Source: Laetmonice hystrix (taxonomy: Eukaryota). Taken from it: a stretch of 64,000 nt of DNA. This document shows positions 1 to 64,000 of this stretch, piece by piece. Each line of letters begins with the position of its first letter. Position 1 is the first letter of the stretch. The position numbers were made by a program, and so were the translations under genes. The stretch spans positions 8,804,001 through 8,868,000 of the forward strand of contig OZ249446.1 in assembly GCA_965235115.1 (NCBI GenBank), written 5' to 3'. The notes below the pieces were generated by a model, which was given only the letters and a program-made list of their open reading frames with translations, did not search any database and was not told where the DNA came from.

Positions 1-1651
1 CTTACTGCATACATGTTTCAGTAAACATCACTTGTAAATAGAAATAATGTTGCTGTCAATTATAACCACGACATGCAAGTTTTATAGCATGACGTTAAGT
101 GCTGTATATATGGCTGTAAGCTCAAACATTATATATCTACATAGCAAACATTGATTGTATAGATATATCAGAGGTCCAAGACCCACACATCTTAGCCTGT
201 ACTCTACCTTATATAAAATGTATTGTCTTGACTTTAATCAAGAGAAATATATGACTTTAAGTTGCTTTGAGACAGAATATTCTTTGTGCATTTTCCTTCC
301 GTATCAAATCTTTGTTAAACGTCGCTGTGATTTTCAAGATTTTTAGAGAGGGACAAATGCAAAATAACCCCTCTCCCTTTCGATCGTACCTATACGTCTA
401 TACGCTTGCATACAGTCCATTTCCCAGACCCTTCATGTGGGTTGAGACGAATTGACCACAGTCTAACCGTCTACGCGACCGGCCATGGAGGCAGGCCAGT
501 AATGGGATGGAAACTGTGTAAGCCACCGTCGGTAATCCAATAGAACAGACTTTTCATTTGTCACATAAAATACTTTCAGTTAATTGCACCTAACATTAAT
601 GCGGCATTGTCATAATGCAAACGTGTAGAACTGATGGACTAAGCCAATTTTCCTAAAATGTCTTTAAGTTGGGTTGTTTTATGGTCACGTGATCGAAAGA
701 GGCAAGTCCAATAATGGCGGAAAGGGGCCATTATAGGCCGGGCGTGCACTGTGAAATAACGAAAATAAATAAAGAATCTTAAAAAATACATTTCACTATT
801 ATTGTACATTGACATAAATGGAATGGAAAATATAAGATTACTGAAACTACAAAGTAATTATCTGTTTGCCAATACAGTTAGAACATTTTCCATGCAAAAC
901 CACTGGGTGCAGATTTCATTTCTCTGAACGCATGCGCAGTATTATGATAATGATTCTCGAATGACGAACAATATGATTGTTTTAGACATGGGCGGTTGAT
1001 AACTCGAGGGCGGTGAAAACAAAAGCGCTGAAAAATCAAATTTATTGCTTGAAAATATTCAAAAACGGGGAAGTAATAAAGACAGAATCAATAACCAAGA
1101 AAATATAGATGAACTGGGGAATGACTGGAGATATTGGGAGGATTTCTAGAGTGAATGATTGAGATAACGTTATCCGGATTACCAGTCGTGGTTCGGGAAT
1201 ATTTCACAATCATTTGCTGTGATAGGATATCTACTCTCAGACTAGGCTTTAATTGCAGTTTGGCTATTAATAGTTTTCAGTCATTGATACCGGACAAATA
1301 AAAGGGAACTCATTACACACTTATATTATGCGGTTTTCGGGCACTTTCCCCTCGACCTTTCCCCGCCGGATATTTGCCGGTTACATCACTCTAGAAGCGA
1401 AACGTATTAATTCTGCACCTTCCATCCTTCACATTTTTTTTCACAAACATTAGGGAGCCATGAGTGGTGCAAAACAAGTCCGAGTGACCGTTTGGGTGGG
1501 ACACGGGACATGTCCAAATGCCCTGACTAAGGTGGACCTAGTGGGACATGAGAACTTGTAATGGGAAAGGGGCGTATTATAGATGTGTACTATGCGAATA
1601 AAATTTATGGTGACTTGAAAGACACTGTCTTTCTATATGATTATTTTTTTT

Positions 1652-1750
1652 AGGGGACAAAAGTCCTTGGAGGCAAATGCCGTAGAGGGGAAAGGTCCTC
1701 GGGGACAAAAGTCCTTTGGGGTAAAGGTCCATCGGGCAAAGGTCCTGTCG
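1652..1750. repeat. Degenerate short-period array of (g)gggacaaaagtcc / aaaggtcc motifs
   Basis: About five copies of aaa(a/g)gtcc within 100 bp. Confidence 0.55.
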
Positions 1751-3890
1751 GCATATCATGCATACACACTGCATAGCGCATATTATATTTGTGTTATGGG
1801 AATGGGTGTATGAACATGAGAGAACATGAGTATGTGTGTATACGTAAACATATGTATGGGCCTGTGTCTAATTAGACATTGTATACATACTTAATGATTG
1901 ATAGTCTGCGTACTCCGAGGCATGCACCTCCATAATCGCCCGCACAATTGCTGTGTGCGAGTCCTTTGATGTCTCTGTGCGCGGACAACCTACTTTATCA
2001 TCAGTCCCTAACAATCTTTTCAGGCCACTAGCAGTCTGTACCCAGGAACCCCGAAACATGTAGTCAGTGTCGTGGTTCGTCTTCCTTTGGTCACATGATT
2101 AGAGGCATGAAGGTCTGTATCTGGCATGTTTAAGGCAAGGCAATGTGGACAAAATATGTCAAAATACATGGTTTGATAGACCATGCTCTCTGGGACTGCT
2201 CTCTTGTATGGCGTTCTAAATGCTTACGTCACTACATAATCTATATAACTAGAACTTGCTGAAATCGAGCGCAACGCGACTCCTGGAAGAATGGCGGGAA
2301 AAGTTGAAATTATGGGAAAGCTGAGAATTCGAATATAAACAGGACCCAAAGTGGGGGATGAGTAGGCCCTAGATTGACATATTCCCCATGTTTATGTACA
2401 AGGCTGGGGGCGAGTGTACCGTCACTGTTGTAAGGTTCTCTATCATGCATGTTCTAGACGTACCACTTAATGGCCAAAAGTCCATACATGTCCCGGCATT
2501 CAAACATTGTGTAAGTATACAATGGGTTTATGAGATAAGATGTGAATTTCTCATCGAAATCTATAGAAGACGAGAGAACAATGGATGACAGCGTCTGTTG
2601 GACGTGAAAGGCCGCCGTCTAACCAGCTGATAGAACAACAAAAGGAGTTTCTCAGATTCTCACGAAAGCGCAGGCGATCATATTTTAAATACAGGCAAGT
2701 TAAATATGCCAGTATAAAAAATGCAGTGCGTGATTTTGATCAGAAAGCAGACCACCTGTTTGTTGTGGTTGAGCGATAATGGGGGTGGGCTCTACTGCTC
2801 TTTGATCTTACCTTACCGGGGCTCTTTGATGTACGTGTCACGTGAGAGAAAAAGAATTGATGTTCTCCTGCCGAAAGAGCTTAGATAAAGCGTTCGGCAG
2901 TGAATGTTAAGTACCCGTTGATAGATTTGTCTTTTTGCTTATAATGGATGCAGTTAAGAGTAAGCCTACGAGGTACACACTATTTTCTGTCTTCTCGCTA
3001 TGCATTAAGTCGTGCACAGTTACTGGTGTGCTGCATGCGAAGAGGTTGAGTGGAAAAATACTGCTTCCAAGGTTATGTTGCTCGCTGTGCAAGAAGAGTA
3101 GCTATAACTCACATTAGAATGCTAACAGGAAAGACCTGGGAAGAGTACAAACATCGTAAAATCAGAAGCAGTCGACAGAAGGCGAGGCATCCAGTTTCAA
3201 TCGTGAATATCGGAAATACAAGTTTTACTCGTTTCTCCAGGGAACCGGCCAAATGTCTTCACGCATGCGCCAAACTAGACTTGATGACGATGACGAATAC
3301 AGTACAAACAGTACCACGTTCATGTTGATCTTAGATCCGTAGGTTTCCAGGATTCATATTATCATAGTAGTATTCTAGTTCTGCTTGTGTATAGGCCTAT
3401 ATAGGCCACAGCCACTCATATTTAGGCATGAAATATAAATGCCCGCAGTTCGGAGGCAAAGCTGCCGGTATGTGGAAGGTTTTTTTTTCAAAGTAGGGTA
3501 TACGGGCATACCGAGTTCCATGATGAGCCAGACCTCACCAAACTGACACCAATCATGGTCAAAGTCATTTATGGATGGCCTGGATACATTCAAGGTCGGA
3601 GAAACAAACACCGCTCCCTTGTATTACATTAGATGCTTCCGGGTCAGTATGTATGAGAGAAGGGCCATGGCCATGGCGCCATATGGCTACAAGCCCCAGG
3701 TGCGAAGGCCGAATGCGGCTCATGCCACAGCTGTTGTCACTGTGCATCTTTCTGTTCCTCATGTCTATACGACCATTCCTTACTAATCTATCCTGTCTCG
3801 TATTCTGTAGAACAACTGAAATTTCAACCGTGCCTGTCTCATTACTTGGCTTAATGTGACGTCACCCTGATAAACTGTCAGGATACGAGC

Positions 3891-3983
3891 ATGCCACATT
3901 GGACTAGGTATCTCCTCTACACGATCTGTGTGGTCGTTCTGGAGGTCAACACAATCCGGGGAGGTCAGCTAGAGAGAGACTCT
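3891..3983 (+). CDS. Gene 1 exon 1: signal peptide (MPHWTRYLLYTICVVVLEVNTIRGGQLERDS) of a secreted Ly6-like/CBM14 protein
   Basis: ATG at 3891 lies just after a candidate acceptor (ctgtcag, 3881). It has a hydrophobic core (YLLYTICVVVL) and a strong donor TCT|gtaagt. Phase 0 matches the next exon. Confidence 0.8.
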
Positions 3984-4190
3984 GTAAGTATAATATACAC
4001 AATCGTCGATAAGTAACATATCTGCCACAACTGATATACTTAATGGTTGGTATGTAGTCTATACCTGTCTTAACACAATCCGGGGAGGTCAGCTAGAGAG
4101 AGACTCTGTAAGTATAATATATACCATCGTCGATAAGTAACATATCTGCCACAACTGATATACTTAACGGTTGATATGTATACCTGCCTT
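3948..4190 (+). repeat. Tandem duplication, 124-bp period, copying the 3' end of gene 1 exon 1 and its splice donor
   Basis: aacacaatccggggaggtcagctagagagagactctgtaagt... starts at both 3948 and 4072, with few differences. Confidence 0.95.
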
Positions 4191-5565
4191 TCTTGATATC
4201 GAAAATGATTACGATCCTTGATGTAGGAATGTCAAGAAAAGTTGTCCGAGACGACCAGGCCGGGTCAGTCGTTTGGCCTGCGTTTCATAATGATTGTTAC
4301 CTGACCATCAGGTAATCACAACACCAGTTGAACACGTTATAGTTCATACTCCCTCGACGCAGGTGTATGCCCACTTTCCATCGAATAACCAATAATCAAA
4401 TTTCCACATTCTATTGTAGAACCAACAATTAATCTGTCTTGTATTACAGACGAAACAGAATTAGAACAAGAAGAAAGATTATTTTTGCTATCAAATGCAC
4501 AGTACTGATTTCAGTTACTATTGTACCATTGTAACCTCGGTCGAGTTAAGCAGCAACATGAGTGTGAGAGTATTATCGAGATCTACTCTCCAAACCACTA
4601 AACCTGTAGGCCTACGTACGTGACGGGCATCCCTAACTTTAAAACGCAGGTGTTGAGTAAAATGACAGAGCCTTATCATGCCAACGGCCATCACTTCAGG
4701 GCCCTTCCAGAATGGAAATGGCGACAGTTTAAAAAAAGTCGACCCACCCGCACCAGATGTGCCAGCACGCGGCGTGAGGTACAATTCTCACCTCGTAATC
4801 CTTGATTACATCGGCTGGAGCTACGTTCAGAGATGTCTGTACGAGAGGAGCGAGCCTGAGGCCCTGATAATCTCCTCAAGATACAAATATAAGCGGATAA
4901 CGACTCGGAACATTCTCATGGTAAATCACAGTGCTTTATTACGTATAACGTAACACTCGTGATTGTCTTTCATGGTTGGTTCAATCAGCTGATTAAATAA
5001 CAAAAATGATATTTGTCGGTTCAGTGGTTGTGATCAATTTTGTAGTTTTATTTTTTTTTAACGAATCGATCATGATTTGATCAGAAAGGACGAAAGAGAG
5101 GTCTTCTGACAAATTCGGCTCGGTTTGCCATGATTAAGGTTCATCATATCAGTTTTATTAAAATAGGAGAAAGAAGGTAACCAATGAAAATGTCCAGTTC
5201 CTACCATGCACACGTGCACATATATAGACCTGAATGAAGAGGGTGTTATTGGCAATCTAATTGTACGAGTAAGGAGCATATTACCATTCTCCATACTGAC
5301 TGACATGGCTGGGTTCGGAAAGCTACCACTTAGCACGACTTGCACAGGTAGTTAGCTGAATGGCATACTTGAGTAATTGCGATGGGGGTGGTAATTTCAA
5401 CCCTGGCTGTCTAATAGCTGTTTTTACGGAGGGGGAGGGGGGTAAAGAGACGATGGGACATTCCCTATACCTAAAGTTCACGTGTTCTCAGAATATTTAA
5501 TGTTTACAAGGTGCGTAGCATTCTATCTATAACTTTAGGGACCTTTACGTTAATATTCCCCTGTC

Positions 5566-5650
5566 TACCTGCCTGCCTGCCTACCTACCTACCTACACCT
5601 ACCTACCTAGGCCTACTTACCGACCTGTACCTACCAACTTACCTACCTAT
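5566..5650. repeat. Imperfect (CCTA)n/(CCTG)n microsatellite
   Basis: Direct reading. Confidence 0.9.
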
Positions 5651-6340
5651 CTCATTTGTACTCCCTTATAATCTAACCGCCCTACTCCAAATAAAACCTC
5701 ATGTAGCGGCCTAGTGAGAATTCAGGTTTGATCCTATTCATGACGTGACGAATCCTGGCCGTAATCTGTGTACGCTCTTGTAATACCATGCACTGAGTTC
5801 TCGGCACAGTTTGTGCAGCAAGGATTACGGGCACTGACTGAGGAAATGATCACTCTTTTATGTTCAACCATCTGTTCGCATGCATATATTCAAACATGGA
5901 TGCAATGGGTTTGGTGCATGTGCCGTGTAGTCATCCATGCTGCTAATATTTGGAAAAGAACAATACCGTAACGGGATTTGTCTATAAGACGAGTTCGCGC
6001 TCCAGTGCCTGATCGTAATCTACCCCCTGTATTTAACGTCAAACAGGGGTCCGTTTTCAACCACTCTACGTATTTGTGAAACTCTATCCTTGTCTATGGG
6101 TATGGACATAGTTTGACCTTTGACTTGCTCCATCTCTATTGACAACGTTACCCGTGCTGACGGAAGGGGATAGGGAATCAGATATTGAATCGATAATGTA
6201 ATTGTGTCCTGTCACGAGACACCCTTCGTGGACGGTCTCTCCTTCTCCGTGGCGTGACTCTGCCGAACGGGACGACTCGTTTAATATAATAAACGACATG
6301 CTCCTATTGTCTGCTCAACCTACCCCTCTCAATTATTCAG

Positions 6341-6491
6341 AAATCTGGGCCTGGCGAGAGATGCTATGAGTGTCACTTCCATTATGCCACTGAGAGTTAC
6401 CAACAATGTAGACGTCCGACTGAATATGGCGGAGTACGAGGAAACTTGGATTGCCCTGGCAAGTGCTACGTGAGGATGGACCCAAACGGCT
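6341..6491 (+). CDS. Gene 1 exon 2: N-terminal half of Ly6/uPAR (three-finger)-like domain (KSGPGERCYECHFHYATESYQQCRRPTEYGGVRGNLDCPGKCYVRMDPNG)
   Basis: Acceptor aattattcag| and donor GCT|gtgagt. 151 nt, phase 0 to 1, open frame with CYxC..C..C..C spacing. Absent from the ORF track. Confidence 0.88.
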
Positions 6492-6685
6492 GTGAGTATA
6501 GACCAAGGGCCTGCACTAACATGAATCAACCTTGACTCAGGGCCAGCTTGCATTCATTTGTGGAAAGATGAACACAGCTTGACGCTGGGAAAGAGAATTT
6601 GTTATGGACAAAGAATTCACTCCCTTGTAACTGGAATTATACCGAATAAAAGATCATGGTCAGCAAGGAGAACGTAAAGCTCCTG

Positions 6686-6838
6686 GGCCCGGTTTTTTTT
6701 TAGTTGAGCTCGAGTCAAAGTGGAGACAAAAAGTTTGTCTCAATCTCACGGCCCTATATGAGTCGACTCATAGGGCCGTGAGCTTGAGACGATCTTTTCG
6801 TCTCCACTTTGACTCGAGCTCAACTAAAATACCGGGCC
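6686..6838. mobile_element. Hairpin MITE-like element in gene 1 intron 2
   Basis: Near-perfect inverted repeat over about 150 bp (ggcccggt...tagttgagctcgagtcaaagtggagac / gtctccactttgactcgagctcaacta...accgggcc). Flanked by ctg on the left and c+cag on the right. Confidence 0.8.
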
Positions 6839-7903
6839 CCAGGACTTTTGGCTGTAAACTGAGCCAACCAAAGTTATCTGGACAAGATAACATCGTAATC
6901 ATATGTTTGTTTAAATCCTCAAGCAAATAAAACCTTTTGTAGCCCCCAGATTACTTTTAATACATATATTTTTCGGGGATCACACTCCCTAGACACTTTA
7001 CCTAGACTTCTGCGCCCCGATGGACCTCCTTTGTCTTGAATGCCCTACCTCCACCACAACGAGGCCTATTGGCCGGCATCAGGTGTTGCTAATGGGGTCC
7101 CTTTTGACGACAGGCGGCGCCACCCGCAGTAGAGCTGAAATTCCTGCATTCGAAGTGAAGAATGCGTTTCAAATGTATAAGACAAACAAAAAACAAAACA
7201 AAAAAGGGGGAATAGAAATTCCCTCAGTTCAACGTTACAACTGCTTGTAGCATTATGTAATATGTCTGTGAAATATGTCTGTTTGAGACCTAAAGGGTTC
7301 AATGCGACTATTTCACTGTAGGCCTACCCATTTTTTCGGTGTGTGTATTTATTAGTATTATTTAGAATCTACAGTGCCCTACAACGGGTCAACCAGTACC
7401 CCTACTGAAGGGGCTTAAAAAAATCGATCCTTACTTCGTTATTAACGAAGAGCTTAGTAAGACTGACCGCCTACTACTAACGCCATCTATCAGCATGGGG
7501 GGGGGGCCCTCTGATAAGCTAGTTCTCGGCTCCCCCGCTAGGTGGCTCTGTGGTCGACGCGAGGAGGAGCCAGTAACGCAGGCTGCCATCTTTGTCCGCG
7601 CTGGCCGTACATTCTGATTTGTAATGACGTAGGTATTTCCGGGATTCCCAAAGCCAGACTCCCGCGAGTTAAGTTCTGCTGAAAACGGGGGCGTTGACCA
7701 CAGAGCCACCTAGCGAGGGAGCCGGAAACCAGCATGCTATATGCATGCATGTTTTGATCATAGATCTATATTAGGCCTATATGGAGTTATAGTATAGTCA
7801 GTAGAAAAAAAAATCGATCAGTAATATTAATAGAGCCTGCAATAGGGTTGCCCCCTTATCCTCCTTTGATCCGCCACTGTTATGCTAACCTATTTTATTT
7901 CAG

Positions 7904-8083
7904 ACGTATACCGGGGCTGCGCCACCGAGACAATATTCCCTGGTATCGATTCTTACCGCCAGGGGTGCTCTCATCAGGGCTACCCGCGCTCCCTCTGGTG
8001 GTTCTGTACGGGTGACCTGTGTAACAAGGTCGACCTCGTGGATCTGTGCAAGGACCCGAGTTACCCAACACGTCGCTATTTTA
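7904..8083 (+). CDS. Gene 1 exon 3: C-terminal half of Ly6-like domain (VYRGC...GC...FCTGDLCN) plus linker
   Basis: Acceptor tattttatttcag| and donor TTTA|gtaagt. 180 nt, phase 1-1. RGC and CxxDLCN are hallmark three-finger motifs. Confidence 0.9.
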
Positions 8084-9037
8084 GTAAGTATAGAGCCCTA
8101 CATCTTATATACCAAACTTATCTCGATTAGTTTAAGTTTAAGGCGAGCAGAAAGGAATAAACACTCCCAACAGACACATTCCTTGAGAAGCCGCCGAGAG
8201 TTTTGGCTTTGACACGGAAAGACACGAGGCAGACCTGATGACAGTGATGTTGTCGGGCTTTGGAATGAGCCCTAGGCCTACCAGTACCTTATAAATCCAT
8301 AGTAGGGTAGCTGGACAAGATCATGAGGGAAGCACAGCTGTTAGGCTGTGCTTCCCTCATGAATTACAGTAGGCCTGCCGCTAGCCTGCTGTAGAGGGTT
8401 CGGTTTCATGTATCCAAGGCATTGTACTTCCAGCCTAAACATGCAGCGTGCCTAGTGACCGCTCTAATGTATTTATAGTGTGTCGCGAGCCTAGCCTAAA
8501 TTATGGCTTCTATCCAACCTTGGTCTACCATTATGCCTAGGCCTATGTTTCTAAGTAACAATATATATGATTGATATAATATCTTTTACAGCCCTGTTCA
8601 AACTTGGGAAGTATATAGGCCTACATGTAGATGCCAACAAAGCGCGAAACAAACGCACACTATTGATGCGAAACTCTGTGTATCACTGCTTCTATGACGT
8701 TCCTGGTTCAGGTCCCTCTCGCTAGATGGCAGCAGATAGCTTGCGTGATGCACTGTAGCCAACAGAGAACATCACCAGATTGAAAGGGCCTAGATCTATC
8801 TGTCAGAAACCTGGATCGCGATCGATATTTACAATAGCAGGTTACTGGTTTCGAGCAGTTGAACATAGGTTACTTTAACCAATAAAAATATGATAAATGT
8901 AGGGCCTTTGCATCGTCAAAGTAGGACTTAAGCCTATCAAGTTATAAGTTATAGGTCGCCTAGATCTATTATGTTACCATATGGATCTAGATCTATGTAT
9001 GATATATTACTCAAACATTATCGTTATTTTCCCCCAG

Positions 9038-9270
9038 ATATTTGTGATGGTCACTGTCGCGACCCGACCGGTTCATACGCCGATCCTCACAATTCATCCT
9101 ATCACATTCAATGTGGCTTCCACGTCATCAACCATCGCGCGTGCCCGTGCTGCAAACAGTATCACTTAAAATGTCCGCAAGGCACGAAATGGGACGACAA
9201 AATTAAACAGTGTGTTTCTACAAGGAGGGAACCAATTGTTGGACGCGGATACAAGTATGGTTTCGAATAA
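9038..9270 (+). CDS. Gene 1 exon 4: chitin-binding type-2 (peritrophin-A/CBM14)-like domain and stop
   Basis: Acceptor ttttcccccag|, phase 1. Reads CRDPTGSYADPHNSSYHIQC...CPQGTKWDDKIKQC, matching the G.Y.DP.x..Y..C and CP.G..W......C signatures. AATAAA overlaps the TAA stop. The four exons total 657 nt (218 aa). Confidence 0.88.
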
Positions 9271-9915
9271 AGCCGTGAACAAAAGTTTCTGTTTGAGGTC
9301 GGTTTTTTTTTGTTTCTGTAAAAACTGTGAGCAGCATGGCAGGATCTCGTCGGCTGGTGCCCGAAAGATGGCGCCACTGAAGCGTGGCGACACCAAGCGG
9401 ACGCGTTTAGCAACCACCAGGGGTAAAGTATCTCGATGCGGGAACTTATATACTAAATAAATATTAACTAACTGTTACTTTATTTAAGTTGAGTTTACTA
9501 AAAGATTAGAGTTAATGAATTTAACTATTAATTTTAATCCGGGAGGAGAAAATAAATCACCTAGATCTATACCCTCGACTGTCAATATGACGTAGGGCTT
9601 CCTCTGAGTTAGATTAACATGACCGATCTTCTACCTCTCTCCGTTCACACAGATGGAGGACATTAAGAAGATTGTGATGTAATATGTTCTCTCTCCTTTA
9701 CCCCGCTTGTTTCTGGACCAGGATGGTTCGAATCCTATAACAAGACAAGTGCCTCGACTCTTCGCAGGCCTTTCTAGATCTAAGGCTTGATTTGGCTAAT
9801 GCTGAATAGGTTAAGGCAGTCCAGTGGTGTTATTTAAAAGGCCTAGGCCTATAGCCCATATTTCTGACATTTTGTTTGTGGTAGATGTAGACCAAGACTA
9901 TCTGTGGAAGTCCTG

Positions 9916-10157
9916 GACCCGGTTTTTTGGGTTTACTTTTCCACCCTGAGCAAGAGCAAAGGTGAGCTGAGCTGAGTTTTGCTCACTGTTTTCGTTTTTT
10001 GGGGTGTTTTTCCGCGAGCTTGCTCATCATGAGCACGCCTCATGGAAAAATGCAACCCCCAAAAAATACGAAAACGGCGAGAATGAGCTCATGCTCACCC
10101 TTGCTCAGCTCAGCTCACCCTTGCTCACGGTGGAAAAGTAAAGAAAAAAACCGGACC
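9916..10157. mobile_element. Hairpin MITE-like element with CTG target-site duplication
   Basis: Termini gacccggtttttt / aaaaaaccggacc, long imperfect internal inverted arms, and ctg immediately on both sides. Confidence 0.8.
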
Positions 10158-12079
10158 CTGCTCTAACAGATAGCAGATTCCCCAAACCACACACATCGCG
10201 AGATGGCGCCACAGGGCGACCAGACAGGCTGGATCCCAACCGTAGAGACCACACACGAAGATCTGTTATAATCATTGACTATAATATATAACATTTACTG
10301 GTCTGGGCACCGCACCAGTCATGTGACTAGGGCAGCGAGCCTAGCACTGCGCAGGACCCGCTGCGCGGCATAGATAACCCATTCCTGGGTGATTAATGTA
10401 AAACCTAAACATTCGGGCAAGACTCCAGTTCTACGATCTCGTGTTCAGGAGTGATCGAGTCCGGCATGTACCGGGGCAACGCGTCCCTGGGTTATCAATA
10501 TCACAAATGAATGGAAACATTTTCGGGATTCCCAGAGTTATGAGCGGGGAGGGGGTGTGGTTCGATTACTGGCCATAAACCGTCGGACGGGCCAGCAGAT
10601 CAGGCTTACTACTGCGGATTATCTCGCTATTCTTCCCATACTGGAGGCAGGGTTGATCTGGTTCAGTTTACAACGTCTACCTCGGGTGGAGAGGGGGAGG
10701 GAGACATGTAGAGAACGAGAGAGAGAGAGGTAGGGAGACAAAGAGGATGAGGAGTGGGGAGAGAGGGGGGACAGGGGGGGGGGCAGAGGGGTTTGGTCAA
10801 AAATGCTCTACTCCCAGAATGAAATATGTTGCCCCACTGTTAATCTTATAGTGATTTGGTACTGGCATATGACCGAGAATGTACAGGCAGGCTCCACAAC
10901 CGTGAACGTAAAACTCAATCCGTAAGGCATGTATACTTCTATTGATATAATCCATAACGTTGGTACTCCATAAAACATGAAAATCCGTAACATTTTCTTA
11001 AAGTACAGGGCCGTGCTCTGCGTAAAATTGTTGGGTGGTCAGACCTAGAGTTCTGAAGGGCATCACAAAGATGAATTCATACCCTTAAAAAGGGCATCTG
11101 CTCGTAAAAAGGGCACTTTTTCACCATAATTTGACTCTACTAGAAGGGAGCAGCTGCCCCCTGCCCCCTGCTGTATCGAAGAGATATGTATATCCAATTA
11201 AAAAACTAATGTTTATCAAAATAATGTTTTATTAGTTAATCATAGGCATATGCACGTTGTAAAGCATACAGGCTGTACAGTTTGTGTATATAATATGTAT
11301 ACAAGTTGTAGTTATTCTTCTCACAACGTCTGGTACGGACATATTCCAGTGTCAGAACTTTTCACATTATAAGTATATTTTGTTGTTCAGTATTAAAGCA
11401 GCTTGAATTCTCTTCACGGAGGCGTCACGTAGGAGGCATAATTATATACACTGGGGGTTACAAACGATGTCCTGTTTTTTTTGGTGGCAGGAAAGGTCAT
11501 GTAAATATCCTCCCTTATCGAGAAATCCCTAGCAAAGGCGCGCTGCGGCTGGCTCCCGTCTTCCAAGGTATCAATGACATTTGTGAGCCTATTACCCGAG
11601 TTCCCCTCTTGATTGCCCTCTGCCCAGATTTAGAAGCCGGCACAAACACTGGTTGGGCCTGGCGCCACAAACAGATGACGACATTCAATATGACGGGACC
11701 GTCAGATAGGCACTGGCGTCAACGCCATTACAGCAGCTATATATAATAACGTCCATTCACGACCGTCTCTGCCATCAGTGGGCGGTGGTCCTTTCATGTA
11801 AGACCGATGGTTGGGGAGGGACCCCAAAGCCACCACAAAACTCGCACAGATTTGCTTCACCTTGCCGTTTGTAAATGGATTCAATATAACGGCCACGTCG
11901 GTAACATGGTCACTGTACATCCTGCCGGCCTCTTTACGTGTAAAGGTCGAATACCATGGCGACATGTCTGCATTTATTCCCGGGTAATCGGCCGGAGGTC
12001 TGCACCACAAAAGCACATGTATTATATTCGCTCATTCCCCGTACACGGTTCCACTCCTGGTGTATTCGTACTGATCCAT

Positions 12080-12578
12080 CTAATGAGCACCAACGGGCAC
12101 CTCGATGTCAACTTCTCCACGCGAGCACCAAGTAATATCCCTATCACCAGTATTAGCTAGAGATCTATTTCTTCCCAGCGTAGACTGCTGTTGGTTGATC
12201 ACGGCATCCGGGTCTAATTCAAAGTACTGCGCATGCGGTATCTCGCCACTTCCGCTTGCACCTGTCATGTCTCGCCGGTCGAATTTCGGACTCTCGTACA
12301 CGTGTTCAACGTAGCGAGAATCTCGGCCGTCGCTTGACGTGGACACTGGGTGGTACGGAGGCGGGGGTAACTCCGAGCCTTGGATACTGTTTGGTTTCCC
12401 GGATCTTTGTTGTAGCTGCCACGTACGGTAATAGTTATTTTCGCCTGGATTATACAGGTCGAGGTTAGCGCGATCTTTCTCCGGGTCTGTCTGAGCGTAT
12501 GGTCTGGGATCCTCTCCATTGTAACACGACACATGGGAGAAACTATCCATTCCAGCTGGACGCTTTTCTCGACGCTGC
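12080..12578 (-). CDS. Gene A: last exon, cytoplasmic tail with NYYRTW, PPPPY, YVEHVYESP and QYFELDP motifs
   Basis: Acceptor taactgacag|, phase 2, frame continuous with the 156-aa ORF to the stop at 12080. All eight exons total 1578 nt (525 aa). Motifs are shared with gene B. Confidence 0.92.
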
Positions 12579-12834
12579 CTGTCAGTTACATAGCAAGCAT
12601 AGGGAGAGAATCAAAAGGGGGAACTTTTAATACAATTACGGAATTCTTCAAGATGACTCAAGAAAGTGATATAATTAATGTTCGTTCCACTTTTTGCCAA
12701 CTTGAAGTTGCAAATAAACGAAATAATCAATGAAAGCAATTTGCTTTTGATGAACGTCCTTAATGATATTGAAGTATTATATGCCTAATCTAGATTGTGA
12801 TCATGCTAACATTTTGATATACAGATTTACTTAC

Positions 12835-12916
12835 CATTTGAGACAAAGAAGACCACCGACAAGTATGAGGATTCCAACCAAGATGGCCACGCCAATAATT
12901 ATGGCTATCGATATTC
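12835..12916 (-). CDS. Gene A: transmembrane exon (GISIAIIIGVAILVGILILVGGLLCLKW)
   Basis: Acceptor gttgcag| and donor ATG|gtaagt. 82 nt, phase 1 to 2, about 24 hydrophobic residues followed by basic residues. Confidence 0.92.
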
Positions 12917-13268
12917 CTGCAACGTGCATCATTCAAGTTGCTTATAACCACATAAAATGCCTGAATATATGACCATCTTTCACGATCCAATTTTTATGTT
13001 TTCTGCCCAGTTTATAATACATTTAATAATGAGAACATTTTGTACACTGTTGTTTCGACGCTGCAAATACATGTATAAAGCCAATCAGGACGAGATGAAG
13101 ACGAAGATGAAATGCAGATGAAACACTCCCAAAGTCAACCGACTCGATTTCTATATCCTGTTGATAACAAACTTGTAATGCACACCTTCACAGTTCTATT
13201 TGATGATTCGGATGCCGGAAAAACCGACATGAATGGAATAATTGTTGACAGGCGCGTGACTGGCTTAC

Positions 13269-13325
13269 CTTGTGAGGATGAAACGGCATTCCATATTCTA
13301 CCGGAAGCACCAGCGGACGCGGGAA
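13269..13325 (-). CDS. Gene A: 57-nt juxtamembrane stalk exon (VPASAGASGRIWNAVSSSQ)
   Basis: Acceptor ctcttttatccag| and donor AAG|gtaagc. Phase 1-1, open. Same length as the gene B exon. Confidence 0.85.
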
Positions 13326-13628
13326 CTGGATAAAAGAGAAACTAGGGCTGTAAGGAAGGTTTACATGGCGTTCTTATACCGAGATGGTCTTGAATTCAGC
13401 CCGAATATTTCAACATTCAGTTCAATACATATGACAAAAATAACAGGAGTAAAAGTTTGGTCATATTCAAGACGGGGGAAATTATCCCTGAAATCCAATA
13501 AAATGATTGCCCCGGAAAGGATCTATACGTCAGGCACTGTTTGGCTGAAAATGTTTAATGTATTAGTACAAACGATATTGTAAACTGAGGTTCCGACATA
13601 AAAGAGTAAAAACTGAGCTGACACGGAC

Positions 13629-13781
13629 CTCTTGAACAGTTGGCGTACGAGCCAATCCAACTGTTACGGTGACACCTGAGGCGCCATGTCTCGTCTGTCG
13701 CCTCACATCCAACCAAAACGCTGTCTCCTGCACGTTTCACCCACCCGCCGATAGGTGGCGTCAGGTCAGGGCATCCGATGG
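13629..13781 (-). CDS. Gene A: CCP/sushi-like domain exon (IGCPDLTPPIGGWVKRAGDSVLVGCEATDETWRLRCHRNSWIGSYANCSR)
   Basis: Acceptor ttctttgtccttgcag| and donor GAG|gtccgt. 153 nt, phase 1-1. Four Cys with W between C3 and C4. A homologous exon is present in gene B. Confidence 0.88.
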
Positions 13782-13970
13782 CTGCAAGGACAAAGAAGGT
13801 GATGTGTTTCCGATCAAGTATTTAATAAGTATTTCCATTTAGGGTACAAAAGATAATACTCGTTTTATGACGAATAATTGACAGACAGCCCGCATTGGGG
13901 ATAATATAGAATGGACGCCCTTATAGACGTGCAATTTTCCAGCAAACCGCCTCCTAGCGGGAAGCCTCAC

Positions 13971-14378
13971 CTTCAAACTGGAGCATGAAATATCCATGAT
14001 CATCATTTTCCTGCCTCTTCGTGACGATACGTATCTCAACGGTGTTCTCTTGAGACGTGAAGACGTGACTCGTTCTCGAACTGTCTGGGCACACCGTCTT
14101 TGATGACGTCACGCGCCTCTCTTTGATAATTGCGTACACGTGACATGGCGGAGGTAGACCCCGGTGGTCGGCGTCCGTGCGACCTGGCTTCCGGTTAACG
14201 CTATCAAAGTCCCACAGCGTGAGGTTGAGGCGCTGGCCCGGCCTGGCGCGCACTAACCATGGCGTATCAATACTTCCACATCCGGTGTTCTCAGTTATCA
14301 TGCTGGAAATGTATCCCTCCGCCGCCGTAACCTCCACAAAGCTGGCCGACCGGCACTCATCCGGTTTGACTGTCATCA
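13971..14378 (-). CDS. Gene A: CUB-like domain exon
   Basis: Acceptor attgttacag| and donor AAG|gtgagg. 408 nt, phase 1-1. GYISS..GCG...PWLVRARPGQRLNLTLWDF...FTSQENTVEIRI...FMLQFE fits the CUB pattern. Confidence 0.9.
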
Positions 14379-15663
14379 CTGTAACAATAGCGAACACAAT
14401 AAGGAACGAACAGTTGGCCACAGCCATTGAAGTCGGCTATTTGGGAGACGTTTCAGGTATGCGCGTACGTCCTCAGTTGGTCTGTACGGCAGTGGACCAA
14501 CAGGTAACAGACCTGTGTCTCCTGTTAGCACTGCTGTATAGCTTTAATATAATAGTCCTATATATAATAGTTCTTTGTTTGTAGGGCCATTGTTCCCCGG
14601 GTACCCGGGATAATATTCTAACAATATTCTAAAGATGCGGGCAATGCGTAAAACCACCATCCTTTACTTATACGGCCATTGTATGCATATTGAGAGGTAA
14701 TATTTAGCAGAAAGCAGAGACAGAAAGTGAATTTGCTAGGGCTGGCTAAATATAAACGGAAGTCGGTTATGAGGCCCTAACTTGCCGGGGGGGGGGGCAG
14801 AGAGTGGAGAAGAATCTGTTTCCCCCATTGTTTCCGGATATTTCGTATGTTTCGGCCAAAAAGGCCGAAACTGTAAAAGCCCAAAGCAAGAAAGAAATGA
14901 AATGGTCATTTTCAGGGGAGGTAAGCTAGGTGGGCTCCGCGCTGAATCTGCGCCAGACATTTTACCAACTCAGCTGGCGATGGACTAGATATTCATGGAC
15001 CTGTCGAGCACCGTGAAAGTCGCCAGAGGATTTAGAGAGAACCGCCCTTTCTCGGATAGATCCTCAGGGTTGTCAACCCTGACCAAGTCGACGCAAAGAC
15101 CGACTCCGGGCGAGATACCATCATCACCTTGTCTGTAATTATATTGGACTGGCAATAGACAGCGCTGACGTGACGCCATTTGGCGTTGAGAGGGGGCTGA
15201 GATTGAACAGCAGTGAATGGCCAGCGGTGGGCACGGTGTAAGATGTCAGACGTGACAGTGACGGCCACTGCTGATCCCCCTGACTCCGGCGGCAGTTGGT
15301 CGTGTCAAGAGCCGTCAGCAGGGATCGATGGGCGCCCCCTACTGGACTCCCTGGAGACCGAGCCTGACTGACCCTGAAGTGAAGCCAGCCAGACCCGACA
15401 GTCTCGCCCAAACGTAGTACAGCGCTTATGCAGGACAGATAACTAGGAGTTGCGTGATCTGTGAACCCATCGCCTGCATGTAAAAATATTCAACGCCAAG
15501 TTAGGCCTAGGGCCTACAGGGAAACAAACTCATACCCAGTCGCACCGAAATAACCGGTAGACATTCGTGTCGGAAGCTGTTAGATGTTAGAAGGGGTTAG
15601 GACACCTGTCTTTATCAGCATTGGCTCTTTCCGGTGTAATCCGACCAAGGTGGGGGGACTGAC

Positions 15664-15782
15664 CTTTGACACAGGAGTAGGAAGCTTCTAGGAAACTTCT
15701 GAAGTCCTTGGGGCAGGGTTTGCTGGCCCCTGTCAGAAGAGTAGTGACCGGGATCTCACACGACGGCCGGCCCGAACACCAC
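15664..15782 (-). CDS. Gene A: SUEL lectin domain, second half (WCSGRPSCEIPV...PCPKDFRSFLEASYSCVK)
   Basis: Acceptor cgctacag| and donor AAG|gtcagt. 119 nt, phase 2 to 1. Contains the CSG+.SC...PCP....+L..SY.C signature. Confidence 0.92.
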
Positions 15783-16261
15783 CTGTAGCGACACAGACCT
15801 TTTGTAACACAACATTTGGCATATGAGAACACCTAGAGGTACACTGCTAGAACAGCTCTGTTGTAACGTTAGTGGTTCCCTTTGTCTATTATTATGCTCA
15901 CCTGTCGATGGAACATATTTACTGTGTTTTAGTCCATTGTTTGAAATCTTTGTATGAACGTAAGTTGAAAAAGGTCATTCTATTAATTTCTTTCTTGAAG
16001 CATACTATTGACGTTTTTTTATTGGAATGCAAACTAATGTTCTTTTTTTCAACAAGACCAGAATTTGCATGCAATTGCAGTACTGCTGGTTGTGTTGAAT
16101 GAAGGTTCAACATCTTATTCTTGGATCATTATATCCTTTCAATTCTTTGTTGTTCTTTTGTTTTAATTATTGACAATTCTCGGCTTATTTAATCTAGGTA
16201 TATGGTATATTGTCTACTAAAACCTGTACAAAAACGGCTAAACCCATCAACTTCTTCCTAC

Positions 16262-16427
16262 CTGTCGAGGTGTGCCCTGACGTCAATAGCACATCCAATA
16301 TGGCCGTAGTTCCTTGAGACGCAGCGGCCTTCACGCATGCGTCCGTATAGCGCGTGTTGTATGATGATAGCTTCCCCTTCCGGACATGTGGCAGTGAACG
16401 TTTCGTCCTCACAATACTCCGTATTGT
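16262..16427 (-). CDS. Gene A: SUEL/rhamnose-binding (Gal_Lectin) domain, first half (NTEYCEDETFTATCPEGEAIIIQHALYGRMREGRCVSRNYGHIGCAIDVRAHLDR)
   Basis: Acceptor tttcctttattcag| and donor CAG|gtagga. 166 nt, phase 1 to 2. Contains the C.....I.I..A.YGR....C signature of SUEL lectins. Not in the ORF track in this frame. Confidence 0.92.
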
Positions 16428-19400
16428 CTGAATAAAGGAAAACAATACATGTTCACGTATATTGTTACTATACAAGGGGCCAAGTTACTGATATGACAAC
16501 AATACAAGAGGCTCATCACTGACATATTTAAAATCAATACCCTGTCATAATACAGAATATACACACACTTTATCCACAGGTATCTACCGATTGCTTACTC
16601 TGAGCCTGCTCAGATCCCTGTGCAGCTCTAAAGCTCATACGGTAGGGTTGTCAGTAATGCGAGCCTAAAGTCGGTGCACTCGTCCAGCTTACACTAATGT
16701 AACATCTAAGGGGTTGGTGAGGCGGTGGATGAATGCTGCTGCCTCCGGCAGAGCCTATTCCCACTCCGCTTACATCTGTTTCTGCTGCTAGTTGGCACTG
16801 TAAAGGTGACATTCTATCTGCTTGTCATTGGGTCTGCCATCGGCCTCAAAGATCCATTTCCAGCATTAGACTCGTCCATTGGTAACAGGACCAGGGATAG
16901 AGGGCCTTTGTCCGACATAATCGCATAATGGCACTGCACCATGGTCAAGTCAATATGGTGATACCTTAATCGGTAGATGGTTGGACCCTGGTCTGTGATA
17001 TGCAAGTCTATGGAACTGACTTGTAATAGGTGGTCAGAGATGAAAAAAGTATCATACACCTAGTCAATACACCACCTGCATCTCCGAGACACAGTTAATA
17101 AGTAGTGACAGACTTTAGTATTTATGACCCGAGAGCCTCAGTGGGTCGAGTCCCATGGATGGCTGCGATGTCCACTTGAAGTGACCGCGTGCATATCAGA
17201 GACGACCTTTCTTGGGGATACTCGAGTCTGAAGCCATCCCAGGGGGCAGAAGGAGGGAAGGTCCCAGCGGCCACCTCCCGGAATACTCGCATTAAAGGAC
17301 AATAAAGAGATTCAAGGTCAGCACACCGGGCGATTGAGGCTCTCAATTGGGCTCTCAATTGTGGGGCACAATGACTGACTGCTGCAGGCCCGAGGGTCGG
17401 GGGCAGACACCCGGTTCTCATAACCCTGGCGGCGATAGGCAGAATTATGGTCCAGTACTAGCCCCCGAACGTGTCTCCGCATAGACAACGGACAATGGCA
17501 GCCAACTGTTGGCGTAGAAGTTTAAAGGATCAGCTCTTATTGCAGGAAGTTCACCATGAAAGGGACGATGGTGATTTCGAAAGTTTTTAATGGCTTTCAG
17601 TGCGTTTCAGTTTAATTACCAAAATATGGTAGAAATGACATTATAATAAGGAATAAGAAACTGCACGGCATGTATGATATGGGCGTATAGGAGAGCATTC
17701 CTCCTGACCATGCAGTCGGGAGGGCGACCATTCCCACAGACATGGTAGTAATCTGTGTGCTAGCCAATCGTGTAACAAATATCACAGGATCCGGATGAGA
17801 AACCATTGAGATGACCTATGACCTCTCGCGAGTACGTACTCATGAGTTCCGTCGATGCCAATTGTGGCCTTCATAAAACACAGGAAAAAATCGTGATGTC
17901 GAAGGCGGGTCCAGTCAATATTAATGGTTCAACCGTTATCATTTCACACGTGCATTCCTCACGTGCACCACGTGAAGACTGTCGATAGTGACCGATACCG
18001 TGCACACGGGCATGCCCACTGTGGCGTACAACGTGGCCAGCAGAGCATGAGCTTTTATTTTCATTCATTATTTCATTTCATATCCTGTCCCACCGCATTG
18101 CTTAGTTGGCCACGAGTGACTAGACGGTATGATATCGAGGTACCTTTAGCCTCTCCCCCTAACCCCCCGGGACCGTACCCCCCGGCTCAGGGCACCAGTA
18201 TCCGGCCACCAGAGATCAAAAGGACACAAGATGAATATTCCCGGCAAAATTAGAGGTCAGAGGGATCGATTTAATAAGCGGACCTGTAAGCAGCGGGGCG
18301 ATGAACGTGTGACAGGTCCAGTTGATTCATGGCGGCAGGGGAGGGCAAGGAAACGCCGCATGCTAATGACCCCAGCATAATGGCCGTCACCGGCAGATAG
18401 AGGCCATGTCGCCCAAAGACGTAAACCAAGGCCAAGCCTTATTTCAGAGTAATCATTGATTTATGAAAGCTGTCCTTCAGTTATATATGCATTATGACGA
18501 CGGCTCAGACTCTATGACATGTGAAACTGTTGGGGAGCTACCTTCTTTTATGGTCAGAATGAGGGCCCCTGTGTTAAGTTGCAATGGGGATCTTTCCATT
18601 AAAACCACGTAATACTACATCATCGCAGTGGGTAGGACTTCAGGAACAACATGGTCTTTCTGCCATACATCCGGCCTGGTGTGGTACACTATTTGTACGT
18701 TTTTCTGACGTTATTATGACCTTTTTCTGATGTTATTATGAGAATTGAGCCCATGTTGGTCGTCTTTACTCTCAGGTTTGCCTCAGATATGGTGGCATGA
18801 GTGGGTACAGTCCTTGCCGCTTCCCTGCCCTCAACCCCCCTGTCTGCCTGCTTGCCTGCTCGCTTGGTGTCTGAATGATGCTCCGATTGCGTGATCCCAT
18901 TTGGAAGTACAATTATTTCACTCCTGAAGTCCGGTGCTACACAGGGTCATCATCTCCCTGGACGCCATGCCGGTACATACGTCGGTGAATAATTCACGTA
19001 ATATTGATATATTCACTATCCCACACTGGCAATCAATGGTCATAGTTAAAGTCCATGAGTTTATCGGCCTGCCAGTCTGCCAGACCATTTACAGCTGACC
19101 ATAGGTGGCGCTGTGCACGCCTTCCAGTTATCAATTGAAACATAAAAAGACGTATACGTATATGATTTCTACTTTGAATGACATGTCCTTGTGTTGTATC
19201 ATAAAGCCGTGGAACCTGACAAGGAGGCGACGGTGCACGTATGCAATATTGAATAGATGTCAAATCGGGAGTTTATATCCCTTGATCAGATTTCTTTATG
19301 AAACGTGCAATATCCAAGACCAGCGGCTCAGAGATGGAAAATGTATAATCGTAAAGAGAACTGTATAGGTTTCATTTGCCAGCCATGCACGGTATTATGC

Positions 19401-20520
19401 TGAATGACCAGAGACATATTTTTCCACTGAGGGAATGTATTGTCATGTAAACCACAGGTTTCACTCAATAGGGGACAGCTTTCTCCTGTTACTCCCGCCT
19501 TGTGCGCCTTTTCAATATAAAGTTGCCAATTTAAGACTTGCCTCTATATGTTCGTTCTGAGGCCTTCACAAACACTGACTGCTCCCTGCCCCGGCAGATT
19601 ACCAACCAAAGGAACCGTTGCTTTGATGTAGCCTCTCAATTTACCTCTTTCATTATCAGTTATATGTCACAGTTATATGTAACATCAAACGTTTGACCTT
19701 GTAACCGACAATGGCCCATATCATTCTGTATAAGTGAGGAACCTTTCTCGAGAGTGAGATTGAGTGCGTGATTGATCGGTTAAATACCATATGGTCTTTA
19801 TTCGTCGTCATGCCATATTCACTTTATAGGCATATATAGCAAACTGCGGTAACTCGAAACAAATGGAAAATCGGGATCAGTCATTTAGGGTGCTTTATGC
19901 TTTAATATTGTAACTTTTAGCAGGGCTTAATGTGTCTTTCAGAGGCGAATAATACACGTTAGAAAGGGAAGTGGGTGGATTATGATAAAGGCCGATTAAT
20001 GATATATGACGTGGTTTAATGAATAGCACCGTGGGACAGGGTGGTGCACGTAGCCGTCAGTTGTGCAAACCTTCTCTCGGGTCATGATTATCTTTAAGTG
20101 AGACTCTCCCCCTCACCAATCACCGTGCTCTGAACGACGAGTATACAAGGACCATCAGTCATCAGGGATCACTGCAATTAAGGCCAAATAAAAAGACGAC
20201 AGGGCAAATATTCCCGCCTTATCATAGCGGGACCAGTGTAGCCAGGTGAGTGAAGGAATATTTTTTTCTACGTTTTAAAATTATGTTTTGCAAGAAGTTG
20301 GTAGGGCAGGGTGGAATGATGGATAGAAGGTGCGCCTGCTGAGAACGAGTAGGGGCGGCTCGGAGCTGTGGTTTGATTCTATCGTACTCCGTTCCTTCAC
20401 CAACCTTAATGTGCCGCCAGTGTAAAGAAGATGGATCTTTGCGGAGCATAGGTTATCGGGCCTTTGGTCAGTGCGAAGGCGAAAGTAGCCGATGTCTGTA
20501 CGACTGGGTGTAACGACGAC

Positions 20521-20576
20521 GGAGGAGGAGGAGGAGGAGGAGGAGGGGGAGGAGGAGGAGGAGGAGGAGGAGGAGG
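20521..20576. repeat. (GGA)n microsatellite
   Basis: Direct reading. Confidence 0.95.
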
Positions 20577-23500
20577 TGCCTGGACTGTGCTGGTCGTATA
20601 TCCGTAATGTTCACATGATATGTTTATGGGGAGATAGTAGTTTTCGCCAGAGTGGGGTTGGTTAAGACTGCTCTTGGCTTATCGATACGGAATGGCGTAT
20701 CAGCCGATCTCAGCCTTCATGGCAACCAGTATCACGTCACGTACTTCTAGGCGTTCGTAGCTAAAGTTTGTGCTTGGAGGACACATGGTATTGGATACAT
20801 GTAGATGCCCACAGACGTCCACAGCCTTTGTGAAATGGCAACTACTACACCATCATCATTATCATTATCATTATCATCGCGTCATCAAACATCGTTATGA
20901 TCATCAACAACACCAAGATAACGCTATTGTTGGGCACTTTTTTCCATGGTTTGCATGAGAAATTTAATCACTAAAGCGTTAATCTGTTTATTTTGTCGCC
21001 CAGAGAATGTAATTTGCATGGCGGAGAAGAGGAGCAGTATGTTTGCTAGAATTCACACATTTGATACAATACACAGGCACATGAAGCAGAAAACGCGCTT
21101 AATGATTCATACCTTTGTGGGTTGTTTACCGTGTAACGCATTTGTGTACAAAAGGATTAGCGAATGGCGAGAATTCAATGAACACAATGGGTAGATTTAC
21201 ATAAACAAAGATTGGCTTCAATTCGCTGAACACCAACGGTTGGCACTGCGGCAATAAATAAGACTTTCATGGGATTACTCTTTGATTTAAGAATACCCGA
21301 CTTAGGCATGAACGCACGTTGAGAGAATGTTAAACCCCGGTATAGGGATATCGCTCGTTGAGCCGCCTCTACGTTTGCCCTCTGTGAGATCCATCAGTTG
21401 TAGCCGATCGATTTAATTAATTTCACGTCAGATGTTGGCCAATCTCTGGTGCCAACATTGCTCACTTCATATTGATTTACATATCTACGTTAACTACATG
21501 AAATCTTGAAGGAAGACTTTTTGATAAGCTGTATTAGAACGTCATGATGTCTGTCTGACTGAACCAGGACATCAACAGCTGAGGAATTAGGGGGGTTATT
21601 ATACCAGAGGGGGTACTGATTCACAGAGAGGGATATTGAACGATACGAGGAGGGAAGTATCCTTATATCCATCCATGGATAAACACATTCGATTATTGTA
21701 CAAGGCTTGAGTTGTCTGTATCCATTAGTCAGTGTTACACTACGTTCTGTTTCCCCGGCAATGTAAACACATATAGAGTGAGGGGTTCAAAGCGACAAAG
21801 GTGGATACTGGCATGTACCCAACAGCAGCTAAGCCTTCATCAATCTCATATTTCTCACAGCAGTATTGAAGCAGGTGCTTTAAAAAATAAATAGTAGTTT
21901 AAAGTCGGCATTACATTAGCCACGTTCTACTGTATTAGTCGTGTGAAGACTCCTAGATCGTATTACTGTATGCAAACCATCGGCTTTAGAACATCATATT
22001 CTAAAGTGCAGGTGTGTCGATTTGAATTGAATATCTCCACTCTAATTACTCTTTCACAGCTTCACAGCAATATGAGATAACGTCGTTGTTTGTTTTAGGC
22101 TCTGTCCCAGGCCTGAGCTACCAATTCTATAGGTAGGAGATGAGGTGAATTAATTATATTTTCTCTGATTTAAATACTATGGCTCATTAGGACTGAAACA
22201 ATGTTTGCTGTGGACAAAAGCGTTCGGTTGTAAATCATTCATCGAAAATCCTTTCTGAAAAGGCACCACGATGAATTGTCTAAAGCCTCGTTGAAGTTCG
22301 AGAATGAGTGCATAAGTCGTAATTAATGTGCAAATATCTAATAATAGGCGTTTTTCTTCAATTTTCTCTTTCGTTCTCTAGAATTAGAATCCAAACCTTC
22401 CTCTCGCAAAGAAAAGAGCGCTGTCGGATTTCAGTTAATTTTGCAGTGAAATCGCTGCATACGGGATTGATGTCGCAATCCTTGATAGGATTTCGACTCG
22501 GTGACCTAAAACGATTTAAAATCTTACCGCAGACTGAGTCCCTAAAGATTGTTGGTGTTGAATCAAGAAACGAGTGAGGCGCGAAGTGATAAAGGCAGCT
22601 CTGCATTATGGAATAAATGCTACATGTCTTTGACGATGAGAAAATGCTTCTGATTATTAACGAATGTTTAGCTCAGTATCGACTTTCCAGCGCGTTTATT
22701 TGTTGTCTGAAAACAGAACGCATCATCGGCGTTTTAAGAATGAAATGATCTTTTCAGAGAATCCTATTTTATTTTCTGTCGTCGCGCACTGTGTTTTCTG
22801 TCGTCGTTGATATTGGCTGTCGTCAGTGAATTGAGAAATCGTCATCATTGCTATTCTTTGGCTCATTATAAAATTTATTAAACTAATATGACACGGAACG
22901 GTTGGCCTTGTGGAGATTATCCAAATAGCAGCAGACAAAGAAAAGTCTTTTAAACCAACTACTGCATTTAAAACTGATAACCTCATTGGTTCCCGAGAGG
23001 GCAGCCAAACAAACAAGATTTGATCATTCATGTTTCCATTGTCTTTTTGGCGTGTTCATTGTTTTAGCCATCCTGGGAACCTGTAGTTCTTTGCCCCCGA
23101 ACCTCGAACCCTTTATCCTTGGAATAGGATCACCTCGTACCCCCAAGCTCATCAAAGCAAAGCGCTGCAGTCTCGAACAAGGTTGAACCCTCATGCCAGC
23201 CTACCCCATGATAATCCAATGACGTAGCCGACGCTCAGAAAACAGGGAGGGAGAAAAGGGGACCGCAGTGACCCGACATAAAGATATGAGGTCGCGGAAT
23301 GGAATCGGCCCTAACCAAAGCAGGTCAGGGTGCCGGCCTGCTGGACGCCCCAGAACGAGGCTCCGCGCATGCGCAGTGGCCAGCACTGGGCTCCAATCGC
23401 GGCAACGTCCGCCGCCGCCATCTCGCAATTCCTAGTGACCGACCAAGATAAATATTTTGGATGGCGATCCTTTTACCCCGAGCAGAGGTTTCCAATTGGA

Positions 23501-25720
23501 ACACCTCCAAAAACCCAGGCAGGGTAGCGGTCTCTTCCACGTCGTTTCCCAAGGCACGCGTAGCCAGACAGCTGGCTCGGAAACGGTGCCTCCAAGAATG
23601 CCCACGGTGAAGGTATACAGGAGTATTAACTAAAGTCTTAAGGATAGTATAGCGATGGAATTAGTTCTATTTTTGCGGATTTGCCTTTACAACTAAATTA
23701 TAATTTTGTAATTATGAATCTAACTCCTTGCAAGATAAACCTCTGGTTCTAGGAAGCTTTTTTCTTGCAGTCACAATACCATTTTTTTGCACACAGTCTG
23801 GCATGTATTTATATGGGTACAAGAATTGGATAGACCGCATTTGCCGTTATTCCAATTTCCTTCCCATTTGTAAATGGTATAGTGTTAATGATAAGTTACA
23901 ACAGAGAGTAAGTCGGGCATGTGCAAGGAAATATATACTAATGTAGGTTGGATGGAGAACGTATTGAAGGGGTACATCATGTCGTATCTTGGCGGATGTA
24001 AAGTCAATAACAGATCTCAATGTGACCGTGCTTGTGTCATTTATAGAGATGATATATCATGTGGTAACCCCTATCCTAGTCTCTATCCAAGCCCCATCAA
24101 ATCCCCAATGTACCCATGGCATCAAAATGTCCCCCTCGGCGTCTGAATACCCCCTAGCTCACCCCATGGCTTCTGAATTCTTGATCAGACCATGGCTTGA
24201 CTCCATGACCCGCAGACCAGGGGAGGGGGCGCACCAGTGGCTGCCCTTTCCGCCGTCCTGCCCGACACAGCTCGGCCCAAATCTAAAAAAGCCGACAGGC
24301 GAGCGAAAAATTAAAGACTGCAACTGGCAATCGGACAAGGATTTGCTGTGTGATTTGTGATCATTAACGGTAGGCATCGACTCTAAGAGAGTCTACATTG
24401 GGTGTTCGTGATCAATTCGGTGGCCTGTTTAATTTTTCATCCATACGCGTGTTGTAAGCTGCCTGTAAGGAGGAAGGGAGGCCAAACATAATAAGTAGCC
24501 AGGCTCCAGTGTCGTGCTCTTAATGAAATCATAATTATCATGGCGACCCTAGGGTTGTTCTCTACCATAATGCCTCGTAATTTCAGGGAACACAGTTCGC
24601 ACAAAGAGCACTTATTTCTTACGGCTGTGTCACAAAACCCCGGCGGTTTGCCATGGTTTTTGGTCGAGGCTCGGGGTAGGCCCCTATTATCCATGACACA
24701 CGCGGCCAGGAGCGCGCCTAAATCTGGGGTCGAAAATGTCGTCTGCTATTTCAAGGAATGGAATTGTGACGGTGCGTTCATCCGACGTCACTAAAGGCCA
24801 TGCAGTTCTGATACGATAAAATCAATCCATGTTTTGAAAAGTCACGGGAATGGCGGCTGCTGTCAAATTTTCGCGTGAGCTGCAGAAAAAAAGCCGAAGA
24901 GTCAATAAATATCATTATGTTGTTTCTCCAATATCGAAAAACTGCTTGACGTGGATGGATTTTTAACGTCGGGTGACTTTTTTCCACGGCAGTGTTCAGT
25001 AGGCCGTAGGTCAACTGACACAAGCCTTCCTGCCAAATCACCGGTGGCAGGCCGAGTTAGGGGCTGAGCCATTCGGGACGTAGATGGGGCAAGGACACGT
25101 CTCGCGAGACTGACAAAGTCACCCCGTACCATTTGTCTTCTCCGACCCTTTATACTGCGGGGCTTTAACTACTGAGTCACGTGACCAGTGCTCCTCAACC
25201 AGCCGAGGGCTACACGTGATCTGGGCGGGCATCTACGTAGAAAATTATCTTATTCTTTATGAGGTACGGGTTGCGGCAGTGACGGTCGAAAGGCTGGATT
25301 ATAGGAGACAGGGTTGTGCCACGGTGCCCGATGTCAATGTATAGTTTCTGACGAGTCCTGAGGCTTGCCTGTCATTCACAGCTTGCACCTTCACCCATCC
25401 TTTTAGGCAATATCTAAAGTGCTATCATATAACCGGAGAGACCAGCTTCCTATTCCTTAAAGAAGTCTCTTTCACCCTTACATTGTACTTACACTGAACA
25501 TGTCGGACTGTGTAATCAACGAAGACTGATCGGCCTGTAGGCTGACTCAAAAAGCAACGCGACTACAAATAATAGTGTTTCTCACATATTGATAATGGAA
25601 TTTCGCAAAATTATAACATCCAGGATCTGCGGTATATTGAGATTTAGGCCTAGAACATATGCCTTCAAACATAGCGCTATTCTGATATTCTAGAGATCCT
25701 AGTTTTGTGTAAGAACTCTG

Positions 25721-25838
25721 GCTCCGGTTCGTAAAATCTTAAGATCTTGCTTAAGCTTAAGCTTAACGCTTCTGATTGGATGGTTTTCTTAGACGAGCAA
25801 ACCAGAAACCAGATCTTCCGTTTTTCACGAACCGAGCC
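25721..25838. mobile_element. Short MITE-like element with CTG target-site duplication
   Basis: Termini gctccggttcgtaaaa / ttttcacgaaccgagcc with ctg on both sides. Its 47-bp core recurs inverted at 47414-47460. Confidence 0.75.
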
Positions 25839-27632
25839 CTGGTATAACTGTCGTCTCTGGATGACTCATCAGGACTAAACTTGTAGCGCTACCACAAGAT
25901 GCAATAACCAATAACTATACGCAAAGCTCGCTATGTGATTTTGTAGCGGGATCCATAGCTATTTTACAATATGTCGCCTACTATCTCTGCGATGTACGTA
26001 GAACCAGTTGTAAATATCCAATATAATGTCAAAAACTAAAAATAGAAACAAATGCCACCCCCCCCCCCCAACAAAACAACAATATTGTATCAAGGGGTAC
26101 ACGACGTCGTGCGGATAGACACGAAGGTAAGAGCACTCAAACATTTCGTAATATCGACCTGGTTCAGGACCTCAGGTCTGGATGAAGTGGTTTCCCTTGC
26201 AGATACCCTGTGTTCATAGGAAAGGTTTAAATTCTCAAAAAGCAGGCCAGAGCAAGCACCAAGGTGGCATCATGTGCTCAGTGCAGGCCTATCTTTGTTT
26301 GACTCCACTATAATTTATAGCTGCAGTCGGCGTATAATACTGTCGGGAATTGCTTCTCTTCCCTATATTTGTGCACACGTCTAGTTCCTAAGGGCGACGC
26401 CGAATTCCTAAACCGCTTCCTCTAGTATTGATCCGGTATTACCCCACAGGATGAACTAGATGATAGATGCCATAGCTTTGATAATCAAAATGCCCGCCAA
26501 TAGACCGAAAAATGTTAATTCGATATGCAACACATAGACGGAGCATGCCTTGAGGACAACGACCAGTGGGAGTGATGGTTCTATTTGTGGATAGTTACGT
26601 GAAGAATATGAACAGGTCTGTCCTTCATGGTGGACCGGTTATATTATGTATGCCACTGCCTGTGATCGATGTGTCCCCTTACAGAAACATTGGAGTGTGC
26701 TGACTGAAGCGAAACGTATCGACTGCATGTCTAACATGTTTATATTCTTTTGGTTGTCTCAGGGTCGATCATGTTTGCCTGCCTGGTCCCGCTGTGTCTT
26801 CAGGGGCTGACACGTATATTACATAGACACACCATTTACCGGGTAATTTTCAAGTAAAAAGTTTCTGACAGTTCGGGGGGAAAGAAGAGCACATGTTATG
26901 AAAGGTTCCGACGTGCCAAGTTCTCCGCCTCCCTGACATCGGTTTGAACCTTTACATCAACGTTACAACAAAAAAAGATTATCCATATTGGTTCCATTTG
27001 TGAATGTGTTGTAGAACACCCTTGGCGATATATAGAGATCCACTGGCCCTATCCCCCATAGCAATGTCGCCTTTACTGTAATCAAAAGGTTTCCAATGTC
27101 CCCTATCTACAAATTGGCCGTTACTCCGCGCTCTACAGGCACAGCAGTTTGCTTTGTGGCGACAAAGTGACATCGTTACGTGCACTTTGATCTGTTTCGT
27201 TTGCTGTACGGATCAAAGTATGTCCCCGTGGAGTAAAGAGATCGGGGGAGGCATGTAGAGAGACTACAGCGTTCTGTAGATGACATCAAACGTAGACAGC
27301 CGACATGGCTTTGTTTATTTCCATCGTGCATGGTCATGACGGTAAATACAAATAACAAACAACGTTGTGTATAGAGTTGAAAGGATGCGGTTACGGTACG
27401 GTCAGCAAGTACAACAGATGTAACAAAAAGTTGTCATTGGGAAGGTATTGTACTTGGAAGTTGGATCGTGTTAAAACTGCTCGCCCTTATCACAATCATA
27501 TATCTTGAATCGTGCGCGCGGTACTGCTAGTATGCAAGGCAGGTTTGTCAGGTTTATGAAATGAATATTTTTATTCACTACTGGATTTATGAAAGTCCAG
27601 TCATATCACATCAGTGAATTCGTCTGCATCTT

Positions 27633-30136
27633 GGAGGGCTTCTGGTTTATAATGTAACGTTAGACACTCCACTGAGACTCCATCTCTGAGATGATCTCTG
27701 AGGGCTTCTGGTTTATAATGTAACGTTAGACACTCCACTGAGACTCCATCTCTGAGATTATCTCGGAGGGCTTCTGGTTTATAATGTAACCTTAGACACT
27801 CCACTGAGACTCCATCTCTGAGATTATCTCGGAGGGCTTCTGGTTTATAATGTAACCTTAGACACTCCACTGAGACTCCATCTCTGGGATTATCTCTGAG
27901 GGCTTCTGGTTTATAATGTAACCTTAGACACTCCACTGAGACTCCATCTCTGAGATTATCTCGGAGGGCTTCTGGTTTATAATGTAACCTTAGACACTCC
28001 ACTGAGACTCCATCTCTGAGATGATCTCTGAGGGCTTCTGGTTTATAATGTAACCTTAGACACTCCACTGAGACTCCATCTCTGAGATTATCTCTGAGGG
28101 CTTCTGGTTTATAATTCGACCTTAGACACTCCACTGAGACTCCATCTCTGAGATTATCTCTGAGGGCTTCTGGTTTATAATGTAACCTTAGACACTCCAC
28201 TGAGACTCCATCTCTGGGATTATCTCTGAGGGCTTCTGGTTTATAATGTAACGTTAGACACTCCACTGAGACTCCATCTCTGAGATTATCTCTGAGGGCT
28301 TCTGGTTTATAATGTAACGTTAGACACTCCACTGAGACTCCATCTCTGAGATTATCTCTGAGGGCTTCTGGTTTATAATGTAACCTTAGACACTCCACTG
28401 AGACTCATCTCTGAGATTATCTCTGAGGGCTTCTGGTTTATAATGTAACGTTAGACACTCCACTGAGACTCCATCTCTGAGATTATCTCTGAGGGCTTCT
28501 GGTTTATAATGTAACCTTAGACACTCCACTGAGACTCCATCTCTGAGATTATCTCTGAGAGCTTCTGGTTTATAATGTAACGTTAGACACTCCACTGAGA
28601 CTCCATCTCTGAGATTATCTGTGAGAGCTTCTGGTTTATAATGTAACCTTAGACACTCCACTGAGACTCCATTTATGAGATTATCTCTGAGGGCTTCTGG
28701 TTTATAATGTAACCTTAGACACTCCACTGAGACTCCATCTCTGAGATTATCTCTGAGGGCTTCTGGTTTATAATGTAACCTTAGACACTCCACTGAGACT
28801 CCATCTCTGAGATTATCTCTGAGGGCTTCTGGTTTATAATGTAACCTTAGACACTCCACTGAGACTCCATCTCTGAGATTATCTCTGAGGGCTTCTGGTT
28901 TATAATGTAACGTTAGACACTCCACTGAGACTCCATCTCTGAGATTATCTCTGAGGGCTTCTGGTTTATAATGTAACCTTAGACACTCCACTGAGACTCC
29001 ATCTCTGAGATTATCTCTGAGGGCTTCTGGTTTATAATGTAACCTTAGACACTCCACTGAGACTCCATCTCTGAGATTATCTCGGAGGGCTTCTGGTTTA
29101 TAATGTAACCTTAGACACTCCACTGAGACTCCAACTCTGAGATTATCTCTGAGGGCTTCTGGTTTATAATGTAACCTTAGACACTCCACTGAGACTCCAT
29201 CTCTGAGATTATCTCTGAGGGCTTCTGGTTTATAATGTAACCTTAGACACTCCACTGAGACTCCATCTCTGAGATTATCTCGGAGGGCTTCTGGTTTATA
29301 ATGTAACCTTAGACACTCCACTGAGACTCCATCTCTGAGATTATCTCGGAGGGCTTCTGGTTTATAATGTAACCTTAGACACTCCACTGAGACTCCATCT
29401 CTGAGATTATCTCGGAGGGCTTCTGGTTTATAATGTAACCTTAGACACTCCACTGAGACTCCATCTCTGAGATTATCTCTGAGGGCTTCTGGTTTATAAT
29501 TCAACCTTAGACACTCCACTGATACTCCATCTCTGAGATTATCTCTGAGGGCTTCTGGTTTATAATGTAACCTTAGACACTCCACTGAGACTCCATCTCT
29601 GAGATTATCTCTGAGGGCTTCTTGTTTATAATGTAACCTTAGACACTCCACTGAGGCTCCATCTCTGAGATTATCTCGGAGGGCTTCTGGTTTATAATGT
29701 AACCTTAGACACTCCACTGAGACTCCATCTCTGAGATTATCTCGGAGGGCTTCTGGTTTATAATGTAACCTTAGACACTCCACTGAGACTCCATCTCTGA
29801 GATTATCTCTGAGGGCTTCTGGTTTATAATGTAACCTTAGACACTCCACTGAGACTCCATCTCTGAGATTATCTCGGAGGGCTTCTGGTTTATAATGTAA
29901 CCTTAGACACTCCACTGAGACTCCATCTCTGAGATTATCTCTGAGGGTTCTGGTTTATAATGTAACGTTAGACACTCCACTGAGACTCCATCTCTGAGAT
30001 TATCTCTGAGGGCTTCTGGTTTATAATGTAACCTTAGACACTCCACTGAGACTCCATCTCTGAGATTATCTCTGAGGGCTTCTGGTTTATAATTCAACCT
30101 TAGACACTCCACTGAGACTCCATCTCTGAGATTATC
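27633..30136. repeat. Minisatellite, 66-bp unit, about 38 copies
   Basis: Unit gagggcttctggtttataatgtaaccttagacactccactgagactccatctctgagattatctct. It produces the 22-aa periodic ORFs. Confidence 0.98.
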
Positions 30137-33100
30137 AACAACTAATTCTATTAAAGATCTTCTACTCAAGTCATCATTTTATCAACTAAAACTCTGCCAG
30201 TGCCGGCTTCTAACAAATTCAACAGTACTTAATCGATATTAACGGAAAGATCTGACTCAACTGAATCAGTTTGAAACACTTGAATCATTATACAAGTATT
30301 CTTAGTTTGTTGAAATAAACTTTGGATAGGTGTTAACGGACTCCGTCAATTCCCCCCAAATATGAAACGTACCTTTCATCCTTAGCAACATGATATTTAA
30401 ATATGGCGATCAAATAATGGCAGCAAATGTAAGAAAATTACAAGGTCCGTGGAGTTTACAAACCACCGCCATGGCAAACCTGCGTGGCTGCGTATAGCAA
30501 GGCCATTACCGATGGCACACGCTGCTCCGTACTACAACTACATGCGCACTTGTTTTGCTTCCAATTTATTACGGAATTGCAGGTAAATCTAGGTTGTTTA
30601 ATATGAGAGGGGGTCGATTTTGTGGCTTTTAATTGAAGGGGCTCCTTTAAATACATATATAATATTCAGTGTCGATGTGTAATGAACAATAATGCTTCAT
30701 TGAGAAATGTAGCTTGAGGTATTTAAGAGTTTAGACTTGGGAATTGTAATACGTGTATGGACAATAATGTACCCAGATCTATTAGATCAATTCAAGTGAA
30801 CTTTCGCTCCTCTTTCATTCTGGAAATAATTCTCTGCGCCTACCCCGAGGGTGTCGTAATTTATAGACCAAATGGTGGGGATGTCTCTTGTAATGTGTAA
30901 GAAATATTACTCTCATTGAAACGGAAGTCTCCGCGGAGCCACCAACTCGGGAATCGGTCTGGCTCATTGGGAGGAATGGATGACGATTGATGTCTCATCC
31001 TTGGTATGGTCCGCATGACTGAACCTGATCCAAGCGCCGGTTTACAATGCGAGTGGCCACCAAGTGCTGAAACGCTCCATTTGTCAGCCAGTTTCAATTC
31101 AAGCACGTATTATGGCAGAGTGACACTCTATAAATACATATCGCATCGCAGCCACATGACATGATAATTCAGCTAATCGGGCCGCAAAATGAGGGCGACA
31201 GCCATGTACGTGTCATGCCCGCTTATGTGCTCGCCTCATTATCGGGCGCCTGTAAATTTCACGGAAATCAACACCATCGATTGCTCCAGTTCTCACGGCC
31301 GCTGCAGCATGGCGCCACTGTCGAACAGTCTAAGTCAACACCCATTTATTGGACTAGTATAACTGCATTTGGCCACTAATTGCCGAGTAATTGTCAAATA
31401 TTTACTGCATGAATAGAGCAGGCATGGGGCATTGATCCAGTATAGACGCCCTTTGGTAAGACTACCTGCGTTCTACGTAGGCTATAATTTGAGCGGAGTC
31501 ATCAGACACCGTGATGACAATATGAGCTACGCAGTCCGTAATCAAATGACAATAGCTCGGTTGCCATGTAATGTTAACTGATGAGACTGCCTTGTGACGG
31601 GTACAGATGAAGTGTCGTGAAATCGTAAGCCTGATCCTGTAATCTAACTCTCATTGTATAACAAAGACCATATATAATCAATGCTCCTCTTGGGTCTGTG
31701 TTCCATACTTGGAGTAGATGTTCAAGAACTCATGCAGGGACAATTCCCAAAGAGAAGGCCAAGATGTAGTAGTCGGCGAACATGTGGTGATACGGTAATG
31801 TTGTTACACTTAACGTTCGACAACCCGCGACAAACCGCCATCCTCATATACTTCTTACAACCGAACCATTCACCAATGTACCGACTGTCGACAATCACTC
31901 TATTACACGAACCATTCCATCCTCATTGTCATTTCTCTAATCGCCTTCATTCTATTAGTTCATTTTATTACATGTAATATCTCTAGTCACACGTGTGCAC
32001 TATTGTCAGGTGTGTGTGGCGGGAGAGGGGGGGGGGGGGGGTTCGCCTCTCTGCCGTGGGCGCACGACATGTGCACGTTACTGACATGTTTGACAAGCAG
32101 ATATATCAACACTATTAAGTGCCAAGTGACAGATGGAAACTTTCCCGTGTAACGTTGTTTTTTTTGTTTGGTCTCAACCACCTGACTCACCAGCCAGTGT
32201 CCGATGTCAATTTATATGATCAGGAAAACCAGAAGCAGACACCTGGACAGTGGATCTTTGTCTGAGCGCGAGGTTGACCAGTTCACATTCATCTCCCGTC
32301 GTGTCCACTCTCTTACTCAGCAGTCGACCAGAAGTCATTTCCTGTCTGCGGAGAAACCTGCCACAACCCACGCATCACATATCTATGGAAACTGAATGAC
32401 AAATACTGGCTATATACGGCAACGGCAGGCTTTGAAAACATTGGATTGAGGCTTTACTTCATGGCTGCGTTTCCTTTTCTTGTAAGATTGATGCAGTCCT
32501 CGGTCCCAGCAGCGCCTCCAGAGTGACCTGGGCAAAATGAGCTCATCTTCATCTTTTCGCACCTCCAGGGTGCTTGTGTTCCTGCATATTGCAGACACCC
32601 ACAGGCGTGTATTATTTCAATGTTGTGCTAGGCAGTATGAAGTATAAGTAGGGATCCTAACAATATTTGTATATACCAGGTTTTTATATCATATAGCCAG
32701 CTGTGAACCAACACGTGGATAGATGGTGATCCGTGTGTGTGTCAATCAATGTTCCTGGCCAATGATTTATCCCAAGATCAGGGGACATGTGCTTTGACAA
32801 TGTTGACATCGATCAATTCAATGTCTATAGACAGGGCAAGGACGAAATAATGCATGCATTCTTTTCTGGCAGGGGTTGATAATAATATAATGGACAGGGA
32901 GGCGGGTAATAATGGCAGTTGTGTATTAATTCAGGGGTAAGCTAATAGTGTATGTAACTCTGTGTGGTACTTCAGTACAACCTGAGTTTATGACGTACTG
33001 CGTGCATGAGAACAGACACCTGCATCAGTTCGGCCTTGGTTATAACGTTACTCGTCCAACCTTCGCGCCTACGGTTGGTGCATTGCCCCACTAACACCAA

Positions 33101-35776
33101 ACGACTGGAAATGCTATACATAAACGTGACAAAGAAATGTCATATGCTTTGTTTGTGAAGGTTGTAGCAGGCTAATTTCACAACACAATAGGAATAACTA
33201 TATTTATTTATATAGGAATATGTCCCTGGGGTTAATCATTATAGTATTACATAGTGGGTAAACCGACCATTGTGATCTGAAGTCACATTCATAGAAATAA
33301 AGTAATGATTACCATGGAACATGATGGTGATGCGGGTAAGGTCTCAAAAAGTGTGCCATGTGTAGATATTATTTTAAAATGGAGACCTTATTATCAAGAT
33401 CAGTTTTACTCTCTATAGGACTTGGTTTCCGAGGACAACTGTCTGTCAGATATAATCACCAATATACATGTATATCTTCCCTCCCTTCCCCCCCCCCCCC
33501 CGATATATACGTTGTATTATCCATATACACGCCATCTGGCGGGTTGGCAATGGATACTTTCTGTTCTCCAAGGCTCATGATGATGCCGTGACACCCTGTG
33601 CCCGTGGATCTGCTCAATGACATCATTAAGTCTAAACACAGACTATGTTCTGTATAATGTATATCCGCCTATCATGACTGGAAGGCCTTCAAGAGCGAGA
33701 ATACATAATTAACTCGTCACTATGGACGTTATGTTACCTATACATATACATTACCCTCGCCTTATATAATAGTGCTGGGAAAAAATCTGGAGTTTCCGGC
33801 TGAGTCGGTATATAATTACCAAATGAGATATACATATTAATTCTGATCCCTATGCCCATCGACTCGCATAACGTATAACAAGATACCCTTCAAAAGACTC
33901 AAGTATATAGCAGCAGCAACGGCAGTCTTATATCCTCACACAGGACAAAAACATCCTTGATGTTTTATCATAGGCGCCTGGCCACCCCTCGCACATCATA
34001 GTCTGTGAGAAAACTTGGAATCAGAGCTCGGATCTAAACAAGTCAGGCCAGGCGGAATATGATAGCTCTGCCGGTGTACATGGCGTTTTATGTTGTCCGC
34101 AGTGTTTTCTACTATATTCTCACATAGGCCTACCGGGCCATTGAACACTTGCGGTCCCCAAGCAGTGGTCAGGATCCAGGGTCGGACGTGGACCAATTTA
34201 CTAAATAACAAGACCATTTTAATCTTCCTCACATCACAGATTCCCACATCAGAGTCGCAATGGTTTGTTTGGCTCCTCATTAATCTCTGACAGAAATTAG
34301 TGAACATTTGATACACCCCTGGTCTGAAGTCACATGTAAATCAGAGCCAGGGGTGGCGAGGCGCCGACCCTCGGGAGCCTGGGGGCAGACGCCTGTGCCT
34401 CGCCTAATTATCTGTATTTGGTGCGGTGTGCGCGTTGACACCAGAGGTTGCGTATAATGATATGCCAGCCACCAAGGTTAGAAAAGGGCAAAAAGCAACC
34501 ATTATTCTTTTTCAGTAGTTAATGTTGAAATAGGCGAGGCGTCGCCGCTGTGTTTCATTTCTGCGCTGGGAAAGGTCACAATTTTGGCCGGAGATTTGAC
34601 TGAAAGAGATTGTAGTCAGGAAGTCGGTACTGTCAGTAGTGGGACAGGAACTCATCACATGGGACCCGAAGGTTACGATCCGACCCCCACCACCACCACT
34701 AACACCGGATCATAAACCTTAACCAATGGCCTGAATTCACGCGAGCCTCCTATATACGACCGCCGTGCAGTAATTATTGTATAATGACGATTTGCCGTCC
34801 TCCCAGAACGTTGACGACATATAACGTTGTTTTAAGGGGAGCCAGTGAGCGGGTACTGCAGCCAACCACACAAAACTAGTACGTCATTTATTACAGTGGC
34901 GCCATTCACACAGTGTGGACGCAACGATTATTGCATAATCAGAATGGTCATTATTATCGGGGGTGTTAATGGTCCATAGTGGGCGATAATTGAGAAGACC
35001 CGCAGGGGAGAAGATAGGCCTAACCTATATAATATAGTATTTCATTCATAGATTCTCATTCGTTACAGAATATTATATGTATACATACATCCCTGTTATA
35101 TGTATGGTGTATGAGAATATAATATATTAATGTTGATATGTTTGGTATACATACATCATTTTTGCACATGTATAGTATCGTTTTAAGTCTAAAGTGTCTA
35201 GATGTGTTCCCTGTCAGGTATATCACGAAGCAATCATTTTAATGCTCAGCTTGGATACAACGCAGGGTTTGGACTTTTTGTCCCAAGACTGGCCCAACGC
35301 TCGACCTGTTAATATTGAGTAGCGTGCGTCACCTGTGTTTAATGTCAGAACCTGGGTGGGCTGGCAGGTAGGGTCAGTGATGGTCAGCAGCCGAGTGACC
35401 AATCCTTAAATCAGTGCACGCTCTCTGACATTGCCGGCGGATGGGGTCTTGCTCCTTGTCAAACCCAGTGTCAGGTCAGTCGTTTCACCTGCGGGTTACC
35501 ACATCTGGGGCCTTCAGTGGAGCATCTGGGCTTGGTGGAGGTTAGCAAACAAAGGCATACTTACACTGCTCTCTATGGCTTCCTTCCAGAATATCTCCAG
35601 GCGGAGGGTTTTTTTGGTGGTGGTGGGGGGGGGGGGGGGGTGATTTTGGTAAATTATGAATTTCATATAGACATCCTTCAGGGAAAGTCTGTCGTACTGG
35701 AGCGACATCACCGGGGTGACCCGGGCCGTCACGTGACCAGGGGTGAATGTTAAATGTCCTGTAGGTTCCAGGTTCG

Positions 35777-35878
35777 CGGGGTGGGGGTGGGTGGGGGCCG
35801 GGCGGGGTGAGGAGGGTGCAGGGCCGGGCGGGGTGGGGGTGGGTGGGGGCCGGGCGGGGTGAGGAGGGTGCAGGGCGG
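35777..35878. repeat. G-rich duplicated unit (about 50 bp, two copies) with many G-runs
   Basis: ggggtgggggtgggtgggggccgggcggggtgaggagggtgcagggc occurs twice. Confidence 0.85.
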
Positions 35879-38800
35879 TCCGCTGACCGCAAGCCAGGCA
35901 TCCTCTAGACGGGTCAGAACGACCAGCACCAAGTTACCGACCGCCACCACCGTTTGAAAAGTTTTCACTGGCGTCATTCAGTCCTCCCCCGCCCCGGAGA
36001 TCTAAAGTTATGGCTGGTCACACAGGTACACACGATAAAGGAGGATGTAGAAGAAATTACTACATTCATGGAGGAATGTACCTATAATAATACTGTCTTA
36101 TAATACAGATATCCATTGTACATTACAGGCTACAGAAGTCCATGTAACTGATCATTTCAGAACACCTCTCCGTGCTGAAGGTAAAAGCTGTCCTATGATT
36201 TGAAGCCATTGTTTCGGAGATCAAAGCATACACGTCGAATCTAGTTTATGGATATATATTATACTTAAACAGGGCTGACATATGTGGATACATTACTATC
36301 CATGGGAAACAATGACTGAGTTGGAATGCTCGAGTTAAACAGGAATTATACGCCTTCCTTGGTCATATTACATAGAAGTTTTGTCCTTTTTAACGCGATC
36401 ACTGTGCCTGGCGTAAGCCTACCTATTTGAAATTTCTTTAACTCAAAGCTTTGGATGGTGACTTTCAGGTGCGAAGCGTGTGGTTGGGAGGGTGTGTGTC
36501 TGTGATGGAGTTTGGCGGTGTTACCTGACCTGACTCTACTCGACAGGTCGCCCCAGGGCACAGCCGGGATCGAGGCCGGTGGAGCGGTGAAGCCGGTGGC
36601 GGGTGGGCGGTGGGGACGGAGATTCAGGTGCGATAAGGAAGGCCGGGTGTTAACGCCGACGTCAGCGGCTGCGGCATGCCCGGGAGCGGCTGCCGGGCCC
36701 GCCCGCCACCCCGGTCGGCCACTACTCGACTCGTACCGCTCCCCACGCCCGCACTGCCTCAGATCGCGGCTCCATCACACCCCCACACGATCCTCCAACC
36801 CTTTGACAGACTCAAGAACGGCTTGTCGCCAGCCGACACAAAGATCAGCTTTCACACAAAACACCTGCGATGACAAGGATGTGGTTCAGGGCAGAACGCG
36901 ATGCCTTTATGAGGTAATCTGGCGTATTCATCACTTCATTGTCTTCTGCTCCTCCTCTTCAGTCTGCCAGCCAAAACCTTTCACACGGCTTCGCACTCAA
37001 TTAGTGCGCCCTCTCATAAACACAGCAAAAAGTCTAGAGGTGACGATTTCAAATGATTTGGATGTAATAATTTTAGTCAGTTACCAACTTTACTAGGCCT
37101 GCATGAGTAGATGTTTTAATCCTAGCTTAATTGCCTTGATGACAGGAACGTATACAACATTACTAGTCGTGCATATATCACAGACCTCTGTCTTTATATC
37201 CTAATCCATTATCACAGCCGCCAATCTAAGATGCTTAAATCAGACAGCAGACAAACTGTTCGTCATATCTCACCAACGAATGGTCCCCGCTATTGAAGCG
37301 TCTCACTTCTTTATTGGCATAAAATGAGACGCTACTCGGAGGCATTTTGTTTTGTGACGGTGTGCTCGATGACGAACGGTCTAAACCACACCATGCCATG
37401 CAACGTCATACTCGAGCTTCAACTGTCGCATTGACACACTTGGTCGCCTAGCGACGCAGGCACATTATTTGATCCATGATATCTTTTATGTCTGCAGTAT
37501 CTTGTTTCTGGTGTCGGTTCTCGGCTGATATTGCAGAAGGACAAGATCCGGATACCTAAAACCGACATTTTCTAGTGGCGTCGGTCAGGTTTCACTCGAT
37601 AAAAGCGTAGAGACGTTTAGTGTAGGAGATAGTTCCTGCAACAAGACAATGTGCTTCTCTTGATCTCTGGTAGAGAACTCACCAAACGGAATACATGGTG
37701 CGATTGTATGTAGGTCGCAGTGGTTAGTGGTCTTCTATAAGCTCTGGTCTAACCCACCCCATCTCACAACCCCAGCAAACAGCCATGTCGGGTCAAATCT
37801 ACACACCCCAACCCTCATTAATATAACCATCCATATTCCCACCACAACATAATCCGAGCTTTCCCACTTTTTAAAAATTCAAACATGTCGGCTTTGCTCC
37901 ATTTCACCATTGGCAGCCAGCAGAGATCGCTGTTCATGTCCAAAGGGTATGGACGACATTTGGTCGCCGTAGTGCCGTTTGAAGTTTTGCCCTTGTGAAC
38001 TGCGTCACTGGCCCCTGGCTGTCTGCGCACGTCGACCGTCCACCTAACATCTCCTCCCTGCTCTGGTCTGCCACCTTCATCATGGACAAAATGTCAACTC
38101 CGCTCTGAATAAATCATTTCCTGATGACCGTGAGAGTTGGCTATTTGTACTCGCAGATAATTAGTCAACAGTGGTGTTACAGTGGGAAGGATGTATGTCG
38201 AGAAAAAGAAGAGCGTCCTTTAAAGACAAACGACATACGCATACACTCTCCCTCATCCAATGTGCCCATTTTATGTTACACCCCTCCCCCCAAACAAATC
38301 CCCCCAAACTTTTATTAGTTTGTGTCAACCTTTCTAAAGGCGAGACCAGACATTCCTCGCCATAGGTTCCCTGAGCAGACGGCAAGGCAGTTCTACTCCA
38401 CAAACTGGAGACAATGACCCAATGACAATGACCCAATGCCGGCAGGGGTGACTCCTGAAAAACAAGAACAACTACGGTTAAAAGGGAGAACTCCCCCGCC
38501 CCCTGCCCCCCCCCCCCCGATCTGCTCCTGATGCCGAGCACAAAAACGACCTGATGGCAGTGAGATCATTGCAGAGCCAGAATACCATCGAGTCGTCAGA
38601 CTTGCATTCGATGGATTTGTTTTCCGTTCTGAGAGGCAGATGGACAAGAGAGGAATTTTGATATAGCCCTACACATTTTTCTCTTTTTCTTTCTTTTCGC
38701 CATAGTTTCTGGATTTTCCTTTTGCCTAACCTTAAGACATATCCACGTCGTATAAAACTGTCTCCTTTGATATCTCCCAAAGCATTTAATTTTTTAAAAA

Positions 38801-41800
38801 TAGACCTTATATGTGAGCATTGCCACCAGAGTGTAAGATAGAGTGGGCCATGAAGAGAAGGGCAAGCCACCTGCTGACGATCCGTGTATAAGACACACGT
38901 CTTCTTGCCGCCCTGGAGGTACCTACACATCCCATACGTCGTTGGTTTTTTTCTCTCGCTCGGACCGACGAATGTACAAAGTGCTTGCCGTAATCACGAC
39001 TCTAAGCCCCAGCGGTACTCTACATGTCGTTACATTCACTGAGGAACCCGCTGATGATAGTCTTCTTCACGTTAAGGTGTTTCGTATTCATCCAATAAGC
39101 CGGTCCTGGCCATCAACTTTCCATAAGACCTGCATACCATGCTGCAGGGCCTTTTCTCTGGGCGGGAGGCCACCGTGGGATCAGTATTGGCAGGAGGACG
39201 AGCGCCGTTACTTATTCATGATAGAACACGAGCAGAACAATGGTTAAAGAATGGTGGCCTTGTGTCATACCGACGCTGCCCATTCACGCTGCCATTGCCC
39301 ACCATCTGGTTAAGCTTAACACTTTAGCCTGGCTGTTTTTGGACAAGTATTTTGTACGATTTCCGGCTTATTTGAGTCGTCATGTGCCAACTCTAAATTG
39401 TTGACGGAATGGAGCTATAGCAGAAGAGGTGGAGACTAGCAGGTGTATAAAGAGTTACATTATAATTATGTGGATGATATTATAAAAAGGTCATAAAGCG
39501 TTAATGTTTATCTGCTCGAGGGAGACGACTGGTGACTTCATGGTCATGCAGTCACGTGACACATAGACTCCAGCTATCCTTGGCGACATGCTGAATATGG
39601 TACCTTGTGTGTCTGGGTGAAAGACGTATGTACACGCGGACCCGGCGGCATACGTACAACAATAAAATTGTAAACTCGTCTCGTACTGTAGTGGGCCGGT
39701 TAATTCCATGTCTATAGTATTCACATTTTGATGTGACAGAGTTAACATTTACCCCGCCGTGTATCGAGGGAAATTTGAATGGGATTTAACAGAATGTCTC
39801 ATGGGAACAGGAGTATACACTGCAATAGTCTGAGGATAAGGGCAGGTCATAATCAGAAAATATTGACTTTCATGACGTTTCTGACGTCCGACCTACACCC
39901 ATCATCATGAATAGACCCTGTGGGTCTGTAACTCCTGCTGGAAACTTTCTCCCCACCAGAGTGGCCCCCTAACGTTCGATTACTAGCCACATCTCCAGGG
40001 ACTGACACTGATCAGGTAGTGCTGGTGTGGCAGGGGAGCTACGCCAAAAATAACAATGAAGCTTTCGCTTTTATATTCAACAATGTCATGAATATTTTAA
40101 TTGTTGAAGTCAAATGCGATTTCAATCGGGGTGTTACACATGCAAGTCAGCTCGCAGAAATCATGCATCATACTTAAAGCTCCATCTTTTGACAACGTAT
40201 CAGATTAGTATTATGATTCACAATATACCGTCACAGATAAATGACGGTCCTTCGCTCTATTCACGCTTACGTAGGTTGAGAATTTTATTTCATATGTTAG
40301 TGTCAGCAAAAGCGTCCGATAAATACACTAAAGAGGTGTTAACAAAACATGATTAACTAGGTACGCTCCTAAGTAAGTTTCATGAACGGTCGATCTAATG
40401 GCAAATATTCTTTAAAAGATGAATCATATTCTCTCTAATTGTAAATTGCTCAGGTTACAGATTATTTGATTGAACTGACCCTAATTTCCTTAGGTAGAGT
40501 TCCTTGGTGGCTGGGGTAGGGAGGGGGGCAGTAGGGGGGAAACACAGCCGTCTAAACGGTTCCTGCAATCGTTGGAAAACACACGATGCAATCTGCGTCA
40601 CACGACGAGGGCAGGCCCTGTCGATGAGTATCACCAAACCAAATACTTTCATTACGTGGACATTCCTAGCTAGGAGTCATCATTAGAGTTCAAAGGAAGT
40701 CCCAGGATCAGAGCCTGAGCGCAGGCAGTAGATGTTGACGAGTCGAGTCTCCAGCAAACTCACGACCCATGGCAATGACACGACTACCACGCAACTGCAT
40801 TACGTCGTGGCTGCCGGCTGGCCGACCTCGCTGGCCCGACCGGGGCGCCGCCTAGTGCCCACCGCGGGTCACACGCACATCAAAGACTCTAATCCCCAAC
40901 CCCGACCAACGCAAGGTTACTGGGTTTTGGACAAGTAAAAAATTAGGTCACTTTCCACAAAATCTGTGGTAGCGTTTGCTGCGGCTACAGTGGCCTGCAT
41001 TGGATGTGCAGGGTTGGGGTGACATCATAGGGGCAGGCGGGCAGTCAGGGGCTTTGTCTAATTAATATAATCACATCGTCATTGGTGCCCATTTGAAATA
41101 ACTGAGCGCTGGCCTTTTTACTGTGGCGATTTTCTAACATGTGGAGTCCGGGGGGGGGGGGGGGGGGGGGTGACGGATTCAAGTGGACGTGTGAATGATG
41201 GATCGACCAACCCACTGCTAATAACGACTACTACCGTCCAAATGTAATTCCTTCTGCAAACTGCCGTTATCGTCCAAGAATAGCGTATCTCCATGCGGGT
41301 AACGTAATAAGACATACCGGACCGACATTACACCGAGCAATATTGGCTCTTTTTCCGAGGGGCTTCATGACCCGGACCTAATTTCCAGCCTGACCTTGCC
41401 TGCACGCCCTCAATATATGTAACTGCATTCTGGGATGGTCTTTTCTTTTATCTGTACGTATCATTAAAAACTGTTTATTATGTGGTATTCTCCCTATCAC
41501 ACGAAGCTCTCATATCGAGTGGGGCCAGCAAAAGCTCAATGTACTTTGGGGCTTAGATTAAAGGGTGGCACAAAAACAGCATGTACAACATGTTTTCAAA
41601 CATGTTTGCCCTTGCCTCAGTCTATTCTTGAAAAGATAAAATGGTTGCATAATTTGTGGACTTGAAATCTGTATCCATCGACGGTGCCATTGCAATTATC
41701 GAGTTTTAGCATCCATAATACAGTGTCATTTACAATTACATCACGTGACAACGTGATTAGAAGCCACACAGACTAAAACTTTATCATGTATACTGCTTGG

Positions 41801-41953
41801 CCCGCCGAGGTGAACATTCTAGAGCCTCATGCATTACCAGGGTATTCTGTACTGCTGTATACACCCATCATTGTTTAATGAAAAATGTAACACATTATAT
41901 GGCACCAATCTCGGGGGAACTCCCTGATGAGACTCCAAACAAGAGCGATGGCA

Positions 41954-42461
41954 ATTCCCTGGTTATAAACCGGACATACAGTGTGAAGGACCTGCATTCC
42001 CTGGTCATAAGTCTGACAGACATTGTGAAGGACCTGCTTTCCCTGGTTATAAACCGGACATACAGTGTGAAGGATCTGCATTCCCTGGTTATAAGTCTGA
42101 CAGACATTGTGAAGGACCTGCATTCCCTGGTTATAAACCGGACAGACATTGTGAATGACCTGCATTCCCTGGTTATAAACCTGACAGACATTGTGAATGA
42201 CCTGCATTCCCTGGTTATAAGTCTGACAGACATTGCGAAGGACCTGCATTCCCTGGTTATAAACCGGACATACAGTGTGAATGACCTGCATTCCCTGGTT
42301 ATAAACCTGACAGACATTGTGAATGACCTGCATTCCCTGGTTATAAACCTGACAGACATTGTGAAGGACCTGCATTCCCTGGTTATAAACCTGACAGACA
42401 TTGTGAAGGACCTGCATTCCTTGGTCATAACCCTGACAGACATTGTGAATGACCTGCATTC
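41954..42461. repeat. Minisatellite, 42-bp unit, about 12 copies
   Basis: Unit gacattgtgaatgacctgcattccctggttataaacctgaca with variants. It gives 14-aa periodic ORFs on both strands. Confidence 0.97.
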
Positions 42462-44540
42462 ACTCCCAAGGTCAGAGGTAAATGTTTATGCTCACAGGAG
42501 GCCAAGGATGGCTTGTCCTTAGAGTTAACTCCAGTCACTACATCTTATACAAACAGTTCATAAATTTTCCATGTCTGTTCCCAATTTATGTCTAAACAAG
42601 GAGTGAGGATGTGGAGACCTTGACAGTGCTAATGATAAACTGTAGTCCTTGATGAAGAACAGGACGCTGGCCGGCTGTAGGCTCACCAGGATGCAGCTGA
42701 CAATTCAAAGATAAGGTTCTATAATGGCACCGGCAATGATTAACTTTACTTCACATTTGCTGAGCCGAACACAAACGTGAACTAGATGTGGTGTTATTTT
42801 TAGGCTCCACACGTGCCGTTGTTGGCATCAGAAGAGTTTTTTCCTCCTGTTTGTTTACTTGGTCTTCTTACAACCATAGCTTTACGTCCTTTATCGCTGG
42901 CTTACATCTCACAATTCGCGCCAGCTTCACAAAGATATCAATGTTGGCCGCAGTTCTCAGAGCCATGTCTGACCGGCCGTTGTAAGGTTCCCGACTCCAC
43001 CCCCAAGGCACGCGCCTCTTATCTTCCAGGACTGACGTACATAGCCCCTGCCAAGTCCCCACGGTAAGCCGTGCAATATCTCTCTACCCATGGCACATCC
43101 TCACGGAAACGACTTCACAGTTATTCTTTTAAGTCCACTTAAATGAAGAGTAAAACACGAATCACTCATGCTCGGTACCGGAAGCCCTTGGCGCCGTTAC
43201 AGGAAATAGATTAGCAGATATGACTTGTTTCAATATGTCAGGCATATACTATATCCTGGTCCGATTTGAGGATAGACAAGTACATAGCCGACTTTTTCTG
43301 CTGCCCTTCCATAATGATAAAACTAAGTAGCCTATTTCAGTTCACTACGCCGAAAATGAAATCCCCTAACGGCGATATGAGAATCACTTGTGAGATTTCC
43401 TATTTCCATGCCATATAGTGGATGTTAAAGACACTACTTTTTGTCATTTACCCGCATTTCAGGATATGATACAAGTTCACTTGGGTGGCTTCAGCTCCGA
43501 CCAAGGCAGAGATTTGAGAGTATAAAAGCGGCCTTAGTTATGCCTCCACACATTAAACATTTCAGGATTGAGATGTCCTGAAAAACGAATCAATAGTGGG
43601 CACACAATGCGTTAATATACGTGCACACAAAATATATATAACATGTACAAACGTATGAAGTTACATATCTTGGCCCTTATTAAAGCCTGTGACATTTGAA
43701 CATAAACACTTCTACCGTCTGAACTCATGATATCACCACGGAAGTATGAAGTGTTTCCGTTGTATCCCCCCCCCCCCACATACACACACACGCCCTACAA
43801 ATTGAGGAAGGAGGGCAATATCAAGATTGTGTCTGTGTTTGTCTGGGGTGAGAATCAACTGACCCGACAAAATATGTTTGAGCAACCATTACTTTTTTAG
43901 GTTTCACCGGGGGCGGACCGAGTAGCCGTGAGGCAGGGCACAGCTCGCTGGCCATCACCCTACAGATCAAAGTCTCGGCGCCTCGAGTCCTAACTTATTT
44001 ACAGCACGCCGGCTGCTATCTGAAATATTCATCCTAGTCCGAGCAGTTACACTTCGCTCTCTTCATATTTTAGAAACCCCCACACGTGCCGACGTGAGAA
44101 CGATGAATAAACCTACAAGGCCGACGTGAGATGTATTATAAGATCACTGAGAATTGGCCGTATTCATCTTTGGAAATTTGCAGCTACGTTCAAAAGTTCA
44201 TTTGCGCGTGGCAAAACAGTCTTGCAGGAGCTGTTCACCGTTTCTGAGCACGTACTGGTACAACCTACCCCCATCCCTTTAACTCCCCCAACTGTTACAC
44301 TTACATTGACATCAGTTATTGTGGGGAGTGCTATCAAACAAAACCCCAGGGTGATGACTGCTGGTATGCATGCCTGACTTCCCACCCCAGTCATCGTCTA
44401 TCACGGCCATAGTTGCGGCTCCTCAGCCTTCTACATTTTCAGGATGCAAAACCAGACATACGGAACAGTGCATAACGTGGTTACGCGTGGTGACGGGCAT
44501 CAGTGTACGGTTTTCAGGAATAGAAAAGAGCGCCCAGTTT

Positions 44541-44550
44541 TCTCTCTCTG

Positions 44551-44621
<71 letters not shown>
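44541..44621. repeat. (CT)n microsatellite
   Basis: Direct reading. Confidence 0.98.
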
Positions 44622-44622
<1 letters not shown>

Positions 44623-46019
44623 AGGACTCCAAATGTTTACAGGAGAGGTCCGAAACCTGACCCAATACCTGCCAGAATACCAATGTCGCACTCAGTTTAG
44701 CAGCCAGAAACACGTTGTCACTAAATCTAATGGATCTCTAAACAGAAAGTAGTCGGTCGTTCTCGGTCAACTCCGGCAGATGACCTTCCCAATCAGGTTT
44801 CGTCTGGGAAAGCCAATAACCTCACCGTTGTTGTTTGTCGTCAGGATTATAGTTCTTCCATGCAAGCAAATGCCAAATTATTTCCAAACTTTCAGTGGCA
44901 CAGACAAGGAAATTCGTATTGACTCGTTGACCTTTATTGGGAGACAGTCATGGAAGCCCAGTCCCTTAGAAAAACGAAGATGCAAGAAAAAAACATGGGA
45001 AAATAAATCCCAGTTATTTATAAAGTTGGCAATTACGGTTCATTCGCAATGACGTTCATACTTTTTATTTTTCATTTCGGAAAGAAACTAGGGATTTGAA
45101 AGTGCAACCGAAGTTATTTACAACCTTATTTAGATACGTTTGTATTCATGTTGAACCTCGGTTTGACGTGTGTTAGACTTTAGCATTCACATGGCAGAAA
45201 CGTCGACTGTGACGCTCCTCGGAAACGTCTGCAATGGAATAGTTCAGCAGTAGGCCGTGGGAGGGCGCTTCTCTCAGCCTCCGAATGGCGCAGTCATTGC
45301 ACAAATATGCCGGAGGGATCCTCGACAGGGGCCGGTCTAAGGGTGCGTGCTTATCGGTGGGCACCCCGGCGCCAAACTAACTTGTCGACCGCCAATCAGT
45401 CAACGAGACGGTTCGACGCCTCCTTGCTTACACTGGCAGTTTGACTTTAGACCAAACCACACTTCTGATAATGGTGAGAAGAGCCCTCCCGCCAACTGTT
45501 AACAACACACAGCTCCCCTTTCACCTATACGGAACCAACATGTAAAACGGTCAAGTACGCAGACATTGTAATTGGCACGCGCCTGACGTGTCGGTAATTA
45601 ATGTTAGGGATATGAGGAGCAAAACTTTGCTCGTAAAACTCACGCCGCGGCGTTTGGATACGGAGAGAGGCATGCACATTCCCTTAGAAACTTTACAGGA
45701 GAGGATCCTGGGTTTTCGTGAGGGAGGAGGAGGGTTCAGGTGAAGAATTTACAAAGGAGGGAGTGCGAGGGGGTTTCAGAGGAAGAATTTGGGGAAGAAA
45801 GGAGGGAGGGGGTCCAGCATGGCCAATTCAGAAAGTTCTACTGGGGGTAAAAGAACAATTGGTTGCCAAATGCTTTACATTGTACTTGTACCCTGTTGAA
45901 TGGGTAAGGTATGTGATCCTTCCATCTCTATTGCTAGTTCTGCTACCTAAGGATAAACTCATAGAGAAAATAAGGGCATTATTCACAACAGACCTAAGTG
46001 TGAAGCTAAAAGTACTCAC

Positions 46020-46113
46020 CGTCTGCCGTGGTGTAGCAGGATGCAATCAGACAGCTGAAGATGAAGGCAGTCACGCTGAAAACTTGCGCGTAGTTTGTCC
46101 CGGTGATTGCCAT
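46020..46113 (-). CDS. Gene A probable first coding exon: signal peptide (MAITGTNYAQVFSVTAFIFSCLIASCYTTAD)
   Basis: Strong start context (acgATGG), with no other ATG downstream of candidate acceptors at 46318/46299. Hydrophobic core and donor ACG|gtgagt in phase 1, matching the exon at 16427. The link to gene A across about 29.6 kb is inferred. Confidence 0.65.
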
Positions 46114-47413
46114 CGTCAATCCTTTCACAAACTTTTCACCAAGTTCACAATTATACCGTTGTAAAAAATATTCACTCTTGTCCTTTTGGTGTAGTATAGA
46201 TGAGCCTGTTCGTCAATATCGGGAGATCGAAAAGTTGTATCAAGTTCTCACACTTAATGATTACTTCTTTATATCCCGACGTCAGGTGTGTAAATCTATC
46301 TGTAAGTCAGAAACCCCGCTGTAAATTAAAGAGTGAGGTTCTGGAACCGTCTTATAGAGTGAAGAGGTTGAGTCCACTGAACTGGGGTCGACCCAAGACG
46401 GGCGATGAATTCTCAGAAGAATGTCCACGTCGGACGCGGTTGCTCCTTGGCTCCGTGTCTGCGCGCTCGATCCTCGCAACCCGTCTCACAGCCTTGCCGA
46501 CTGCTGCTCGTTTAGCTTGCCGCGTGGCGCGCTCGCAGACAAATTACGAGAGACGGCGAATCAAAGATCGGCTGCCGATGGGGGCAGCACTGTGGCAGGG
46601 GGTAGCGGCCGCGACGACCGTGCCGCTCGGTCCCTCATGTGATTACGATCAATGATATAGCGCGTTGATGTAATTATAATGTCATTACGCCCAGTTCGCT
46701 CGCCCCTTCGCCTGACTCGCGCACACTGCACGAAGTCACAGAGATCGCAAGCTGAGGCCCGAGCCAGCGCGCGTGACTTCATGCCGACAGACTGGGCAGA
46801 CGTTGGGTCGTAAGGTGACGTCGCTGATATTTCTGGGGCGGGGTGAGGATGACGGTGAAATTCCTAGATTAAGGGAAAACATGACATTGACGAATGGATG
46901 CGACCGAGCTAAATCGTGACGGTCTTGGCAGATGTCGTAACATTGGCGACCCCGGCCTCCGTCTCCAATGCAATCACTGCATGGACAGCGCAATAACAGC
47001 CTTGATTTCGATAAGACTTTTAGGGGGAAAAAAGGCAAATTGGCAATCATAGAAATGCACGATATATATCTCGGTGTTATATGAATTTGTAAGGAATATG
47101 TATAAACTATTTAGTTTACTTTAACGTTTGAGTTTGATGGTTGCTGATTTACATCTCTGTTTACAATGTCAAATCAACATCCAAGCTTCTAAGCCGATTA
47201 AAGTTGCTGCCTCAAGTAATCATATACAGTTTGTCAGATTTAAAGTATATTTTTCAGTCTGCATGTCGGATGAAGCGCAGTTTATTATGCCAAAAGTCGA
47301 CTGCCTCTATGATTAATACAATTTCGTCTTTTCAAAACATAGTAAGGCTCTAAAGGGTACACCCCTCATGTTAAGATCTACACGACATTTGGGATTAAAA
47401 CTTCTTCGACCAA

Positions 47414-47460
47414 CCAATCAGAAGCGTTAAGCTTAAGCTTAAGCAAGATCTTAAGATTTT
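47414..47460. mobile_element. Fragment of the same element family as 25721-25838, inverted
   Basis: Exact reverse complement of 25733-25779. A possible terminus, aaaaacagtgccctg, follows. Confidence 0.7.
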
Positions 47461-49130
47461 TAAAAACAGTGCCCTGTTGACTATAAGGTGAAACTTATAC
47501 CTTGACCTGTGACAGGTGAGCGAGTCGCTTTCAACCAGTCTCCGTCCCAGACAACGGTAGAGAGCTCGCTTTTAGTCAAACTGCGTGAACACACCTTCCA
47601 GGGGAGGTCATCAAGACAGGGTCACCGGGACGTGTCGAATGTTTGATAAGAACTCAACATGAATTAGATTAAAGTTATTTCCTTGTGCGGTGTACGCTGA
47701 GTTAATTACTTATATAGGCCTGTCGCAGGTTGGTGGAGGCGGCGTTTATGGGCTATCAGGGGAAGTATTAGTTATAGCTTTGTACACGAGAAAATGTCAC
47801 AATACGTCATATACAAATAGTTCGTATTAAACGATGGAACTTCCACTGAATACACCAGGGAAGGGGATGTTCAATACTCTGGGGTGTTGTAATCGTTCGT
47901 GTGTAGGAGCAAAATCTCGTAAAAAAAACATTGCTAAATTTCCCATTGAAAAAAAATCCCTTTGTAAAATATCGGGAATTTATTACCCCCGAGAGGATCA
48001 TGATAGCTACATGGGATTCCTCATAGCACAAAGAACTCGGAGAAGAAAGGGAAGAAGAAAAAAGCAGGAAACGTCGCCACAAAGAATTAATATATTTAAC
48101 GCAGAAAAAGCTAAATATGCGGTTAAGCTTCTTTATCTTTTAGGTCATATGATGAGGTTTTGATGTTTTACTAAATATCACATAATAAAACAGTTCATCT
48201 ATTCAGGCATATTATCCTGACAGTAATCCTACACCATGGTGTTGTATGGTTACAGATCTACGCCATTCACCTGAGCATATCTCTCTATGCCAGGTAAACG
48301 GTCACTCGATCTCTGTCACAACTGTACTCATGAAGTCAAACTGTGTCACAGTGCCACTCCCTGGCAGTCACTTGAGGAACCCCCATCATGTGCCCGGAAT
48401 ACATTATTCGTGTGCCCTTTACGGCTGATTTCCCTATCGAGTTACCCTGCCTCTCCCTTTCTCTCTCTCTATCTCTTTCACAAAGCTTTAAGGTCTGAGC
48501 CTATACTTGGTGTAACAACAGTCTTAGAATTCAGCTTGTAATGACTGCTTCGCAATTTATCACTAAGGTCCCGAGATCAGTTGAAGAGAAAACCTATTTC
48601 CCTTGATTTAAAGCTGCGGGGCAGCGCGGTCGGTTGTAATTGCCATTTTTGCCTTACCTCCCGCTCAGTAATTTCCCAGAAGGTGAGCAAGGATTTCTCG
48701 TGAATGTGCAAGAAGGTGCGACTGGTTGTTGGTATTCTCAGACAGTGGTTGGCCGACGCCAGGAGGATGTTGGGGCCGCTTAGTAATTCGTCGGACCACT
48801 GGTGGCGCGGATCCGGGGGGATCGAGCTGTCTGTACCGATCAACTACAGCTCGCCACATAGCCTACTGTCTGGTGAGGGAATCTCATGCTCACACTCTGA
48901 GAGACTTGTGGATTCCTTCATTATAGTGAGGCGCGCGCTGAGGTTATTGTCATGCTATAGGACCACGCAAGGCTTCTATACCAACAAGTATTTTTACAAT
49001 CCTTCATTGACAAGAAAAAAGTGCCCGTGTAGAAAGGGAAAGTAACAAGTTTTCCTCTTCAAATAAACGAGGAAACTTGGCTATGTGCAAGGAAAACTTG
49101 CTGGTAATGTACACGGGCAAATCACTCGTC

Positions 49131-49561
49131 AATGAAGACTTGTCAAGGAAAACTTGTTCTTGTAGCATAGGGCACCACACTGTTACAATGAAGACTTGTC
49201 AAGGAAAACTTGTTCTTGTGGCATAGGACACCACCCTGTTACAATGAAGACTTGTCAAGGAAAACTTGTTCTTGTAGCATAGGGCACCACACTGTTACAA
49301 TGAAGACTTGTCAAGGAAAACGTGTTCTTGTAGCATAGGGCACCACATTGTTACAATGAAGACATTTTTGTCAAGGAAAACTTGTTCTTGTAGCATAGCG
49401 CACCACACTGTTACAATGAAGACTTGCCAAGGAAAACTTGTTCTTGTAGCATAGGGCACCACACTGTTACAATGAAGACTTGCCAAGGAAAACTTGTTCT
49501 TGTAGCATAGGGCACCACACTGTTACAATGAAGACTTGCCAAGGAAAACTTGTTCTTGTAG
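49131..49561. repeat. Minisatellite, 56-bp unit, 7-8 copies
   Basis: Unit aatgaagacttgtcaaggaaaacttgttcttgtagcatagggcaccacactgttac. Confidence 0.97.
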
Positions 49562-49979
49562 CTCTTCTCGGAGACAGAGTTGTGAAATAATATTTTATAG
49601 GGAGGAACTCCCCACTTCGAAGAGAGCAAGGCCTATGTTTATTCTCCGATAGATCAGAGGAAGTTTTGTCGGTATGACATCATTGTACCATAAATAATAC
49701 TCAATGCCACATATATTGCAACATATAAAACCACAGACCCTAACGTCAATATCGGTTAATCTCGACAAATTGGTTTTGTAAATGGAGGGAGAGGCCCGCC
49801 CCTCTGTCCGAGCACTTGTCCCGCTCCGAGCACTTGTCTAACCAAGGAGAATGATCTACATACATAGATTTAGGGATGTGTTTGTCTCAATGACAGCCCG
49901 GGCATGAATCCAGATGACCAACCACCCTGTCGACAGCTATACACGCCCGAGAACCAAGTATTTGTTTCTCCTTCAGTCT

Positions 49980-50254
49980 GTACACGGGCGGTCTTAGGGC
50001 CCACCGTACACGGACGGCCTTAGGGCCCACCGTACACGGACGGCCTTAGGGCCCACCGTACACGGGCGGTCTTAGGGCCCACCGTACACGGACGGCCTTA
50101 GGGCCCACCGTACACGGACGGCCTTCGGGCCCACCGTACACGGGCGGCCTTATGGCCCACCGTACACGGACGGCCTTAGGGCCCACCGTACACGGGCGGC
50201 CTTATGGCCCACCGTACACGGACGGCCTTAGGGCCCACCGTACACGGGCGGCCT
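49980..50254. repeat. Minisatellite, 26-bp GC-rich unit, about 10 copies
   Basis: Unit tacacggacggccttagggcccaccg. Confidence 0.97.
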
Positions 50255-51365
50255 GAGGACCCAGCGGAGATGGTAGTGTATTTATAAATCGTGTTGCCAA
50301 TCTGCCAACATCATTCAGGTGAGCCTTGTCGATCGTAAGGGCGCTGGCGAAGAATCTAGATCCTTGACTAATTAATGAACGAGTAGAGCGCCTGGTCATG
50401 AGAAAGATTCACAGTTCTAAAACTGTAAGAGTTAGATCGCCTGCAGAGCAGATGCATTGACAGAGGCATGCAGCATTATATATTTATTTATTTTTTTTGG
50501 GGGGGGGGGGGGGGATCGATTAGAATTAATCCGGGGGTATGAAGTTCATTTTTCGCTTATCTTGATGCGTACGTCTGGATGAACGTACGCTTGTCTGGCA
50601 TGACCATTTATTGCACTTTCAAATAGCGAATGTAGCAGAGCAACGTAGTATCACTTATTCATGTATTTCTTTTCGCTTGCATGTTGGTGGAGGCTCTCCA
50701 GTTACACCTATATGGTAGGTACAGTATCGCATACTGTGAATTTAACCTACAAAATGAACCACATGTGTACAGACAGGCGTCAATATACGTCATTGGTTGC
50801 CTGCCAGAAATCTCAAAGGATAGGAATGAGAGATCTACGCCACTCAGGAGAGAGAACGGTGGATAACACAGACTTGACATTATAGAGTGTTTTAAAACGG
50901 GACGGCTCAGTAACTGTTGTTGCTAATTATGTGCGGTGTTTTATTATAGACCCCGGTCAAGGACATTCACTAAGCCTGACGTCAGATGTAGAGAGCAGAG
51001 ACGGTGGGCTTATATATTAACTAATGATTTCTCCTCGCCGCTTCCAAGGTGTGATATTTTTGTTCACTCTCAGGACAATCTTACATTCATCGTCATCGGA
51101 AGTTAATTCCGCCTGGAGCGTTATGAAATATTCAATATCTCCTCATACATTCGACCTTATCTAAAACTGTATCGCACACCAAAACCTTTTTTTCATCATA
51201 GCAGTATACTAGTCTTGGTTTTCTTCTCTCTGCCCGAACTCTACGTATCAAGTATCATTATGTTCAGTAAAGGCCTTATAACTAACTGTACAAGTAATAA
51301 CAAATAGTTTTTAAAAACAAAACAAAAAAAACAAAAAAAAACAATAGTGGTACATGTCTAAAGGA

Positions 51366-51407
51366 CGTATTACTTACGTATTACTTAAGTATTACTTAAG
51401 TATTACG
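51366..51407. repeat. Short 11-bp tandem repeat (gtattactta[a/c]), about 4 copies
   Basis: Direct reading. Confidence 0.8.
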
Positions 51408-52203
51408 TACGACCGATCTATTTTAAATCGAGATATACGATCAAATCGCTTGTTTATCATGTGACTTTATCCCCCCCCCAATCGCGTGATTAAATAGTTT
51501 TATATAAAGTTTGATTTCTTAAATGATTACACACAAAATAATGATTTCTTGTAATCGAGGAACCTTGTTTGAGGTGTTGCGGGGTGTTCCTCAGCTTGAG
51601 GGATTGCTTGTTGAGGTCCTTGAGTTCTATCGACCAGTCCCGTTCAACATTGCCCGTAACCTGAGGGTCAATACCCCGGGGCCTGGGTCCGAGCCTACCC
51701 TGGATCAGGACATGGTCATGTCGGTCAATAATGTCGCCTGCTGTCGTGACCGGTGGCCATCTAACGACGGTCGTTGGTGGGCGCCATTCGTTACGACTGA
51801 CTACCGTCCTTCCGCAACCTCCCTGCGCGCATGCGTCGTGACCGATCAGTCGCTAGGGCTGACAGGATCCGCGTGGGGTCGCTGCTGTCGTCCGCGGATC
51901 ATTTCTACATACCGCGAGTAGTAATCAACTTGTTTCCTTAATTATCTATACCACAACAATTACATCAGGGGTATTAAAACATACGAGCATGTTGCCGTTT
52001 AGAGAATTACATGTATTACATCACCCACCGTGCTGTAATACGATAGATGGCCATGACTTTCCGCTGTTTTAATGATGTTTTAGCAGTGCCTATACAATTC
52101 CTAATAATGTATTTTCTGTATTAAAGGATAAAATCACTACCGTCATGCCGGCAGGCCATCATGGCATGGTAATATGTTCCATCCTGTTCGTGCATCGATT
52201 TAT

Positions 52204-52774
52204 TTCCTATGCCAATCTACCTTGAGTACTGTTTTGTATACCATCGTTTCCTATGCCAATCTACCTGGAGTACTGTTTTGTATACCATCGATTCCTATGC
52301 CAATCTACCTGGAGTACTGTTTTGTATACCATCGGTTCCAATGCCAATCTACCTGGAGTACTGTTTTGTATACCATCGATTCCTATGCCAATCTACCTGG
52401 AGTACTGTTTTGTATACCATTGATTCCTATGCCAATCTACCTGGAGTACTGTTTTGTATACCATCGATTCCTATGCCAATCTACCTGGAGTACTGTTTTG
52501 TATACCATCGATTCCTATGCCAATCTACCTGGAGTACTGTTTTGTATACCATCGATTCCTATGCCAATCTACCTGGAGTACTGTTTTGTATACCATCGAT
52601 TCCTATGCCAATCTACCTGGAGTACTGTTTTGTATACCATCGATTCCTATGCCAATCTACCTGGAGTACTGTTTTGTATACCATCGATTCCTATGCCAAT
52701 CTACCTGGAGTACTGTTTTGTAAACCATCGGTTCCTATGCCAATCTACCTGGAGTACTGTTTTGTATACCATCG
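52204..52774. repeat. Minisatellite, 44-bp unit, about 13 copies
   Basis: Unit tcctatgccaatctacctggagtactgttttgtataccatcgat. It gives 44-aa periodic ORFs in all three + frames. Confidence 0.97.
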
Positions 52775-53713
52775 TATACTGAAGTGGAGGGAAGGACGGG
52801 AAGAGCTATATTGACTACGTATTGGTCATATAAACACAGATATCCTATCCTGATTCTCTCTGACCAGAAATTGTAGTGACCCCCCGCCTCCCCCCCAGTC
52901 ACACCGTCAGTACCAGAACTAGCCAATGTAGAACTTCACCACCAGTAGGCTCCGTGACATATTTAGTACGTTTTTCCTCCACCAGGTAGCGTTCTTTCAC
53001 CACCCAAGCAGAATTGATATTATATGGCGTGACTTGTTTATAAACTATTGCCTACCATATATAGAATCGTCTATTATGGAAACGTATGTATATATGATAT
53101 CAGTTTATAGCGTGTCATTGTGAATGGAAATATGTTGTATTCCGTCCTATTAGCAATATGAATTCCTAATGGTTGCTATGCGACCGGAATGTCAAGGGGC
53201 ATATCAGTAACGATGTCCCCGGGTCGATTCAGATCGTCCCGCCAATATCAAACCGCAAAAGTCCTTCCACTCATGACCCTGTCACCACCGGGGCAGACTA
53301 TTTTTGATTGTCCGTGCCGCGGGAGATTTCACGCAGTAGTGAAAACCGTTTCAGCCGTCACAGATGACATGTCTCTTTAGAAGTTCGGTTTAATTTCCGA
53401 CAGCAAACTCGTCAGACAGTGGTGTGTCAGCGGGGGCCAGGAATCGATACACAGGTCTGTCAAACACACACGAGCTCTCCGATTGCTGGTGTAGAAAACA
53501 AACCAGGCAGGGAGGTCAAACCTTCATTGACTTTACTAATAAGAAAAGCATCGCATTCATCAGATCAAAATTCCTAAATAAAACGCCGTTCTTCCTATCC
53601 TGTGGGAGTGTACATCGAACAATGGAGGTTTTCAGTGACGTTTGGGTATAGTATGCGCCTGACACCGCCGCCACTTTCCATAGACTACTCGGGCACAAGG
53701 GGGACCCGACTGG

Positions 53714-53945
53714 CTGGCCGCCGAGACACCACGGGCCGCCGACACCACGGGCCGCCGAGACACCTCCGGCCGTCGACACACCACCGGCCGCCGACACCAC
53801 CGGCTGCCGAGACCCGTGTCGTCGTTAGACGGACGCCAGCCGCCGACACACCACCGGCCGCCGACACCACCGGCCGCCGTCACACCACCGGCCGCCGACA
53901 CACCACCGGCCGCCGACACCACCGGCCGCCGACACCACTGACCGC
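53714..53945. repeat. Degenerate GC-rich tandem repeat, 16-18-bp unit (ccgccgacac[ac]caccgg)
   Basis: Direct reading. Confidence 0.9.
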
Positions 53946-54014
53946 CGTGGGTGGAGGTCTCACGGTACTATACAGGCGGTATATGACCAGAGTAATGTAT
54001 GATGTAAGCCCTCT

Positions 54015-55795
54015 TGATACCGACCGTATCTGGTGATGTTTAGTATGGGAGATGAGACGACCTCGTGATGATACCGACCGTATCTGGTGATGTTTAGTAT
54101 GGGAGATGAGACGACCTCGTGATGATACCGACCGTATCTGGTGATGTTTAGTATGGGAGATGAGACGACCTCATGATGATACCGACCGTATCTGGTGATG
54201 TTTAGTATGGGAGATGGGGCGACCTCATGATGATACCGACCGTATCTGGTGATGTTTAGTATGGGAGATGAGACGACCTCGTGATGATACCGACCGTATC
54301 TGGTGATGTTTAGTATGGGAGATGGGACGACCTCATGATGATACCGACCGTATCTGGTGATGTTTAGTATGGGAGATGGGACGACCTCATGATGATACCG
54401 ACCGTATCTGGTGATGTTTAGTATGGGAGATGAGACGACCTCATGATGATACCGACCGTATCTGGTGATGTTTAGTATGGGAGATGGGACGACCTCATGA
54501 TGATACCGACCGTATCTGGTGATGTTTAGTATGGGAGATGAGACGACCTCATGATGATGCCGACCGTATCTGGTGATGTTTAGTATGGGAGATGGGGCGA
54601 CCTCATGATGATACCGACCGTATCTGGTGATGTTTAGTATGGGAGATGGGACGACCTCATGTTGATACCGACCGTATCTGGTGATGTTTAGTATGGGAGA
54701 TGAGACGACCTCATGTTGATACCGACCGTATCTGGTGATGTTTAGTATGGGAGATGAGACGACCTCGTGATGATACCGACCGTATCTGGTGATGTTTAGT
54801 ATGGGAGATGAGACGACCTCATGATGATGCCGACCGACTGGTGATGTTTAGTATGGGAGATGAGACGACCTCCTGATGATACCGACCGTATCTGGTGATG
54901 TTTAATATGGGAGATGAGACGACCTCATGATGATGCCGACCGACTGGTGATGTTTAGTATGGGAGATGAGACGACCTCATGATGATGCCGACCGTATCTG
55001 GTGATGTTTAGTATGGGAGATGGGACGACCTCATGATGATACCGACCGTATCTGGTGATGTTTAGTATGGGAGATGGGACGACCTCATGTTGATACCGAC
55101 CGTATCTGGTGATGTTTAGTATGGGAGATGGGACGACCTCATGATGATACCGACCGTATCTGGTGATGTTTAGTATGGGAGATGAGACGACCTCATGATG
55201 ATACCGACCGTATCTGGTGATGTTTAGTATGGGAGATGGGACGACCTCATGATGATACCGACCGTATCTGGTGATGTTTAGTATGGGAGATGGGACGACC
55301 TCATGTTGATACCGACCGTATCTGGTGATGTTTAGTATGGGAGATGAGACGACCTCATGTTGATACCGACCGTATCTGGTGATGTTTAGTATGGGAGATG
55401 AGACGACCTCATGATGATACCGACCGTATCTGGTGATGTTTAGTATGGGAGATGAGACGACCTCATGATGATACCGATCGTATCTGGTGATGTTTAGTAT
55501 GGGAGATGAGACGACCTCATGATGATACCGACCGTATCTGGTGATGTTTAGTATGGGAGATGGGACGACCTCATGATGATACCGACCGTATCTGGTGATG
55601 TTTAGTATGGGAGATGGGACGACCTCATGTTGATACCGACCGTATCTGGTGATGTTTAGTATGGGAGATGAGACGACCTCATGTTGATACCGACCGTATC
55701 TGGTGATGTTTAGTATGGGAGATGGGACGACCTCATGTTGATACCGACCGTATCTGGTGATGTTTAGTATGGGGGATGAGACGACCTCGTGATGA
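54015..55795. repeat. Minisatellite, 54-bp unit, about 33 copies
   Basis: Unit gataccgaccgtatctggtgatgtttagtatgggagatgagacgacctcatgat. Confidence 0.98.
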
Positions 55796-55854
55796 CATAT
55801 TTATGGTAATTACGTAACGGCAGCAGGTTATCTTCTCTGTCAGATTCCGACAGT

Positions 55855-55872
55855 TCTCAGCAGGGGGCGCTA
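55855..55872 (+). promoter_or_regulatory. CTCF-like motif (tctcagcagggggcgcta)
   Basis: Close visual match to the CTCF core CCASYAGRKGGCRS. Binding is not demonstrable from sequence. Confidence 0.35.
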
Positions 55873-58800
55873 TATAGAGAAACGCCGGAACATAGCGCTA
55901 TCTCTGTTAATGGACGGCCTGGAATCTTAAAGGGCCCGAATAAAAAAACACACACACGAGCCACGATAACAAAACGGACGATCCGCGGCCAAAGCTGTTA
56001 AAAATGATAGTGTCAACTTGTTTCTGTCGGCAGGGAGTCCATTTGTAATGAGATTATGTCGGCGATCTCCCCAGCCACCAATGGGCCTATTCCAAGACAA
56101 ATGAGACTCGTTTTCACTGAAATCTTTTTTCCAACGATCTCATTTAACTAACCACCACTAACACCATCTGTAACCCTATATCCTCACCCCCCATCCTGTC
56201 TATACCGGCCACCTTTACCAGTGTCTAAATGCTCATGTTAACGAGGCAAACCACCTTACTATCCTAACCTTGTCCACCATTCTGCAGTGATGGCTCTGTG
56301 TCATGCCTTGTGTCATGAATCATGTAGAGATAATATTTTTGTGGTGTATCATATCTCACCAGCCTCCCGTTCGACCACAGCGGAATCATAACATGTTCCG
56401 GACTGACAGGTAGAACAACCTGTAGACCGACATATAGGTAAGACCTCGACAGTTGGAGTAATCTTGACGTAAGGCCTCTCATGTTTTATCACAGAGCCAA
56501 GAAAAGAAGGTTCACCTTTAGGGGAATCGGGCTTTGAAGGATTGTCTGTACATGTAAGGTAGGATAGACTCCTGCCAATAAAAAAAATAGAAGCATAATT
56601 AAATGGCCGGATATTTTCAGATTACCATAAGTTATATGCCGGTATAGGCCTGTTCTTGATGCCACTCGGCAACAGTTCTATATCCGTGAGTCAGAGTGTC
56701 CTATCCTATTATAGACACGAGCCACGAAACGCTTGATAATTTAGGGCTCTACACGTATTGGACTTTACATAGAATTTATTACAAAACATTTCCCGTAACT
56801 TAAACTCCGGACAATTCAATATAGATTGAGAGTTGCCGTGATGGCCCGCGTTTAAAACGGTCCTTTATAACAGGAGATACGTATAGACATGGCTATCATG
56901 GGCCCGTTATGATTCCAGTCTCGGCACGCTGTGGACCTCAGCTGCCCCTGGCGTAAAGTACGGAAATCACGCTGATATACTCGAAGCGCCATCTAGAGGG
57001 AGACCAATAGGGTTCCTTGTTGATTGTAGTCGGCGGGGTGGTTCTGTGGGGTGGTTGGGAACGTTGGTCGCTTCCAGCCGAGATTACGTACTGACACCTT
57101 GCCCGACAGGCGGCGCCAGCAGTCCTACTATTATGTCACCAAATAGTAACTTCATTTGTAACATTGGAAAGTAATGTTTGTTTGGAGACTATGAGGCGTA
57201 TTGAAATGGTTATTTGGGTGTGTTTGTCAGAATTAAACTGCACATCAGTTGAGTAAGAAACATTTACAGTCGTAGCGGTCTACTAGTAACGCCATCTATC
57301 GACTATTACGTAGGCCTACAATGGATTCAAGGGCCAGTGAAAGGCACGCTTTACTGTCTGGGTTTGGTAAATCCTGATTCTATGATTTTGTGATCAATTT
57401 TCAAGGTCCGTTGTCACTTTGTTCTAGTCAGCGTGTCGTAGATTACAACCTGGGAACTCCCACTTCTCCCGTTTCATGGGGTTTCAGCCCTGTCATATCT
57501 TAACTCGTTTCATAGAGTTCGAAACTGTGGCGTGCAGAGAGTATCTGAACACCAAAGTTCAAACCATCTGGGTCGCCTCCCACGAATAAGTTAAAGTGGA
57601 TCACTATCGACGTAAACTCAGAACTGAAACGGTCTCCCTGCTATATTGAAATGTCAGAAACACTCCGCAAACACAACCGATTACCTTGGCTGTCGGAGAT
57701 ACTCAACACAGGGACACTGAAGAAATGGTCGTTTCATATATTTTTATTTAGAAAACAAATATCCTGAATCTGACTTTTTTACCGGTTTAGGTAGGCCTAT
57801 TTAGCCTCATTTAACAAAAAAAAGAAATATGTAGGCCTGTATGTGCATGTCTGTCGGCATGTATTATGTAGGCCTATTATTTATATGTATTTATGTGGAC
57901 GAGACATATTATGGGTGTAGGCATGTGTATATGTACATACAGTTGTGTTATAATGTGTGCACCCAACACGGCAGCCTATTTACATTATATTTTATACATA
58001 TTTCAAGCTTCCTATATGTAATGGATGAAAGCTGTGTATTTTTAATGTTGATCGCATCATATGCGTACGCACAGGCATATACCACACAAATTGTTATACG
58101 TTGCTCATTATTATATATTTAACATCTTTAGCTTATTATGGTATAGGGCCTACTCACCCTTGTCTGGAGTCCTTTCGAACATTATAATAAGCATACAGGG
58201 TGCTTCAAAAAATGTTAACAATTCTGCGAAAGATAGTCCCATATGAATGTTACTATTTTGGAATCACCCTGTATTTTAGTTCAAGTGACTGAACAATACC
58301 ATCACATTATGTCATCGTCAATGACCATCGTTTAAAGTCTCGCATGCGCAGACTCCAAGAGACACATAATATAGATCTAGTCGGTAACTGTATCCGCGTT
58401 ATCTTCTCCTAATAAGGGCAGGCCTATTGTAAACATAAGGTGTTAGAAGATAGGCAGTATGCCCTAAACACGCACGAACCAGGCAATGGGGAACAGCGTA
58501 CGGCACAATTATTATTTGGGCCATAATAGTTCCCTCATCTCCCGATAGACGGCACACTATGAACACATAGGTGGCGCCACTGTCACACTGAAGCCACCAT
58601 GGTTTCCACGTCGCAGCAGCCTTCTACATTCAGAGTGGCTTTAGCATTGGAATAACACTACGACCACAACTTATAGCACCGTCAGAAGGAAAAATAAATT
58701 TGTTTGATACTTTCTTCCAGCCAGCAAACTCTCAGCCGAGGCTGTCGAGGAAGATGTAACTTTAATTACGGATGAACTGAACTCCAAAATCATAGTTTCC

Positions 58801-59131
58801 AACCAAAGAACTTTGGCTAAATCAGCATCCGTATCATTTCACATTGCGTACAATAAAAGTACGCCATTGATGGGACCAGTTGCTTTGTTGAAACTCCTCC
58901 AGAGAATCACTTGGACCTGGCCTAGGTCTACGCCCTCCGAACTCTCACTGCTTGTCGTGATCCTCAATTTTAACGGCAGGTTTCGTACCTGCCAACACAT
59001 TTATAATAGACTCTATGTCATCATTAGTTGTCGCGCCGAGAGACGGCATTCAGAAACCTTGGCAATCACCCCGGTTAACTGTCTACGTCCATCCTTATAT
59101 CCGCGTCGCGTCTCTCACTAAATCCCGTGAT

Positions 59132-59639
59132 CTATGACGTATATGATCCCGCTGAATTATTTTTGGTATCATGAACATTCATGCCTGGAAATGAGCATCT
59201 TTGACTCGGCATGGCCGAATTTGTCTGGCTGGAACTACTTTCTCCATTGGTGGTATTTTTCCTTGGGGTGAAAACCTCTGCTTCTGGGTCCAACTCGTAA
59301 TACTGGGCGGGATCCTCAAACTCGGACACATCTCGTCTGTGAAATGTGGGACTTTCATAGACATGTTCCACGTAGCGCACGCCGTATTCGCCACCGTCGG
59401 GTTGAGTCAAGGAACCCAGCTGGGATTCTGCCGCCATTGTACCGACTTCCGGTACGGGTATCGCCGGCGGACGTCCCTGCCCGTGACGATGTAGTTCCCA
59501 GGTCCTGAAGTAGTTGTGTCCGCCATTGTTGGCTGGGTTCAGTAATGTGTTGTTCTTGTTGACATCTCCAGCCTCCATTACATTGGTACATGGAGACCCA
59601 CGCTGACTCGGGGTACGCCGAGTGGTCCGAGTCCATTTT
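59132..59639 (-). CDS. Gene B: last exon, cytoplasmic tail with NYFRTW, YVEHVYESP and QYYELDP motifs
   Basis: Acceptor ttttgcttctcctcag|, phase 2, continuous with the 173-aa ORF to the stop at 59132. Confidence 0.92.
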
Positions 59640-59898
59640 CTGAGGAGAAGCAAAATATTATCATCATTTTAAAAGCTAACATTGTTTATATCAAAGACAG
59701 CATTAATTCACCAAATGGCGGAGCCGCCCTCAAGGAGGAGAAAAAAAAATAATTATGACAATGTTTCTGGACAGAAAAAATATGATCTTAACGACCATTC
59801 CCTGACCGGTAATCAATCGACAATAACCAGTAAAGAACTGCAGACAGTTATACTATGTCGTTTGTTTTAAGGATCAAACAGGTGAAAAATATGCTTAC

Positions 59899-59980
59899 TT
59901 TCTCAGGCAAACTACTCCTACGACGAGGATGACGAGCGCGATTGCCATGGCTACCAACGCAATAACCACAATGGATAGAT
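59899..59980 (-). CDS. Gene B: transmembrane exon (DLSIVVIALVAMAIALVILVVGVVCLRK)
   Basis: Acceptor ttgtccttccag| and donor GAAA|gtaagc. 82 nt, phase 1 to 2 as in gene A. Confidence 0.92.
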
Positions 59981-60321
59981 CTGGAAGGACAAATATTACT
60001 TAGATATTGTCAGGTCGTGTTGGTGGTATACCTGTCGATCAATACATGCAGGGCCCTCTGATATAGGAGATGTCAGAAAAATCTAATAATCCTCTTGGAG
60101 AGAAAATGCTCTCAGAGAAAATGCTTTTACAGTCCCCTTTACAGTTTTTTTGGTCAATGTTGCGCTTCTTGAAGCCGTTACGGCCCTAAAGGAAAGAATG
60201 CGGATGTAAGTGCCGGCTTATCTTATACTGAAAACACGCCATTAAAAAAAGGAGGATTTATTTTTAATCTTCTTTATAAAATGCGTGCCTCTAAGTGTGG
60301 GAGTGTGTTGGACGAACTCAC

Positions 60322-60378
60322 CTGGGGACAGAGAGAGGATGTTGTCAAGGACCCCAGCCGCATTCGTCCGAGCGTGAG
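60322..60378 (-). CDS. Gene B: 57-nt stalk exon (AHARTNAAGVLDNILSLSP)
   Basis: Acceptor ttgttatttcacag| and donor CAG|gtgagt. Phase 1-1, same length as in gene A. Confidence 0.85.
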
Positions 60379-62290
60379 CTGTGAAATAACAAGGAATATT
60401 ATGGTCACACTGATGACACCTTACTGAGAAAAATGTATACTTTCATTTAACATAACAAAGAAAAAGCTTTGACAATTTTTCCATTTCAACTGTCAGATCC
60501 GACACTTTCTTTGTCAAAGTCAAGTTACATTTGGTGTTTACTTTTGGATATCATCCATGGGCGTTCGCAATAACCGAACCTTTTATTGGCAAAAACACAC
60601 ATCTCCGTAATCGAAATTGGCGTTTAATCACTGCAGAGCGAGTCGTGCCTTCAACATACTCATCCCCATAGTGCATTTATGTAATGACGAAAAAATAAAT
60701 ACAGATGATAAGTTTTATACTGCTTTGGGAGTGTTTGGATGTGTGTGAAAAACAGACAAGAAATGTGACTGATCAGACGTAGATGAAAGAAATCAATGAA
60801 CCGCTGTTATTTTCAGTGCCGCCACTGAAGCTGCCCAGATCCCGGCAGTCCCAGATCACGGTTTCAAAGCTTATGTTTTCATTAAAATATAGGGTTACGT
60901 CGCGAGCCGGGTGATTATGCTAAAGCGCCACATGCAGATTCGCATGCGAAACGCGATTACAATCCAGGCTCTCCTCGCTGATTTTTTCCACCATCTTTAA
61001 AAAAAAGCCATTATGGGGAAATGCTTCCATAGCCAACTGAAGCAACGGTAAGGCAGCAGCTGACGTTGAGGGAGGGGATTAGCTCTACCAAACGCTTTTT
61101 GTAACAGTGAGGTTGCATTAAAAGTTGTTTTGTTAACGAAAGAAGACTCAGTGTGAAATCTACTTCAAAGCTCAATGTTGTGAGCAGCAGACGAAACTGA
61201 TCGCTTTGTTTGTATTTCCACGGCGGTAATGTACACCCATCTGTCGGTAGAACAAACTGTTCCCTGCTATACAGAGTGGGTGGGGGTAGGGTGGGGTCCT
61301 TCCTGGAATCTCTCCTCTACCATACAAGACTTGGGGTTTTCTATTATGTTAGTAGTGGAGTCATAAACGACACAGTTTGAGGTGGGTGTGTGCATGTCTG
61401 TGTTCAATATATCTTATATATTTCTTTTATCCAGACTTGCCCAAAAAGCAAAAATTGTGAATCAGTTTTAAATAAATAATTGGAATAACAGGGGATATTC
61501 TAGGATTTCCATGGCACGGTAGTGATCGCCCTGATTTATTAGTGATTCACATGTTATTTGTGTTTGTAAAGGCCGATTCAAGTAACACCGGCGCGCGTTC
61601 TAGTCGGCTTGCCTCGTCATCATTACAGAATCGCATGTCGTCATCAGCGGGCAGACGAAAACACACGAACCTGATGCTTTGTCGTCATCCGTCCTCTCTC
61701 TCTAAAACATTCCTAGGTTTTGAGTCGAAACATTGTGTGCGAAGTGCGATCAATTAATGGCGACATTAAATTGGTAATTTGATCTCTTTCTCTGTTGGGT
61801 TTGTCGTGGATTTGTTTTCCGAGCACTACGTGTCTCGAAGTTTACCTGTTCCGCGAAGCGTGTCGGGCAGACATCGTCATGCCGCCACAATACTGACACG
61901 GCAGGCAACTAAGCATGTGTTTACGAACCCCAAAAAAGGTGTTGGCATGCTTCACCTGATCCGTGGGTATAGCCATACTGATAACGAGGCCGTTAGTTTT
62001 TTCATCACTAAATGATTTTCGACATTTTTTAAGAACGAATCTCCTGTTTATGCATGATGATTAATCTAGTCGGAAAGATTCTGGGTAGCGCATACTGACT
62101 GATGTTGACTCATATTGACTGGCGACGATGGGTAAGTTATAGGAACCATCTTCATAGGACTTCGTAATGAGGAAACCAGACTTTGCTCAATACTAGCACC
62201 AAAAGTGGTAACATTATAACGTTTTGTGTTGTTTTTCATGCCCTATTAAAGGCCCTATAGAATGAGAGAAACATAATTATCGTCCAATTC

Positions 62291-62444
62291 NNNNNNNNNN
62301 NNNNNNNNNNNNNNNNNNNNNNNNNNNNNNNNNNNNNNNNNNNNNNNNNNNNNNNNNNNNNNNNNNNNNNNNNNNNNNNNNNNNNNNNNNNNNNNNNNNN
62401 NNNNNNNNNNNNNNNNNNNNNNNNNNNNNNNNNNNNNNNNNNNN
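62291..62444. other. Assembly gap (N run) inside a gene B intron
   Basis: 154 N bases. Confidence 1.
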
Positions 62445-63703
62445 TTCTCCCCTAATTGTCGATAAGTCTCATACATTTCGCAAAGCGGGTCAAATGACAA
62501 GGTGAATCAGGTGTCCAAATGAAGTGGGCCTAATTGAACCTATTAAATGAATTCGATTATTCTAATCTTTACAAAAATTAGAATGACCGGAAAATGCATA
62601 ACTTTATCATCATAATGGTAAAGACAAAGGCGTAGCTTTCATTATATACGGACATAATACGTACTTTTCCTCTCAGGTAGCATAGGCCGTAAGCTATTTT
62701 GTCCCTTGTATTTGCATTAAAGCTACCCATGAAAACCAAGACTGTAACATCTCATCACAGACACACCATGTACCAGAGTGAATTTGTACCTTCTCTCAAA
62801 AAATGACGACGTGCCTTCAGTCATTAGTAAAGCTGTTAAGTTCAAAGTCGTACCGTTTGTTTGATCTTATACATACGAGCGCGAAAGGTACAGTACCAAC
62901 CAACAGTAATATTATCGTAACACGTAGAAAAGAGCAGAAAAAGACAGGGAGCACGGAGCACAAGGGTCGACCCGTGCTGGCCTCTTTATCACAGACCTTC
63001 TCTTTATGTATACCCCGTCAATAACTAACAAAGACAAAATATTGTATTATGACCTAGCAGTCCGTCAACGAGGCTTACCCAAGGAGTTCTCTCCCTCGTA
63101 CACACACAAACACACAAATTAGATTAAGATTTAATAAAGTAAATAAATAAAAATGAAATAAATATGAAATATCTGCCTGGTATTACCAAGCTTTAATATG
63201 TTTCTGCTGTGGAGCGTAAATGGCATACCTGGTCGCAGGAAATTGTTCATTTAAAACAGCTTCTGAATCTTTCTTTGATCTGTTCATTTAAAACAACTGC
63301 TGAATAGTTCTTTGATTGGAAGTGCCAGACACAATCGTAATATGTCACACCTATTGACATCCGCCATATTTGTTATCGTTTTGAAGATTCCATATGTCGC
63401 ATAAAAGAATATGAGAGAGTCGACCATGATCTATAAATTATACCCATCACTGACTGAAGAACAGGCAGGGAGTATCAATTTTTAGCCGTGTCAATTTTTA
63501 GTCCAGCAAATTGCATTATGCCAAACTCAAGGTTACGTGCAGTATATAATTCATAACGCGACACCTAAATATGGCTTCCTGTCCTTTTCGTATGTCACCG
63601 ACTTCCTAACATAATTATTCTCGCCATTGTGATGAAAATCTGCGGGTTTCCTCACCGCCACGGCTCCTTATAAGGTAAGTGATTGCAAGCAGTGAAAACC
63701 TAC

Positions 63704-63859
63704 CTCCAGTACAATTGCCTGACTCTCCGAGCCAACGGTTGCCGTGACAAACCAGCTTCCAGACTTTCTCAGGCCGTCCGCAGCCTATTTCCGCCTTCTT
63801 GTCACCGTGCATCTTCACCCAGCCGTGGGCAGGCTTCTCAGGACGTGCGCAGCCGATGG
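63704..63859 (-). CDS. Gene B (paralog of A, 5' exons beyond the window): CCP/sushi-like exon (IGCARPEKPAHGWVKMHGDKKAEIGCGRPEKVWKLVCHGNRWLGESGNCTG)
   Basis: Acceptor tttgccgttacag| and donor GAG|gtaggt. 156 nt, phase 1-1. Aligns with the gene A exon (IGC, GWVK, GC, W.L.CH.N.W.G, NC). Confidence 0.9.
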
Positions 63860-64000
63860 CTGTAACGGCAAAGGTCAAACAAGTGGCATGAGACGGCATC
63901 AAACCTTCCACACTCCAACTCGATCTTAGGGTATGTTCCGTATCACTTATACATGAAGAGGAACGGACAAAATTAATATAACAATCTACGTAATGGAAAC

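Follow-up and report, generated by a model that had tools for sequence, protein, structure and literature searches.

Two sets of exons on the minus strand of the window (the whole 64,000-nucleotide stretch of Laetmonice hystrix DNA that was analyzed) raise the question of whether they belong to intact genes and, if so, what kind of protein these genes encode and what it might do. Our analysis indicates that gene A and gene B are intact and are new members of a family already named in GenBank, for which a documented function was not found. We regard this gene and family identity as very probable. The wider reading, in which A and B are paralogs that diverged long ago within an annelid family of type I single-pass receptors and signal as proposed below, is the one that we favor on balance.

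Gene A runs from 12080 to 16427 on the minus strand, with a further candidate first exon upstream. Its parts, from the 5' end of the gene, are:

17620 to 17698, minus strand: candidate exon 1 (ATG and hydrophobic signal peptide, 79 nt, phase-1 end)
16262 to 16427, minus strand: first half of the SUEL lectin, 166 nt (Pfam SUEL_Lectin positions 2-29, 18.7 bits; colinear with homologs, AG/GT junctions)
15664 to 15782, minus strand: second half of the SUEL lectin, 119 nt (Pfam SUEL_Lectin positions 46-80, 15.3 bits; homologs matched by tblastn)
13971 to 14378, minus strand: CUB-domain exon with variable loop, 408 nt (AF2 model, PDB matches)
13629 to 13781, minus strand: CCP (sushi) exon, 153 nt (AF2 model, CCP/SCR structure matches)
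13269 to 13325, minus strand: stalk exon, 57 nt, phase 1 to phase 1 (AG/GT junctions, open frame)
12835 to 12916, minus strand: transmembrane exon, 82 nt (hydrophobic helix; family transmembrane profile, E 7e-11)
12080 to 12578, minus strand: last exon with the cytoplasmic tail, 499 nt including the stop (homology, three tyrosine motifs)

All seven internal junctions were canonical AG/GT, and conceptual splicing gave a frame without interruption between the lectin and the stop codon, as the earlier note had claimed for a lectin-CUB-CCP-stalk-transmembrane-tail protein. With the candidate signal-peptide exon included, the spliced product comes to 520 aa, compared with the 525 aa given in that note. 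That exon is a guess; it splices in frame to the lectin exon and offers the sole plausible signal peptide (ATG, hydrophobic stretch, and phase-1 GT donor) within 11 kb upstream.

The 3' part of gene B lies near the other end of the window:

63704 to 63859, minus strand: CCP exon, 156 nt (junctions; tblastn matches to homologs)
62291 to 62444, no strand: assembly gap (N) within the CCP-stalk intron
60322 to 60378, minus strand: stalk exon, 57 nt
59899 to 59980, minus strand: transmembrane exon, 82 nt (transmembrane profile, E 9e-12)
59132 to 59639, minus strand: last exon with the cytoplasmic tail, 508 nt including the stop (tail profile, E 3.5e-36)

For the four 3' exons, the match in length (153/156, 57/57, 82/82, and 499/508 nt for A/B) and in phase that had been noted earlier was confirmed, the phases being equal throughout. 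The stalk exon of gene B was the only 57-nt phase-1 candidate with a strong donor (CAG/GTGAGT) and a pyrimidine tract. The earlier note had also suggested extending the window 3' to find the 5' exons of gene B; this was done, and the lectin and CUB exons were recovered 3-8 kb outside the window. Since the lectin of gene B is encoded by one exon and its CUB domain by two, exon structure is common to the two genes for the four 3' exons only. The proteins were colinear, with 42% identity over 483 aa (E 1e-117), which bears out the view of B as a same-strand paralog of A; identity was 43% between the CCP exons and 40% over the motif region of the tails. The assembly gap sits in a 3.3-kb intron, with the nearest exon 1.26 kb away on one side and 1.9 kb away on the other. 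These exons join in phase 1 at both ends, and aligning A with B showed no residues lost relative to A. Elsewhere between the two genes, no tRNAs were found and the other long open reading frames had no meaningful Pfam match; those at 27.6-29.9 kb, 41.8-42.5 kb, and 52.2-52.8 kb were rejected as genes, being minisatellite artefacts.

We then assessed the three extracellular domains. The single lectin exon of gene B scored 43.2 bits for Pfam SUEL_Lectin (PF02140; gathering score 31.4 bits) and matched the solved rhamnose-binding lectin 5h4s (E 2e-12) and latrophilin lectin domains (E 1e-6), while the gene A lectin was scored as two separate exons covering complementary parts of the profile (18.7 and 15.3 bits). 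In the gene A CUB exon, no match to Pfam CUB (PF00431) was obtained at E<=1. However, its AF2 model (pLDDT 90) had only CUB domains as top PDB matches (best Foldseek E 3.5e-4), and the best 50 VIA rows were likewise all CUB domains (Z 7.2-9.1), including MASP-1 CUB2 at Z 9.1 and rmsd 3.0 over 98 residues. The family CUB profile matched a cubilin CUB (E 2e-4), the first CUB exon of gene B reached 21.9 bits for Pfam CUB (gathering score 21.4), and the homologous region of the related protein P0080 reached 25.7 bits. Of the four conserved cysteines of the CUB beta-sandwich fold, three (C9, C79, and C97) are conserved columns of alignment A2, while the remaining one is part of a conserved GCG motif.

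The CCP exon of gene A gave an AF2 model of pLDDT 91, for which the best 50 VIA rows were all CCP/SCR modules (Z 4.4-5.6, rmsd ~2.1-2.5 over all 50 residues). Pfam Sushi (PF00084) was matched neither in A or B at E<=1 nor in ten full-length homologs at E<=0.01, and the top PDB match of the family CCP profile, a CSMD1 sushi domain, was non-significant (E 1.2). The structural matches are modest (Foldseek E >= 0.025, Z <= 5.6), as expected for a 50-residue domain. Five positions (C3, C25, C36, W41, and C48) were invariant in 43 of 43 sequences; the conserved Trp precedes the last Cys of this compact, 48-residue module. Because Pfam recognizes neither the CUB nor the CCP exon of gene A, these two calls come from structure prediction only; with this qualification, the earlier assignment of SUEL lectin, CUB, and CCP was supported for all three domains.

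The architecture resembles several known systems in part. In MASP-1/-2/-3, C1r, and C1s (segment CUB2-CCP1), as in A and B, a CUB domain is directly followed by a CCP module, and these proteins were among the top structural hits for the CUB exon and the CCP exon of gene A alike. Unlike them, A and B have an N-terminal lectin and a membrane anchor, contain neither an EGF nor a serine-protease domain, and, as inferred from alignment, carry non-acidic residues at two of the three CUB calcium ligands. Membership of the complement proteases (CUB1-EGF-CUB2-CCP1-CCP2-serine protease) was rejected: there is no EGF or protease exon, and the CCP is followed by stalk, transmembrane helix, and tail. Latrophilins (ADGRL1-3) and EVA-1/EVA1C are likewise membrane receptors with an N-terminal lectin of the SUEL/rhamnose-binding type, but the former are seven-transmembrane adhesion GPCRs with olfactomedin and GAIN domains, and EVA-1, with its two lectin domains, lacks both CUB and CCP. 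Membership of EVA1/FAM176 was rejected, since A and B combine one lectin with CUB and CCP and no Pfam family matched their tail. SEZ6 and CSMD share the single-pass type I topology with CUB and CCP modules; they differ by their numerous alternating repeats, by the absence of a lectin domain, and by another tail.

After the CCP module comes a short Ser/Ala/Gly stalk, a single transmembrane helix, and a tail of ~165 aa with three conserved tyrosine motifs, ENxYYRTWQL, EH[IV]YESPKF[DE]R[RK]D, and YFELDP. All three occur in both A and B and in the Arenicola protein UCK81578.1; they are invariant or nearly so among 11 sequences, and the alignment shows them conserved across annelids. They are of the YxxP and YxxL types and do not conform to the canonical ITAM or ITIM pattern. 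The tail matched no Pfam family, the EVA1/FAM176 tail domain included, and no solved chain in a PDB profile search, and its ESM Atlas scores were all sub-threshold (< 0.8). A detectable tail of the A/B type was present in only 10 of the 49 family units found in the genome.

The closest named relative is this same protein of Arenicola marina, UCK81578.1 (P0003), deposited as 'Gal-binding and CUB domains containing receptor 15', so that the earlier idea that similar proteins may lie unannotated in invertebrate proteomes was not quite accurate. It shares the order lectin, CUB, CCP-like module, transmembrane helix, and tail, and by tblastn it matched, in colinear order, all coding exons of gene A apart from two short ones, those for the stalk and the transmembrane helix (aa 15-76, 42-114, 111-249, 250-300, and 359-469 aligning in order). 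Identity with gene A was 43% in the CUB domain (E 1.5e-30) and 44% over 114 aa of the tail; the Arenicola protein comes from another species and is probably a different paralog. Homologous CUB exons were also found in 'SUEL-type lectin domain-containing' hypothetical proteins of Capitella teleta, Paralvinella palmiformis, and Helobdella robusta (e.g., ELU10135.1, KAK2147095.1, and ESN90600.1). These are automatic predictions with the CUB and CCP parts mostly unannotated, and the full-length ones (~460-625 aa) have the same architecture as A and B. The best fold matches among AlphaFold DB clusters (TM 0.78-0.83) appear, judged by length and name, to be the Capitella family members P0155 (507 aa) and P0156 (427 aa).

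A HMMER representative search returned 1416 representative proteins at E<=1e-3, and relatives of ~500 aa were colinear from lectin through tail. Homolog searches with a full-length relative, a profile, and the ectodomain region yielded only 3-5 proteins each, so the range of the family is drawn from the HMMER search and cluster look-ups. The named relatives are all annelid, and all but UCK81578.1 are hypothetical proteins; Annelida was also the commonest phylum listed for the nearest ESM Atlas clusters. To date, annelid worms are the only organisms in which the family has been seen. Several full-length relatives lie on ~2 kb contigs, which fits mRNA-derived assemblies, and align without gaps across the predicted junctions of gene A. 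In the genome itself, a census counted 49 or more lectin-CUB-CCP units in colinear order, spread over three contigs, with a local cluster of 7 copies, in agreement with the expansion proposed in the earlier note. Maximum-likelihood analysis of 25 CUB domains gave a star-like tree with a median terminal branch of ~1 substitution/site and only 2 supported forks; A and B were not sisters, and copies from their own genome did not form one species-specific clade. No paper on the family turned up when the full-text literature was searched for its Arenicola name and for this combination of domains; PMC13094222 was rejected because the match came only through 'j.cub' DOIs.

What, then, might such receptors bind? 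In rhamnose-binding lectins, the DPC and KYL motifs supply the sugar-binding Asp and Lys. Translations of the A and B lectins, aligned to 5h4s and latrophilin, retain eight cysteines, the YGR motif, and the N-terminal Glu; DPC and KYL are not present, KPC standing for DPC and R-S-F-L for x-K-Y-L. The replacement is family-wide (consensus xPC...R-G/S-Y/F-L), the D of DPC being K/N/Q and the K of KYL being S/G. Since these residues are replaced, protein binding, as in latrophilin and EVA-1, would seem as plausible as sugar binding. The glycan sensing and the part in immunity, symbiont recognition, or cell guidance that the earlier note had suggested are hypothetical. The CUB domain, too, appears from its sequence to be divergent and to lack the usual calcium ligands. 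In alignment to cubilin, the Glu/Asp/Asp calcium-binding triad of ligand-binding CUBs was not found: the Glu of cubilin FDLE falls in a variable, non-acidic column (Val in A, Pro in B), and the Asp-bearing C-x-Y-D-Y motif reads C-x-V-Y-A in the window's proteins.

We propose that the ectodomain would bind an extracellular ligand, either a glycan via the lectin or a protein via the lectin or the CUB-CCP pair. Engagement of the ligand would lead to phosphorylation of the tail tyrosines, and the phosphorylated tail would recruit SH2/PTB adaptors. The many diverged paralogs would then differ in ligand specificity and together form the kind of repertoire that a family of recognition receptors is expected to have. 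That ligand engagement is signaled through the tail tyrosines is put forward tentatively, at something less than an even chance.

The lectin domain of latrophilin binds teneurin, and C. elegans EVA-1 binds SLT-1. A and B might similarly be adhesion or guidance receptors whose lectin binds a protein, acting in cell-cell or cell-matrix recognition during development or in the nervous system. Latrophilin lectin domains are, after fish rhamnose lectins, the closest solved relatives, the loss of the DPC Asp and KYL Lys points the same way, and the CUB-CCP pairs of MASP, C1r, and C1s are protein-binding modules. However, YGR and the N-terminal Glu are kept, and ~50 highly diverged paralogs with a CUB loop varying in both length and sequence fit a recognition repertoire better; we judge an adhesion or guidance role rather unlikely. 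A more far-reaching reading, which we hold to be unlikely and offer as speculation, is an annelid-specific, diversified repertoire for immunity or allorecognition, in which the CUB loop would set specificity and the three-tyrosine module would signal. The variable loop may be positioned where canonical CUBs have their calcium and ligand site, and the tail module (ENxYYRTWQL, EHIYESPKF, YFELDP) may be previously undescribed.

The original context of SUEL lectins is the sea urchin egg, and A and B could instead be surface proteins that serve gamete recognition or chemosensation, the diversity of paralogs then reflecting recognition of mates or of environmental cues. Such roles find support only in the type of domain and in the size and divergence of the family, and the conserved cytoplasmic tyrosine motifs are atypical of the gamete lectins known so far, most of which are secreted, so that we consider these roles very unlikely.

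Finally, we compared gene A with contig L045 of a related species. Only the CUB and CCP exons aligned (70.6% and 68% nucleotide identity), and by this sequence comparison gene A is shown to be under purifying selection. Searches of sequencing runs with the 5.9-kb gene and with its last exon alone found only three runs, all from one study and none of them on record as RNA; they cover 83-99% of the 5.9-kb stretch, introns included, and are thus presumably DNA. That A and/or B are untranscribed or decaying copies in a large family, as the in-frame stops in a few other genome copies and the lack of RNA among the matching runs might suggest, is extremely improbable given frames fully open across at least seven exons with canonical splice sites in both genes and, for the gene A CUB exon against L045, a dN of 0.19 with saturated dS and flanking introns that do not align.

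To our knowledge, the innate recognition receptors of annelids are poorly known, and the automatic label 'SUEL-type lectin domain-containing' overlooks the CUB and CCP domains of these proteins as well as their tail motifs. With ~50 receptors that join a lectin-CUB-CCP ectodomain to a tyrosine-motif tail and that are conserved in Arenicola, Capitella, Paralvinella, and Helobdella, the family, by its copy number, architecture, and conservation across annelids, is a concrete candidate repertoire for tests of ligand binding and signaling.

The window (G000:C12:8804001-8868000) lies on contig C12 of a 627-Mb assembly in 35 contigs; it has a GC content of 45%, a single run of Ns (62291-62444), and genes A and B both on its minus strand. 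To establish the structure of gene A, junctions were checked by three-frame translation of the minus strand, and the exons were then joined by script, giving the following model:

17698-17620, minus, candidate signal-peptide exon 1 (ATG, hydrophobic stretch and phase-1 donor)
16427-16262, minus, lectin exon, first half (166 nt)
15782-15664, minus, lectin exon, second half (119 nt)
14378-13971, minus, CUB exon (408 nt)
13781-13629, minus, CCP exon (153 nt)
13325-13269, minus, stalk exon (57 nt)
12916-12835, minus, transmembrane exon (82 nt)
12578-12080, minus, tail exon, stop included (499 nt)

All acceptors show a pyrimidine tract followed by AG, all donors are GT, and the frame is unbroken; translation bore out every junction implied by the uninterrupted frame that the earlier note had spliced by hand. 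An upstream scan for an ATG, a hydrophobic stretch and a phase-1 donor returned a single plausible candidate for exon 1, with which the protein measures 520 aa (525 in the earlier note).

For gene B, the exon lengths and phases found agree exactly with those first reported, and the 5' exons expected outside the window were recovered, as lectin and CUB exons, in the flank past its end (L013):

L013 8127-7843, SUEL lectin, single exon (outside the window)
L013 4387-4155 and 3464-3290, CUB, two exons (outside the window)
63859-63704, minus, CCP exon (156 nt)
60378-60322, minus, stalk exon (57 nt, consensus donor)
59980-59899, minus, transmembrane exon (82 nt)
59639-59132, minus, last exon (508 nt)

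The N run is intronic, with the CCP exon 1.26 kb to one side and the stalk exon 1.9 kb to the other. Both sides of this junction are in phase 1, and nothing is missing there when A and B are aligned. Five family genes share this type of tail, and in them 1-4 kb separates the CCP exon from the tail exon downstream, a range that includes gene B. Without exon 1, the joined gene B protein is 497 aa long and aligns end to end with that of gene A (42% identity over 483 aa, E 1e-117), which confirms the two as paralogs. The matching exon structure first reported for the four 3' exons holds; elsewhere it is not shared: a 479-bp intron interrupts the gene A lectin, a domain that occupies one exon in B and nearly all other copies, and the CUB domain, conversely, is split at its variable loop in B and no fewer than five further units.

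In the 42-kb interval between A and B, no other Pfam-recognizable gene and no tRNA were detected. Repeats in this part of the window, including five further minisatellite arrays within the interval, were as follows:

27634-30136, minisatellite, 66-bp units, 38 copies, 97% identity
54015-55795, minisatellite, 54-bp units
52204-52774, minisatellite, 44-bp units
41954-42461, minisatellite, 42-bp units
49088-49562, minisatellite, 56/112-bp units
49980-50263, minisatellite, 26-bp units
44500-44600 and 53516-54036, (GA)n/(CT)n microsatellite and GC-rich 34/52-bp repeat

Minus-strand "ORFs" of 265 and 509 aa at 27634-30136 are artefacts of the 66-bp array. Several of the five other arrays likewise give rise to long spurious ORFs, and the overlapping ORFs on both strands at 44500-44600 and 53516-54036 are spurious products of the microsatellite and the GC-rich repeat.

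The gene B lectin exon scored 43.2 bits against Pfam SUEL_Lectin (cutoff 31.4); among solved structures it matched an L-rhamnose-binding lectin (5h4s, E 2e-12) and latrophilin lectin domains (~1e-6). The two half-exons of gene A matched complementary halves of the Pfam profile (18.7 and 15.3 bits). All eight cysteines of the lectin are kept, as are YGR and the Glu that follows the first Cys; KPC replaces DPC and Ser replaces the Lys of KYL, positions at which the family consensus is xPC and R-G/S-Y/F-L. Because these two canonical sugar-binding positions differ, the lectin may or may not bind sugar, and the difference counts in favor of the main rival reading, in which the domain would bind protein, by analogy with latrophilin or EVA-1, rather than sugar.

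Pfam did not recognize the CUB exon of gene A; its CUB cutoff was passed by one homolog and by the first CUB exon of gene B. A profile of 60 family sequences matched only CUB-containing chains in the PDB (best, cubilin, E 2e-4), and the top 50 structural matches of the AlphaFold model (pLDDT 90; Foldseek E 3.5e-4) were almost all CUB domains, with a VIA Z of 9.1 and rmsd of 3.0 over 98 residues against MASP-1 CUB2. In alignment with cubilin, the position of the calcium-ligand Glu is variable and non-acidic in the family, and the YDY motif lacks its Asp, which suggests a CUB domain without the usual calcium ligands. Residues 60-82 form a lower-confidence loop, variable in length and sequence across the family.

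The CCP region gave no Pfam match in either the genes or ten full-length homologs. An alignment of 43 CCP exons revealed four invariant Cys and an invariant Trp and Gly, and for the predicted gene A model (pLDDT 91) the leading Foldseek matches and all 50 top VIA rows were CCP modules, from MASPs, CD46, CD55, CR1, factor H, selectin and others (Z 4.4-5.6, rmsd about 2.1-2.5 over all 50 residues). Family-wide conservation of N-glycosylation sequons was also observed, for an N-x-T sequon in a CUB strand (GQ.IN.TL.DF; gene A CUB, 13971-14378) and for C-N-x-T and N-C-S/T sequons in the CCP (gene A, 13629-13781). These conserved sequons fit an extracellular glycoprotein.

The tail is disordered, with conserved YxxP- and YxxL-type tyrosines. 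Annelid sequences show little or no variation in its motifs ENxYYRTWQL, EH[IV]YESPKF[DE]R[RK]D and YFELDP, and comparison with Pfam families, solved chains and ESM Atlas clusters gave no convincing match. Searched with the gene A tail alone, the genome gave five copies; with a tail profile built across species it gave 10, each downstream of a lectin-CUB-CCP unit.

To place the genes in a family, an exhaustive HMMER search was run with the gene A CUB exon, yielding 1416 representative proteins at E<=1e-3, most of them exon-sized ORFs. Relatives of about 460-650 aa carry a SUEL lectin ahead of the matched region and are colinear with all gene A domains and the tail. Among named relatives, the best is UCK81578.1 of Arenicola marina, "Gal-binding and CUB domains containing receptor 15"; the rest are hypothetical proteins from Capitella teleta, Paralvinella palmiformis and Helobdella robusta. 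Annelida is the commonest phylum in the nearest ESM Atlas clusters, and the AlphaFold DB clusters that match best are labeled "SUEL-type lectin" or "CUB domain-containing" proteins. A full-text literature search found no paper on the receptor family.

Within the genome, 57 CUB, 53 CCP and 60 lectin exon matches merged into 49 same-strand units ordered lectin-CUB-CCP, which are spread over contigs C12, C2 and C30. Seven of the 49 fall within C12 8.79-9.07 Mb, among them A, B and a gene on the plus strand in the flank just before the window start (L014):

L014 3246-8398 (G000:C12:8793246-8798398), plus, third family member, 5.6-10.8 kb upstream of the window start

In this member a SUEL lectin exon (Pfam, 41.8 bits) is accompanied by one CUB-like and one CCP-like exon; neither L014 nor the window yielded transmembrane or tail exons for it. 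A family unit also lies at C12:10.68-10.70 Mb. The densest arrays, all far denser than the cluster to which the window belongs, were observed at C2 6.10-7.30 Mb, C2 13.78-14.54 Mb and C30 18.00-18.21 Mb; on C2, about 17 units occur within 1.2 Mb. A CUB-domain tree resolved only long, ancient branches.

A genomic contig from a related species (L045) aligned to the gene A region in two places only, the CUB exon (14384-13966, 70.6%) and the CCP exon (13794-13634, 68%), and the aligned ranges stop no more than a few bases from the predicted exon limits. In the CUB exon, dN was 0.19 with saturated dS, and most replacements fell in the variable loop. For several full-length relatives the contig is about 2 kb long, as a transcript assembly would be, and these relatives align without gaps across the gene A junctions. 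Together these observations suggest that the genes are functional.

The observation in the earlier note thus stands as a whole, in junctions, frames, exon lengths and paralogy. Its interpretation is partly supported: the receptor family has many copies, but it is not unannotated, since it already carries a GenBank name. Genes A and B are new members of a named, functionally undescribed receptor family that is annelid-restricted, as judged by its named relatives. The domains are laid out as in a type I receptor, a lectin-type module and a CUB-CCP pair together forming the ectodomain, and ligand binding would lead to phosphorylation of the tail tyrosines and, in turn, to adaptor recruitment.

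Follow-up and report, generated by a model that had tools for sequence, protein, structure and literature searches.

Genes A and B, located on a 64,000-nucleotide stretch of the genome of Laetmonice hystrix (positions 8,804,001 to 8,868,000 of contig OZ249446.1, assembly GCA_965235115.1; the entire stretch that was analysed is called the window), are members of a multigene family of type I single-pass membrane receptors. On present evidence, this family is annelid-wide. The cytoplasmic tail carries three short linear motifs, each of which is centred on one invariant tyrosine. Their order is fixed, and the spacers between them vary in length. These motif islands are under very strong purifying selection.

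Gene structure and domain architecture

Genes A and B are tandem paralogues which are both encoded on the minus strand, ca. 47 kb apart. In this order, members of the family consist of a signal peptide, a SUEL (galactose/rhamnose) lectin, a CUB and a CCP/sushi domain, a single transmembrane helix, and ca. 160 residues of cytoplasmic tail. The exons of gene A were defined by tblastn, both between paralogues and starting from relatives in the databases. The CUB and lectin exons of gene B fall past the end of the window. Positions are those of the window:

16261-16452, minus strand: gene A, first exon of the SUEL lectin (approximate bounds; tblastn with family members)
15650-15832, minus strand: gene A, second exon of the SUEL lectin (approximate bounds; tblastn)
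13957-14400, minus strand: gene A, CUB exon (approximate bounds; tblastn, weak match to Pfam DUF7805, CUB fold of the homologous region)
13597-13821, minus strand: gene A, CCP/sushi exon, a four-cysteine module (approximate bounds; tblastn, alignment, and fold of the homologous region)
12835-12916, minus strand: gene A, transmembrane exon (reads ISIAIIIGVAILVGILILVGGLLCLK followed by a split W codon; phase-2 GT donor)
12080-12578, minus strand: gene A, terminal exon for the cytoplasmic tail (165 codons, followed by the stop codon at 12080-12082; translation)
63672-63860, minus strand: gene B, CCP/sushi exon (tblastn and alignment)
59899-59980, minus strand: gene B, transmembrane exon (phase-2 GT donor)
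59132-59639, minus strand: gene B, terminal exon for the cytoplasmic tail, stop codon included (translation; AG acceptor)

The tail exons of both genes have a canonical AG acceptor and an in-frame junction with the upstream transmembrane exon, the predicted splice junctions reading LCLKW-QRREKR (A) and VCLRK-KWTRTT (B). In both genes, the stop codon follows shortly downstream of the third motif island. Three sets of DNA contigs from the source sample cover the introns and contain no joints.

Each of the 11 family queries aligns with its lectin domain to the lectin exons of gene A. Of seven full-length homologues, six have a PF02140 (SUEL_Lectin) match that passes the Pfam gathering cut-off, and the match of the gene A lectin exon by itself is weak (E = 0.026). 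The CUB and CCP exons of gene A and the CCP exon of gene B align to the family by tblastn and in the alignment. For the CUB and CCP region of the Arenicola marina homologue UCK81578.1, an AF2 model was obtained with a pLDDT of 87 and a pTM of 0.80; its best matches in PDB are the CUB2-CCP1 segments of MAP-1 and C1s, followed by many single CUB domains. Intron-free Logan contigs of ca. 2 kb, which encode full-length relatives, suggest that the family is transcribed in other species.

Positions 62291-62444, within the gene B intron between the CCP and transmembrane exons, consist of 154 N (gap or masked). Three tandem-repeat arrays are located between genes A and B: 52204-52774 (44-bp unit, 13 copies, 97% match), 53716-53947 (GC-rich, with a unit of 16-52 bp), and 54015-54500 (54-bp unit, 9 copies, 97% match). 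Long ORFs at 52174-52814 were rejected as genes, being translations of the 44-bp array.

Motif islands in the cytoplasmic tails of A and B

According to the initial annotation, the two tails share NY[YF]RTW[QE]L, RYVEHVYESPxFxRRD, and AQY[FY]ELDP[DE]A in the same order, and strings, order, and coordinates proved exact on the translation. The positions of the motifs are:

12404-12442, minus strand: A, motif 1, ENNYYRTWQLQQR, including NNYYRTWQLQ (invariant Y and W; family consensus ENDYYRTWQLQR)
12353-12370, minus strand: A, LPPPPY (PPxY; present in part of the family only)
12269-12316, minus strand: A, motif 2, RYVEHVYESPKFDRRD (family consensus [ED]-H-[IV]-Y-E-S-P-[KT]-F-x-R-[RK]-[DE])
12203-12232, minus strand: A, motif 3, AQYFELDPDA (family consensus Q-Y-[YF]-E-L-D-P)
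59483-59518, minus strand: B, motif 1, HNYFRTWELHRH, including HNYFRTWELH (translation)
59330-59377, minus strand: B, motif 2, RYVEHVYESPTFHRRD (translation)
59279-59308, minus strand: B, motif 3, AQYYELDPEA (translation)

The PPPPY that had additionally been described for A is indeed found in its translation, as part of LPPPPY, and no PPxY occurs in the translated tail of B. Where PPxY is present in the family, it sits between motifs 1 and 2. The BLASTP alignment of tails A and B (E = 2e-15) spans 108 columns, of which 40% are identical and 19% are gaps; the identities are almost all within the islands.

The view that this is a receptor without a catalytic domain holds: the tail ends in a stop codon, no Pfam match was found in the tails, and the tail is predicted to be disordered (AF2 model from a 79-sequence alignment; pTM 0.23, mean pLDDT 60). 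Peaks of local AF2 confidence coincide with the three islands. Short helices are predicted for motif 1 (pLDDT of ca. 75 in A) and directly after motif 3.

Retention of the motifs within the genome and in other species

The whole 627-Mb genome was searched for paralogues, both with single sequences and with a profile. At least 13 tail exons carry the cassette, five of them clear and eight divergent. Four of the clear copies (A, B, C, and D) form a tandem row on the contig of the window, with a spacing of ca. 47-66 kb, and the fifth is found on contig C2 at 51.5 Mb. The divergent copies, which read GYTHVWELR, EHIYESPKFERR, and PFYHELDP, are located on C2 (6.1-6.9 Mb), C30, and C12 (16.1 Mb). For six of these, the upstream DNA was analysed: the same lectin-CUB-CCP ectodomain is encoded in four, one has only a CCP exon within 10 kb, and the sixth, which is without motif 3, has none of the ectodomain exons.

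The tail exon at C2:6617115-6617165 carries a motif-1 variant (NYGAMW), PPSY, and VHVYESPKFIRRD. It is devoid of motif 3, and the 10 kb upstream contain no exon for a lectin, CUB, or CCP domain. This copy may be a family member whose ectodomain is a different one or whose intron is longer, or it may be decaying.

From five tail cores, a profile was built and compared to 1.84 billion representative proteins. It retrieved 139 matches with E ≤ 1e-3, including 50 with E ≤ 1e-10, and the resemblance between A and B is thus not due to chance. Of these, 137 belong to the family and retain motifs of the cassette. Those that are named are all from annelids and represent at least six named species, among them Arenicola marina, Capitella teleta (several matches), Paralvinella palmiformis, Ridgeia piscesae, and Helobdella robusta. 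Together with the paralogues, these matches settle that the motifs are retained beyond A and B. A word-indexed protein search returned three matches for the tail region of UCK81578.1 and four for the full-length profile, probably because low-complexity words swamp the index. In the ESM Atlas, UCK81578.1 is in an annelid cluster with 106 members, and the next nearest cluster is from rotifers, whose ectodomain may be similar.

The two remaining matches, a repeat protein from Ixodes scapularis (KAM7308792.1) and RON2 from Plasmodium, are off-family and were set aside. KAM7308792.1 (897 aa) consists of nine near-identical repeats and matches the tail profile with E = 1.8e-14. Each repeat holds ATWIYDSPRFIKENP, a look-alike of the central annelid motif (I-Y-[DE]-S-P-[KR]-F), which could reflect convergence or an assembly artefact.

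Among the 137 family matches, the central motif is present in 136, motif 3 in at least 108, and motif 1 in at least 97; all three occur in order in at least 76. The latter three counts are lower bounds, as many matches are truncated ORF fragments. PPxY is found in 41 of the 137. Spacer lengths range from 25 to 95 and from 8 to 67 residues. Motif 2 is constrained over thirteen consecutive positions. Its tyrosine and S at +2 are found in all 136 matches, H at -2 in 135, and E at +1 in 134; further downstream, R at +7 (121) and F at +5 (113) are also strongly retained. In motif 3, L is at position +3 in 92 of 108.

In an alignment of 79 tails, the commonest residue has a mean frequency of 0.70 within the islands vs. 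0.17 elsewhere. The invariant residues are Y49, W53, Y94, S96, P97, and Y118, so that just three tyrosines are invariant. None of these is replaced by F in any of the 79 tails, even though Y and F are freely interchanged at the residue adjoining the motif-3 tyrosine, which suggests that the hydroxyl group is needed.

Purifying selection on the islands

Tail exon A was compared to an orthologous tail exon from another species, found on a Logan contig. Over 45 island codons (including LPPPPY), there are 24 synonymous differences and a single non-synonymous one. This corresponds to a dN of 0.009, which compares to 0.45 for the remaining 116 codons, a ca. 50-fold contrast. Amino acid identity is 98% in the islands vs. 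48% elsewhere. Because synonymous sites are saturated, no dN/dS ratio is given. Selection had originally been proposed from the island-like conservation, and these values bear this out.

One would have to consider that neighbouring paralogues, tandemly arranged on the same strand ca. 47 kb apart, share islands simply as a leftover of recent duplication or gene conversion, without any selection. We regard this as exceedingly improbable. The island DNA of A and B is only 70% identical, 18 of the 27 island codons which specify the same amino acid differ synonymously, and synonymous sites are saturated here, too. The islands are also kept in distant annelids, and the saturation of synonymous sites in the comparison with the orthologue excludes gene conversion. 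The initial annotation had named recent gene conversion as the explanation which would undermine selection, and it can now be dismissed.

For tail exon A, the DNA contigs from the source sample reveal five SNPs. All affect a third codon position and four are synonymous; the single replacement is outside the islands.

The three contig sets from the source sample differ at many sites over 12000-16600, and these are considered to represent haplotypes. Among the SNPs checked in the tail, CUB, and CCP exons of gene A, 11 of 11 are at third codon positions. A 3-bp indel at 13799 falls inside the CCP exon as approximately delimited, and indels near 13827 and at 13913-13917 fall into the intron that separates CCP from CUB.

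Resemblance of the motifs to known binding sites

The YESP core of motif 2 equals the consensus Vav SH2 site found at ZAP-70 Y315 and Syk Y348 (PMC2196311), and SLP-76 has two YESP sites to which Vav and Nck bind (PMC2525600). In ZAP-70, Syk, and SLP-76 (Y112, Y128), this core is also in a disordered segment. However, these sites belong to cytoplasmic kinases or adaptors of vertebrate immune cells, while the annelid motif is part of a receptor tail. The flanks differ, and the annelid extension K-F-x-R-[RK] has no counterpart there. This is a likeness of motifs and not homology.

The resemblance of EHVY to the Nck-binding sites of EPEC Tir and vaccinia A36, pointed out in the initial annotation, is accurate. 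The ligands of the Nck SH2 domain are EEHI-pY-DEVAADP in Tir and TEHI-pY-DSVAGSY in A36 (PMC9333988). Tir Y474 and A36 Y112 have the E-H-I-Y-[DE] context in common with motif 2, through position +1. At +3, they have V, whereas the annelid motif, a putative ligand, has P. Tir and A36 are pathogen proteins which mimic host sites.

The SH2 domain of Crk prefers YxxP, and Abl prefers substrates with the context [ILV]-Y-x-x-P-F. The EHVY context of paxillin Y118 is similar to that of motif 2. An Abl orthologue is encoded in the genome (E = 3e-50), and there are at least 32 matches to SH2 exons. When short SH2 exons that are candidates for Nck or Crk were compared to the sequences from PDB, they matched SH2 domains generally, with SHP-2 as the best match. 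Two adjacent SH2 exons, ca. 600 bp apart, are found at C1:49029435-49030260. By eye, both resemble the SH2 domain of Csk, which suggests either two SH2 domains in tandem or an exon that has been duplicated locally.

Motif 3 is of the YxxL type and fits SH2 ligands and the YxxΦ sorting signal alike. We know of no known motif, phosphotyrosine motifs included, that matches motif 1. An assignment as ITAM was rejected: only motif 3 is YxxL, motif 2 being YxxP, and A and B have no second YxxL/I at ITAM spacing. The ITIM pattern [SIVL]xYxx[ILV] was likewise rejected for A and B, as motif 3 has A at -2. The statement that the motifs are not canonical ITAM or ITIM is thus correct for A and B, yet an ITIM-like [SIVL]xYxx[ILV] is present at the third island in 41 of 108 family members.

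Comparison with known receptors

The closest relatives are proteins from other annelids: UCK81578.1 from Arenicola marina, which is annotated as "Gal-binding and CUB domains containing receptor 15", as well as unnamed proteins from Capitella, Paralvinella, Ridgeia, and Helobdella that are described as "SUEL-type lectin domain-containing". These belong to the same family, with the same domain order and the same three tail motifs. A and B are other paralogues, being ca. 30-45% identical.

The vertebrate proteins DCBLD1/2 and CDCP1 are likewise single-pass and non-catalytic, with a CUB ectodomain and a tyrosine tail that is rich in YxxP. Clusters with these proteins are among the nearer ones in an ESM Atlas feature search (scores of 0.81, which we take as a lead only). 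The YxxP sites of DCBLD1/2 and CDCP1 recruit Crk-family adaptors. However, these proteins lack SUEL lectin and CCP domains, their tails are not matched by the tail profile, and they constitute a separate family.

EVA-1/EVA1C also is a single-pass protein with a SUEL lectin ectodomain, but the structural match is weak (TM of ca. 0.3), and EVA1C has neither CUB nor CCP. Its clusters contain the Pfam domain FAM176 (PF14851), which was found neither in the tails (maximum E-value 1) nor in seven full-length homologues (maximum E-value 0.01). For the membrane-proximal ectodomain, the best structural match is the CUB2-CCP1 segment of C1r/C1s/MASP/MAP-1 (Foldseek E = 3e-6 to 2e-4, probability 1.0). 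These are secreted proteases or non-catalytic splice forms, and with 12-14% sequence identity, the likeness is at the level of the fold only.

Proposed function of the tail

We infer from the sequence that the tail of this non-catalytic receptor becomes tyrosine-phosphorylated, that SH2 adaptors bind at motif 2 and an SH2 protein or AP-2 at motif 3, and that PPxY serves in turnover, and we favour this reading with moderate confidence. Clustering of the ectodomain by a ligand would lead to phosphorylation of the tail by cytoplasmic Src- or Abl-type tyrosine kinases. The phosphorylated [ED]-H-[IV]-Y-E-S-P-K-F-x-R-[RK] would then dock an SH2 adaptor such as those of the Nck, Vav, or Crk classes, with actin and Rho-GTPases as the putative downstream output. 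The C-terminal Q-Y-[YF]-E-L-D-P would dock a second SH2 protein or the endocytic adaptor AP-2. In some members, PPxY would recruit a WW ligase of the NEDD4 type, resulting in down-regulation. Motif 1 (ENDYYRTWQLQR) is predicted to be helical.

The same motifs might chiefly direct trafficking and turnover in a lectin receptor that functions in endocytosis, with YxxΦ being recognized by AP-2, PPxY by NEDD4, and the tyrosines remaining unphosphorylated. An ectodomain with lectin and CUB domains is compatible with cargo uptake, motif 3 fits YxxΦ (with its L at +3 in 92 of 108), and 41 of 137 members have PPxY. We nevertheless consider this unlikely, as motif 2, which is the most conserved island, has P at +3 and hence is not a YxxΦ signal; recognition by AP-2 does not account for the invariant residues of this island (H at -2, E at +1, S at +2), and PPxY is missing from B and from most members of the family. 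Slightly less probable still, in our judgement, is that the islands are segments which fold upon binding to a scaffold or cytoskeletal protein, with the tyrosines acting as aromatic contacts and phosphorylation playing no role. The helices predicted at motif 1 and after motif 3, with their locally raised pLDDT, would agree with such a role, as would the W of motif 1 and the F at +5 of motif 2, which are conserved like the tyrosines, and the constraint on 13 residues in motif 2. What speaks against it is that the core is the exact SH2 consensus YESP in the EHIY context of Nck ligands, and that not one of 79 tails has F at any of the three tyrosines, in contrast to the free exchange beside motif 3. 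Against the reading as phosphotyrosine motifs, we note that the constraint on motif 2 extends beyond a typical SH2 footprint, and K-F-x-R-[RK] could be the site of a phosphorylation-independent partner. The predicted helix and lack of any known phosphotyrosine motif at motif 1, and the fit of motif 3 to YxxΦ, also count against it.

More tentatively, the cassette (ENDYYRTW, EHIYESPKFxRR, QYYELDP) may be an annelid-specific signalling module, analogous to ITAM or hemITAM, which would couple the recognition of glycans or of self/non-self to actin remodelling via Nck/Vav. Phagocytosis by coelomocytes would be an example of its use. The family comprises at least 13 genes in this genome, and at least 15 are named in Arenicola.

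Significance for annelid receptors

The receptor family is already represented in the databases, with one descriptive name in GenBank, and the individual motif types are known. A literature search by family name, architecture, and motif strings retrieved no paper on these receptors or their tail motifs, and the ordered cassette of three tyrosines with its 13-residue centre appears to be undescribed. As the tail motifs are described neither in Pfam nor in the literature searched, the set of motifs is useful as a sequence signature for annotation of the family.

Receptor-proximal signalling is, to our knowledge, very poorly characterized in annelids and other spiralians. Tails in expanded families of lectin-type receptors from spiralians usually are without recognizable features. 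Here, the tail of a whole receptor family can be read as a set of precisely conserved motifs, three or four in number. One of them has the exact sequence of a vertebrate Vav/Nck SH2 site. If the tails indeed function in phosphotyrosine signalling, this would represent an independent invention of an immunoreceptor-style tail outside the vertebrates.
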